The notes below the pieces were generated by a model. That model searched no databases. It saw nothing but the letters and a program-made list of their open reading frames with translations, and had not been told where the DNA came from. From positions 2,730,776 to 2,794,775 of the forward strand of contig NC_057756.1 in the NCBI RefSeq assembly GCF_004010195.1: 64,000 nucleotides of DNA, given 5' to 3'. This document shows, piece by piece, positions 1 to 64,000 of this stretch; within the stretch, counting starts at the first letter, position 1; the number at the start of each line of letters is the position of its first letter. The position numbers and the translations under genes are program-made. Source of the stretch: Chiloscyllium plagiosum. Lineage: Eukaryota.

Positions 1-2257
1 ATTGCATGTCGTATTTTGTTGCGAAAGGAGAATAATCACTGATGTTATCATAGATTTGAGAAACAAGCATGACAAGTAACACTATTTGGGATACGTAAAA
101 GTTTTTATGTAAACTGAAGTGAGGCATTTTGTTTCAAAGGAAAAAAAAAGTTACACAAACGCTTTGTCTTTGTTCTCCATGAAGACACCGAAATGAGGAA
201 TGCACACCAAGCCACAGGGGACGAACAACTTTTTTTTTACCGTGAAGAAGAACAAATGACAATTTTAACGTGAATAGGAAAGCTACAAATTTATAGCTAT
301 TAATTCTGTACAACGGCACATCATTGCAATTGAGCAGAAATACTGAACATTCGAAATTTGCATGAAAAGAAAAATGGAGAGTGGAGATAAACGTCAGACG
401 TACAGAAAAGATTTTTAAATAATCGCATGTGCGTTAGTTGATATTTAAACTACCGAAACTGGTGAACAGAATGGAAAGAAAAATGGCTGCTTTGTTGCAA
501 ATATACTGAGAATAAATCAACAATGATTACAGGGACCACAGTAAGGAGATACACGTAACATGACTATAATATGAGATTAAGAGATCTATTAGTAGAAATA
601 AGTGTAAGGGTAAAATTTATTTTCCAAAGAAATGCTCTCTGGTTTGGTCTTTAAACTTTGAACATATAGACACTACTGTTCTGATCGTTCTAATCAAACA
701 CTTGGCATTTCCAAAATCTCTATATTTGAGTTTATAATGAGGACAAAGTTCACGAACAAAATAGTTTAATGGAAATACATGAATTCCTTGCGAGTCGCAA
801 AATTAAAAATGTAACTGTTTAAGTGGTGCAGAGAACGTCAATGGAAACAAACATTCAGCAAAGAAGATGAGCAATATACTTGAATGCCCTTGATACGTGT
901 CAGGTTTCAAAAGTCAAAAACAAGTTAACCCCAACTGACGACAAAAGGTTAACTAACAACACCTGATGCAGAAAATATTAGGTAATAACGTTGTGACAAA
1001 AAAGGCAATTGTCAAGTGATTTAGAAAAGATCGTGGAAAAGAAATAGACCAAAAGATGCTTTATCAAACTAAATTAGGAGTTACATAACGGGTTCTGTTT
1101 GGTGAAACTCGAATAATTCAGACGAGTGGCGTTATCTCTTTAAAATTCTCTTCCTGAACTCCACCACTCACCAGGGTGGAGATTCTTGTTTTGGTGAATT
1201 TATTCCAGTGGAATACCTGGCCGTTCAATTGGTTGCTTTTTCACGTTTAGTTTGCGGTTTATATTCCTAATGGCATATGCACCTCAGTGTTATTTCCACT
1301 CACTATCCAGGACCACCTTATTTATTATGTTCCACAGTTTGCTTGAAAGTTGCTGTATGCAAATCCACATTCTTCATGTTCCATCTTTCGTACACAAACG
1401 ATCCAAAGAGACGTGGGAGCAAAACTGATGACAACATTTTGACAATAACATGCAGATTACAAACAAATGCAATGCATGGCCACCTATGACAGTCGGTTTC
1501 TATGATAATTGTCTTGACATGTTATGAATAATTCAAGGTGTATCGCCAAACAAACCTTCAGCACTGGTCTGACCTTTAGAAGTTGTATAATCTCAAGAGG
1601 TGTAACCATTGTAACATACGTTGTTGGGAAATATGGGGCAAAGATGGAAAATTATTAATCTAGTCGATATAGAATGCTACGTGATGGTGCAGTCTGACAG
1701 TTACAGTTACGCTTGTACTGCAACATTGATGATTGTGATAACTTGTGATGAAATGTTTGGTGCATTTAATACATTTGCCTTTTAATGAAGTTTGCGATCG
1801 CTGGACGATCAGAAAGAATGCAACAAACTTGATCTGTAATAAAAAAAATCAAGTCGCTCAGTCAACGAATACTTTGGAAGGCCTTCAGCAGTCCAAAATA
1901 ATAAATGTCAAGTTCGTCCTGCAAAGCTATTAAATGACGTCAGTGTTAGCATTCGTTTAATTTGTTGGTCTTCCTTGTTATGATAATGTTTGAACTTAGA
2001 ACAATGCCAGAAAAGGCTGATATATTTTGGTAGTATTATTTGGGTTTCTGAAACGAATGAATGAGAAATCATAAAAATAGGAACTCACGTTCAGTTGGAC
2101 TTAGTATTGCTCGTAAACTGTGATGTCAATGTGTCTGTCTTTACATTTGATAATTCATTTCTTGCTCTGAGCAGTAATCTATTTCTTTCACTAAGTTTGT
2201 ATATTCTTTCAAGCAGTTCAAATGTAAGTTTTATTTTCCATTCAATGCCGACTACAG

Positions 2258-2287
2258 ATCTTACGATGAGGAAAGAAGGTGAAGCAA
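2258..2287 (+). CDS. Candidate symmetric phase-1 microexon (30 nt; xDLTMRKEGEA) of a heptad-microexon gene
   Basis: ttttccattcaatgccgactacag|ATCTTACG...GAAGCAA|gtgagt. A weaker donor (gtgaag) after 2278 would give a 21-nt version. Open in phase 1. Confidence 0.5.
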
Positions 2288-2717
2288 GTGAGTGAGAATA
2301 CATAGGTCTCTGGAAACCCACCAGTATAATTAAATGTAACTATTGTCGCTTTGCATTTGTTGCAACATATCAACTTATATCATTGGTCAAATAGTTTGCA
2401 CTGTTCCTAATGCCAGAAATGGTTTGAAAAATATACTGAAAGGTCTACTGAAAGTTAATTCACCAGCTCATAGAGAGTGACACAAAACCATAAAGATGCT
2501 GATCAGGAAACACAAATTGACGATCTCATTTCGAGAAAAAAAATTGTTGCAATGCTATTACTTCAGAATGTAAAAAAAAATATAATTCACAACATGTTTA
2601 TTCACATGAACATTTATGGATTTTTGTTTTCGTATCCAAGATTGCAGTTGTACATTATTTTGTCGTATTTCAGAAATGCGAAACTGTTATTTAAATTATT
2701 GACTCTTCTCACTTCAG

Positions 2718-2738
2718 AGTTTGAAAATAAAGAAGCAG
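2718..2738 (+). CDS. Candidate 21-nt phase-1 microexon (xFENKEA)
   Basis: ttgactcttctcacttcag|AGTTTGAAAATAAAGAAGCAG|gtaaga. Strong acceptor and donor; stop in phase 2, open in phase 1. Confidence 0.65.
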
Positions 2739-2964
2739 GTAAGAACAGAGGGTATTTTTGTTTCGGAAATAATACAAATAAGAACGTTTTGAGTCATATA
2801 CGTGAGTTCACATTTCATATGACGGTAGTTTAATGTTATTACATCATTTTAATGCACCTTGCTTACGTATAATGAGCAAAAAATACTTTTGTTATTTACC
2901 AGTAGAAGAATAGTCGGTCATTCTGTTTAAAGTTTCGATATTGAAGTTCACTTATTGACAGCAG

Positions 2965-2985
2965 ATTTGAAGAGCGAGATGTGTC
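2965..2985 (+). CDS. Candidate 21-nt phase-1 microexon (DLKSEMC)
   Basis: cttattgacagcag|ATTTGAAGAGCGAGATGTGTC|gtaggt. The peptide resembles the 30203 exon (DLGKEKC). Confidence 0.55.
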
Positions 2986-4289
2986 GTAGGTTTTGTATGA
3001 CAGAGAGCAAATTGGACAGAGAGAAGATAGCCAACTCTCACTTGAGCAGAGAACAAACCCCTTCTCTGAGAAGGAAGTACCTGGCTCTAACAAGAAATCT
3101 CATCATTCTCTGAAAAAGCAGCATCCATCCACGTGGTACACCGCACGTTGTGTGAATATCGTTCAAGATAGACAGTCGACGGAGAAAGGCATTAAGAACA
3201 GGTGAATAAAAATAAAATATCGTTGAGAACAGAATGAGCAGGATGACATGGAGCATTCCTGAGGATCCATTCTTTGTGAACGTTGAGCAACTAAGTTTTA
3301 ATTTATTATTTTCTTTTTACTTGTATGGATCAGTGGGACCTACATTATTGAATCAGCATACCGAAAGAATCTTGTTTTATTCAGGCAACGTGAGAGTGAA
3401 ATTTCAGTTTGCTTGGAATTCTGGTGGCTTGTTTTCTATAAGCATTAATAAAATAAATTGTTACTTGTTATTTGTAGAGCTAACGAAAGGATGTCATTTC
3501 ATTTAACCACCCCTTTCCAGCAGATTGTAGAGCTGAAAGGTTGGCTCTAACACTTGTCTGTGCATCAGATTATGAGGCGAGGGGCTCCCCTCTAGTTGTT
3601 TTGGATTGAATATTCATACGTTTCATGACCTCCCTAATTTAACAGTGGTACTCAACTGATTTTTTGCTTATGATCTGTCAACAAATACGTCACTTGGACT
3701 TCCGTCATCTGTGCTGTCTTTCATTTAAAGGACACAGATGCATTAAAAGATTTCCCTTAATGAGGATGTAATAATGCAAATAATTTCCAGCAGCTCCTCA
3801 CATAAAACATATAAATCTCTCTCCACTAGCATGCTCATACCGCAGAACCAATCGGCCAGTGATTGAGGATCACGACATCGTGCTAATGCAACATTAATCG
3901 TGTGGAAATCGAATGGAACAATTACTTGTAGAGTATAATTTTTTGCTGTACATTTGCCAACTCATCCTTCTGGTTTTCAAAATAATAGAACTATAAAAAT
4001 GATTCCACAATGTTATTTAGGAAATAAAATCTATTATCCCTCTCTGATTTGGCCATCTTTTGCATCGAGATGACCACCTTGTGACTGCCGAGAAGTGACG
4101 CCTGAAGGTTCAATGTATTCTGGCTTTGCCAGTCATGCAAGTTTAGCATTAATTTGCAGAGACAACCTAGTCTTCTTAATACCAAGTAGCTTGCACTGTG
4201 AAATTGAGGCTGGAAAATACTTGCGGGCATCCTACACTAAGTGCAGCTTAACCTACATACTCTTCATTTTATTATATTTCACGTGCCTA

Positions 4290-5650
4290 TCCAAGAGGAG
4301 CTTAGATGCACCTAATGCATCCACCTCTATTACCACTGCTGGCAGTCCATTACAGTTAGCCATCGTTCTCTATCTCATTACCCTAACTCTGACATTTCCC
4401 TAAAACTTCCTCAAATTACCTTAAAAGTTAAACCTCCTCTTAGTAGGCACTTCCATCATGGGAAAAGCATCTTTGGCTGCCCACTCTTTTTGTACTTCAC
4501 AGAATCTTCGATATCTTTAACACCACACATCTTTCTTCACTCCAACGAGAATGTCCCGAGCTCCCTCAACCTTTGTTCATTAGACATGCCATCCAGTTCA
4601 GGTAGCATCCTGGTAATCTTCTTCTGTACCCTCCCTAAACTTTGCAAGTTCTTCCTATGATGAGACAACAAGAATTGAGCACAATATTCCAAATATGGTC
4701 TAACCAGTGTGGTACAGAGCTGCAGCATTACATCGCGCCTCTTAATCTCGAAGTCTGGTAATGGAAGTCAATACACTATACATCTTGTTAACAAGTCGAT
4801 CAAATTGTGTGGCAACGTTCATGAATCTATGGACATTGATCCCACGACCTCTCACTTTCACCATGCTGCCAGGAATCCTGCCTTTAACATTGTATTTTGC
4901 ATTCAAATTTGAACTCCCAAAATGAATTACTTCACAATTTTTCAGGTTGAACTACATTTGTCTCATGTTATCCCAGTTCTGCATCCTGTCAATGTCCCAT
5001 TGCCAGCTACAACATGCTTCCACACTATCCACAACTCCGCCACTCTTCATGTCTTTTGTACTCTTAAAAACACACCTTTACACGTCCTTTTCCAAGTAAT
5101 TTATAAAAACAACAAAGACCATAGATCTCAGAACGGGTTTCTGTGGATCACTGCTGGTCACTGATCTCCATACTGAATACTTTCCATCTTCCACACCGCT
5201 CTGTGTTCTATGGGCAAGCCTATTCAGCATCCATACCAGCAGATTTCCTTGTGTCTTATGCCTCCATATTTTCTGAATGAGACTATCATGGGGAATATTA
5301 TCAAACTCTTTGTGAAAATCCACGTGCACCACATCCACTGTTCTACTTTCATCAACGTAATTTACCACACCCTCAATGAATAAAACAAATTTTATGTGGC
5401 ATGACGCTCACAAAGCATTGCTTATACCTCAAATCCAAGTCTGGTTTTCCAAGTAATCATAAAACCGGAATCTCTCAGACTCTGCTTTCGAAAAGAATCC
5501 TCTCCAATCATTTATCCACCAATGGCAAAAAACTGACTGGTCTGTAATTCCAAAGATTATTGCTATTCCCTTTCTGGAAAAAAAAAAGGAATAATATTTA
5601 TCAGTCTGCAAATATTTGGCACTATTCCAGTGGGCAGTGAGAACAATGGA
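4290..5650 (-). mobile_element. Degenerate CR1/HER1-like LINE, 3' part of ORF2 (RT)
   Basis: ORF fragments VDESRTVDVVHVDFHKEFDNIPH and TLVRPYLEYCAQF are characteristic of CR1 RT. Confidence 0.9.
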
Positions 5651-5701
5651 CATTTCAGTATGAGCTTGACAACGGAGGATCCTGAATGTTCTTATTTGTA
5701 G

Positions 5702-5719
5702 GAGAAGACAGGTAGAATG
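5702..5719 (+). other. Candidate 18-nt microexon, with a stop in phase 1 and open in phases 0/2
   Basis: tgttcttatttgtag|GAGAAGACAGGTAGAATG|gtaaga. Confidence 0.35.
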
Positions 5720-7129
5720 GTAAGAAACGTTACTTTTAAGGACACAAAGATTCAGTCGTGTAAACGTCTGTCAGTTAAGTTCAGAATATGCATGAAAGAA
5801 GAGCGCCAGAGAGGGAGAACACAATCTGAAATTCAAATGTAGTACATGGTAGATGAAGGTGGGAGGGCATGCATGTCTTTATCAGAGAAAGCATGCCAGA
5901 TGTACATGCTTTAGAAAAACATTATTTTCAATAATTACATTGTGATCAACCAATAAAATTCAAAAGAAACAATTTCAAGAGAAAGTGAACGCAAATAATT
6001 AGACAATTGGTTGGTGGTATATGGAAAAAATCGCATTCATAATTAGTAGTATGTCTTGATTTGTTAAAGAATCAAGTTGGGAAGACGTGATTGCACATTG
6101 AACAATTCAGACAGACAACAGCTGCGCATGGAAGTGGGAAATTCCAACTGTCCATAAATGATTGATGATTATCATCTAATCTGGATGAGAGTGAGTGTAG
6201 AGAATACGATTGAAATGGTCGTTACGTTGAAACATTGAAACCCAAGAAACACGAGGCGATAAGGAGAATCGTGTTAGCTCCTATATGACGACAGGAATTT
6301 GAACTTGTTCAGTGCACCAATGGTTTGAAATTCAGACGGCTTTGATAACGCCTCGTGCCAATAAAATGGATATCTACACTGTGCAGCACAAGAATTACAG
6401 TGGGAATAGAATTACTGATTGATGTCAGATAACTCAGAACCAACAAAATAGAAAGAAAGAGACAAGACAACCTTCGTATGCAGTCTAGAAAGTTGCATGT
6501 TAAGAAAATATAATGACCAGCTATCACTTATATCCAATAAAATCTGCAGTTTCACAGAGCAAAGAGCTAATTGACATAAAATAGATAAGATTAGAAATGA
6601 AAGTGATTGATTCAAATAATTGGGGGGAGTGTGGGTGGAAGTGTTGTAAAGGGTTATTGTTTGGGGAGCACAGGCAGCAACACTGGGGAAAGTTAGTTTT
6701 TCACTATTAGTGCCGTGATGCCTGAACTATTCTTCAAATCGTGTTCTTGCAGATAGAGGATCTCAGAGAGCAGAAAAATGTTCAATTTAATCAAACTTCA
6801 TTCATGCAGACGTAGAACATCTTTCAGTCAAATGAACGATTCGAAGTAGAGGAACAAAATGCAACGATGAAAGGTGAAGGTCCGCCTCTAATGCACAGGG
6901 AAAGGTAAAACTAGTTGTATCTGTAAGAGTCATTTCCAGCAGAAATTATTGGGTTTTACAACTAAAAACAAAGTAAAATATTACTGTTTCAATATCTGAA
7001 GGGCACTTTGCATTCGAACAATGAAAGAAAGGGAACCTCATGCATGTACCATCGTGAATATATACTATAATACATCCCTGTCTAGACACTTACCCCAGGT
7101 TGTCAAGGGCTGTTTGAGGAATAGGAGGA

Positions 7130-10100
7130 TGTGACGATGCTGTCACGTTAACAAGGTTATATTGTACTTGTTCTGTTTTCAAGTAACATAGAAAAAGCAG
7201 ACATACCAAAGAGTCCAGGAGAGCCTAGTATAACAGTAGCAGAGGAGTGATCAGTTTTCGCAGTCCCTTGTTTTTCTACTCTGATTTAGCTCTGGGTAAT
7301 CACAAAATGCTGGAGTCAATGAAGGTTGCAAGCTTCGTCAAATGACTCCTGACTGTCTTTTGCTCTGAAATATGTTTCGACGTTATTCCTGCCTGCCTGT
7401 AAGAATCTGCCCTTCAATTTAATTTTTGCATTTAGTTTTCTGTTTCTGGGATGCTCCTGGATTGGAACAGTTCGTTAGTTAAATTATTGCATCGGGTCGC
7501 TTAAGTTTTCCAATAGTTAAGTTCATCTAAATTCCGTTTTCAGTTGTTAATGTTTCAACTGTAGCTTTTTAAGTTAATTCAATTTTGATTGAAGCCGAAT
7601 GGTTTACAAGCTGCGTCACAGCGGAAATTACTACGTCACATCTGAATTTAAACTAGGAAAGATTTATAGTCTTGTCAACTTTGTTAAAATGGTTTGAGGG
7701 TTCGGTCCTGGTGCATAACACATTACTGGCTCATGTTGGGATTAATTCTATAATTTCAATTTGGCTGTACTGCTATTGGATTCAAAGATGGTGAGTGGTA
7801 GGTGTTGGTGTCTTTTGTTCTGTGTGTTGGTTTTGGTTTATATAAACAATGCTTGATGGAGCAATGGCTCTATTAGTCACTAAGAGTTTACAACGTGTGG
7901 AGAATGTGACTTTGGGAATCTTAGAAACGTTTGGCGAGGCAAAGCTGTTGAAAGCGGAAACGAGTTGCAGTAGAAATTGGCTTCGTCTGTGAGAAAAGGA
8001 CAGGTAATGAATCTTTGGAATTGACTAGCATTCAACATCAGATAAGACAGCTTGAACATGCATGGGAAGTATAACAGTTCGAGTATCGATTAACAGAAGA
8101 GGAAACAGAAAAAAAGAACAAATAGCTCGAGCAGAACAATTCGAAAAGAAGAAGAAGGCCCTCCCGGAAAAAAGGGAGAAAAAGATTTGGAAGGGAAAAA
8201 GAGCGAGAAATTGTACTCCAGTAATTTGAAAACCGACAGGAAAACCAGTTTAAAAAAGACAGAGGTGAAGATAGATGGTGGCTTAGTGAGGAGGGTAGTG
8301 AGGATGATCAAACACATCGCAGCCAAAAAAAGAAACTTGTATAGATCTGTTCAAATATATACAAGTATTGCATAAGTTTTATGACAATCATGTCGAAGCC
8401 TCACTCATTTCATTTTAAGAAAGTGACTAAATGAACCAAGTGGGAGTGGGGCAGGTCAATATATATGATCCAAGCAACGCTGTTAGGTAGATCTTGTGAG
8501 GTATTCTATCACCATAATCTGGGGACAATATGAATGTGAAGACAGCCATTTTAAGTGAAATTGTGCAAGAAGCCAACAGGCAAGTTTTCAGAAAACTTGG
8601 CAGTGATCCTGGTCAAATATGCATTGAGTTTGAAAGGACAATATATAAACAATTTTATCAGATGGATAAGGGCACTTAAATTGGATCAAATTTGCGACGG
8701 TCTTAGAAAACGATTTTTTTTTTAAAACGATCAAATATCGACTTCCTGACATAATGAGAGCAAATGTGGATGAGGAACGAATTAAACTGGCAAGATTTGG
8801 TTTTGAAATGGCTGATGATTATGAGTTGCCTAATGAATCCATTTAACACATTCATTATTATAAGAAAATACTGATTCTCACTTTGTGTTTGAGATCATTT
8901 CAAAGGTTCCTCAAATTCAGGAATACGCATTAAAAGTGCAGGTTTCATTATTTATTGCAATTTTCCATTTACCTGAAATTTCTAACAAAGTTCAACTACA
9001 TATCTGTGCAATAAATGTAAGTAAATACGTTTTTGTATTTTAGCTTGAGTTTATCTCACTTGCAAATGACCCCTTAATAGTTTCACATGCGCCTTTCATA
9101 GGACTTCCTTTCTTCCACCCCTGGCAAAAGAGTTTGATAAACCTCTGTCCATTTCTTATCTGCCTGAATATATGACGGTCTCCATTTCCTCAATAAGATT
9201 TCAGTTTTAAGATAATAACATTCAAGGATACATTTGGTTTCTTTTTCTGTGTATGTGGCGTAGTACAATTGTTTTAATGTCATCTTTCCACTCTAACTCA
9301 GTTCATTTATTTGAGGTAAAGATGCATGCCTTGTCATATATCTGCTCCTGAATTATTTCCACGATCTGATCAAACAAGTTTTCTGCCAATTGAACTTCAA
9401 CTTTCTTATCTGTACTGTTTGATCTCTCCTGTATCAACTGGTGACTTATGACGTCATTAGCGCGCAGTCAGGAAATATCTCTCTTTAAATGCAATGCAAT
9501 AGTTCACACACCTATGTTTCTGCTGGCTTTTCAACTACAGTATGCAACACTCCTACCTGTGAACTTGCTTTATCATGAGCATGGGCAACTTATACTCTTG
9601 AAGCTGACGGTTTGTCCTTTACTCCTATCACGAATCCTTCAACCTTCACTGGACATTCTAAGCTCTCTTTGCGTGGTTGAGCGTTTCTTGTTTCACTGTC
9701 ACATTCCCTACTGGCACCGTTTCTGCACAGAAAAATATAATTGCAACAAACGTCAAACTTTACTTCAAAATTATTCCAGGAAAAATACTATCCAGATTCG
9801 CAGGGAGCGCTGGAAAGTTGGCATCAGACATTACAGACCATGCTGAGGGCTCTTCGTCAAAACAACACAGATGATTGGCAAAAGAGAAATTGATTTACAC
9901 ATTTTGTGAACAGAAATGCAATAAATAAGTCGAAATAATTAAGTCAATTTTAATTAGTTTCTTGGCATGAAGTGACAGGACCACTAAAATTGATTAATGA
10001 GAAATTTGTCTGTCAGAATTCAGAGGCCACATATTTGGCATACGTGTCAAACTTGTGGGAACGATTAAATGAAGCACAGGACTTGTTTCGACAAACTTGA

Positions 10101-10625
10101 AAAGCATCAAGCTTAAGCTAAACTAGGAAGAAATCAAAAACTTACAATTTTGCTCTCCGTTATAAGTTATAAGTGAAACTTTAAAAGCAAGGTTTATTGG
10201 ACCTTATGAAATCAAAAGGAAATTGTTCGAGGAGAACTATTTCATCAGGACTCCAGACAGAAAGATACCTCAAAGAGTGAATTACGTGAATGTGCTCAAA
10301 AGCTACTTTGACAGACTGTGATATTAGTTACAACACAGAGGGAAGCACCACATTCACAGCATTCTAATTTAACCAATCCTCACATAAAATTCGACAATGA
10401 GGATGATGTCAATAATTGGGATAAATTATTGAGTTGTCATCCAGAGGAAAGTCAAAAGGACCTGAAGGAGGTAATGCTATCACGTCGCAAGATTAATGAA
10501 AATAAGGTAGGGAGTGCAAAGTTAATAATACATAATGTTGAGACAAGATATGTTTTACTGATTAAGCAACATGCTATAGGCATAACCCTCGAAAGTTTAG
10601 CAAATTCACACTCGACGGGTTAGGG
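7130..10625 (+). mobile_element. Degenerate Gmr1-like Gypsy LTR retrotransposon (LTR, SCAN-type gag, internally inverted PR-IN segment, IN core/GPY, start of RT)
   Basis: TG...CA-bounded LTR-like block at about 7130-7720 and gag from ATG 7864. IN core YYPDSQGALESWHQTLQTMLRA at about 9787. GPY-type motif ARFIGPYEIKRK...NYFIRTPDRK at about 10190, followed by an RT N-terminal IKQH motif at about 10560. Confidence 0.8.
8837..9785 (-). mobile_element. Inverted internal segment of the Gmr1-like element (protease tail/linker to integrase zinc-binding region)
   Basis: The minus strand reads ECPVKVEGFVIGV..., CYYLKTEILLRKWRP, TQAKIQK...KPALLMRIPEFEEP and KSENQYFLII, all Gmr1 pol-like, while both flanks read on +. 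Confidence 0.8.
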
Positions 10626-10699
10626 CTGCTGTGGTAGAAAAGAAATGGCTGACCAAAAGGAAGAAAAAGAGCAGAAAAGCAGTGCAGTTGTCCTCAATG

Positions 10700-13230
10700 A
10701 TTGTCATCCTCCAACAAAAGTATATGATGTTGAATACTTTTGGGAGATATAGAGACCCAAGGGAAGGTAGCAGTTATCAGCTTCCTCGCCACTTAGCTGG
10801 CTCTGTTGTACAGAAGGGCAGGAACAATAGTGGAAGGACTATAGTCATTGTGAATTGAATTGCAAGTGGAGTAGATAGACCGTTCTGTTGTCTCCAAGGT
10901 GCTGCGTGAGGGATGTATCAGATCATTTGCAGACATTGTGAAGGGTGACGGTGAATAAACCGCTGTCGTGATGTATCTCAGCACCAACGATGTCGGTCAT
11001 AAACGGGATGAGGTCTTACCAGCACAATTTATGAAGTTACAAGCAACGTTTAAAAGTAGGGCCTCGGAGGTGTTAATTTCAGGATTGGTACCAGTGACAC
11101 ATGTTAGTCAGAGTAACAACACTGGTAAGTAACCTCCCACCCCCTAAAATTTTAAATTTGCAACACAGAAACGTTTTAAACCGTGCTGCATTCTGTTAAA
11201 ATTCCAGTAGCAAGGAAATACTCAAAAGTCACAACTTAAAGTAAAAATAATAAATTCAATTTTTAAAAAATTCTAACGGAGAATAATGAATTAAAAACTA
11301 TTTACAACTCATTTCTCTAACCTACCTTCCCCTCTACAATACGAGTTCAATAAAAGCCCCAATTAAGATTTTCTGAAGCATTAACATTTCAAAACTACAC
11401 AGCTGTGAAAGTTTCTCATTGTATCTTCCTCTATAGATTTTCTCTACAGGTCGGGCTCAATTTGTTTTCTCACTCTGTGCAAACACACCCTAACAGACGC
11501 ATCTATCAGAGGGTTCTCACTAGCAGCCTACATTTGTTAGTATTTTGGCAGGTTGTCGCCAAACTGTACAATTTAATATTTCTATCCCGAAGAATCGGAT
11601 AGTTTCATTGGTCTTGATGTTGTCAAAATACCAAATTCAAACATGATTAGAGGTTAGTATTTTAGGGCATGATTTGAACTGATAGGCCGAAATTAATTTG
11701 AATATTTCTTTTTCTCAGAGCAAACCCGGTACTGGCTGCTAATAGATCAAATGTTACATTGTAAATTGTCCAGCATTCTGTGTGCTTACCAAGTTCTTCA
11801 ACACTCTTACACGTGCAGTTCACCTCTGCACCATCATAATCGCAGGAATGTGAACCAAGTGAGGAAGTTAGTGGAATGTAAAGATACGGTAATAAAAAGC
11901 CTGTAAGGTATTTGCTAAGGATAAAGAAGTCAGCATATCTAAGGGGAACAGTACGCCGTGAGCAGATGACAAACACAAAGGATCTGGGGGTCTGAGGTAC
12001 ATTTGTTTTAGTGGAACAAGTGCAGTAGATAAGGTAGATGAACGTACGACTTGAATTAGTATCTGGGAATATGATGTTATTGCTATTTCTGAGACTGGGT
12101 TGAGGGAGGTGCAAGATTGGCAATTGAATATTGCAGGAATTAACTGCTTCACACCGATAAGAAGGAGAGTTAAAAGTTTGCAGCTGTTGCATGATATTCA
12201 AAACAGATGTCACAGCTAAATATTAAGGAAGGCACGATGGATGACTCGAGTAGTGAGGCAATATGAGCAAAGCTCAGATATAGGGAAGGTGTGGTAACAA
12301 TATTGGGGCTCTTCGCTAGGCCTCCCAAAGCAAGCGAGAGATAGAGGTTCCAAAATATAGACACATTACTAAAGGATATAAGTTCAACAAAATTATGGTC
12401 CTGGGAGATTTATGTTCCTAACATTTTCTGGGATTCACTTAGTGTAAGAGCTTTAGAATAATCAGTACTTGAAAAGAGCATCTTGAAGGATTTTATAAAG
12501 CAGGAAATAAGTGTTCCAACTCGGGAAGGTGGAATAACGTACCTGGTGTTGGGGAATGTTCCAGGTCAGGAGTTTAAATGTGCAGTGAGGGATTACTTTG
12601 GTAATAGTAATCACAATTATGTAAGTTTTGAATTCTCGTGGACAAAGATGAGAATGGTCTTAAAGGAAGACTGCTAACTTGGAGGATGGCCAACTATAGC
12701 TGAATTTGGCCGGTGCTAGTGAATGCAGAATGGGATCAGCTGTTTGAAGATAAATCCACATTTGATATGTGAGAGTGTTTTAACATGAGGTTGATTAGCT
12801 TATAGGATAGAGTTAGCCCGGTGAAAATGAAGGATAGTGATGGCAAGATTGGAGAACCATGGATCACAGGTGAAATTGCCACAGGGAACATGAAACATAC
12901 ATAAGGCCGAGGCGACTGAGAACAGATGAAGCTTTGGAAGAATATTGGGAAAATCGGAACCATACGAAAGTATGAATTAAGAGGGTTTAAAGCAGTTTAC
13001 AATAATCTTTAGCAAACAGGGTTAAGGAAAATCAAAAAGACTTATCCACATATAAGGAAAACGAGCGTAACTGGGGAAAAGCGTTGCCTTAGCCAAGGTA
13101 AAATGAGGAAAGTTATGTTTGAAGTCAGAGAAAGTGGTTACTTTCCATCTGTTTTCACCGAGGAGAGGGACATGACGGTTCTTGAGGGAGAGAACAGGTA
13201 TTTGATTAGTCTTGGTTAAGTCGGCAATAA
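10700..13230 (+). mobile_element. CR1 LINE with ORF1 esterase-like region and ORF2 APE endonuclease, interrupted by an LTR-like insert
   Basis: VVMYLSTNDVG...EVLISGLVP (SGNH-type ORF1) at about 10960-11100. WEYDVIAISETGL...DWQLNIAG (APE) at about 12060-12140. Confidence 0.8.
11109..11800. mobile_element. Probable solo LTR-like insert within CR1 ORF1
   Basis: A non-coding AT-rich block breaks CR1 ORF1 from ORF2, starting at ...gtaacaacactgg. Right boundary and orientation are uncertain. Confidence 0.4.
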
Positions 13231-13269
13231 TGTTTATGACAGTTCAATTGACGCTGTTGTGAGAAGGTG

Positions 13270-14870
13270 CTCAAGTCAATCATTAAAACACTGTGAATGG
13301 ACAGCTTGGGCGAAATAATTTGAAACTTGGAAAAATAATGTTTTTTTGGATGGAATTCTTTGAATGAGCAACATGCATTGTTTACAAAGGGAAAGTCATA
13401 GCTGTACGTTTCTTGGATTTGCAGAACGAATTCGGCAAGGTGGTACCTTCAGGAAAGAAACAGACGAGTGAGTGAGCAATGAGACCTGGAGGTGTAGCGA
13501 GCGTTGATAAATATTGGATGTCTCATAGAAGACAGGAAATGCACAAAGGATATTTTGTTTTGGTTGTAGGTTGAAACTGAGGGGTGTGCTATCCTGCAGG
13601 GATATCTGTTCTGGACTCAACTTTTCAGAGTTTGTATCGATGGTCTACACAAGAGAATTAAAGAAATGGTTGTTAAATTTGCTGATCAATGAATGGCTGA
13701 CGAGAAATTGTGCTGTGAAGAGAAGATAACGAAAAAAAGACAGCAAGTATACGTCAGGTAGTGTATTCAAAATGTAGATGCCTTTCAAAAGTAAATAGAT
13801 TAGCTGTGTTGTTTAAAACAAGGATATTAGAGGCTATACTCTATTTAGTAGACGGAAACAAGAAGAACAAATAAAGGTGAATTTATTTCTATGTTCAGAC
13901 TGAGAAGAAAGCAAGTAGAGATCATAATCTATAAGTAACAGAAGAGGCAACCTGTGCTTGGAGCCAGTGAACACCTTGAGTTCTTAAATCAAGGCTTCTC
14001 ATTGTTTTTTACAGACAGAAAAATATTTCAATAGGTACTTCAGTTTGGATGGAGATGTTCTAGAACACGTTAACATTGTTAAGCGGAAGGTGTTACATTT
14101 GTAATAGACCGAATTGCACAGTGCAATATGAAATCTATTTCCAGCTAAGATAAGCAACAGGGAAGACAATTTCTGGGTTATTTTTGGCTATATCTAATTG
14201 CTCTCTTTACAGATGTAAAGATCTAGATCACTGATGTTTAGCTGGACAGGTTCATATAATCAAGGAAGGCAGCAGAGTTATGATAGGCAGGAACAAGAAA
14301 GATATTCTGTCGCCAGTGGTTGGCAACATATTGAAATGAAGTCTGAATGGCAAAATTATTCATTACTTTGGAAAGACAGGTAAGTCGTTTCGTAGAAAGT
14401 AATGATGAACAACGTAGTGTTAGTACACATTGCCACAGATTCCAGAAGATATCAGCACTGGTCGAAAAGGGGTGAATAAGGCATAACAGACTCTTGCCTT
14501 CATGCATCGGAGCCAATAGGATGTAAGCAAAGGAGCCTTACTACAACTTCTTGCAATATGAGATAAGCCATAGATGAAGTGTTGTGTGCAATACTGGTCG
14601 GCACCCCATCAGAGGGACATAAACACACTATCTAAAAAGCAGACAAAATTCGCTGGGATGCTGCTTAATTTTATATGGCACAGTTATGTGGAAAATCTGG
14701 ATATCCGTGTACACTTTTCTTTGATCGGAAGAGTCAAAGACGGAGATTTGTTTGCGTGATGAAAAATTATGAGGAACACACACCGTTATTGTGAAAATCG
14801 TTTCCGAATGGCAGATCTGCTTAACACGAGAGTACATAAGTATAAGGTAAAGAATCGATTGAAGTGGGGA
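13270..14870 (+). mobile_element. Highly decayed CR1 RT fragments
   Basis: KFAD-like motif at about 13675; CCVQYWSAPHQRDI in ORF 14574. Confidence 0.65.
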
Positions 14871-14879
14871 GATAGTTTT

Positions 14880-16290
14880 ATAGACACATAGAGATGAGCA
14901 ACAAGGAAACAAACCTTTCAGTTCAACTCATCACTGCCGACCAAATATCCGAACTTAATTTAAGCCCAATCGGCAGCTTATCAATCTAAGCTCTTCCTAT
15001 TTATGTACCAACCCAGACACCTTTTAAATCTTGTGATCATACCAGCCTCCACTACTTTCGATGGCAGCTCATTCCATACACTCACTACACATTGGTATGA
15101 AAATGTTTATTCTTACCTCCCTTTTAAATCTTCTCTTTCTCAGCCTAGACCAATGCCATCTAGTTCTGGACTCCCAAAATCAGGGAAGAGATTAAGTCTA
15201 TTTATCCTATTCCTGCCCTTCATATTTTGTAAACTTCAAAATAGTCACCTCTCAGCCGCCGAAATTTCAAGGAAAATAGCCCAAGCCTATTTAAGTTCGC
15301 TCTACTGTTGAAACAGTATAACCATGACAAAGCCCTTGTTAATCTTTTCGGATGTTCAAGCTTCACAATATCCTTCCTATGGATAGAGAAAGAAATTTCA
15401 TCCAATGTTTCAAAAGTGGCCGACCAATGCGCTGTTCATCCGTATTATAACCTCCCGACTCCTGTCTAATGAAGGGAAGCATTAGCAACCCTTCTTCACT
15501 CTCTGATCTACACGAGACTCCACGTCTAAAAATATATGAACCTGCAATCCAATGTCTCTTTGCTCAGCAACGCTCCCCAAGACCTTTGCATTCAGTTTAT
15601 ATGTTCTACCGTGATTTATTTTTCCAAAATGCAGCGCCTCACATTTATCTAAATCATACACCATCTGACATTGGCGTATTGTATCAAGCTACTGTTTTTT
15701 TTTTGCCTGAGGTAATCTTATCCCCTTTCTGCTGCACCTGCATCTGCAAACGTCCTAATTATACTTATATGTTCACATCCAAACCGTTTATGCAACGAAA
15801 GAAAACGTTGGGTCCAGCCCCAATCCTTTGGCCACGCCACTTTTTACAAGTCTCCAGTCTGAAAAGCAACACGATCACAACCGTCTGCCTTCTGTCTTCG
15901 AGTCAGTTGTCCGTCCAAATAGATACTTCTCCCTGTATTCAGTGTGAACTATCCTTGCTAACCTGACTACCATAAGGAAATTTGTCAAACCACTTCCTGA
16001 AGTCCATATAGATCATGTCCACTGCTCTGTCCTCAACAATCCTATTCGCTACTTATTCAAAAACCTCAACCACGTTAGTGAGACACGATGTTTCAAAGCA
16101 CAAAGTCATGTTGATTATTCCTAATCAGTATTTTCCCTGTCCCTTAGCATTCCTTCCTCCAGCTTGCGCACCACGGATGCCAGTTTCACAGGTCAACAGT
16201 TACCTGTTTTTTCCTTGTCATCATTCTTAATTAGAGGCACCGCATTCACCAAACTTGAATCATCTGGCACCTCACCTTTGACTATCTGAA
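14880..16290 (-). mobile_element. CR1 LINE 3' fragment
   Basis: DKCEALHFGK...AEQRDIG and LNRLGLFSL..RRLRGD in minus-strand ORFs; 3' tail near 14880. Confidence 0.9.
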
Positions 16291-16519
16291 ATATATGGAA
16301 CTTGTTGCCTCAGACAATAGTTGAGTAACATATTTTGTAATATTGGAAAAATATCTCGATAAGAACATAAAAGTCAGGACATGATAGGCTATAGAGCAAT
16401 TGCGGGGTGAATGAAATTATTGTGGCGTGATATTTTTCTGTAAGCATCGCCATTGAAGGCATAAAGTCCCGTTTCTGTGCAGTCTGGCTCCATGATACCG
16501 CAGCAAGCTTATTGAGCAA

Positions 16520-17480
16520 TTATCACCATTTAATTTATCATATCAGATCTGATACGTGGATAAGAGCGTGGGATGTGGAATTGCTAAATAGCTAGGGGTA
16601 TTTTAAAAATCAGTGACCTGTTTAATGGAAGGACGATGTTGTCTAATTCGTCTCGTGGATAAAAGAGCAAACAGTATCACACAGGTCCTGTATTTGATTC
16701 AGAAGACTAAATGAACTGCATTTTCGCTAAAAAAAACAAATTCAGATTGATATGTATGGAAAGAATGAGCACCTTGATGGAGTACTCAGTGTATGACAGG
16801 ATATTGGGAAGCTCAGAGGAAAAGATGGATATTCAGTGCATTTCCACAGGTCTCTGAAGGTGACAGGACAAGTTAATAGCTTATCCGATGCTTGGCTTTA
16901 TCAACATTTTCATTGATCTTAACAGCAGAAAGATTATATTGGAGCTGTATAGTACCTAGGCTTGGTCAGAGCTGAAGTAGTTTCTGCTGTTCTGGTTACC
17001 TTACCAGGGAGGTAATATCATGACACTGGATAACGTTCAGGGGGATTCATCAGAGTATTGCCTGTGATGGACCTAGGCAGGGATAAGGAGCATTGGATTA
17101 AGCCAGAGTTGATTTCTTTAGAGCAGAGAAGCCCGAGAATGGGATCTGATTGAGAGGTATGGGAATATAGAAGACCCCGTAAAATATGAATATGCAGCAA
17201 CTGCTTCCATTTTGCGAAGTATCTAAAACAACGTGGGAAATTTCAAAGTGAAAGACAGAAAGTTCAGAGGGGATTTGATGTGAAAACAATCTCTCATGCA
17301 GTAAGTTATGACAGTCTTGCTTGTATTGTCTGGGAGGGAAGTTAAGGCGGCAAAACTGACCATCGTGGATAATGTATTTCAGAACATTCAAGGGTATGGG
17401 CGTATTGTCAGTTAATGGTGCTACTGAAAGTTACAGTTTTTTTGATGTTGCAATCGCCATGATCGATAGTTCTGTGTAAT
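16520..17480 (+). mobile_element. Decayed CR1 RT 3' fragment
   Basis: Eroded RT C-terminal motifs (QRGFIRVLP; LISLEQRSPR) and a 3' UTR-like end. Confidence 0.65.
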
Positions 17481-18939
17481 TTTATTTCATTTATAAAGGC
17501 TTTGCACGATGGCACCGAACATATCACATGAATTTCTGCCCCCTTTTCTAACATATTCAGAACAAGTGATTGGGCTGATTCCGTCAAAGATAATCTGTTT
17601 GAAATCAGAAAAATGTGAGTTGTTTTTTCGTATCAAGATTAGATAGGCAAACGTTCGCAAAACAGACTTTGAATGTGGCAGTGTAATTTGGTTGAGCAAA
17701 ATAAATTTTACATTTGCCTTTATTGGGTGGATGCATATGTTCATGTTTGAATCAATACACTGTGAGCACTCTCTTAGTAATGCACGGAGAACACTGTTGT
17801 GACAGGACAGCAGTGGGAGCAGAGGTTTTGTTGCTTTTCAGGGAGTGCTATGCCATTGGATACCTCTAAATGAAAAAAAAACACTATGGTGAAGGGCAGT
17901 TCATTAGTCTTGAGACTGAATTTGATTTGCAAGAAAGCTAATGGTTAACATAATTGGCTGGGAAGGTAGAATTTCGAATAAGATATGAACCATAATGTGA
18001 TCTACTAAAACGGTGGATGAGACTTGCACGGAGAGAATTCCGCATAATTTGAAAAGCTCTGTATTTACTAATGGGACTACTGAAGTTTGCTCCCAGTAAT
18101 TGGACGTCGACTGCTATACGTGAGTAATCTATGTGGACACGCACTCATGGTCAGCCACGGCATTTCTTTTTAATAAAGTATTAAGCACTAAACATATAAA
18201 CGAGCTTCAGAAAATGAATTGGTCGCACAAAGATTTGAGCTTAAAATGCTTCTTGTCAGTTAGAAGCAGAGTGGCATTTTGGGTCCAGATGTATTTTGGA
18301 GCGAAAACTTTGCTGTTTATTTTATTCCTGGTGGTAATTCCGTAAATGTGTGTGGGAAAATTAAGCATAGAACATATTATTATTTACACGCAATTGACCT
18401 TTATTTTCTGTTCTGCCATAAAGAGCTTGAGAAAAGGAACAAAGATCACGTTTCAGTTCTCAAGAATTCTCAAAATTGAAAGGCATATGGTGTCTCAGAA
18501 AATTGATCACAAGCAATGCTACTGGGCAATACGCCACCTGATACCACCTACATCGTTATCTGATTGATTGCACCTTAGTTCCTTAAAGAACACTTTATCT
18601 AAAAACTCTTCCAATGACTGAACTACAAGATCTAGACAGTTTTCCAAATTAGTGCCTAATCGACGGCAATATATCACCATTTCTTCTTATTATCCCATCA
18701 CCGTTAGCATCTCGCACTATTAATCAAAGTCAAAAACCTTCCAAAAGACGAAGTCATCGCTTGAGCCCAGTTAGATTGCTATCTGTGCCAACGCCTTGAC
18801 ATAATCTCTCTTTAGCAGGTAACCCACAAGGTAATCTTCTCACCCAAGAACACTAAGGTTATCACCTTATCGGTTTGTCAACATACCACCTGATCACATT
18901 TTAGCTGACAATCTGCCAACGGAAGAAAACGGGAAACAA

Positions 18940-18969
18940 CCAATCAGAGATTTTATCCTCCATATAAAA
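18940..18969 (+). promoter_or_regulatory. Possible Pol II promoter: CCAAT box and TATA box
   Basis: CCAATCAG at 18940-18947 and TATAAAA at 18963-18969, about 70 nt upstream of ATG 19036. Confidence 0.35.
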
Positions 18970-19035
18970 TATCATCAACCAGAAACAGACCATCCAGTCT
19001 TTTTGTGCACTTACCCAAAACTTATTATAGAAATA

Positions 19036-19142
19036 ATGAAGAAATATAGCTGGCACAGCATATCGAATCTCTTGATATTCTTGATATGGTTTTGGTTTTG
19101 GCTCAACCTTCCAATATATTCCATCTCATCATTCAAATCCTG
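19036..19142 (+). CDS. Candidate signal-peptide/TM exon (MKKYSWHSISNLLIFLIWFWFWLNLPIYSISSFKS)
   Basis: Basic N-terminus plus hydrophobic core, with strong donor CTG|gtaagt (phase 2). It could alternatively start at the acceptor ttattatag|19031. Confidence 0.45.
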
Positions 19143-19373
19143 GTAAGTAACTGTTGAAAATAAGAACGCTCACCTCCTTTTACAAAAAAAATAATCTTTA
19201 CGTTATTTCCTCATGTGTCACTCCAATTAATGGAAAAGACTGATTTCCACAATTAGCTGCATGAATGGTGCATCTGCTGTTTACGGGGTAGCATCTTTCA
19301 ATGGATGCTGCATGGAAGTCGAGCAACACAAAAATGGTTGTGAAAATGCATAAAATATTTAAAGTCTTTGCAG

Positions 19374-19397
19374 GAGTAGTCTGTTGAATGATAAACG
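19374..19397 (+). CDS. Candidate 24-nt phase-2 microexon (WSSLLNDKR)
   Basis: gtctttgcag|GAGTAGTCTGTTGAATGATAAACG|gtaaga. Open only in phase 2, which matches the preceding exon. Confidence 0.45.
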
Positions 19398-19600
19398 GTA
19401 AGAATGAAATGACAAGGTTTAACCTTTGCTTTCATTTGATCCCGTACAAAAGATGGATTCATTAAGAAATAGCGTGTTATCTGATTCAAGTAAAGACATT
19501 TTAGAGTACATTTTATTTACTTTTAAAACCTTGAATTCTTTTGACAGCATTTAGATACGATGGTGTTTCTGCATTCTAAATGTTGGCTGTCGTATTGCAG

Positions 19601-19621
19601 ACATTGAGAACGAAGAAGCAT
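19601..19621 (+). pseudogene. Dead 21-nt heptad pseudo-exon (DIENEEA), paralog of the 2718 exon
   Basis: gtattgcag|ACATTGAGAACGAAGAAGCAT|ataagt. The donor GT has become AT; 15/21 nt match exon 2718-2738. Confidence 0.5.
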
Positions 19622-19952
19622 ATAAGTACATTACAGATTACGACATATTCCCTTGTGTACTCCAACACCACATTGAGCAGAGTCTGCATCGAAATAGAAC
19701 TGGCGAAACGTACTGTAACAATGTCAGTACTGTAAGTTATTTTACTTTTGGACAAGGCACGAATGCCTGTGTGATATTCATTTTAGTATCTTGAAGTTAT
19801 TACTCTACAAGTGCATAGAGAAAAAAAAGAATTGCTGCCAATGCTGAGGACTGGACTGCAGTGAGGGTGGTTATCTTCCCGGATAGAATTAACAAGAGAG
19901 ATAAATTACTGGATGTTCCGATAGATAGATTGTTAAGTGCACTCCCGATCAG

Positions 19953-20013
19953 GCACGTGCGTGCATACATGCACAAGCATACACGCGCGCGCGCACACAC
20001 ACACACGTACATG
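19953..20013. repeat. Alternating purine-pyrimidine tract (CG)n/(CA)n
   Basis: gcacgtgcgtgcatacatgcac...acacgcgcgcgcgcacacacacacacgtacatgc. Confidence 0.85.
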
Positions 20014-21784
20014 CTAACACACAGAGGATGTGAGTAGTTTATGAGTGAAATCAAGTGGGCTGCTTTATCGTGTATGTTATCAAGATTTATGTATGTTCTT
20101 CGAGCTGCAACCCCACACGCGTGCTTTGCAGAAGCCGGAGAAGCTTTTGGCGAGCAATAAACAAAGTACTTTCTGGAATACTTCTCACTCAGAAATGCTC
20201 GGGAAGTGCTGCATTTCTATAGCGAGTCCATTTTAATTTCGGATCATCGGTAATCTCCCAACTTGTTAATATTTAATATTTTCTTTTGCTTCCTTGATGT
20301 TAACACCACTGAAGTTTTGATTTTCTCTGATTGGTGGCAGTCTTTTCCTGGCACTTGTACAGCTTGAATATTCCTTACCACATTTCAGAACAAGCCTGAA
20401 GATTGGTCTTACTTAATTTAGATTGAGATCACTTTAGTTCCTGAGGATTCAGTAATGGGGCTGATGCAGATTCAAAACTTTGTGTCAGTGAGATGGTCGA
20501 TGCTGAGTATCAAAAATAGTCATTATTGACAAAATGCAGGAAAATTATTCGTAATGTCAGTTAGATGATGTTTTAGCTAGACTGCAGCAGCTTGGCTGCA
20601 GGTGTGGTTGTGTTCTGCAACACAAGTGGTATGGAGCAGGCCAAACTTCCTCAACACATTTCGATAAGGTAGCCCAGATCCTATATTTATGAGTGGTGTT
20701 AAGCAGATGCAACGCTGATCTTCCAGGAGTGAAACAGGTGATCAAATAAAACAGAATTCTAATCCAAGATTGCCAAATAGAACACACAGAAGACAACAGA
20801 ATACCGATCAATTTAACATATCCAAAACACAACAGATTATCCCAACTTAATGATGCTGTTCCAATTCATTGCAATAATCGCCAAAAATACCCTTTACCAG
20901 AAAACATAAAATCTAACACAGCGTCTTCCAGCAGAGACGGAGATGGAAGCAAGGAACACCTGCTTCCATGTAGCAATTTCTTGGACCAGCGAATAGCCAG
21001 TGAATAGCCAGACTGTCTTCAGTGAATAACCAGACTGCCAAACAAAAATCCAACTGGTGTAAAGCAGAGCAGGGAGTAATATTCACCTAACTTTCATTGT
21101 ATTAGTGTTTCCTTTTTAAAATTCAAAGCCTTTTACCTGAGCCAATATCTGTCAGCTATAATCGAATTGGCACTAAAACATTTAAACTCAAGATATTGCA
21201 GAACAAATGTTTTAAAAACTAGCGAAAAGAAAAACAAAAGACAACTGAATTTTGATAAAGGAGCAGCACCATCATGCTATAGCCCTTAATAAAATGAATC
21301 ATACGTATTCAAAGACGCATTTGTTTTATCCCATCAATTTTACCCTTTTAGTGCCCTATAACACACACATGAATTGCATCGACATTAAACATGCAAACAG
21401 GAAATACTGAGCCATGCTTGAGTATGTTTTACTCCTTCTACTGAATACCTTCTACTTTCAGCCGTTAGAGATGTATCAAATCAATCGACAAAAATCAGTC
21501 AATTTTAATTCTTGTTTGCACATGAGGTCAATGACAACTCAAATTAATTAAGGAGAGTGTGGGGATTCAGAGACCATATATTTGGAGTTATAATAACTTT
21601 TGGAAACATTTAAACAGAGCTGGGAAATTAGTACGATAGCATTAAAAAAAAATACATTCATGATGAAACAGGAGCAGACAAGGAATCAAAAACTTGCCAT
21701 TTTACAATTGGAGACAACGTGGTATATTAATTCCAGTGATCAGTGAAACTTGAAAAAGCAAAGTGTTTTAGACCTTATCAAGTC

Positions 21785-22240
21785 ACAGAGTCATAGGTTC
21801 AAAGATATGTATGAAATAGGATCAGAACCTTCTTACTAACTCGTCCATGCTGAATAGACATTCTAAACTAATCTAGTCTCACTTGTCGCTACTTGGCCCA
21901 GTTCCCTCTAAAACCTTCTTTTTCATATAAGCATTCAGATGCCTTTCAAATGTTGTATTTGTACCAGCTTACATCAATTCTTTTGGCAGCTCATTTTGTA
22001 CACGCACCATCAGTTGTATGAAAAGTTGCTCTTTCTCGCCCATACGAATACTTACCCTCTCACCCTAAAGTTATGCCCTATAGTTACCCTAAAGGAGGGG
22101 CATGACCTTTACCGCTTAGCCTAACAATGCCGCCCATGTTGTCATAAACCTCTCCAAGATCATGTCTCAACCTCCCACGCTCCAGAGAAAACAGCCCCAG
22201 ATGAACCAACCTCTCCTTATTGCTCAATCGTTCCAGACAG
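21785..22240 (-). mobile_element. CR1 LINE 3' end
   Basis: ERLVHLGLFSLERGRLRHDL in ORF 22084; ctatgactctgtg-type tail on the minus strand. Confidence 0.85.
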
Positions 22241-22299
22241 TAAAAGAAAATCTCACAGAGTTTGGTATGGGCATATTCCCAAAATATATTTTGACAGGG

Positions 22300-23105
22300 A
22301 AGGAAAACATAAAAGAGAATATACAAAATGTTGCAACACACAGTGTAGACCCAAGCTAAAAGAATTCTGAACTGGACACTACACTATTAAAATTGGACAA
22401 TGAAGAACATATCAAAAATTGTCATAATTTACTCAATCATTTTCCAGATGGAATCGGAAATTACATGGAACAGTTATTATTGTACATGGAGGTATTTGGA
22501 AATACAGTGGAAAGTACTAATCTCATTATGTAGATATACGAAACACTGTTCTGATTAATCAACACCCTTACATATTAACCTTCTACTATTGACACTCGTT
22601 CTGAAAGAGTGTTAACACATGTTCCAAACAACATTATCAAAGCCAGTTGTAGTGATTGGAGATCACCCATAAAAAATGTTCCGTCAGCACATTGTACCCA
22701 ATGGTTACATTGTTGCAAAATCAATGCATTCATAAAGTCTGATTCATTCCCAATAAAAAGTTTGGAAAATTGTATTGAGAACTTGGGACAAGCAACAGAA
22801 ATTTCGAAGTTTGAATTATTCAGAGCATATTGGCCGGTAGACTTATCCACGAGAGCAAAGACGATTTCGGCTTTCATTTCAGTGCATGATATGCATCAAT
22901 TTAAAATCATAGTATTTCGTATGAAATATGTAGCAGCTAGATTTCAAACAATAACCAATAAATTTTTTTCTGGATTACACTGTTTTGTATTAGACATCAA
23001 CGACCTGGTGAGTATTCGTGGAATATGGAAGGAATATTTGCAGTATTTATTGGAAATATTTCAAAAATTTGGTGGTGAATTCTCCAAAGTTTGGAATAAT
23101 TTTGG
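22300..23105 (+). mobile_element. Gypsy (Gmr1-like) reverse transcriptase relic, 5' half
   Basis: WRSPI...KINAFIKSDSFPI..LENCIENLGQA..ISKFEL.RAYW.V.L..RAKTISAF...FRMKYVAARFQ...LDINDL (decayed YIDD). Confidence 0.85.
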
Positions 23106-23109
23106 GAGG

Positions 23110-26100
23110 TTGGATGAATTCCCAGCGATAAGCCACGAGGTACAGGTCTCTGACACAGAGTCTGTCCCTTTTGCTAAGAATGTGAGGGGCATGAAGACGA
23201 ACAGAGCGTTATTTATTGGGGCCACTAGAGGTTTGGGGATAGATTGGAGGAAATGTGGGAACGAGACAGACTCACGATTGGTGCGCTGCCTCCCTGGTGC
23301 CATGGTTCATTATGTCTCGGCTTGTGTATTTGGGATCCTTAAGAGGGAGGAGGAACAGCTACAAATCGTGTTGCACATAAGTATTAGAGACTTAGATAGG
23401 AAAACGGATGGAGTTTTATGGCAGAAATTCAGAGAACTACTGTGAAAGCTTAATGCTAGAAAAAGACAGACTTGTTATCTTTGGTTTGCTGGCCGTGTCA
23501 CGTGCAAGCGAGACGAGAAATAGGAAGAAAGCGGAGTTGAACATGTATCTGCAGGGATGGTGAAGGAGGGGGGTTTCCGACACATGAATAATTGTGTCTT
23601 ACTCTGCGTTGGTGGGACTCTAAAAACAAGATGGTCTTCACCTGAACCAGAAGCCTACTAATATTCCTGGGGGAGGAGGCGGGGTCGGATTTTCTCACGC
23701 AATTTTGAGGGTTTAAATAATTTAGAAGGCGGATGGGAACCTAAATCGTAGGTCCAATGACAATGAAGTTAAGAGTGGTGAGAACAGAAATAAGGTTTCA
23801 AGGTAACAAGTGTTCACCGGTAAGCGTGAAGGTTATTTAAATTATGTCTACTTCAATGCCAGGAGCATTGAGATGGGTGAACTTGCAGAGTAGGTTTGTA
23901 TTTGGGACTTCGATGTTGTGACAATTTCGAAGACATGTATAGGGCAGGGACAGGAATGGTGGTTTGTTCGTTCCAAGTTCCAGGAATTAGATGTTTCATT
24001 AAGGACAGAAATGATGGCTAAAGTAGGGGAGAAATGGCATTGTTAATCAAGGGCAGTATTATGGGACTCATTGACTGAACTAGTTCTTTTGAGGTTAAAA
24101 AAAAGAATGGAGAGGCTTATTCAAAGGAAACTCTTATTCAAAGGCCTGTTGAAAACTCCTATTGGGAATTTTCAATAGGCCTCTGAATAGTCCCAATGAT
24201 GTAGAGGAATGGATAGCAAAAACAATTCTGAACAACAGTGGGAGTCACAGGCTAGTTATTATGGAAACTTTAACTTCCCAAATATTGGCCGGAAATACGA
24301 TAGTTCGAGTACTTTAGATTGGTCAGTCTTAGTCCAAAGTGTGCAGGCTGATTTCCTGACACAGTATGTTGACAAGTCAAGAAGGGGCTAGGCCACAATT
24401 GATTTGGTACTGGGTAATGAACCTGGCCAGGTCTTAGATTTGCAGACTGGTGAGCACTTTCGTGATACTGACTACGATTCTGTTATACTTACTTTACCGA
24501 GAGAAAGGACTACGTTTATAATGCAGAGCAAGATATTAAGCTGGGGAGAAGGGATTAAAATGCAATAAGGCAGGATTTAGGATGTATATCATGGGGGAGG
24601 AAACCACAGGTGATGAGCACAATTGAAATATGAAGCTTATTCAAGGAACAGCAACTGCGTGTCCTTAATAGTTATGTACCTGTCCGACAGGAAGGAAGTG
24701 ATCGAGCGAGGTTTACTCATGACTTTGAATCTCTTGTCAAGATGAGTAAGAAGTTGCATGTTAGGCTGAGGCGCGGAGCTCCGTTTGGTATTTGAAAGTT
24801 ACGAGTTAGCCAGGAAAGACCTACACGAGTGGTATGAAGAGCCATGAGGGGACGTAAGAAATCGTTTGCAGATAGGATCAAGGAAAAAACTAAGCAATGT
24901 ACAGGTACATCAAGAATAAAAGAGTGAATAATGAAATAATAAGACAACTCAAGGATAATGGTGGGAAATTGCACATGAAATAAAAGGACATGGGGAAGTG
25001 CTAAATGAACATGTTGCATCAGTATTCACACTAGAAGAGGACAATGCTGTGGAGGATAATATGGAATCACACTCTACTAGACTTGACCGGACTGACGTAC
25101 ACAAGGAGGGGATGTTGGCAGTTCTGGAAAGAGTGAAAATGGATAGGACCCCGGGACGGAGAGGATTTATCCTGGTATTATCTGGGAAGTCCGGGATGAG
25201 GTTGTGGAACACTTGGTTTTGGTCTTTATGCCTTCAGTGCATACATGAATAGTGACAGAAGACTGGATCATAAGAAGGTGAGGAGAGACAACTCTGGTAT
25301 TTATTGACCAGTGAGCCTTACTTCGACTGGTGGTAAAGTTTTGAAAAAAAGTTATAAGATATAGGATTTATAATCATCTGAGAAGGAATTACTAGTTTAG
25401 GGATGGCCAAAACGGTTTTGTCAATGGTAGATCCAGCCTCACAAACCTTAGTGTGCGCATTGAGATGGAAACTGAACATATTGATTAGGGTAAAGTGGCT
25501 GATGTGGTCTATTTGGGTTACAGTAAGGCGTTTGATTCGGTTCCTCAAAGTAGGCGATTGAACAAAATGCCAAGGCATTTGATTAAGGGTGATTTAGCGG
25601 TTTGAATCAGAAATGAACTAGCTGAAAGAAGACAGAGGTTGGTGAATGATGGGAAATATTCATCATGGAGTTTAGGTAATAAGGGCATACCTCAAGAATC
25701 TGTGTTGGGGCCACTGCTCTTTGGCATTTTCATAAATGACTCAGAATGGGGTGTATAAATGATTGATTAGTAAATTTGCAAGTTACACTAAGGCCCGTGC
25801 AGTTATGGACAGTTCTGCAGTATGTCGCAAATTACAGAAGCACATAGATAACTGCAGAGCTTGGCTGAGAGTTGATAATGTCGAAATGTGTGAGGTGATT
25901 CACTTTGAAAAAGAGCAACAGGAAGAAGAAGTATTGGCTATTGCTATAGTTTCTTGGAAGTGTACATAAGCTGAGAAATCTCGGTGTCCTTGTACATATA
26001 TCCCTCAACGTTACTAGTTTGATCGGGTTCTTGCGAATGCATACGGTGTGTAGGCTTTTATTTGTAGTAGGACCGAGTTTCAGTGCCACGAGGTCATGCA

Positions 26101-26650
26101 TCAGCTGTACACTTTTGGTTGAATTGCATATTGTTCTGATCACCGCATTATAAGAAGGATGGGGAAGTTTTGGATACAGTTCAGAGGAGATTTATTAGGA
26201 TTTTGTCTAATATGGAGGGAAGGTTTTGTGAGAAAAGGCTTAAGGGCTTGAGGCCTTTTTCATTCGAGACAAGATGGTTCAGTGATGACTTATTTGATAT
26301 ATCTAAGGTAATCAGAGGGATTGTATAAGGGGGACAGTGAGAGCCTTTTCTCCACGAATGGTGATTGTTCGCATGAGGGTCATTGCTTCACATTGCCGGC
26401 TGATGGACAGAGGACAGAAGTCAGAGTTAGTTTCTTTGCTCAGAGAGTGGGGTGGGGATGTGGAAAGCATTACCTGGAATAATCATTGACTCGGCAACTT
26501 TGATGGCATATAAATCATCGTTGGATGAACATATGAGTGAAAATGGAAAAGTGTAGGTTAGATGGGGCTCAGATTATTTCCATAGGTAGGCGCAAAATCG
26601 AGTAGTGAAGGACCTTTACTGCTCTGTAATGCTTTATGTTCTATGTTCTA
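23110..26650 (+). mobile_element. Near full-length decayed CR1 LINE (ORF1 esterase, APE, RT, ctatgtt tail) inserted in the Gypsy RT
   Basis: RLVRCLPGA (ORF1), YFNARSI (APE), GNFNFPNI, ISKFA (RT); 3' tail atgttctatgttcta at about 26636-26650. Confidence 0.9.
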
Positions 26651-27170
26651 AAACACATTCCTGGACCACGTCATCGGACTCGGACCGATGGCGCCACAGA
26701 ATGTGAATACAAATACTGATCAGGAGTTTCCAATTGTATGTGCAAACTTATTCAGACTATGATTCTTCAGTTGGTCGGTTTTTATCGAATGCTCGTTCCA
26801 GTTTTCAGAAAAGTGGCTGCTCCACTCACTAAATTAACGAAGAAATGCAGGAACTTCAAGTGGACTACAGACTGTCTGAAAACATTTGCCTGTCTCAAAG
26901 TTGTATTATCTACTGCCTGTGTCAGCCATATAGCACTAGCAAACGCCATTCACATTGGCTAAAGATGCAAGTGATATTGATGTTCGTGCTGTACTCTTAC
27001 AAGACGAAGGCGTGAAGAGGGAAAGACCAGTCGAATCTTTCTCCAGGAAATTGAACATTCCGCTGTAAGATTCGACAAATGAAAAGAACACCTTCTGCAT
27101 GGTATTGATAGAACATCAATTCAAAGTTTCTGTTTGTGATAATGTGCCTGAGACAAATATCTTAGTGATA
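26651..27170 (+). mobile_element. Gypsy RT C-terminus/RNase H relic, continuation of 22300-23105
   Basis: TFLDHVIG; LVGFYRMLVPVFRKVAAPLTKL.KK...FKWT.DC; DASDI.V.AVLLQ; FSRKLN. Confidence 0.85.
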
Positions 27171-29080
27171 GGTGACTGGTAAATTAGGGGACAGTTGAGA
27201 GAATCTGTGGCTGCAAACGGTAATCCAGGATGGTGTTTGAGTCTTGGGTCCCAAGCACCAGAATATCTCGGAGTGGCTGCAAGTATTCCCGTACGACGAC
27301 ACCTTGGTAAAAGTGACATCGGCAAAATAGCGATGAGGCAGTGCAGAGTGATTACAGAAGTCTTCAAAGTAAAAAAAAAACACGACTTTGTCCATGGTAA
27401 TCTCCAGCTTACATCAAGTGCCAAGTGGTAGTGATAGTGAAAACGGAAGGATTTGGCCGATGAATATGTTGTCAAGTAATAAGAGCAGGAGAATATGATT
27501 CCGATTTTTTAGATCATTGCGATGCCTTCTGGGGCAGACGTGACCTGTTCAAGAGGGAAGGTTTACACCTGAGTGGAGGGGTCCAATATCTGGCGGCCAG
27601 ATTTGCTAATGCAACAAGGAAGGTTTTAAACTAGATTGGCAGGTGTCGAGCTGGTTGACAGCAGGGAGGCAAGGGCAAGGCTAGAAGGAGATACAGATTT
27701 CAGAGATTATAAACTTAAGACACAGGTCAGGCTGGAACATGGCATGGTGCAAGGAATGCCTTTTGTAATAAATTGCATCTATTTCAATGACAAAGTGTTA
27801 ACAATTAAGGCAGGTGATCTCAAAATGTAGATAATCATTGCAGAAATGATTATATGCCAGTGTATAGGTGCTTCATGCGTGACAAAGGTGATAGAAGAAA
27901 GGCTGGGGAATTTGCAATTTTGATAAGGGCGATTACCATGGCAATAATGAGAAATGAAATTTCTGAATAATCAGTTCTTGAGGCGTTGTGGTTTTAGCTA
28001 AGAAATACGAAGCGAATCGTGACGTTATATGGTTTGTTCTATAGACGCCAAGTGATCAACTGGATTTGGAGGAACAGATATGCAGAGAGGTTGGAGTGAC
28101 TTGCAGTAGCAAAAGGATTGCCATAGTACAGAGATTTCCACTTTTCTAACATAGACTGGAGACTGCGATAGCGTTAAGGGCATAGATGGAGTGAAATATG
28201 TTGAGTACGGTCAGGAAAGTTTCTTCAAGCAGGAAATAGAGTATTCCAAGCGTGAAGCGGCAAAATGTTACCCACTGTTGGAAATAGAGCAGGACAGGTG
28301 ATTGAGGTGACAGCACACGAGGACTTAGGGACCAGTGTCCATAGATTTAATAACTTTGAGGTAGTTATGGAGAGGGTCAAAACCGGTCCACAGGTTCAAG
28401 TTTGAAATTGGGCAAGGCGAAACTTGACAGAATTTGATAGGAGCATACATTGGCTGATTCGAGGATTTTGTTTGCAGGCATGAAAAACGGCGGCAAGTTG
28501 AAGGCCATCTTTAGTGAGTTAGCTAGAGTTCAAAAACTACATGTTCCTGTGTGTGTTCAGTGCAATTTTGAAAGGAGTATGCAATTTTGAAAGGAGTAAG
28601 AATGAGAGGCCTCAGTCAGCACAAAGAAGAAGGTAAGGATCAGATGCCGACAGCTGAGATCAAGGGAATCCCTCAAGGTCCGTTGGGGATCCAGACGTTT
28701 TCTGAAAATGAAAATCCGAAGGGCAGAAAGGGGGCACGAGATAGCCTTGGCTGGGAAGATTGGGGTACATCTGAAAAGGGTTTTTAAATATAGTAAAGCA
28801 AAAAGAATAACCCAAGAAAGAAAAGGATACTTAATGGAACAAAGTCACATGGATGAATAGTACTGTATGAAACAAGGGAAGTCCTCGAACAATATTTCTC
28901 CAATGTGTTTACTGTGCAGAAAGACATGAACACTTGAGAACTTGGGAAGTGAGTGTTGATATCTTGGGGAATTTCTATGTCACACTAAATGGGCTGTTGC
29001 ACGTATTAGAATCTATGAAAATCAGATACATACCCTGGTCCTCACTAGATATGTAAAAGAAGATTGGAGATTGGGGGAAA
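27170..29080 (+). mobile_element. Decayed CR1 5' portion (ORF1 esterase and APE)
   Basis: VIGD..IRG and RHLGKSDIG (ORF1); NCIYFND (APE start) at about 27770. Confidence 0.75.
28561..28598. repeat. Perfect 19-bp tandem duplication
   Basis: tgcaattttgaaaggagta x2. Confidence 0.95.
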
Positions 29081-30202
29081 AAGGCTTCAAAGTGACTCTG
29101 TACGTTTTCACATACATACTTGCCACCAAATAATTGAAAACATTTGTATTATACCACAAATGTGATAACCACCACCATAGGTTAAATGGCTGTGTTCGTT
29201 TTGATACTATGTGTTCCATATTGCAATAAAGCCAAAATAATTGAGTGAAAAATAACACATAGTTCCAAAAGTCATCAGGCAAATCCTGCATTAGCATTAC
29301 GTTTCATCTTAATGGTGTTCACTGCCATTTAGAAATATAAAATTGCACTATTAACTGTTGCCGTCCTGATAAGACGTCCTGATACGAGATGCAAATTGTT
29401 CAATTTCCCATTCGGGAATGCATGACTTGAAATGCAATCGAAAATGTCTCACTAATGACAAACTACTAATCAGTAAATGAATATTGTTTGAATATTGAAA
29501 ACAGTATAACATTTTTGTTGTGAGCTGCTGAACTAGTAAGATCAAAATATATGTAAACTTGCAGTATCTTGGCATCAATATGTGTACTCGCAGAGAAAAG
29601 TAACAAGTTCGGAATGTAGAAAACATGTCAGGCGGAATTTTCTGAGGGGTGATCAAATAGTCATGCTATTACATATATTATATCTGCATTTTCTGCCGGA
29701 AAAGAGTTCAGAATTTCAATGAGATCACAGATGACTTGTTTATATTTGCAAGTCATTTTGACTGCCATCACATACACTTTGTTTTCCTTTTGTAGTCGGA
29801 ATTAACACTTTCCCTGTCTGAGAGATATTCAATGTTCAAACATGCAAACGTCATCAATACCACCATGGCTAAGTGTAGAAAACTATTTTTTATCGACTGA
29901 TTCCACGATGTGAATGTATGACATATCAAAATTATAAATAACGACGTTCAGACTCATAGGAATGTCATATGTTATTTTTGTTCATTTCAAATCAGTAGTT
30001 TATTTTTAAAAAATAATTATGACCAGTTAATTCCAATTATATTGAAGTTAAATTTGTATCTTGCAAGTTATGTCAAACTGCCGAAATGTTCCTCGACAGA
30101 AGTTGCAAAGATTTTCTTTAGCATGCTGATTTGTTCCCGATCGTTGTTATCTTTAAATGCTGAACTTAGAATGAACAATGTAGTATTCCTTGCCTTTTGC
30201 AG

Positions 30203-30223
30203 ATTTAGGGAAGGAAAAATGTG
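30203..30223 (+). CDS. Candidate 21-nt microexon (phase 1 xLGKEKC; phase 2 FREGKM)
   Basis: ttccttgccttttgcag|ATTTAGGGAAGGAAAAATGTG|gtaagt. Near-consensus splice sites. Confidence 0.7.
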
Positions 30224-30339
30224 GTAAGTCGAATTATAAGTTTTGGCTCAAAAGTGTGCAGCTTGGGGAAAAAAAATGAACATTTAAAACATGAATTATG
30301 CATATACCCTCTGTGTCTCAGCTGCACATATGAATGGAC

Positions 30340-30545
30340 AATCATTGCCACAGAAGTGTGCAGAGGTCTTCTGTATATTGAAACCAGAGATAGGTAAGTT
30401 CTTGAGTGATGGGAATCAAAGGTTACGAGTTGAAAGTGGAAAAAATTGGGGTGAAAAATCGACCAGCTATGATTAAATTGAAGAACCATCTCGATGGGCT
30501 GAAAAGCCTGATTACTGCTCTTATGTCTTACCATCTTATGATTTG
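30340..30545 (+). mobile_element. CR1-type LINE 3' UTR fragment
   Basis: gggaatcaaaggttacgag...ctcgatgggctgaaaagcct...tatgtcttaccatcttatg. Confidence 0.6.
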
Positions 30546-31369
30546 ATGAATTGTGCCATAGACAATGAACTAGACTGAGGTAAATTACAAATAAAATGAT
30601 CCGGAATCTTCCAAAATCTTTTCAAAAATTCGAGAGATCATGTTCAATATTATTTAGTTTAAATTGATTTATCTACATCAGAATTCTGCGAGAAATGTTG
30701 TTCCCTAAAATTGCACAATTGTCTTAAAATTAGTGACTTCTTTCTTCTTTATTTTTGATTCTTGTTTTAAAGCTGTATTGTATTTTCTTTTGCCTAATGA
30801 TATCAAAGAACAAATAAAATCAAAACAAATTACAAGACATTCTGAAAAAAGTCATATAGCAAGCCTAGACGTAATGTGAAGATCAGTACAACAGTTAGCT
30901 AACATCATGGTTGATCATTCATATGTTAACTCTTATGTTATTACCATGCTTCACCTTATTGAAATTTATTTCCATTTTAACGTTTTCAACAGAACTGCTT
31001 CCTTTTGGTGATGATACATGATTTGTAGCGTAAAGATATTTATTTGAGACCAGCTATTCGATGACCAATTTTAAACTTGTAATTAGTTTTACAAAAATCC
31101 CACTAAATACAATACGTGAGAGTAAATGCATTCAAGATTGCAGACTGCAATGTATTTATGATATTGACAAATTTGGCATTGAAGATCAGCAATAGAGCAT
31201 GATTTTGAAAACAATGTCATTTCATTAACATTTCTCCCTTTTTCATACGGATCGGTAACAGTACGATTTATTCATTCTGAATACATGATATGCTTTGAAT
31301 ACTGAAGGGAAACTGCTTTGAAATCAAAGCAAACAGTGAATAGAACACACTTATGCAAAGTGACCCAAA

Positions 31370-31635
31370 GGATTCTCCTGCTCCTTATAACGCCAGGGAT
31401 CTGGATTCAACTTGAATTTTGGGAGACTGTCTGTGAGGAGATTGCACATTCTCCCCGTTTCTGCTTGATGCTCTGTTTTACTCCCATATACTAAAGATGT
31501 ACAGGTTAGATGGATTAGCCACGGTTAGTCCAGGGGTTATGGGTACAGGATAGTTGAATGTGTCTGCATGGTATGCTCTTTGGAGGGCCAATGTTGTCTC
31601 GATGGGCACTATGACCTGCTTCCACGCTGTACTGA
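31370..31635 (+). mobile_element. Degenerate HE1/V-SINE-like SINE
   Basis: gactgtctgtgaggagattgcacattctccccgtttctgc...caggttagatggattagcc...cctgcttccacgctgta. Confidence 0.75.
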
Positions 31636-32039
31636 ATTTCCAGATTGATTGGCTGAGTAAGTGATGAATTTAGTTACAGGTAAAGTATTTCAACGTCGTT
31701 GGATATTTTATTGAATTCGAAATGTTTTGATGGATATTGCAAAAAACGCAAGCAAATGGGACTAATTTGTTTGGGAAAATGGCCATCGTGAATTCGGTGG
31801 CTGCAAACATCTCTCTGACCCCATCACTACCGTTCTATTCTATGAATACTGGACTTTATATGAGGCATTTCACAATTAAAGGAACTTGTCGTTGATCTTT
31901 TTTCATCGAATTTTACAATTTAACAAGCTTGCCTTCTAATCAATTGCACTCTCGATATGTTTTTTTTAACTTCTTGGTCGGGATATCCAACTGACTCTCC
32001 AAATAAAATTTTGGCAATTTATCTCCAATTAATTTATAT

Positions 32040-33300
32040 AGAGTCACAGACATGTACAACATGGAATCAGACGCTTTGGACCAACCTGTGCACGTCAACC
32101 AGATATCCCAAACCAATCTCGTCCCACCTGCCAGCACCCAGACCATATCCCTCCAAACGCTTCCTGTTCATATACCCATCCAATGCCTCTTAAATGTTGC
32201 AATTGAACCAGCCTCCACCACTTCCTCTGGCAGGTCATTCCATACACGTATCACTCTCTGCGTGAAAACGTTGGCCCATAGGTCTCTTCTTTATCTTTCC
32301 CCTCTCACCCTGAACCTATGCCCTCTAGTTCTGAACTCTCCGATCCCAGGGCAAAGACTTTGTCTATTCATCCTGTTCATGCCCTTCATAATTTTGTAAC
32401 CCCATATAAAGTCACCCCTCAGCTTTCGACTGTCCAGGGAAAACAGCCCCAGCCTGTTCAGCCTCTCCCTATAACTCAAATCCTCCAACCCTGGCAACAT
32501 CCTTGCAAATCTTTTTTGAACCCTTTCAAGTTTTACAACATCTTTCCGATAGGAAGGAGACCAGAATTGCATGTAATATTCCAACAGTGGCCTAAACAAT
32601 GTCCTGTACAGCCGCAACATGACCTCGCTACTCAAAACTCTGAGCAATAAAGGAAAGCAAACCAAACGTCTTCTTCACTATCCTATCTACCTGCGACTTC
32701 ACTTTGAAGGAGCTATGAATCTGCACTCTAAGGTCTCTCTGTTCAGCAACACTCCCTAGGCCTTTACCATTAAGCGTATACGTCCTGCTAAGACTTGTTT
32801 TCCCAAAATGCAGCACCTCACATTTATCTGAATTAAACTCCATCTGCCACTTCTCAGCCCATTGGCCCGTCTGGTCCAGATCCTGTTGTAATCTGAGGTA
32901 ACCCTCTTCACTGTCCACTACACCTCCAATTTTGGTGTCATCTGCAAACTTACTAACTCTACCTCTTATACTCGCATCCAAATCATTTATGTAAATGATA
33001 AAAAGTAGAGGACCCAGCACAGATCCTTGTGGCACTCCACTGGGTCACAGGCCTCCGGTCTGAAAAACAATCCTCCACCACCACTCTCTATCTTCTACCT
33101 TTTAGCCAGTTCTGTATCCCAATGGGTCGTTCTCACTTTATTCCATGAGATCTAACCTTGCTAATCAGTCTCCCATGGGGAACCTTGTCGAACACTTACT
33201 GAAGTCCATATAGATCATAAATACTGATCTGCCCTCATCAGTCTTCTTTGTTACTTCTTAAAAAAATTCAATCAAGTTTATGAGCCATGATTTCACACGC
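32040..33300 (-). mobile_element. Relatively young 5'-truncated CR1/HER1 LINE
   Basis: Well-preserved PQGSVLGPLLFIIYINDL...SKFADDTK and RPLLEYYMQFWSP...LERVQKRFARMLPGL. Confidence 0.95.
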
Positions 33301-33962
33301 ACAAATGTTGCTTTCTCATTCGTCATATCTATATGTTTAAAAATGCACTTCTTCTATGAATTGTTGTTGCGTTATTTGTTAGAAAACAGGATTGATGTCA
33401 GAAAGATATGTAAAACAAAATTCCAGGAAAAATAAAAGCTAACATCTACTTTAAAAACGTCAATAAAAATGTGATCGCTCATAACCTTAAATGACAATGA
33501 AAGCCTTACATGAAAATTAAATGAATGCATAGATTGCGAACGAGTATTTCACATTTGTCTTCTTGAAGAAAATTTCAGTATGAATACGTCTAAATCTGTA
33601 ATTCAAGAAATTGTGACCGGTATGGAAAAAAATAAAATCTTATAAGCAAATATGAAAATTGATAAGGTTTGCGTTCTGTGTGCTGATTCACAGTCTGATT
33701 GACTGTAGCTTAAAATTGTGCAGGCGAATTAACTTTGATGCATTTTTTTTTCCAAATTCTGGGAATGTGATGGAAACAAAAATGCCCTGAAGAAGCTCAC
33801 AGGCCACTTATGTGGGAATGTGGCGTTAAGCTTTCCAAACTGCAGTGAACCTTCTATTAGATGAGAACATGATATGCCTAATTCATTGATTAATTTAAAA
33901 AGAAAGTCAGGAGCACAAGAATTACAAACTTCATGCGAATTTGCTTAATATTTGTTATTTAG

Positions 33963-33995
33963 AAAATTGTCTCAGTAGGTTATTTCAGGAACATA
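33963..33995 (+). CDS. Candidate 33-nt phase-1 microexon (ENCLSRLFQEH)
   Basis: atatttgttatttag|AAAATTGT...GAACATA|gtatgt. Open in phase 1. Confidence 0.35.
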
Positions 33996-34449
33996 GTATG
34001 TCTATAACATATGCGAGCTGAATTAAGCCATTCAATTACTGCTGATATATTTTCAATCTCCATTCTTCTGTCTTCTCCATGTAATTGTTGAACATTCTAC
34101 AAATTAAGAACGTGGCTATCTCTGTATGAATAACACTCAATTCCTTGGCTTCTGCAAACTTTTCTGCAGTTCTTTAACAAAGGAGCAAACGCTGTGGATA
34201 AAGGGATTGCTATGCATATATTGTATCCATTTCCTTGAAGACAATTATCAACGCAGTACTTTCCAGGTTCCAAAGGAATTTAAAATCATGTGGTTGGCAA
34301 TAGTATATTATCATGCCTATGAAACAGTTTGCAGACATGAAACATTGATTAACGTGCATATTAACGATGTGGACTGTGTCGTTTTCGACTTGTGTAAGTC
34401 TTCTAACATAAGTGTTTTACAGTCTGTATAACACGTTTTTCTTCTGTTT

Positions 34450-37400
34450 AATTGAACAGAAGGAAAACTTTCTGAACATGATGAGACACTTTACCGGTTG
34501 GAACGCACGTTGAAAGGACGGCAGAAATGTCCTGCTTGGGCAGACATTAGTTATGAAATATGGCAGGATTTTATTGTTGTGACTGTTACTGAAATATAGA
34601 TTAGATGAAAAGAGTTCTTATACAATCTGCAGGAATTTTGTACAATTACTTGTCAGTTGGTTGTGCTGTTATGCAATTGAAGGTATGCCTGCAGTTTTAT
34701 GAGAGAGTGAATGCTGTTCTGAACTGAGATCTCACAATCACCTCTACATATGACGGATTAGCAGTCCCAGAGAGCAGGAGATCATTCGAAATATGTAAGA
34801 TGTGAATGTGAATTTGATGCATGACTTTTCGGTTTTTGTTTTGACAACAATTCTAATTTAAACAATCAGTTTAAATTATGCTCCAGGATACCAAAACCAA
34901 ATCAATTTTGAATTTACCATTCTGCCGACATCGAACTAACGAGACGATTTGATGTTGGAGGAAAGAAAAACTGTGGAAATTTAGGAAATTCGAGAAACGA
35001 AAATCAACTGTCATCGATACAATTCCAAAATCAAGGAAAAATAATTATCCATCAGAAGGCACCTTTTCATGTGAAATATATTTGCAGTAAAAAATGAAGA
35101 AGACGTCCCAGATAATTCAGTAGCTGGAAGAATGAATTCACAAAAGACGACAGCTGCTCTGTGGTTTTGTAATTAAGTTGAATTAATTTCAATAAGTACC
35201 TTATTGAAGCAGCCTAGTGATATTGAGTTGGACGTTGGTAATAAGAAGTTAACAGAAAAGGGGGCTTAGAATTGTGAATCATTGTTCAAGGCTCACTTTT
35301 AGAGATAATAATAAATCTCTGTTATTTTCTTTAAATAGTGGATTTCGTGAGTTTCTGTTAGTCATATCGTAAAAGATTACGAGGCAACGTTTGTATTTCT
35401 AGGTTTTAGACTTAGTTCACAGAGGGGTTCAGTTCTGTGTCCTATTGGTTTTGGGGTTCGTCCAGGATTCGGATAAAATTGGACAGTTTTAGACAGGTGA
35501 TTATTTCGTGTACAAAAGATAAAGCATACTTAATACATGCCGACTAATGTCCTAGATCTTCAAATAAAACATAGGTGGAAAAAAATCTTTAATTACGGTT
35601 ACTTGTGGTTGATGAAATTTATATTAAGAAGAATGGCTCTTCAGATTGCGAAAGAGATCGGGAGGTTTAAAAATGCTTCCCAAATTTGCCAAGAACGTTT
35701 AGAGAGATAGACGATCCACATACATTTAGAATTAGCAAATCATTTAGTATTGGGTTTAACCACTGACAAAAGGAAAGCTGAAATTGTAATGGAGTTGGTT
35801 AATCAATTAGGTGTATCAGAAAAACAGAGAAGCCAATAGAGCGAGAAGAATATAAACTGCAATTGAAACAAATGAAGTCAGAAGATATAGGGTGGCAAAG
35901 ACCAGCCGTGTTAGTGAAAAGAGAGAGAGAGAGAGAGAGAAGATAAAGATAGGGAGAGAAGATACTAAGCTGAGCAAAAATTAAGAGAGAGAAAAAATAA
36001 CTTCATAAGTTGATAATTAATCAAATAAGTCAAGTTAACAGCACTGAAATTTAGAGAAAATGTAATAATGTACACAAATATAATAAAACATTGCAACATT
36101 TTGATAGAAAGATGCCAATCCTTCGCTTTTCGTTAGAAAACGTGGCAGTGGTGAGAGAACTGTAGGGTAATGTTAGTTGAGACTAAGCTAGTAGGCAGAG
36201 CTGGTGAGGTGCTTCCAGCGATGTCAGATGAGGGGTCAAGTGATCATGCAAATGTTAAAAATGTTATATTACGTGCATGTGTATTAGTACCAGAAGCGTA
36301 TAGACAGTAGTTCAGAAAAAAACAATAAACAAGGTCAGAGTTTTGTTGAGTTGAAATTAATTAAACATGGAAATTTTGATAAATCGAAGCAGGACTTAAG
36401 CATAGATACGACCTATGAGGCAATCACAGAATTTATTCCTGTTGGAGGAAATTGAAAATTCACTTCCAGAAATTGAACGACTTAATGTGGATGTACACAC
36501 AATTCAAGAAGTGAGAAGAACGGCAGAGATGACAGATGTGTTGCACATGACTCTAAGGTGAAATTTCATTTGCAGCAGAAATTCAAAGTTGGAGTCAATG
36601 CTGATGATAAATGAGTTGGAGCTCTACTGCTTCAGGAAGATGATGACGGAATTGAACGGACAATAGGCAAATCTCTAAGTAAACTAAATAGCCGCTCGAA
36701 AAAAAACAAGATCCATCATGAAAACAAATTATTAAGTTTGATACTGTTCTTAAAACATTTTCATGTTTCTGTGAGGAACACTGTTTCGGAGACAGTTTTG
36801 TCCACTGAGCGCACACTTCGTACATTCTTGGATAGATTTAAAGACAAAAATATGAGACTATTTCATTAGAGTCTTATGTTACTTTTTAAAAATTTCAAAT
36901 TGTCCTTTTTGAAGTTCGCACAATGTTATAGCAGATGCATCGTCACAGATTTAATGGTTAAAAAAATCTAGATAAGTTTTGACATTTACCCACGTTATAT
37001 ATGTGTGCAACGATACTATGAGAAGCATAACTCTGAGTAAGGATTTATGTCTTTGATTGTAATGGTTAAAAAAACGAAGCAATCTTTTCAACATGATGCC
37101 TCATTCCTTTTTCTTCGGGGGATGTGTTATGAAGTTGAAGGCGTGTACTGTTACTTTTGGAGAGATTGAATGCCGTTCTTAACTGAGAACATAGGAGCAT
37201 CTACGTATATGACTAGGTGACAGTTCCGGAGTGTTACCCTGGGAAATTTAAAATACACAACATTTAGCTGGGAAATTAATACCAGCATTTTGGTTCCTGA
37301 TTGGCAATAATTTGAATTTAAACAAACAGTTTACATTATACCCGAGGACATCAAAACCCAAACGAGTTTGAATTTATTGTTATGCCAATATAGAACTAAT

Positions 37401-37890
37401 GTGACAATAAGATGCTGGGGATATAAAAATCTGGGCATTTTAAAAATTCAAGAGAGAGCAACTGCCATCTAAACATTTCCAGAAATTAGGAAACATGTTC
37501 TGTTAAAGGTCCTTCTTTTTCGCTATGAAACATACTCTCACTAAAAAGAAAAAAAAGATGACAAGCTAATTCAGTGCCCGTAACAGAGAATTCACAGAAG
37601 ACGACAGCGGCTCTGTGATGTTGAAATTAATTTGATATAACTTTTGTATGTGTTTATTAGAACAATATAATTTTAGATTTTTGGAGGCAGATGATAAGCG
37701 GTTAAGGGAAAGAATGGCTTAGAGTTGTTAATAGTTGCTTAAATCTGACAATTAGGTTTAGAAAAACGATGTTATTTTCTTGAAATAGTGGAAGTGGTGA
37801 TATGCTGCCACTCATACTTTAACAGAATACGTAGCAAGTGTGCTTTTCCGGGTATTTGTTTTATTTAACAGAACAGTTAAGGTCCGAGTT
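34450..37890 (+). mobile_element. Internally deleted Gmr1-like LTR element: LTR, tRNA-Pro PBS, SCAN-type gag, LTR
   Basis: Diverged direct repeats (about 34850-35440 vs 37310-37890). PBS TTGGGGTTCGTCCAGGAT. Gag from ATG 35633 with KLVGRAGEV...LVPEAYRQ*FR. No pol seen. Confidence 0.75.
35451..35468 (+). promoter_or_regulatory. Primer-binding site, tRNA-Pro type
   Basis: 15/18 match to TGGGGGCTCGTCCGGGAT, immediately 3' of the LTR and 5' of gag. Confidence 0.7.
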
Positions 37891-39081
37891 GTAACAGCGG
37901 ACAAAATTGGCTTCCCGGTTTGTGCAATTTTCCAAAAGCTTTGGTGAATGGCTAAACCAAAAAAAGTTTCAATTTGTTGCTGTGTGGATTGGTCAGTTTG
38001 TTGTGTGGGGAATGTTAGAAAAGGATGTGCTTGTATCCTGTGGAGGGTTGAATCCCGAAGAAGCAATTTTTAAAAATGTTTTGTAGGATTCTTTTCTGGC
38101 TTGAGTCTGTCCACGTTAATTTTAGCTGAATCCAGAAACACACCACCAATATTATAGTAAATGCGAGTAATATAGTTACTTTACATTGAGGGGCAGGTTG
38201 GTTAAAAGACTGAAGCTATCATTTCTCAAAGTACGTATTGCCTCTGAAATCGGCAGAGTATCACACGTGAAACACAATTGTAACACATTACGGAAGATAA
38301 CGAAGCAACTCGATTTGAATCGGTTCCCACTGTATGTTAGCAGTCTGCCTGAGGTCTTTATAAACTTATGGATTGAAAACCAGAACCAAAGTCGTATAGA
38401 TGGAGATCCAAGCGATTCCACCAAAAGGCAGGTTCTGCAATGATTCTGAAGAGTAGTTTTACGGACAATGCTGTTGCAAAAGAAAATTCGAACATAATTT
38501 CAAATGATTGATAAACTCTATGCTTGAATGAGATAAGTGCAGTAGACTGATAGCAAAGGAGATTAATGTTTTGATGGTCATAAGAAGTTGAATGCGTGTT
38601 CTGCACCTTTAAGAGAGAGTGAATGTTGTTCTGAATGTTGTTACAAGCACCTCTGTACATGAGTAGACAGCAGTCCGGAATCTACTGGAAACTTGAAAAT
38701 ATGTATCATTTGGCCCTGAAGTAGATACCTGAGTTCTTTGCTGTTTTTGAACAATTCGAGTTTAAACAATCAGTTTAAATTATGAACAAAGATTCTAAAA
38801 TCTCATTCGAGTTTGAACTTTATTGTTTTGCCAACAATGAACCAACGAGACGATTCTGTGTTATTTGTCTTTAAATGTGGACATTTTTAAATATGTAAGC
38901 ATCGACTGCCATCAACACGGATCGAATAAAATAGTAAACACTCTCTGACAACGCTAGCTTTTCATATGATACTTATGAACATAGTAAAAAGGAAGAAGAG
39001 ACTCCAGTGAGATGTTCATCTTGAAGAATACAGACGTCGAAGGCAACTGCCACTGTGTTGTTTTTCTATTATTTTGATGTA

Positions 39082-39711
39082 ATTGCTGTGGTTCTGTTCG
39101 ACGAGCTGGAAGTTTTTGTTGCAAACGTTTCGTCCCCTGTCTAGGTGACATCCTCAGTGCTTGGGAGCCTCCTGTGAAGCGCTTCTGTGGTGTTTCCTCC
39201 GGCATTTATAGTGGCCTGTCCCTGCCGCTTCTGGTTGTCAGTTTCAGCTGTCTGCTGTAGTGGCCGGTATATTGGGTCCAGGTCGATGTGTTTGTTGATG
39301 GAGTTTGTGGATGAGTGCCATACTTCTAGGAATTCCATGGCTGTTCTTTGTTTGGCTTGCCCTATAATGGTAGTGTTGTCCCAGTCAAATTCATGTTGCT
39401 TGTCGTCTACGTGTGTGGCTACTAGGGATAGCTGGTCGTGTCGTTTCGTGGCTAGTTGATGTTCGTGGATACGGATCGTTAGCTGTCTTCCTGTTTGTCC
39501 TATGTAGTGTTTTGTACACTACATTAGTTTTGCTCATGCTGGGTATCGCGTCTTTCGTTCTGGTGAGTTGTTGTCTGAGTGTGGCTGTTGGTTTGTGTGC
39601 TGTTATAAGTCCTAGTGGTCGCAGTAGTCTGGCTGTCATTTCAGAGATGTTCTTGATGTATAGTAGTGTGGCTAGTCCTTTGGGTTGCGGCATGTCCTCG
39701 TTCCGTTGTCC
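39082..39711 (-). mobile_element. Young 5'-truncated Penelope-like element with 11-bp TSD
   Basis: YIKNISEMTARLLRPLG..AHKPT.TLRQQL..TKD..NVVYK (GIY-YIG region). TSD attttgatgta at 39071-39081 and 39712-39722. Confidence 0.92.
39121..39160 (-). ncRNA. Minimal type-I hammerhead ribozyme motif in the Penelope pLTR
   Basis: gca-CTGAGGA-t-GTCACCT-agac-AGGGGAC-GAAAC-GTT-tgc: CUGANGA and GAAA cores, stem II with one mismatch, short stem I. Confidence 0.7.
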
Positions 39712-39964
39712 ATTTTGATGTAGTTTTTGTATGTGTCTTAACAGAAAAGTATACTGTTATAGAATTGGAGCCACATAGTCAGCAATTAAGAGTAAAGGGT
39801 GCTTAGAATTGTGAGTTTATTTTTAAGATCCACTGTTCGAGTTAAAAATTTAATTTATCTTACCTTAATTAAATAATGGAATTTGTGGGTATGTGTCACA
39901 CTCGTTTTAAAAGATTACGGGACAACGTGAGCTTTTCAGGGTGTTTGGGTTAACAACAGAGAAG

Positions 39965-40940
39965 TTCACTGCTTTGTCGTAAAAGTATATGTGGATGTTC
40001 GGGTTGGGAGGGGGAAATGTCAGCAAGTTTGCAGAGTCAAAAAAAAAACTAGTTTGGTGATTAGCAATGAAGATGTTGCTTTTATCTTACAAGAAGCTAT
40101 ACTTGTGTGGATCAAATTGGCTGAGCTGTGGCAGGTAGTATTTAACTTTGATAAGTATGACTTGAAATACTTTGAAAGAGGAAACAAAATATGGGAGTCT
40201 TCAATAAATGGCACGGCACAGTGTATCACAGAAAAAGCGGATGGATCTTGGCTTAATTATTCACAGATCGCTGAATCTGGCATAAAACGTAACTAAGCTT
40301 GTTAAGAAGACATGTACAAATCTTGTTTTCATCAATCGTGCAACAGAGTGTTAAGTAGAAACGTTTGCAATAGCAGAATTCTATAGAGCATTCGGTAGGG
40401 ACCAGCTGGAGTATTGCGTTCACTTCTGGTCACATCACGACAGGAAAGAAGTTATATCATGAGACAGGATACAGAGGAAGTTCACTGGCATGTTACCTAA
40501 AATAGAGCAATTGAGCGAGAAGTGCAGGATAGATTAACTTGAATTGTTTTCTTTCGAGCAGAGAAGACTGGAGGCGGGAGTACATGATTGAGTTGGTTGT
40601 AATTACGAAGGGGAAGGATAGGCTGATTAGGACGCAGCTTTTCTCCTGATTTGCCAGGTCATTGACAAGGGGGACTACATCACAATAACGGGCAGGAGAC
40701 ACAGAAGTAATTTGTCAAAAATAAAATTCACTGAGAGTGTGATTGGTGTCCGAATTGCATTGCCTGAGTAGTTAATGTCCGGAAACATGACAACTTTTTG
40801 AAGAAAATGGATTTGCACTTGAAATGTCATAACTTTAAATGATATCGGCCACGTGCAGGAAACTGAGACTGGAGGACATTTATTGGTGAATACTCGATTG
40901 TGCAAAGTACCTTTTGAGGGATTATGGTAATAAATGCATG
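39965..40940 (+). mobile_element. Decayed CR1 RT 3' fragment
   Basis: VSKFA; AELWQVVFNFDKY; DQLEYCVHFWS. Confidence 0.8.
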
Positions 40941-41914
40941 TCTAAGACTCGTGGATCAAATTGTACAGAGTAAGGTGTCTCCTATTTTCGATGGAGAATA
41001 AAAAGAATTTCCTTCCTGAAAGTGCAGAGAATCTGCAAAATATTTTGCAGTCAAGTGTAACACAGATAGTGCCAGTTCCACGCGTATTCAGTACTGATAG
41101 GCAGCATTTTCCAAGCCAGGAGTCGGTCAAAGATGTTGATGAAAGCACAAGTGATTGAAATTAAGCATAAACAATTCTGCCAAAATCCCAGCAACGGAGA
41201 GAATTTTGCAAGGAGCGAATGCATTACTCTAGCTCTTATACCTTATAATCTTTCGACATTGTATAACACAACATTCTTCTGTTCTTTAAAGACTTCTTGA
41301 TTAACAAGGAAGAAATTAATTTGCAAGGAAAGCTGATTCGTAAATTTGTAATGAGTTAAAATCAATTTGCAAGTATTTGCTTCATGCACAATTTAGAAGC
41401 AAAGTTGTCTTTCATCTCCCCAATTCAACCTCTCCTCCACTGTTTCTTATTTTGTATAGCTTTTGAGTTGAAATTTCCAAACATATCACAAGCTCGAATT
41501 TATGCAACAGCTCAAATGTTCGCGAGATTCTGATACAGACCTTTTAGTTAAGACCATTGTTAAATCATTTAAAGACACTTCTGATAATCCATGATGGAAT
41601 CTCTGCTTAAAATAACGAAAACTTTCATTCACAACCTGATAACTTGCCCCCATACTTTATCTGCCTTTTTTCTCTATTTATTGCAATATCCATGCACTCT
41701 TCTTCGTATGCCCATTTTTTGTGTGAAGTGTGCTTCAAAGTCTCACGAATCATTGTGGAAAAACAGATACGTCATATATGAACTATACTGAGTGATATTT
41801 TTTCACATTTGTGATCCTTAATTTCATTTTACTCCTGCTAAAAAGAAAATAAATACTTTCTAAATTCAAACAAAAAAGTCCTGTCAAGGTTTTTTGCTTC
41901 GAAATGGATGATTT

Positions 41915-42450
41915 TCTTTTTAGTTGTTCTGTCATGGGATGTATCCGGCCCGGGCTGCTTATCGTTTATTTTCCATCCCAATTTCCAGTGTGAAGGTGAT
42001 GGTAAGCTGGCTTCAGAAACCATTGCAGTTTGTGTAGCATGAGGAGCCAAAATGTGTCCAGGAGATTACTCCAGGACTTTGACTCGTAAAAAGTGAAGGA
42101 ATGTGAATATATTTTCATTTCAGAATGATAAGTGTCTTGCCGTGGGGTATGGGGCGGGATCTTGCGGGTCGTAGCAGGCATCATGTATCTGATGCCTGTG
42201 TCCTTCTAGACAGAAGTCACTTTTGTTTGAAACATGGTGTCTAGGGATCTCTGAATATGTACAATTCATCTCTAACAGTGCACAGTGTTAGAGATTATCA
42301 GTACTGTTCCAAGTAGATGGATATGTGTTTGATGAAATTCAAGCGAGTTGCTTTGTGCTGGGTGGTGTCAAGCTTCTTGAGATTTGTTGCAGCTGCACCG
42401 TTTCAGGAAAATTGGGAACACTCTTTCACAGGCTGCATTGTGCGTTGTAG
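41915..42450 (-). mobile_element. Non-LTR retrotransposon 3' remnant (CR1/L2-clade-like)
   Basis: Higher-GC block resembling a common shark LINE 3' end (QKLDTTQHKATRL on the minus strand). Family not certain. Confidence 0.5.
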
Positions 42451-43289
42451 AATGGAGAGCCTCTAATGTTGAAAACTACTGCGCTAAATTTCCTCATAGG
42501 GCACCTAGTTACTGTCAATAATTCATCTGCTATACTTTATTGCAACTGTTCTTACAGGGTTCACGTACGATCTTAAAAAAACCACCCCTATACCTTCTCA
42601 ATAAATTGTATTGCAACAGTCATCTACCTGAAAAATGACATTACCTTTTAATTACAAAGAAAGGTTGTTACCCTTCTATGCAATATTCTGTGCAATTCCT
42701 TATTCATACCTGAACAGACGACCCACCAATTTATACTTTACGCCTCTCGCAATCCGTGCAGCTGATTACCTAGGAATTCACCATCTCTTCCAACTTTAAT
42801 AGCGTATTCTCACGACTCATTCAATCAAAATGGGCAATTAAAGATTTTCCAAAATTTGAAAGGTCATTGCCATAATTTTATGTATTAACAACCTTTCTTC
42901 AGTTTCTCATTAATACTGCACTCTTTACTTCCATATTTAGCTTTTTGCAAGCAGCAAGGTGAATAAAAGTGTGTTGTGTTTTCTTTGAAATACATTAACA
43001 TTTTGTCAAAACAAAAACAAAAAAAAAGACATCTGAACAAACTCGGAAGATGTGTTCGCATTTGTTCAGAGAAAGCACAATGAATATTTCGGATCTTGTG
43101 GACCAGTAAATCATTTTCTAATCACGCCAAAGTTACCGAAAAGCATATGCACTTTCATTTCGGAATAGATGTGTCGGTCTGTGCACGGAATAGTTCATGT
43201 TGATTATTCATTGAAAATCTTGCAATAAATCACTATTCAAACGCGTCTCAACTTGAAACATTTCACAGAAATCTTCGAGCCATTATGAA

Positions 43290-44170
43290 AACAGATTTAT
43301 TCCTGGAGAAAAGAAGATTGCAAATGCAATATCGTTGTTTAAGAAAAGGACAAAGGATAACACAGGAAACGACCGGCATGTCTGTTTGAAATCAATAATA
43401 TGGAAAATGAGTGAGCCCCTAATATTTGAGAAGGCAAATATATGCAACAAGCTTTTGTCAAGGTTAACGTATCACTGCTAAATTTAGTGGAGTTTTTTTT
43501 TGTAATAGTGACACTGGCAGTGGAAAAGAGAAATGTTATGAATGTTGGATGTTTGGACATTGAATGAAGCTTTTTGTATGGTGTCACTTCATATTTTTTA
43601 TTGCAATTTATAACCATTTGAGACAGATGCATCGTTGTATGTTGTTTAATATGAAGGAAACCGCAAGTATGAAGAGATGTAGGCTAGCTGGAACTACTGT
43701 TTGCTATGGCTTAGTATTGGCTCTCTTGCTTCAATTGATTTATACAAATCATTGGAGATTCGTGATATGGGCATCATCTTTACATTTTTACATTACTCTT
43801 AGGTAAGGACAGAACTGAGTTTGGGGATAATGCTGAGTGATTTCAGAGGGATATTGATAAGCTGATTAAATGGGCAAACACGTGGCATTTGAACACCAAA
43901 TCAAAGAAAGGTGAGGCCATGCATTTTCGAGAAAGAAGCCCAGATGTATAATACCTGACATCTTTGAGGACAGTATGGGGCCTGTTGAAACAATTGTACA
44001 GAACGCTTACAAATTTCTTGAATTTAAATATCGAGATGAATTGTTTAAAAACAACGAATAATGATTCACCATTTCAAAGTCATCAGTATGAATGTGATGA
44101 GCGAAATCAGCAGTGTACATACATGATAGGCCGAATGGCTTCCTTATGTACTGTGAAATGCTATGATTCT
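43290..44170 (+). mobile_element. Highly decayed CR1 RT fragment
   Basis: ANAISLFKK; GNDRHVCL; DIDKLIKWANTW; 3' tail ctatgattct. Confidence 0.7.
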
Positions 44171-44551
44171 CTGGTAACGTTATGCACTCCGCAAAAACAC
44201 TGTTGATTTTGCCAGATTCACTTGACTTAAAAAAATTCACACAATGAGTAGCAGGACTTGAAACATGCACTCTCTGACTCACTCACGTCTTAAATAAAAT
44301 AGGTGAGTTTGCTACTATCAAACCTGACGCAACATTACTTAGACAATTAATTTTGTAAATTTGAAACAATGCATACAACAATTTGCAAAATATTTCAGTG
44401 TAGAAATCGTGTAATTATTTGTGATATGAATGCTTGCCAGCGTCTTGGTATTCCCAATTGGCAGATTTCCACAATTCAAATGATGCAAATTTCCTTCCAT
44501 TTCTTCCTTCTTTCCATGTCATGGCATTCAATTTTTTTTCAAAAAAACTGA

Positions 44552-44835
44552 TGTGGCATGGTGGCTCAGTGGTTAACACTGTTGCCTCACAGCACTCGGA
44601 CTCGGGTTTGATTCCAGCCATAGGCGACTGTCTGTGTCAAGGTTGCACATGCGCCCAGTGTCTGCGTGGGCTTGTTCTGGTTTCCTCCCACGTACCAAAA
44701 TATGCAAGTCAGATGAATTGGCTATGCTAAATTGCCCATTAGTCAGAGGGCAACATGACTGGGTGGGCTACTCTTCAGACGGTTGGTATGGGCATGTTGG
44801 GCTGAAGGGCCTGTTTCCACAGAATAGGGAATCTA
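44552..44835 (+). mobile_element. HE1/V-SINE-type tRNA-derived SINE
   Basis: A box TGGCTCAGTGG, B box GGTTTGATTCC, V-domain-like gaattggctatgctaaattgccc, LINE-like tail gggctgaagggcctgtttccac. Confidence 0.9.
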
Positions 44836-45421
44836 ACGTAATAATTTGTTTGTTAACCCTCACAGAAAATATGTGTCCAATTTATTCAACTTGTGCTGGT
44901 TTTACACTGATCTTTCACCCAATTACCTTCCTTCAGGCTCATATTCGTCCTTGACATGTTTCTTCATAAAACTACAAACTGCTGTTTTTATGTTTAGTTG
45001 GCAACATTAGCTAACATTCTGTTCCGTAATTTGCTAATATTTCTGAGATTTTCTTTGCTCTATGCATGTTGTGTACTGTTTTGAAATGCCATTCAAGTTT
45101 TCTTATTTTGATGATGTCTGAAAACATTCCCAAACGCTGATTTTCTTTTTTGCATTTAACTACTTATCATCGGCCTACTCCTATCTTTTCTTTCCCTTAT
45201 TTTCCTGTGGAAACGGTATTATCTGTATGATATGAAGTGCACCATCAATGCATCTGCACTTACTGATCCTGTCACATTATCAAATACAAATACAAAAATA
45301 AGGACAATAGACATTATTGAATTTGAGGCTTCCTTCTTTGACAAGTCATCAATTATTCAATTTAAGGACAAGGAAAATTGTAGACCATAAGACTGATGTG
45401 CCTCGAGTATGTTTAGAAATA

Positions 45422-45900
45422 AACCTCCCCCCTCACCTCCCTCCAAGGCCCCAAAGGACACTTCCATATCCACCACAGATTCACCTGCACCTCCACACAC
45501 ATCATCTATTGCATCCTCTGCACCCGATGTGGCCTCCTCTATATTGGGGAGACAGGCCGCCTACTTGCGGAGCGTTTCAGAGAACACCTCTGGGACACCC
45601 GGACCAACCAACCCAACCAACCAACATTTCAATTGACCTCTCCGCCCCCACCCCCGTCTGACCTATCACCCTCACCTTGACCTCTTTCCACCTATCACAT
45701 TTCCGACGCCCCTCCCCCAAGTCCCTCCTCCCTACCTTTTATCTTAGCCTGCTGGACAAACTTTCCTCATTCCTGAAGAAGGGCTTATGTCCGAAATGTC
45801 GATTCTCCTGTTCCCTGAATGCTGCCTGACCTGCTGCGCTTTTCCAGCAACACATTTTCAGCTCTGATCTCCAGCATCTGCAGACCTCACTTTCTCCTCA
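45422..45900 (+). mobile_element. Penelope-like element fragment (GIY-YIG and pLTR) with 13-bp TSD
   Basis: FTCTSTHIIYCILCTRCGLLYIGETGRLLAERFREHL. TSD atgtttagaaata at 45409-45421 and 45901-45913. Confidence 0.92.
45770..45803 (+). ncRNA. Minimal hammerhead ribozyme motif, probably mutated
   Basis: CTGAAGA-a-GGGC-ttat-GTCC-GAAA-t-GTC; GAAAT in place of GAAAC. Confidence 0.6.
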
Positions 45901-48499
45901 ATGTTTAGAAATATCATGGCTGATCTAAATTGACCTCAATACAATACTTCTGCACAACTCTGTTAAATGTTATTCTTTTAAATCAAATTTCTATCGCATT
46001 CCACCTTTACAAAGATCGAAGAAAACATATATTTCATGTGTCTGTATCAAGTGCCATGTCAGAGACGTAACCCGAATGACTCAGACACATCTGAGAGATT
46101 TTAAGTTTTAAACATTTAAAGTTTCATAAATGTTTTGGATACAGCAACCGACGGCATGAGTGTAAGTTTGATAATGACCAGAATGGCTTGAATGTCTCTT
46201 CATTATGTTGAAGTTCTGATCGGTATTTTTGGATTCTGTAACAAGGCAGATCATTTACCACCACCGCCTCCACCCCCAATTCCACACAATCCTTTGCACT
46301 CTGTGTTTCATAAGTCCTGTATGTTACCTCTAATAATCCTATCCTACAAAGGGTACACATTTAGCTTCTCCAGCTTTCTACATGAGGCGATGTTTTTTTA
46401 ACAATTACCAATGCATGAGACTTTTTTCACGAAAGGTACACTTCTGTTAATATTCTTCAGAAATGAGAGAGTGTAGTGCATACATTCGCGATCAAATATG
46501 GCCAGTTTAACACCCGAATTCTACCTACTTTAGTAATCAGTCGTGCTCAGAAAACCATGACTGTCTATTAGCTTCTGTCTGATTGCATGGCTAGCTAATC
46601 TATGCTAACCATAGACAAGAGCATTCAGTTCTCTCAGCTTCTTGGAAATCTACAACTTTTCAACGCTTTATATTTTTATTTAAGTATATCCTTCTGCTGA
46701 AATCTACTGGTTTCCATGTTTCCGATCTGCCTCAGTTCTTTATCAAATTTACACTCATGCCCTCGGCTGCTATATCCAAAACTGTTACGAATATTTAAAT
46801 GTTTGAGGTTCCACAACCACATCCACTGGCACAACATTCTTTGTACAGTTGCGGGCACAGGGAAAAAAATTGCAGTCCTCTGAGTCTTGTAAGATAGGAA
46901 ACTTTTCTGAATGATAAATGTCATCACAACAAATACACATTTATTTTCTGAAATTATTTTTCATAAGGTACCTTATGAAGTGCCCCTGGAAATTTGCATA
47001 CAATAAATGTACTGATTACCCTTTAAACACAGCGCAACGTAATTGCTTTCACAAAAAAAATAAAGTGAATATAATTTCACTTTCATAAAATCACATGGAT
47101 TTTTCCTATATATTGGATTGTAATTTTTTTTTATTAAAAAGCGTATAATAATGTCCAAATGCCGTATGGTTGGCTAACTGGACCAGGAATTACCACTTTA
47201 GGTCTTCTCTTTTTCAAATCATTGTTATATTGGTTAATTTCCCAGTATGCAGGAGCAATTCCAGATTAAAGCAATAATTGAACTTAAAAGAAAAGAACAA
47301 GTCAACAATTCTCACACTAGGTATTGGTTTTAAGATCATAGGATGCAAAACAGTAGAAGCGTGGCACTTGCAAAGATGTTGTTGGTACTACTTACTCAGT
47401 ACTCAAGGATGTACAGACTTGGCATGGAATATAGAATATATATGACGTTTAGAAGAGACATTGAATCAGTGAATTACATTGGAATTTATTTCAATCATTC
47501 TGTAAATATTTAACGAATCTTTTTAAAAAAATATTTATATTCAAACGAAAATTCCATTGCACTTTAGTGCTATTTTCCCTTTTAAAGTTGCGTTCCGCCG
47601 CCTTGACCCACCCCCACCCTCCACCCCCACTCCCACTCTCGCGAAAACTCCATTCGTGCAATATGCTGGCAGGTAAACTAAGTTTGAAGAATGATATTTA
47701 TTTCCCTTGAGTTTAACATTTAATATACTTACCAGTGAACGAATCGCCTACGTTTGGAATATTTTTTTTTGCTGCAAAGTATTGTACCTTCAAACGTTAG
47801 ACTTTTCCCCTTAATGGTGACGATTCCATATCTTTTGACCTAACCAACTTGTGACAGTATATTTGACCTTGTTTTACATTCAAAATTGCAGTCTTAATTC
47901 CACTGTTCTCACCTTTGAATTTTAAGTTAAATTCTGTGGTATTATGGAAGCCCAGCGGTGAATTCACTATCAGTTCAATATTTCGTCCTTTGCAGTCGCT
48001 CGAAACCAGCGACTAATATAGCCTGTTATCCGTTTCTCGTACAAGAACACACTTAACTAAATAAAGTCTAGTAAGTAATTTAATTAATTCCTTTCAAGAT
48101 TATTTCTATTACTACGACCTATTTTCTTGTTGACCTGAATTTGCAAATGCTCAAGTTAATCACTGTACCCTTTCGACAAGCATCAATTATGTCTTTCTTG
48201 ATATGCCATCCGACTATTTGTTCAATGCTGCGGTCATGTACAATATTCTCACAACTGATCTCTTGCCTTCATCATTTCGTGACGTCATCCAGACTGCTTC
48301 TATATTCTGATTTTCTGAATGGCATCAACCCTCTCGTTTTGGGCTATCTCATTTATTTGACTGTTTTCTGGTCATTGTTCTGAAATAAATCAATGAACTT
48401 CCTGCAGTCAGCTGATTGATTTCAGTTCAAGTTTTTCTTCCAATGAAGAACCTACAACTTGATTTAAATGGCAAGGCAAATGACAGCGGATTCCTTTCT

Positions 48500-48664
48500 A
48501 AAAACGTGTTTTAAATTTATTCATCGAATAAGTGCAGCAAAGCACTTAATCTGGCTGTGTCTTCCAGAACCAAACGACGTATTCTTGGTAGAAAAGGGAG
48601 GCAAATCATCATTTCAATTGTCATCAAAAGGCATTATAGTGAAGATTAGCCAGAGTTTGTTCAG
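48500..48664 (-). other. Candidate terminal exon of the antisense microexon transcript (stop, 3' UTR, AATAAA)
   Basis: cttggcttcgtttcag|CTGA. AG|C TGA closes the frame; AATAAA on the minus strand at 48521-48516. Confidence 0.4.
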
Positions 48665-48830
48665 CTGAAACGAAGCCAAGTCTATAAAGTTAAGTCATGT
48701 GTTCAGCACGAATATTCTGAACAGATGTTCAGTGTACGTCATTCTACTGCAACCATAGGTGATGACTTGTTTCCATTCTACAGCTGCTTTTGGTGCGGCT
48801 ATCTGTTCCCTAAGTATTATATGTTCTTAC

Positions 48831-48935
48831 CTGTCATTCTCTTCATTGCTACTTGCATCGCTCAGGATCTGCATTTGTGTGTTCGCACGTGGGGAGCAAA
48901 TATTGTCCTTACAAAGTTTCGCATAAAACATGGAA
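48831..48935 (-). CDS. Candidate 105-nt phase-2 exon (SMFYAKLCKDNICSPRANTQMQILSDASSNEENDS)
   Basis: actttgctttgtttag|...GACAG|gtaaga. Open only in phase 2; an alternative acceptor at 48868 gives 38 nt. Confidence 0.45.
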
Positions 48936-49302
48936 CTAAACAAAGCAAAGTTAACAATGCAGTGTTGGAGACAAGGGTAATGGGTTAACAAGGTGGAAAA
49001 GCATTTATTATGTGGAGCCATTTAATAATATTGGAAGCATTCAATATTTAAGGTTAGGTAACATATGAAGAGCATTCTATATGTGAAACCAGTTAAGATT
49101 AAGGACATGCATTGTGTAACATCAGATGGCTTAATCTTTGCTATTGCCACTCTCTCATTGTAACGGTCACCTATCCAATATGTGTGTTGCCTCATGTGGA
49201 ATCTTCTCCCTGTAAAATGACTATATGTTTCAGAAAGGAACTGCTCTTCAAGAGACCATCGGGAACACATGCCCCTGTGCACATGGTGATCGTTCTCCTT
49301 AC

Positions 49303-49314
49303 CTCCGGGGGGCA
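49303..49314 (-). CDS. Candidate 12-nt microexon TGCCCCCCGGAG
   Basis: ttcatctttttttattcag|TGCCCCCCGGAG|gtaagg. Confidence 0.55.
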
Positions 49315-50328
49315 CTGAATAAAAAAAGATGAATGTAAAACCATTCTGTTTCTCCTCAGTGTTTCGCTTCGAACGGGGTGGGGGGTGGGATGGTGGGGCG
49401 GGGAAACGTGACAACAGTCGTACAAAGTAGGAATTAAGAAAGTAAAGAATGCAATCGAATTACTTTCAGATTTGTAGAACAAATGTATCAGAGACATTTA
49501 CAGGAAAACTTTGAGACGCATTCCAGTTAAACATTTGAATGGAGTTTTGAAACATTTTCAACACTGAAGTATAAATAATAGTTTCTTTAAAAGTCAGAAG
49601 AAGATCTGTGAGAATTGAACAAACGTGTGGCAGATCCAGGTTAAATTAATGTCATTGTTTTTTTTTTTGAAGATTACTTCATTTCACACACTCCAGAAAG
49701 AAGTCAGTGCTCAAAGCACCAATGTGATTTCACAACAAAAAACACGGATTAGGCTGAAAATAATTAGAACAAAACGTGTGCAACAGCAACTCTACATATT
49801 CCCAAGTGCCTGCCAACGTTTGCAATACATGATATTCTTGTTTACTAATACTATTACCTCAGTAACTATTGGCAGTTTTCTATTCGAATAAATGAGTGCT
49901 GTCGGGAAAGAAAAAAAAAACTTCTTTCGGGGCCAATTGCGAAGGTTCGGTAAACATTGTCCTTAACATTAAATCATGCAATCCGCTAATAAATGAAAAA
50001 AAAATACTAACATTACCAGTGTGAAATAATTAAGCATAAGTTAGGCTTCGAAGTTTCATGTTCTCAGTTGGGTAGCTTAATCCACCAAAACCTTTTTGTT
50101 TAGCATTTCCTTTTTTTTGCAAAATTCCTTTTGTAACCCACAATCAAATATGAAGCAACCATTCAGTTATATCGGATTAGGGATGACTGTGCATTGTATC
50201 GTAAAATGATAGAATTACGTCTGTTTGGAAGCATGTAATTCACTTCCATCAATGACCCTTTGAAGAGTTTCACAACTAGACGTCCCCCCCTTAGTCGAAA
50301 ACTGAAACCCTGCATTTCCCATGCTCAC

Positions 50329-50337
50329 CCAGCCAAC
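50329..50337 (-). CDS. Candidate 9-nt microexon GTTGGCTGG
   Basis: gttcttcttttcttcttcag|GTTGGCTGG|gtgagc. Confidence 0.55.
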
Positions 50338-50464
50338 CTGAAGAAGAAAAGAAGAACAGCTGAAACAAACTGCAAACACAATGAACTATTGTGTAACGTC
50401 CACGTAATCATCCTAGTCTAAAATAGGAACCGTGCACATGGATTTCTAAGGGAAGTGTACTTAC

Positions 50465-50505
50465 CATTCTGCCACCGTGCTGCTTAACTTCCTTGAGCAA
50501 TGCAG
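50465..50505 (-). CDS. Candidate 41-nt exon ending in ATG
   Basis: ccatgtctttcacag|CTGCATTG...GCAGAATG|gtaagt. Confidence 0.5.
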
Positions 50506-51384
50506 CTGTGAAAGACATGGTTACATCTCATTATTTTAATGGTGCCATGCCAATGGTATTTGTGGTTATATTTTTGTTTTTATCTTCCTCACATAGGTAA
50601 AGTGATAGATTTCTGAAGATGTGATGTGAACATATGAATCTTTCCTGCACAGGGTGGGAGCAAAATGTTATAACGTGTTAGCGAGTGAATAAATTGCCTC
50701 ATTACAAAACACTTTGTGTGAGAAATAATGTATACTTCGGTAAATGTATGTTTAATTTAAATTGCTATCATGGTAGTGGTTCATGGATGGAAATCATTGC
50801 AGGCATGAAATATTTGATAAAGTATGATGCAAAATTTTCGGCGAATGTGAAATATGTGATCGAAGTGCCTGCAATTGGCCTGTGCAAATGACCAAATCGT
50901 ATATCCATTTCCGTTATTTTTTTTCTCAGATCTTATGAAGGCTGAATAAGTTTTAACAGTGATGAAGGGCTTTTGCCCGAAATGTCGGGCAAATAGTTCT
51001 TGGCCTCTCGAATTTTCACAGATTATAGCACGGGATAAATCTTTTCTGCATTGCTGGTTAAATTAAGCAGGAGGGTTTACCTGTGTGGTACTCAAAATAC
51101 ATGAAAGTAAAACAATACTAGAAATGTTGTTGTGTAATTGAATGGAATGCACGACTAGTTAAATAGTAGTGAAGATATCTATTGTATCTTGTAACAACGC
51201 TGATATCTCGAGTGTCCCTATTGCAAGATATTCTGAGGGTGTTGATATCTTATTTGAAAATAAGATTAAGTGTATATTGACAAGTAACTGGATGCTTGCA
51301 GTGTCTGGAGAGGATTTTAAATTAAATAATAACAAACATCTACATAAATATCAATTTATAAAGTAAATATACACTTTATGGACT

Positions 51385-52825
51385 AATAGCACTGGTGGAT
51401 TGCAAATGTCGTGCTCTTGTTCAAGAAAGGCAGTGGACATGACCCATGTAATTATAAACCAGTGAGCCTTATTTCTGTTGTAGGAAAGGTTTGTGGAAAG
51501 GATTATAAGGGATAAGATTTATAATCGTCTATTAAGCAATAATTTGATTTCAGATAGTCAACATGGTTTCGTCAAGGGCAGGTCGTGTTTCACATATCAC
51601 ATTGAGTTTTTTGAGAAGTTAGCCAAGCATGTAGATGAGGGTAGGGCAGTTGACGTTGTATACATGGACTTCAGTAAAGCCTTTGATAAGGCTCCACATC
51701 GTAGGCTTTTGGAAAAAATGCAGAGGAATGGAATTGAGGGCGACTTAGCAGTTTGGATTAGGAACTGCTTTCTGACAGAAGGCAGCGACTGGTGGTTGAT
51801 GGAAAATATTCAACCTGGAGTCCGGTTCCGAGTGGTGTGCCACAATGATCTGTTTTGGGACGACTGCTGTTTGTCATTTTTATAAATGATTTATGTGCAG
51901 ACATAGGTAGATGGATTCATAAATTTGCAGATGACACTAAAGTCGGTGGAGTAGTGGACAGTTTGGAAAAATGTTACAGGTTGCAGGGGGACTTGGATAA
52001 ACTGTAGAATTGGGCTGAGAGGTGGCAAATGGAGTTCAATACAGCTAAATGTGAGATGATGCACTTTGGGAAGAATAACTGGAAGGCAGAGTACTTGGTC
52101 AAAGGAAAGATTCTTGCTCGTGTGGATGTGCAGAGGGATCTTGGAGACAATGTACATGGATCCCTGAAAGTTGTCACCCAGGTGGATAGTGCTGTTAAGA
52201 AGATATACGATGTGTTCGGTTTGATTCGTCGAGGGATTGAGTTCCGGAGCTGCAATATCATGCTGCAACTACACAAAACGCTGGTGCGCCACTCTTGGAA
52301 TATTCTGTCGAGTTCTTGTCCCGATATTTCGGGAAGAATGTGGAAGCATTGGAAAAGATGCAGAGGAGTTTTACCAGTATGTTGCCTCGTCTGTAGGGAA
52401 GATCTTATGAGTTAAGACTGAGTGACTTGGGTCCGTTCTCATTGGAAAAAAGACGTCTACAGGGGATTTAATGGAGACATATAAGGTGATCAAAGGATTA
52501 AATAGGGTAGGCATTGAAAGTCTTTTTCCTAGTATGATGACATCAGCTTGTACGAAGGGGCATAACTACAAATTGAGTGGTGATAGACTCAAGACAGATG
52601 TCAGAGGCACGTTCTTTACACAGAGAGTGGTAAGGGCGTGGAATGCCCTATCAGTTAATGTAGTCAAACTCAGCCACATTACGGAGATTTAAGCAATCCT
52701 TAGATAACCACATGGATGATTATTTGACAGTGCAGGTGGACGAGCTGAGAATATTTCACAGATCGGCGCAACATCGAGGGCTGAAGCGTCTGTTCTGTGC
52801 TGTATTGTTCTATGTTCTATTTTCT
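51385..52825 (+). mobile_element. Relatively young 5'-truncated CR1/HER1 LINE
   Basis: SQHGFVKGRSC...VDVVYMDFSKAFDK, KFADDTK, FFTQRVVRAWNAL; tail tattgttctatgttctat. Confidence 0.95.
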
Positions 52826-54311
52826 AAAAGGTGGTACAGGAGTCTAGAAATAAATTAATATGTAGACATCAAATATCCTAGCATTAAGTCAAATGAGTCG
52901 ATGGCTTCAGTTGTACAATAACATTTTGCACTTTTTAATCCATGATTTCTAGAAATTCAATTCTGGCAGAAGGCAGTTCAAGATTTAGGTGAGTTAAAAT
53001 TTGAAATGCTTGGCAAGCATATCATTCCTTTAACTAGCTGATCCCGAGATGGTAATGATGAGCTAATTTCTGTAAACACTACATCTGTTATGCTGTTCGT
53101 GCACCCACAACTTCACGAGGTCGGGAGTAATAGGATTTTAATTGAATTTGTGTTTTAAGTTCATATGCCCATCATGATGTTTTGAAACAAAAATACATCT
53201 TTGGTAATAGTCATCCTAATTTCAGTGCCTTCAAAAACATCAAGTTACTCCTTTCCCAATATTCATAATATTGTGAAAAATTGATAGGAATAATATGATA
53301 ATTTTCAGAATTGACCAATTGAAAGAATTTCTCTGCCATGTTAATGTACCATTCCTCTTTAATTTTGTTAATTTCATTACGTCTTCACTCTTATTTTCAT
53401 TTGAACATTTTGTTTTGCAAAGAACACACATCTTGAATAGCTGTTGAAATGTAGTATCTAATATTTGGACTCTTCAACATAAAAAATGTGATTACACATT
53501 CATTTGACCACCTGTCACTGGCTACAATTTTGAGCACAAGGTTAATGATAATGGAATGGAAACTAAGATTTTCGATCATCAATGTAACCGTGAAGGTTTC
53601 GAATGTGGTTGACTGCCATTAAGTTGGCATCCTCAGATTGATTACAATTTCTGTATGAGTCAAACAATTCACCAAAGTGCCATGAATGACATGGAAGTCA
53701 GGTCATTTAATTTCAATACAAAGGTGTCAGATGTTTTGATGTGTCTACGAAAGCAATACCAACTCGGAATCCAAAAAGAAAAAGAAGAATCTGCTTAAAA
53801 GGCTCCGTGGATGTGGGAAAATTGTTGGTGAAAAATCAGACTTTATGTTTCAAGTTAAGTGACGCTTCCGAAGAACATTTCTCAAGAAGGGTCACTTGCC
53901 CGGAAATGTTAACTCTGATTTCTTTATAATATCTACAGCTGTTTTGGTTTTCGTATACTCGGACTAATATGCATTGGCAGACGACATGGATTAGATGTCA
54001 AGATATATAGGAGCAGACACAATGGCAGTAGATTCCTGTCAGGAAAGACGCAGTGTAATCTTTCAATCTCTCCATAGAAGTGTCAATTGTGAACTTTCAC
54101 AAAACTTCATACCTTATGTGTTCAATATCGATTTGATAAATCGTGCATGCTATTAATGTTAACATGTATGCCGACTGGTTGTTTCATGTGGTCGTCTTAT
54201 TTGCCATTTTTCCACACATGCTGCATTCAGAATGTATTTCACCCTCAACGAATTTGAAAGAAACCTCTGTTCTAAAGAAGAGCAATATTTTACAAACTTA
54301 CTGTGAGTATG

Positions 54312-54315
<4 letters not shown>

Positions 54316-54366
<51 letters not shown>

Positions 54367-54367
54367 N

Positions 54368-54413
<46 letters not shown>

Positions 54414-54433
54414 GTGTGTGTGTTTATGTGTGT
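54316..54433. repeat. (TG)n microsatellite with an N at 54367
   Basis: Seen directly in the sequence. Confidence 0.98.
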
Positions 54434-55247
54434 GCGGACTGACTCCATGTTTTCTCTTTCTTTTGCAAATCATTTGATAGATTCTGTTCTGACATACTAA
54501 GGCTCATGATTCCTGATGTAGGCTCTTCTATTATCCTGAAAGTCTCGTTTCTCTCTTAAGACACAATTTATTTTACTTCAAGCCAAAGTATTGAGTCTGT
54601 CATTTGATATAGTTCAGTTATGTTACAAAACAACATCATTGAAGATGAAGACTTCTCTACAGTCTTACATTATTCAGTTTATTTATCTCATAATTTGTGA
54701 GACATGTTGACACTCTTGCAGTTTTGTTCAGTGTATTCAGTTGTGAAAACAAAATGCTTAAATATTGCAGGCGGTCAAACATTTTACATTAACGTTGATG
54801 TGATTTGAACAGGATGATCTTTTATAATATTGCACACACGTCAGACGGAAGCATACGTACTAAATTGAAGCAATGCCCTTTTTCTCGATGTGAACTGTTA
54901 GAAAACGCTGATTGGGTTTTTTATGATTGTCGAATATAAAGAGACTGGGACGTCTTAATGAGTGTTAACAATAACACCTTGCATATCTATCAGAAAATAG
55001 AACAGTGAGATGCAAAAATAGACACTGCTTGACGTTTGAAGAGAATATTCGTATCACATGAAACGAGTGAAATATTGCTAATAATGCGTTATAATTCACA
55101 AAAATGTACACACCATGACAAACGGGTATAAGCAAAATGCAATTAAACTGTACTTGCATGTTCTGGTGAGCAATATGAAACAGATTCTAAGATTACTAAA
55201 GAACTAATGCTCACAAAGTTTCAGATACTCGATTTATCTAAATTTTG

Positions 55248-55580
55248 GGGAGGCACAGTGGCCCAGTGGTTAGCACTTATGCCACACAGGGTTGACAATC
55301 AGGATTCGATTTTTGTCACAGGTGACTGCGTGCAGATTGCACATCCTCTCCATGTCTACATGGGTTTCGTCTGCGTGGTCCGGTTTCTCCCATAATCCCA
55401 GGACGTGCAGGTTAGGTGAACTGGCTGCGTAAAATTGCGCATATTTTTCAGAGATGTGAAGGTCATGTGCATTAATCCGGCATAAATCTAGAACAGTAGG
55501 GTAATCGAATGAATCTCGTTAGGTAATTCTGGGTGCAGGCTTGTTGGGCTAAATGCCTGTTTCCACACTGTAGACACTTA
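55248..55580 (+). mobile_element. HE1/V-SINE-type SINE
   Basis: ggcacagtggcccagtggttagcact (A box), ggattcgatt (B box), gtgcaggttaggtgaactggc, cctgtttccacactgta. Confidence 0.88.
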
Positions 55581-56637
55581 TACTGTGAAATTCTAAATCT
55601 TCAAAACAAATTGGACACTGTAAACATAAGGTCGATATTCACCATTGGAGGGAGAGGAGAACCATACACTTATTGATCAGATACTCTGACGTTTGCTCAG
55701 CGAAAAGAAAATCTGTTAACATATTTATAAGTGTAGTGAAGGAACTGATGCTTAAGGAAGAAATTAACATGCTGAAAACCGACCCCAACGTCAAAAAAGA
55801 CACTACTTATAAAAAGTCTTTCTTTGTCACTCTGATCAGATTCATATTCACAGGCAGACAGAAAGCCATAGTAGTGTGCAATATTACAAGTCTTTGGGAC
55901 GGAAAAATGTATTCCTTACTGTTTCATTTCAACACAATTCCTGTGTACTGATGATATATATTGTGAACATATACAGATCTTTGTTTTCTCAGTCAAGATA
56001 TACAGTACTGGGAAATAATGATTTTTTAAGCTCAAGGAACTACATATATCCCTGACCGAAATATCACACCAAACTTTCTGAAATGGCTTTCAGAAACCAT
56101 AAGATATTCATTATAATCTGTTTGTAAGATTCAATCGCTATGTCATGCAGTGTCGCATAAACTGAAATGAGATGTCAGAGTAGATTCTCTGTTGTTGGTT
56201 GACCCTTCTCAGAATTTTCGAACGTGCGGCACTATATCCGTTTCAGGGGTCAATCAGTTGGAGAGAAGATGAATAATGCTTTATGTATGTATGTGCTGTA
56301 TGAAAATATATATATATTGTGTATGCACACACTGATTGTGACATTTGTTATGCCTCCGGAAAAAGTTGTAATGTGCAGGACTTTAGGAAACACTTGACAA
56401 AGCTTTGGACTCCATAAGATTATACTGTCATCGACTGAACATTTCATAGCTACTATAATTTTTAAAGTTTCTTTAGTTCTTACATGGGTTGACATATTTG
56501 CTCTACAGAACAGATTTTTCTTTGAAATTTGTTACCATACATTTTTCTACAGATAGAATGATTCTGAAATTCGTTTAATCGTGTTCATTTAATTTTTTTT
56601 ATGTATTCCATAATCAAAAGTGTTCTTTCCTTTTCAG

Positions 56638-56664
56638 AAAACAAATTGCGAGAGACAATAATCG
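56638..56664 (+). CDS. Candidate 27-nt phase-1 microexon (xNKLRETII)
   Basis: gttctttccttttcag|AAAACAAATTGCGAGAGACAATAATCG|gtaatg. Confidence 0.6.
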
Positions 56665-57085
56665 GTAATGTAAAATCCGAACTCTCCCGTCTGCACCAAA
56701 TGTTAAATGGATTACATTTCACTTGATTAAAACGTTTGCTGTGCTTTTAGCTATCGGGTGCCTACTGGAAGTAATAGAGAATATCTACTTATCTTCTCAA
56801 ATAGGAAGTTCCAATGGCACAAATGAAATGGTCATTGCAATACTGTTGCATGTAAATGTTATAATAATTTCTACAGTTGTGTAGCCAGAAATTAATGATA
56901 AGGCAACATGCAGTGAAACTTTTGTCCACTCCATGATCGGTCTGAGACAGTTTGAAGCAAATAAAATATCACACCGTTGTTATCATTAGCACAATGTCGT
57001 AAGCAACATCAAAATAAAATAGTACATCTTTTCTTCATCGCCTTACCACTTCTTGAGAATTGTGTTATGCTTGAAAACTAATTAG

Positions 57086-57257
57086 AAAATTGCAATTCAT
57101 CAATAATAATAGCTGCAGTAGTAAATGTAGTTATGTTAGTTGCCTTCGTAGTATTAGCATTGCTCTTGTTCTTAATTTTGACAACTGATGAAATTAAATT
57201 CCAAGTTTGTCTGAATGACACCTCTTGGAAAATGTCTTTGTGCCAGTCTGGACCTCG
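57086..57257 (+). CDS. Possible transmembrane exon (ENCNSSIIIAAVVNVVMLVAFVVLALLLFLILTT...)
   Basis: About 26 consecutive uncharged, mostly aliphatic residues in phase 1. Weak acceptor (ctaattag) and donor CG|gtaaca. Confidence 0.3.
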
Positions 57258-57829
57258 GTAACATAGATGCAAATTAGATCTTGTCATTTTGTCAGAGACA
57301 TGGGAAACCATTTTTCTTCAGAGACTTACGTTTGTGCTTGTTTCTTGCAATTTTCTTTTTCGAACGTCATTGAATGCTTATGTAGCTTGAAGGCAGAAAT
57401 AGATAAAACCTTGTTTAAGAGGGAATGAAATATTGTCTTGAGAATGCAGAGATGAGAGAATTATCCTTGCCTTCAAGGCCGGATTTGCCCGAATGCAAAC
57501 CAAAGAATCATGATGGTATTTGTGTCAATGAGAATGAGTTGCTGTACTCTCAAGTGGTTGTTGTCTTATCTACAACAAATAATGGTGGTTGCAATTAATT
57601 GAGGTCATTCACACGTCACAGCAGGAGACACTCAACTTTGTGTCATCGGGTAAAATACCGTCAGTTGCTTCTTTAATTACCTTTGTTCCATTATAATCTC
57701 AGAGGTGACCATAATCTGGAGAAGAGAACGAAGTGCAACACTGCATACGACTGTTCAAATATCACAGGTGTACATGTGCAGTTCTTGTGAAGCTAGAAAT
57801 TTACAGTAATAGACATCAAATAATTAAGT

Positions 57830-58985
57830 AAAAGCACGAGATTGTACTTTTGCTCGCTAAATTGGCAGGTTTGTTTACATCTCCATGCGAGATAACATTA
57901 TCAGTGAGCCCCCGTGAAGCGCTGGTGTTCTGTTCAGCTTTCTATTTATGTGCCTTGGTCTCTTAAGATGGGTGATATAATTTCCGTTTGTTATTCTCAG
58001 AGGTTTGTAAATGGGGTCAAAATCGACCTATTTATTTTTGAAGTTATGACTGACAGATTTCTAGGAATTCCCGTACATGTCTCTATTCAGCCTGTACTCG
58101 AGTCAATATGTTGGAACAGTTGAAGTGCTGTATTTTTCTTTGATCTATATGTTGGTTATACTAGTGATTGTGGGTCATGTCTTTTGGTGGTTAGTTGATG
58201 TTCGAGTATCATTGGTGCCCAAGTTTCTGTCTGTTTGTCTGATGTAGTTTTTTTTGTCATATATAGTCGTTGCATGGTATTTTGCAAATAATACAGGTTT
58301 TCGTTTTGCTGTTTATTTGAATAGGTTATTTTAGATTCACAAGTAGCTGTTTAATTGTATTAATAGGTTGGTAGGCAACCATGATGCCAAGAGGTCGGAG
58401 TAGTCTGGGAGTTTCCTCTGAGATGTATTTAATGCATGTTCGTGTTTTTAGTGGTGTTGAACGTGTTGTGTATACTTGTTTAGATTTGTTGTTTATGAAT
58501 TAGCAGTCTGTGTGCTATTTTTCTTTTGCTGTTCGTAGTTCTTGGGAGCTGCAGTGTTCAGTGGCCCGTTAGCATAGTGTCTTGATTTAGCTCAGTTTGT
58601 GGGTGTTCTGATGATTGCTTCTGGAGGTAATTATTTGGTATGTGTGTGTGTTGCTGCCCTGTAGATGCTGGTCTGCAGTTCTCCATTAATTGTTAGTTCT
58701 ACTGTGACATCTAGGAACAGATGTCCGTTGTTTTTCTCCTATTTTGTGAGCTTTATGCCACTAAGGTTACGCTAATGATGCTGTAGATTTCCTGTCATTT
58801 GTTCCGTTTTGTAATGACAAGGGTTTCATCCACATAGCGGACACAAAGTGTTGATTTAAAACTGGGGAGGTCTGTTTCTTCTAGGCTCTGTATTGCTGCA
58901 TCTGCTAAGAAGCCTGATATTAGTGATACAATACGGTTTTTCTGATTTGTTTGTCCGTTTTTTCTATTGGACGTAGTGTGCAGTG
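57830..58985 (-). mobile_element. Decayed Penelope-like element (RT C-terminus, GIY-YIG, pLTR)
   Basis: The minus strand has ISGFLADAAIQSLEE, VRYVDET, FLDVTV, YIS(E)ET.RLLRPLG-like motifs. Confidence 0.8.
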
Positions 58986-59064
58986 AGACACAGCTCTCCC
59001 ATTTTAAGGACGTCGTCGTTGTTGATGAAGTTGATGCTGTTTCCTGTTTGTGCCTATGGATCGA

Positions 59065-59570
59065 CCAGTAGTGCAGTCATTTACAAACTGCCACGCAAGA
59101 ACTACATAAAAAAAATTACATCGGACAGACAGGCAGACAAAATAGCCAACCGGATATATGAACACCAACTAGCTATCAAAAGACATGACCAAACATCAGC
59201 AGAATCCTAACATACAGATGAAGAAGGACATCACTTCGACTGGACAACACATCAACTCAATCAAAGGCTGAACAGAGACATGGACGGGAATTACTCGAGG
59301 CATGTCATTCAAACGGGAACTTCATCAATGAACACATCGATATGGAACCCATTAAACCAGATCTGAGTCTAAGAACCTGAAAGAGTATCACCTCCCTTAA
59401 GAGACCGATACACACAAATAGAAAGCGGGGCAGAACAGTAACTTTTCCCTGAAGGCTCACTGATATTGTTACCAAGCGTGATGACAAAACGTCTGAAATC
59501 AACCTGCCAGTTCAACGAGCAAACGTTCAACCTGAACCTCATGTTGAGCTACAAAATTTCTCGAAATTCG
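59065..59570 (+). mobile_element. Penelope-like 3' fragment, inverted relative to 57830-58985
   Basis: VIYKLP...YI...RIYEHQLAIKRHD and RELLEACHS. The pLTR at 59400-59525 is the reverse complement of about 57850-57970. Confidence 0.8.
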
Positions 59571-59628
59571 AAAACAGATACTTGACTTTAGTAGGACTTA
59601 ATTTATATCGATGTTTGCCTGAACCTAG

Positions 59629-59664
59629 AGTTGAAAGATTGCAAACTGAAAAAGGAAGACCCAG
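59629..59664 (+). CDS. Candidate 36-nt phase-1 exon (ELKDCKLKKEDP)
   Basis: tgtttgcctgaacctag|AGTTGAAAG...GACCCAG|gtaaga. The peptide parallels the 63522 exon. Confidence 0.55.
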
Positions 59665-60760
59665 GTAAGAAGATTATTGCAGTTACACTTGACTTTTTTG
59701 GCGGAATTCAGCCTGTATAAATTCAAACAACGTATCTATGCAGTAAGTGTTGCAAAAGACAGCTCAGCATCGATATTTTAAAGCAGTTCAATAGACCAAA
59801 CACAGCTAAATATTCTGAATGAAAATGCCTTCCACATTGGATTTCAGTTGATAAGAGTGAACATATGTCCACCCATAGACAGGGCAAAAAAGTCTTTAAT
59901 AACGATTAATTGGGGAAGTATATTTCTGATTCGGTTTGTTCCATAATTAAAATAATTATGAAGTGTCCCGCATGTACAATTTTCCAGTGCTATAAAGACA
60001 TAACCAAAAATTAAGGATGGAAAGATCTTTTCCATAAAATCTAGAGACACAAATGTTTGGTCATAAAGTTGTTGTGTCTATATGCCAGCATTGTGAAGCT
60101 TGATAATTTACAGCGAGCATCTTTCAAAGTAGATAGAATAAACAAGATTAAAAATGAACAATTAAACCTTTGTGTAATTTGAAAAGTCCATTCACCCCTC
60201 CTCAGAGTTGGCATGTTAAAATTGTAATGCTTACTTCTTGTGGGCTGGAAAACAAATCGGTGAATCACACGAATATTGCATGTGTTGTTCAATCCAAGAG
60301 TTCAGTTTCAGCAACAGTATGTTCACGAGTTAATCCAATGATCTTGTTACCGTTTTGTCCAAACTCAGTGACATTTTTGGAACTAATAAATGTAAAAGGT
60401 GAGAATAACGCTTTTCGTTATTGTTTAACATCTTTGTATCATAGTTTAACTTAAGACATGATGACATTTTCTATCGCTCTTTAAGCATTAGGCTGTGCAA
60501 CAGATTGTTAAGACTTCCTCTATTGTTACACTATCAATGAATTTTGACAGCGTATGAGTTGAGAGTCTAGATGGCATTTTAAAAAAATAATTCTATTATG
60601 AACAAAAAACGCGGTTTGTTAGCTCGAAAATATAAATGATGTTCAAAGTCAAATTCCGTCCAAAGTTACTTCAACAGTAAAAACAATCTATCAATTTGAA
60701 GAATTTAGAAGACATTGTATATTTTTATATTTTATTTTGCATGATACGGTCTTCATACAG

Positions 60761-60766
60761 AGGATG
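60761..60766 (+). CDS. Candidate 6-nt microexon AGGATG
   Basis: tttattttgc...gtcttcatacag|AGGATG|gtatgt. Confidence 0.3.
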
Positions 60767-61559
60767 GTATGTAAAAAGTAACTCTTTATTGTCTTCAACC
60801 TCGAACCAAAAAAAAAAATCAAGCGACCATGATCCAATGCAGGGTCCTTGCAAAGGGAAAAAAAAACAATTAAATAATGATTCCACCATGAAAGAAACAC
60901 CCTTAACAAAGAAATTGGGTATACCAACATTCTCAGGTCTATGCAATTTTTTTGATTGTGTCATATCACCACTTAAACGTTTGTGTCCGCCACTGGCAGG
61001 AAGTTTAGTTTAAGGTTAACTATAAAGCTGTCCTCACAAATCGCACTCTTTGCCAATTCATGATTTCCCTGAAAAATGTTACTGTATGCTCATTACTCGA
61101 ACTGCTGCATTGCTTTTAATAGATTGACACTACTCTTGTAAGGATATAATTCCAAGACGCTTTAGCAAACATTGCTGGGTAGCATGTCTCCATTTCTTTT
61201 GGGGGAGGGCGTGTCAGCTTAATTATTTCATTTACAAAACAATAGGACTTCATATATTGCAGACACAGTTACAGCCAATGCTACTTGATTAAGGCTGAGA
61301 GATACTTCGCAGCACATAGCAGTGAAACGATTAAAAATCAAGCCTACATGCGTATAAAATCACAAAATAAAAATAAATAAGAGTAAAAGACTGCAGATTA
61401 GCAGTCGATTTGTACTTAAATCAGAATTCATTTTTTTAAAAGTGCTCAAAATGTTTAAACGTTTTGCTGAACAAAGCAATTATGAGCGTGTGTGGAAAGT
61501 CAAAACATGTCAAATATACAAGTTTGCACTTCAATTCACGACGAATTTGAAATAAGTTC

Positions 61560-63360
61560 AGTGTAGTCGTGATGCAAATCGAGGTAATTAAATTTGTTCT
61601 CATAGCCATTATGGAAGCATCCCCATATGTAGATGAAATCTAATAGAGAACATTCTTTCAGAGAGACAAGGGGATGAAAAAGGTGTTGGAAAAGAGCTCT
61701 GATCGAGGAATTAGACCAGAACAGTTCCGAGAGTTAATATAGACTTCGAAGATGTACAGTCCCTTGCAGAAGTCATAAAAGAAGAAGCAAAGGAAATAAG
61801 ACGGCGAGTGGACTTGTGTACACAGACCCAAGCGCAAACCACTCAGTGGGAACAGCTGTAAGTCATCAAATTATAGGTGCGTGTAAAAATACAATAGGTA
61901 CATCAATATGGGTGACGTTAGACTTCGTAATGATAGGGTTGACCAAACTGGACAGTTTTGCTGTTGCGAAAAATTCTTAGAATGTATTAAATGTAGCTTC
62001 CATGAAACAGGACATCTTGAAACTACTAAATGGTACTGATGCAGAATTAATCATTGACTTATTCGTAGAATATCCCAATGAATTAGTGATCATGGGGTGA
62101 CATTAGTTATAATCATTTTGTTGATCAAATGACTGGTTCGGAACAACTGTATTTAATTTAAGATCACGGAATCAGAATGAAATTTGTGATCATCCATGAA
62201 CTGGACGAAGACATTATCTGGAATGACAGTCAAACATTGTCAAACGCTTAACGAGATAATACTTGGCTCTCAGAAAAATTATATTCGATTAAGGAGGAAT
62301 AATTTCAGACAAAACTACAGTTAACCAAAGAAGATAATGTAAAAGATCTGTGAAAGCTGCAGAGTCTATGAAAAGGGGGACAAAAAAGTTCAGAAATCAA
62401 GTATGAGGACAGGGCTAGCGAGTAGTACAGTACAGATTAAAGTAAATCTTCTTTAAAAAAACAATATATATATATATATGTGAGAATTCAGAGTGAGCAT
62501 TGTCGTCTCGAAGATGAATGTGAGGAGAAGGTGAGGAGTGGCAATGAAACAATATAACAAGTAAATAGACATGTTTCATGGTGGAAGATACTTCAGATAT
62601 TCTTATAATATGGAAGGCACACTAACGAGGAATTCAGTACCATCACCAGTCCTAACTAAGTAACATTCACTAAAGCAACGGCCGTATAGTTAGATAAGCC
62701 TGGTGAATCCCATGGCTTTGTACCGAAGATCCTAAAAGATACAGCTAACACTAAAGTCAAAAAAGTGAAGCAATGTCATGTCATTTTGAGTCTGTCCAGG
62801 ATATTGGTTTGGCACTTGTAGAATACTGCATTCCATTCTGTCCTCTCTTCTTACAAAAAGACGCTGTGAAGCTTAGAAGTCTTCAGAAAATATTGGCAGT
62901 TTTGTTGCAACAGTTGGATTGTGTGATCTACAGAACGAGAACGAATAGTCTGGGACTATTTTCTGTGGACCGTCAGAGACTGAATTATGAAATTATACAA
63001 GTTTGAAGAATCATGAACTATTTGGATAGAATGAATAGATAATATCTTTCTTTTTGCTCGCGTAGGAGAGTCCAAAAATACATAACAAAGTTTTAAATTG
63101 AGAGGAGAAAAAATTATAAGTAACCTTAGGGGATTTTTTTCATGGTGAGTGCATGGGAAAAAAAAAAGCTGCGAGAGGGCGTGGTGGGAGTTGTTAAAAT
63201 AACAACATTTAAAACGTGTCTAGATGGTTACACGAATAGGGTGACTTCGGAGGATTTGGTCCAAATGCTGGATAATAAAACTGGCTTGATTTATCTATTC
63301 AACATGAATGGGTTTCACGGAAGGGTCTGTGTTTGTGCTTAGTCGTCAATCAATCTATAA
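61560..63360 (+). mobile_element. Highly decayed CR1 (APE to RT 3' end, with deletions)
   Basis: LALVEYCIPFC; SLGLFSVDRQRL; FKTCLDGY. Confidence 0.75.
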
Positions 63361-63521
63361 CCATTTCAAATGCAGTTGATGAGTAATGCAGACAAAACAC
63401 ACAATGCGAGAATAAAGACTTAAGATTGCTGAATTTTAAAGATATCAAAAGGATTCAACTTTTCTAATTGAAAAGTGGTGTTCTATAATGTTTTCCAATT
63501 CCAATTAATCTTTCAATACAG

Positions 63522-63557
63522 AACTTGATGCTTGTCAGAAAAAGCTCAGAGAAATTG
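63522..63557 (+). CDS. Candidate 36-nt phase-1 exon (ELDACQKKLREI)
   Basis: ttaatctttcaatacag|AACTTGATG...GAAATTG|gtaaga. Stop in phase 2; coiled-coil-like in phase 1. Confidence 0.7.
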
Positions 63558-64000
63558 GTAAGAAGCTTCTTGCATGTGTATTTGAAGCTTCAATGTTACT
63601 TATTACCAGTTCATTTGAAGAAAACGCAACAAAACAATGATCTCCATACATGTGAATGTATATTTTGCGTTGGGGATGTTGCACAATGATACAATGATAA
63701 TTAATCCAACAAAACAAGCATAAGTGCAAAAGAATCCTTGTGTGAATATGGAATGGATTGAAAACGTAGCTTCCAGTGTGCACTTGAAGCAATATTATTA
63801 CTCTACACAAATATACATTTCGGTATGTAGGGACGGGGCAGTTGGGGGGGGGGGGGGTGAGCTGACATTTTCTGTCTCTGTAGATGTTGTTCTTATGATG
63901 AATCTTTTCACAAAAAAGTTAACAGCATGATTCTATCAGCTGAGCAAATCACTGTCATTGCGTACAAGCCAATAACAAGGAACATTTCAAAGAATTACAT

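Follow-up and report, generated by a model that had tools for sequence, protein, structure and literature searches.

Candidate micro-exons within the window

The window, the 64,000-nucleotide stretch of the forward strand of contig C47 of Chiloscyllium plagiosum analysed here, contains a series of very short candidate exons, all on the plus strand. The preliminary description had listed eight such blocks, and all eight do begin with A, are preceded by AG and followed by GT(A/G), have lengths divisible by three and are open in phase 1. Scored with models for which 105 exons from beyond the window served as the training set, and against a null taken from the minus strand over 857 kb, the blocks are unequal. 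Four are strong, two plausible, one doubtful (33963) and one weak (2965); four (2258 as 21 nt, 2718, 56638 and 63522) have a trained score above all 23,996 minus-strand candidates.

The first is a 21-nt phase-1 exon at 2258..2278 with a trained score of 13.9, higher than every minus-strand block. Its 30-nt form, using an alternative donor and extending to 2287, scores 10.7 (0.07 null blocks per 64 kb), below the 21-nt form. The block is also a match of the genome pattern search. This exon continues a 21-nt zone that extends upstream of the window for about 430 kb, from position 2,298,844 of the contig. A second exon of 21 nt, also in phase 1, follows at 2718..2738 and has the E-F-x-x-K-E-A pattern (score 20.0). 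The weak 21-nt candidate at 2965..2985 scores –2.2, which is indistinguishable from chance (36 null blocks per 64 kb); it is favoured only by its L/C pattern and by its position 247 nt after 2718, a spot occupied by an exon in the upstream units, and it could be an exon that is weak or in decay. The last called member of the upstream 21-nt zone is the phase-1 exon at 30203..30223 (21 nt, score 7.9), which has strong splice sites by generic scores and a trained null rate of 0.67 blocks per 64 kb. The doubtful candidate at 33963..33995 has a length, 33 nt, that is not enriched, and 1.8 null blocks per 64 kb.

The 36/27-nt zone opens at 56638..56664 with its first called exon, a 27-nt phase-1 exon with leucine at codon 4 (score 14.4). 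The 36-nt phase-1 exon at 59629..59664 has a strong donor, a weak acceptor and an E-L-x-x-C motif (score 6.9; 1.05 null blocks per 64 kb). Its score, like that of 30203, is middling, yet both bear the D/E-L-x-x motif of the family. A 30-nt candidate at 60369..60398, absent from the preliminary description, scores 9.2 (0.37 null blocks per 64 kb). The final exon of the window, at 63522..63557, is of 36 nt and phase 1, scores 18.0 and has hydrophobic codons 2, 5, 9 and 12; the best match of its peptide in the C. milii protein discussed below is at residue 560. Two more candidates were rejected, 52953 for its weak trained score and 24872 for lying inside a repeat. The triplicated 800-nt unit at 34.6–40 kb was likewise rejected as an exon unit, being a dispersed repeat present on both strands.

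About 50 kb of the window is poor in exons, and no intron homology was found between the window exons and the upstream units. Taken alone, the window has no strand excess by generic splice scores (43 blocks on the plus strand versus 40 on the minus strand), its phase-1-open blocks number nine versus eight, and the minus-strand block 47933 has a trained score of 11.8. The statistical case for the array comes from the flanks and not from the window itself. The excess over the opposite strand expected in the preliminary description is present in the flanks, but not within the window by these scores. Similarly, the initial A is a property of the eight blocks that does not extend uniformly to the wider array, where it is found in only 38 of 54 21-nt blocks. 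The window is the switch point from the 21-nt zone to the 36/27-nt zone, and the exons in it, probably six to eight in number, would lie in the middle of a giant gene of cartilaginous fishes.

A one-strand array of probable heptad exons

Over 857 kb the lengths of plus-strand blocks peak at 21, 27 and 36 nt, with 54, 20 and 15 blocks respectively, compared with 6, 8 and 7 on the minus strand, as counted with generic splice scores and no frame filter. Phase 1 is open in 80 of these 89 blocks, and the other two phases in 49 and 53. At a trained score of at least 11 there are 93 blocks on the plus strand and 7 on the minus strand, the training seeds having come from the plus strand. Every called exon is symmetric and on the same strand. 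Hydrophobic residues occupy regular positions: in the 21-nt blocks (n = 52) codon 2 is hydrophobic in 88%, codon 5 in 42%, and codons 4 and 7 in 6% each, while in the 36-nt blocks (n = 11) codons 2, 5 and 9 are hydrophobic in 82, 73 and 82%. The motif D/E-L-x-x-C opens 17 of the 109 called exons. The length peaks, the phase bias and the heptad-positioned hydrophobic residues all support the earlier proposal of a hidden plus-strand gene with symmetric phase-1 micro-exons, and the array of more than 100 segments of 21, 27 and 36 nt on one strand is likely to represent the exons of such a shark gene.

The array had been taken for the tail of a gene. In fact the window lies in the middle of a megabase array, the scale of which was underestimated. 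Samples trace it from 430 kb upstream of the window to a B30.2 exon 1.78 Mb downstream, and the 36/27-nt zone runs for at least 390 kb past the window end. An exon pattern with three mismatches allowed has 26 matches on C47, all on the plus strand, spanning 2.30 to 3.80 Mb; the same pattern has 34 scattered matches elsewhere in the genome, and a reversed control has 26. In ten samples placed between 3.24 and 4.58 Mb, the plus strand yielded 18 candidates and the minus strand 2, four of the samples being empty, three picked from pattern matches, and about 1.25 Mb of the interval 3.195–4.566 Mb lying outside them. Continuity across 3.2–4.57 Mb rests on these samples in place of a full strand map. 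The order of zones along the contig is 21, 36/27, 21, 36/27.

The assembly contains N gaps, two of which (3–4 kb) are near the apparent start of the array. Hydrophobic stretches are numerous in this region, with no convincing transmembrane exon, and leader-exon candidates (15 on the plus strand, 7 on the minus) are not clearly above background. One putative leader, near 2,286.7 kb, has a phase-0 donor and could not be aligned with the skate protein; further upstream, at 2,255,981, there is a 27-nt candidate.

Duplicated copies upstream provide a measure of selection. Splice sites are retained in 30 of 44 copies, compared with 15.3 expected by simulation. These 30 contain no stops where 6.9 would be expected (P = 0.0002), and their sole indel is a removal of 3 nt; the 14 broken copies, each lacking a splice site, have two stops and three frameshifts. 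Differences at codon positions 1 to 3 of the intact copies are 0.105, 0.153 and 0.177, a modest contrast. There is selection against stops in the intact copies, and dead copies adjoin them.

A B30.2 exon downstream and its relatives

Profile and homology searches lead us to infer a terminal B30.2 exon, open and in phase 1, at C47:4,577,499–4,578,019 on the plus strand. The preliminary description had placed a B30.2 exon beyond the window, and this one is 1.78 Mb past its end, on the same strand and in the expected phase. We infer that the window exons are joined to it. In the comparison with DNA run X1, this exon has at least two differences, and the two listed are one silent change and one Met-to-Ile. 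Two queries return the same five family B30.2 exons, with none between 1.30 and 4.577 Mb of C47; others on this contig are at 0.995 and 1.297 Mb. The two genome-wide searches, in which the best 150 of 259–270 candidates were scored in a gapped assembly, gave no additional family B30.2 exon on C47 or the unplaced contigs. The family B30.2 falls short of the Pfam PRY cut-off; the PRY profile has no match on C47 among the best 150 of 292, and the SPRY profile has one. A large PRY/SPRY cluster is found on contig C37, not C47.

RNA was sampled over at most 20 kb at the 3′ end, with 2% of run X5 read, nothing from run X6 placed and tissues unspecified. Within that compass runs X5, X6 and X7 gave no read or contig over the B30.2 exon or the final 36-nt exon, and the reads placed were repeat-derived only.

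Protein database searches found no close orthologue of this B30.2 domain, the best match having 48% identity. It has a set of relatives with B30.2 domains of the same group, at 34–48% identity: XP_042192744.1 of C. milii (1697 aa, named ‘nuclear-pore anchor-like’), XP_055510696.1 of Leucoraja, XP_038668997.1 and XP_038672308.1 of Scyliorhinus, XP_069775385.1 of Narcine and XP_078422387.1 of Cetorhinus. All are predicted models, in which the N-terminus may be in error. In a quick tree with a midpoint root, 14 family rows separate from 13 Ig-motif rows and 12 other rows (BTN, TRIM) with an SH-aLRT of 100. Judged by sequence, the domain groups with unstudied coiled-coil plus B30.2 proteins of cartilaginous fishes, apart from butyrophilins and TRIM proteins, and a cartilaginous-fish setting is upheld. 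In most of them a coiled coil precedes the B30.2 domain, as predicted for the array gene. Five relatives were scanned and have no Ig or RING domain; XP_042192744.1 has SPRY. The models are between 175 and 1697 aa long and have been given TRIM or TPR-like names, whereas the array protein would be longer and would include the 21-nt zones.

The D/E-L-x-x-C motif is common to the array exons and the C. milii protein, where the density of D/E-hydrophobic-x-x-C is the highest among 163 proteins. The 109 exon peptides fit its coiled coil with a score of 2296, compared with 2052 ± 28 for TRIM/BTN stalks and 2083 ± 49 for shuffles. A protein database search found no shorter homologue of the C. milii rod, and atlas matches were all under 0.9. 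No paper on this family was found in a literature search with subscription journals mostly outside its coverage.

Comparison with BG genes, butyrophilins and other systems

According to published accounts, the heptads of the chicken BG tail are encoded by 21-nt exons whose first codon is split, with hydrophobic residues at codons 4 and 7 (PMC5938342). BG genes have IgV and transmembrane exons and 13–37 tail exons, the number varying by expansion and contraction, and their tail is contrasted with the BTN tail ending in B30.2 (PMC4046983, PMC5938342). The array shares with BG the symmetric phase-1 21-nt heptad exons and split first codon. It differs in having more than 100 exons of 21, 27 and 36 nt, hydrophobic codons 2 and 5, no Ig exon found, and a B30.2 exon downstream. 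For butyrophilins, PMC4046983 gives Ig domains numbering one, two or four, with only a few heptads, and PMC12841164 places ordinary butyrophilins in cartilaginous fishes, on the MHC chromosome in three species. In BTN3A1 and BTN2A1 heptads are followed by B30.2, like the proposed gene, and BTN3A1 is the nearest solved B30.2 structure (E = 1e-32).

Ig exons had been anticipated upstream. None was found in 83 plus-strand open frames from the window and 90 kb around the array’s apparent start, in a scan that detected five of five butyrophilins; the gene’s 5′ end was not located and there are gaps in this region. Nor was there an Ig match by tblastn of 163 proteins, including butyrophilins, against about 1.0 Mb, and TRIM proteins gave no RING/B-box match over the same extent. 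Membership of the BTN/BG family, as originally proposed, is therefore not sustained: with no Ig exon found, the B30.2 domain grouping apart from butyrophilins and TRIM proteins, and a different hydrophobic register, the design is BG-like but the gene is very probably not a BG/BTN member.

Other systems share individual features. The guinea-pig enterophilins are cytosolic mammalian proteins with about 45 heptads, a C-terminal B30.2 domain and no Ig domain; they resemble the proposed array gene in this architecture. TSBP1/C6orf10, triadin and tetherin/PLVAP are membrane proteins with small exons or coiled coils, and none is known to end in B30.2; TSBP1 is a neighbour of BTNL2 in the MHC. PV-1 matches are found on the unplaced contig C90965 and weakly on C11 with none on C47, which speaks against a tetherin/PLVAP locus beside the array, though not decisively.

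The proposed gene and protein

On balance we slightly favour a giant gene in which the window exons are mid-gene, and whose predicted product is a long coiled-coil rod that would carry at its end the B30.2 domain of the exon 1.78 Mb downstream. The odds that this is a single 2.3-Mb gene are about even. Each exon would contribute 7, 9 or 12 residues, 12 plus 9 making three heptads, so that duplication, skipping or loss of an exon would keep the frame and change the rod length stepwise. The rod may oligomerise in parallel, with Leu, Met or Phe at position a and Cys, Tyr or Leu at d. N-terminal tethering is proposed because two relatives, and only two, start with a short hydrophobic segment; rod and B30.2 head would then most likely face the cytosol, an arrangement like that of a butyrophilin lacking its Ig domains. 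Almost equally probable is a rod that is secreted and disulphide-linked. The rod could act as a spacer, setting a B30.2 head, putatively ligand-binding, at a distance of hundreds of nanometres from the anchor. The fullest version is more tentative, a possibility that we put somewhat short of even: one 2.3-Mb unit of 200–300 micro-exons, founding an unnamed third B30.2 class in cartilaginous fishes, and encoding a rod, membrane-tethered or secreted and several hundred nanometres long, the length of which evolves, and is maybe spliced, heptad by heptad as exons are born and die. A length of 2.3 Mb is comparable to the longest human genes, and the exon count would be near the highest, as in dystrophin and titin.

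How well do other explanations account for the array? Two or more tandem genes of the family, with that of the window ending between 3.19 and 3.33 Mb, would explain why the zone order 21, 36/27 occurs twice, and other family B30.2 exons do exist on the contig. The interval 3.195–3.335 Mb is sampled by a single empty 8-kb piece and N gaps exist, so the B30.2 exon of an upstream gene might have fallen in one of these, been lost, or given way to a different last exon. Yet the searches gave no extra family B30.2 exon among the candidates scored, leader candidates do not stand out, and the called exons are uniformly symmetric and on one strand; we regard tandem genes as less likely than a single gene. 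A true BG/butyrophilin gene, with Ig and transmembrane exons further upstream and the array as its expanded cytoplasmic tail, draws on the matching exon design, the BTN3A1 structural match and the unlocated, gapped 5′ end. We consider it very improbable given the absence of Ig matches near the array and in the five relatives, the separation of the B30.2 domains in the tree, the hydrophobic register, and the ordinary butyrophilins that these fishes already possess.

A once-functional gene, or part of one, that is now decaying with its exons no longer spliced is also improbable. The loss of splice sites in 14 of 44 copies, the lack of RNA on the 3′ exons in the sampled runs, the exon-poor 50 kb and the modest codon-position contrast would all fit; against this, stops and frameshifts are confined to copies without splice sites, the lone indel of the intact copies preserves the frame, and the B30.2 exon is open, with the X1 differences listed above. 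Finally, chance AG...GT blocks in repeat-rich intergenic DNA would account for the even strand counts within the window and for 2965 and 33963, which fall individually within the null. They scarcely explain the length peaks, the strand bias by trained score, the pattern matches, the phase bias, the selection on copies, or the four window blocks that exceed the entire minus-strand set. Chance is refuted for the array, and remains for single weak blocks only.

The preferred reading, of exons within a giant gene, points to a B30.2 family of sharks, rays and chimaeras that is large and conserved but unstudied, which databases name TRIM or TPR-like and the bulk of which gene finders overlook. Should the array be a single gene, it would rank with the largest known. 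It bears on whether a module of heptad exons and B30.2 predates butyrophilins, apart from an Ig ectodomain. It also makes the old question of BG tail length testable in a far larger system. Indeed one four-exon unit, with live and dead copies side by side, shows a coiled coil gaining and losing heptads.

Probable micro-exons in the window and its flanks

The preliminary description proposed a hidden plus-strand gene built from at least eight short blocks (window positions 2258, 2718, 2965, 30203, 33963, 56638, 59629 and 63522), and all eight are present, with AG and GT(A/G) ends, lengths that are multiples of three and open phase-1 frames. The only Pfam match in the plus-strand open frames of the window is a reverse transcriptase fragment. 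By generic splice scores the plus strand has 43 blocks and the minus 40, so that the window taken by itself (C47:2,730,776-2,794,775 of genome G000) is not convincing; since it is set in a genome of 3.56 Gb, the flanks were examined. The plus-strand excess of AG...GT blocks, absent inside the window, appears there at 21, 27 and 36 nt.

In 857 kb of called bases around the window (C47 2.291-3.195 Mb, minus a 40-kb stretch and gaps), with generic splice scores and neither frame nor length filter, the counts of 21-, 27- and 36-nt blocks are 54, 20 and 15 on the plus strand, where other lengths stand at about 5, and 6, 8 and 7 on the minus. Phase 1 is open in 80 of the 89 plus-strand blocks, phase 0 in 49 and phase 2 in 53. 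A model trained on these blocks as seeds, a partly circular procedure, called 109 exons of the three lengths on the plus strand and 3 on the minus. We regard the array as very probably real.

A long run of 21-nt exons starts at C47:2,298,844 and is followed by a 36/27-nt run reaching at least 3,188,373, the switch falling inside the window between 30203 and 56638. Codon 2 is hydrophobic in 88% of 21-nt blocks and codon 5 in 42%. In the 36-nt blocks the hydrophobic positions are codons 2, 5 and 9, and in the 27-nt blocks mostly codon 4, so that a single heptad register is held through a 12+9 pair.

The eight blocks were scored by models trained only outside the window, against 23,996 minus-strand candidates. 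Blocks 2718, 63522, 56638 and 2258 (as 21 nt) score above every candidate; for 30203 and 59629 the null yields roughly one block per 64 kb at their scores, for 33963 1.8 and for 2965 36. Six of the eight are probably exons and the other two are candidates. The best minus-strand block, of 21 nt at window positions 47913-47933 with good splice sites (score 11.8), may be an exon copy in inverted orientation or may have arisen by chance.

Selection and exon death

Over the 143 kb upstream of the window a four-exon unit is repeated in tandem, and the introns of its copies still align at 60-65%. Intron homology recovered 44 exon copies, intact or broken, after removal of 19 of 63 matches that lacked exon coverage; intact copies had served as seeds for the profiles. 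Both AG and GT are kept in 30, where flank divergence, which misalignment may inflate, predicts 15.3 (0 of 5000 simulations). These 30 contain no stops (6.9 expected, P 0.0002) and a single indel, a 3-nt deletion; in the 14 broken copies there are 2 stops, where 3.2 are expected, and 3 frameshifts. Of all the evidence, these counts argue most strongly that the exons are, or until recently were, translated; they also show single exons dying one after another.

RNA reads over the last 10 kb, at the 3′ end, were repeat-derived only in runs X5 (2% read) and X7, and X6 gave none; this weighs little because the tissue of the runs is unstated. The DNA run X1 covered the same 10 kb.

Extent of the array and its proposed B30.2 exon

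A 21-nt-type pattern with 3 mismatches allowed has 60 genome matches, whereas a reversed control has 26. Of the 60, 26 fall on C47, without exception on the plus strand and from 2.30 to 3.80 Mb. Ten samples between 3.24 and 4.58 Mb, of which four were empty and three selected from pattern matches, gave 18 plus-strand rows (15 distinct places) against 2 on the minus. Along C47 the zones run 21, 36/27, 21, 36/27. By extrapolation the whole array would hold roughly 200-300 exons. An identical 21-nt-type block on two other contigs (G000:C40851:631 and C100091:32569) may be allelic, or a fragment missing from the array.

The preliminary description expected a B30.2 exon downstream of the window, and the SPRY search located one, its only C47 match: a plus-strand, phase-1 terminal exon with a stop (4,577,499-4,578,019), with AATAAA some 860 nt beyond. 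The domain (2010-2516 of stretch L090) has no PRY match, no cysteine and no C-V-L-G stretch, the last being usual in TRIM/BTN domains. The same five close exons came up whether this exon or a paralogue was the query (150 of 259 and 150 of 270 candidates scored): on C47 at 994,530 (plus), 1,296,638 (minus; with the former in stretches L091-L093) and 4.577 Mb (plus), and at C37:22,229,878 and C37:20,720,070 (L094, L095). From these placements, the one known B30.2 exon at which the plus-strand array starting at 2.30 Mb could end lies 2.28 Mb away. One gene may well run through to 4.578 Mb.

The exons at 994,530 and 1,296,638 point towards each other, and a minus-strand array of 36/27-nt exons precedes the latter. 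C37 also bears a large PRY/SPRY cluster. The 5′ end of the array was not found in our searches; near its apparent start, a brief hydrophobic open frame that runs up to a donor site (L084:5910-5990), followed by a 12-nt block flanked by good splice signals (6311-6322), may represent first exons.

Relation to BG and butyrophilins

The array shares the design of BG tails, in which 13-36 exons, each of 21 or 24 nt (PMC4046983), carry a hydrophobic residue at the fourth and the last codon (PMC5938342). In butyrophilins a few heptads and a B30.2 domain accompany the Ig domains (PMC4046983), and ordinary butyrophilins are present in cartilaginous fishes (PMC12841164). Despite its design the array does not fit BTN/BG in Ig content, register or type of B30.2. 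About 1.0 Mb searched contains no Ig or RING match, the hydrophobic codons are 2 and 5, and in a quick tree 14 family rows fall on one side of a branch (SH-aLRT 100), apart from 25 rows of BTN and TRIM-like proteins selected among the 150 hits. The BTN/BG membership first proposed is thus not supported, and a true BG/BTN gene is very unlikely.

The array instead likely belongs to a cartilaginous-fish group of coiled-coil and B30.2 proteins, of which we found no description in the literature. Among 1.84 billion representatives searched, the nearest single-domain relatives have 34-48% identity, those with a name coming from cartilaginous fishes. SPRY was found in all five relatives scanned, and Ig, RING or B-box in none of the five. 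The C. milii model (XP_042192744.1, 1697 aa) has an N-terminal hydrophobic segment, next to it basic residues, then a coiled coil and a terminal SPRY, and its rod fits the exon peptides better than TRIM/BTN stalks or shuffles do. A 295-aa skate model starts with a signal-like segment; the remaining relatives have no hydrophobic start. Topology and ligand of the predicted protein are what we infer. A tetherin-like protein, the reading favoured at first, was given up for the B30.2 reading.

Repeats in the window

An 800-nt element occurs three times at 34640-40000 (65-70% alike), with more copies on both strands across 860 kb, and is therefore a dispersed repeat. The exon-poor middle of the window holds retroelement fragments, presumably CR1-like, at 14979-16104, 25297-26653, 32146-33305 and 51448-52829, the last with a reverse transcriptase match at 51484.
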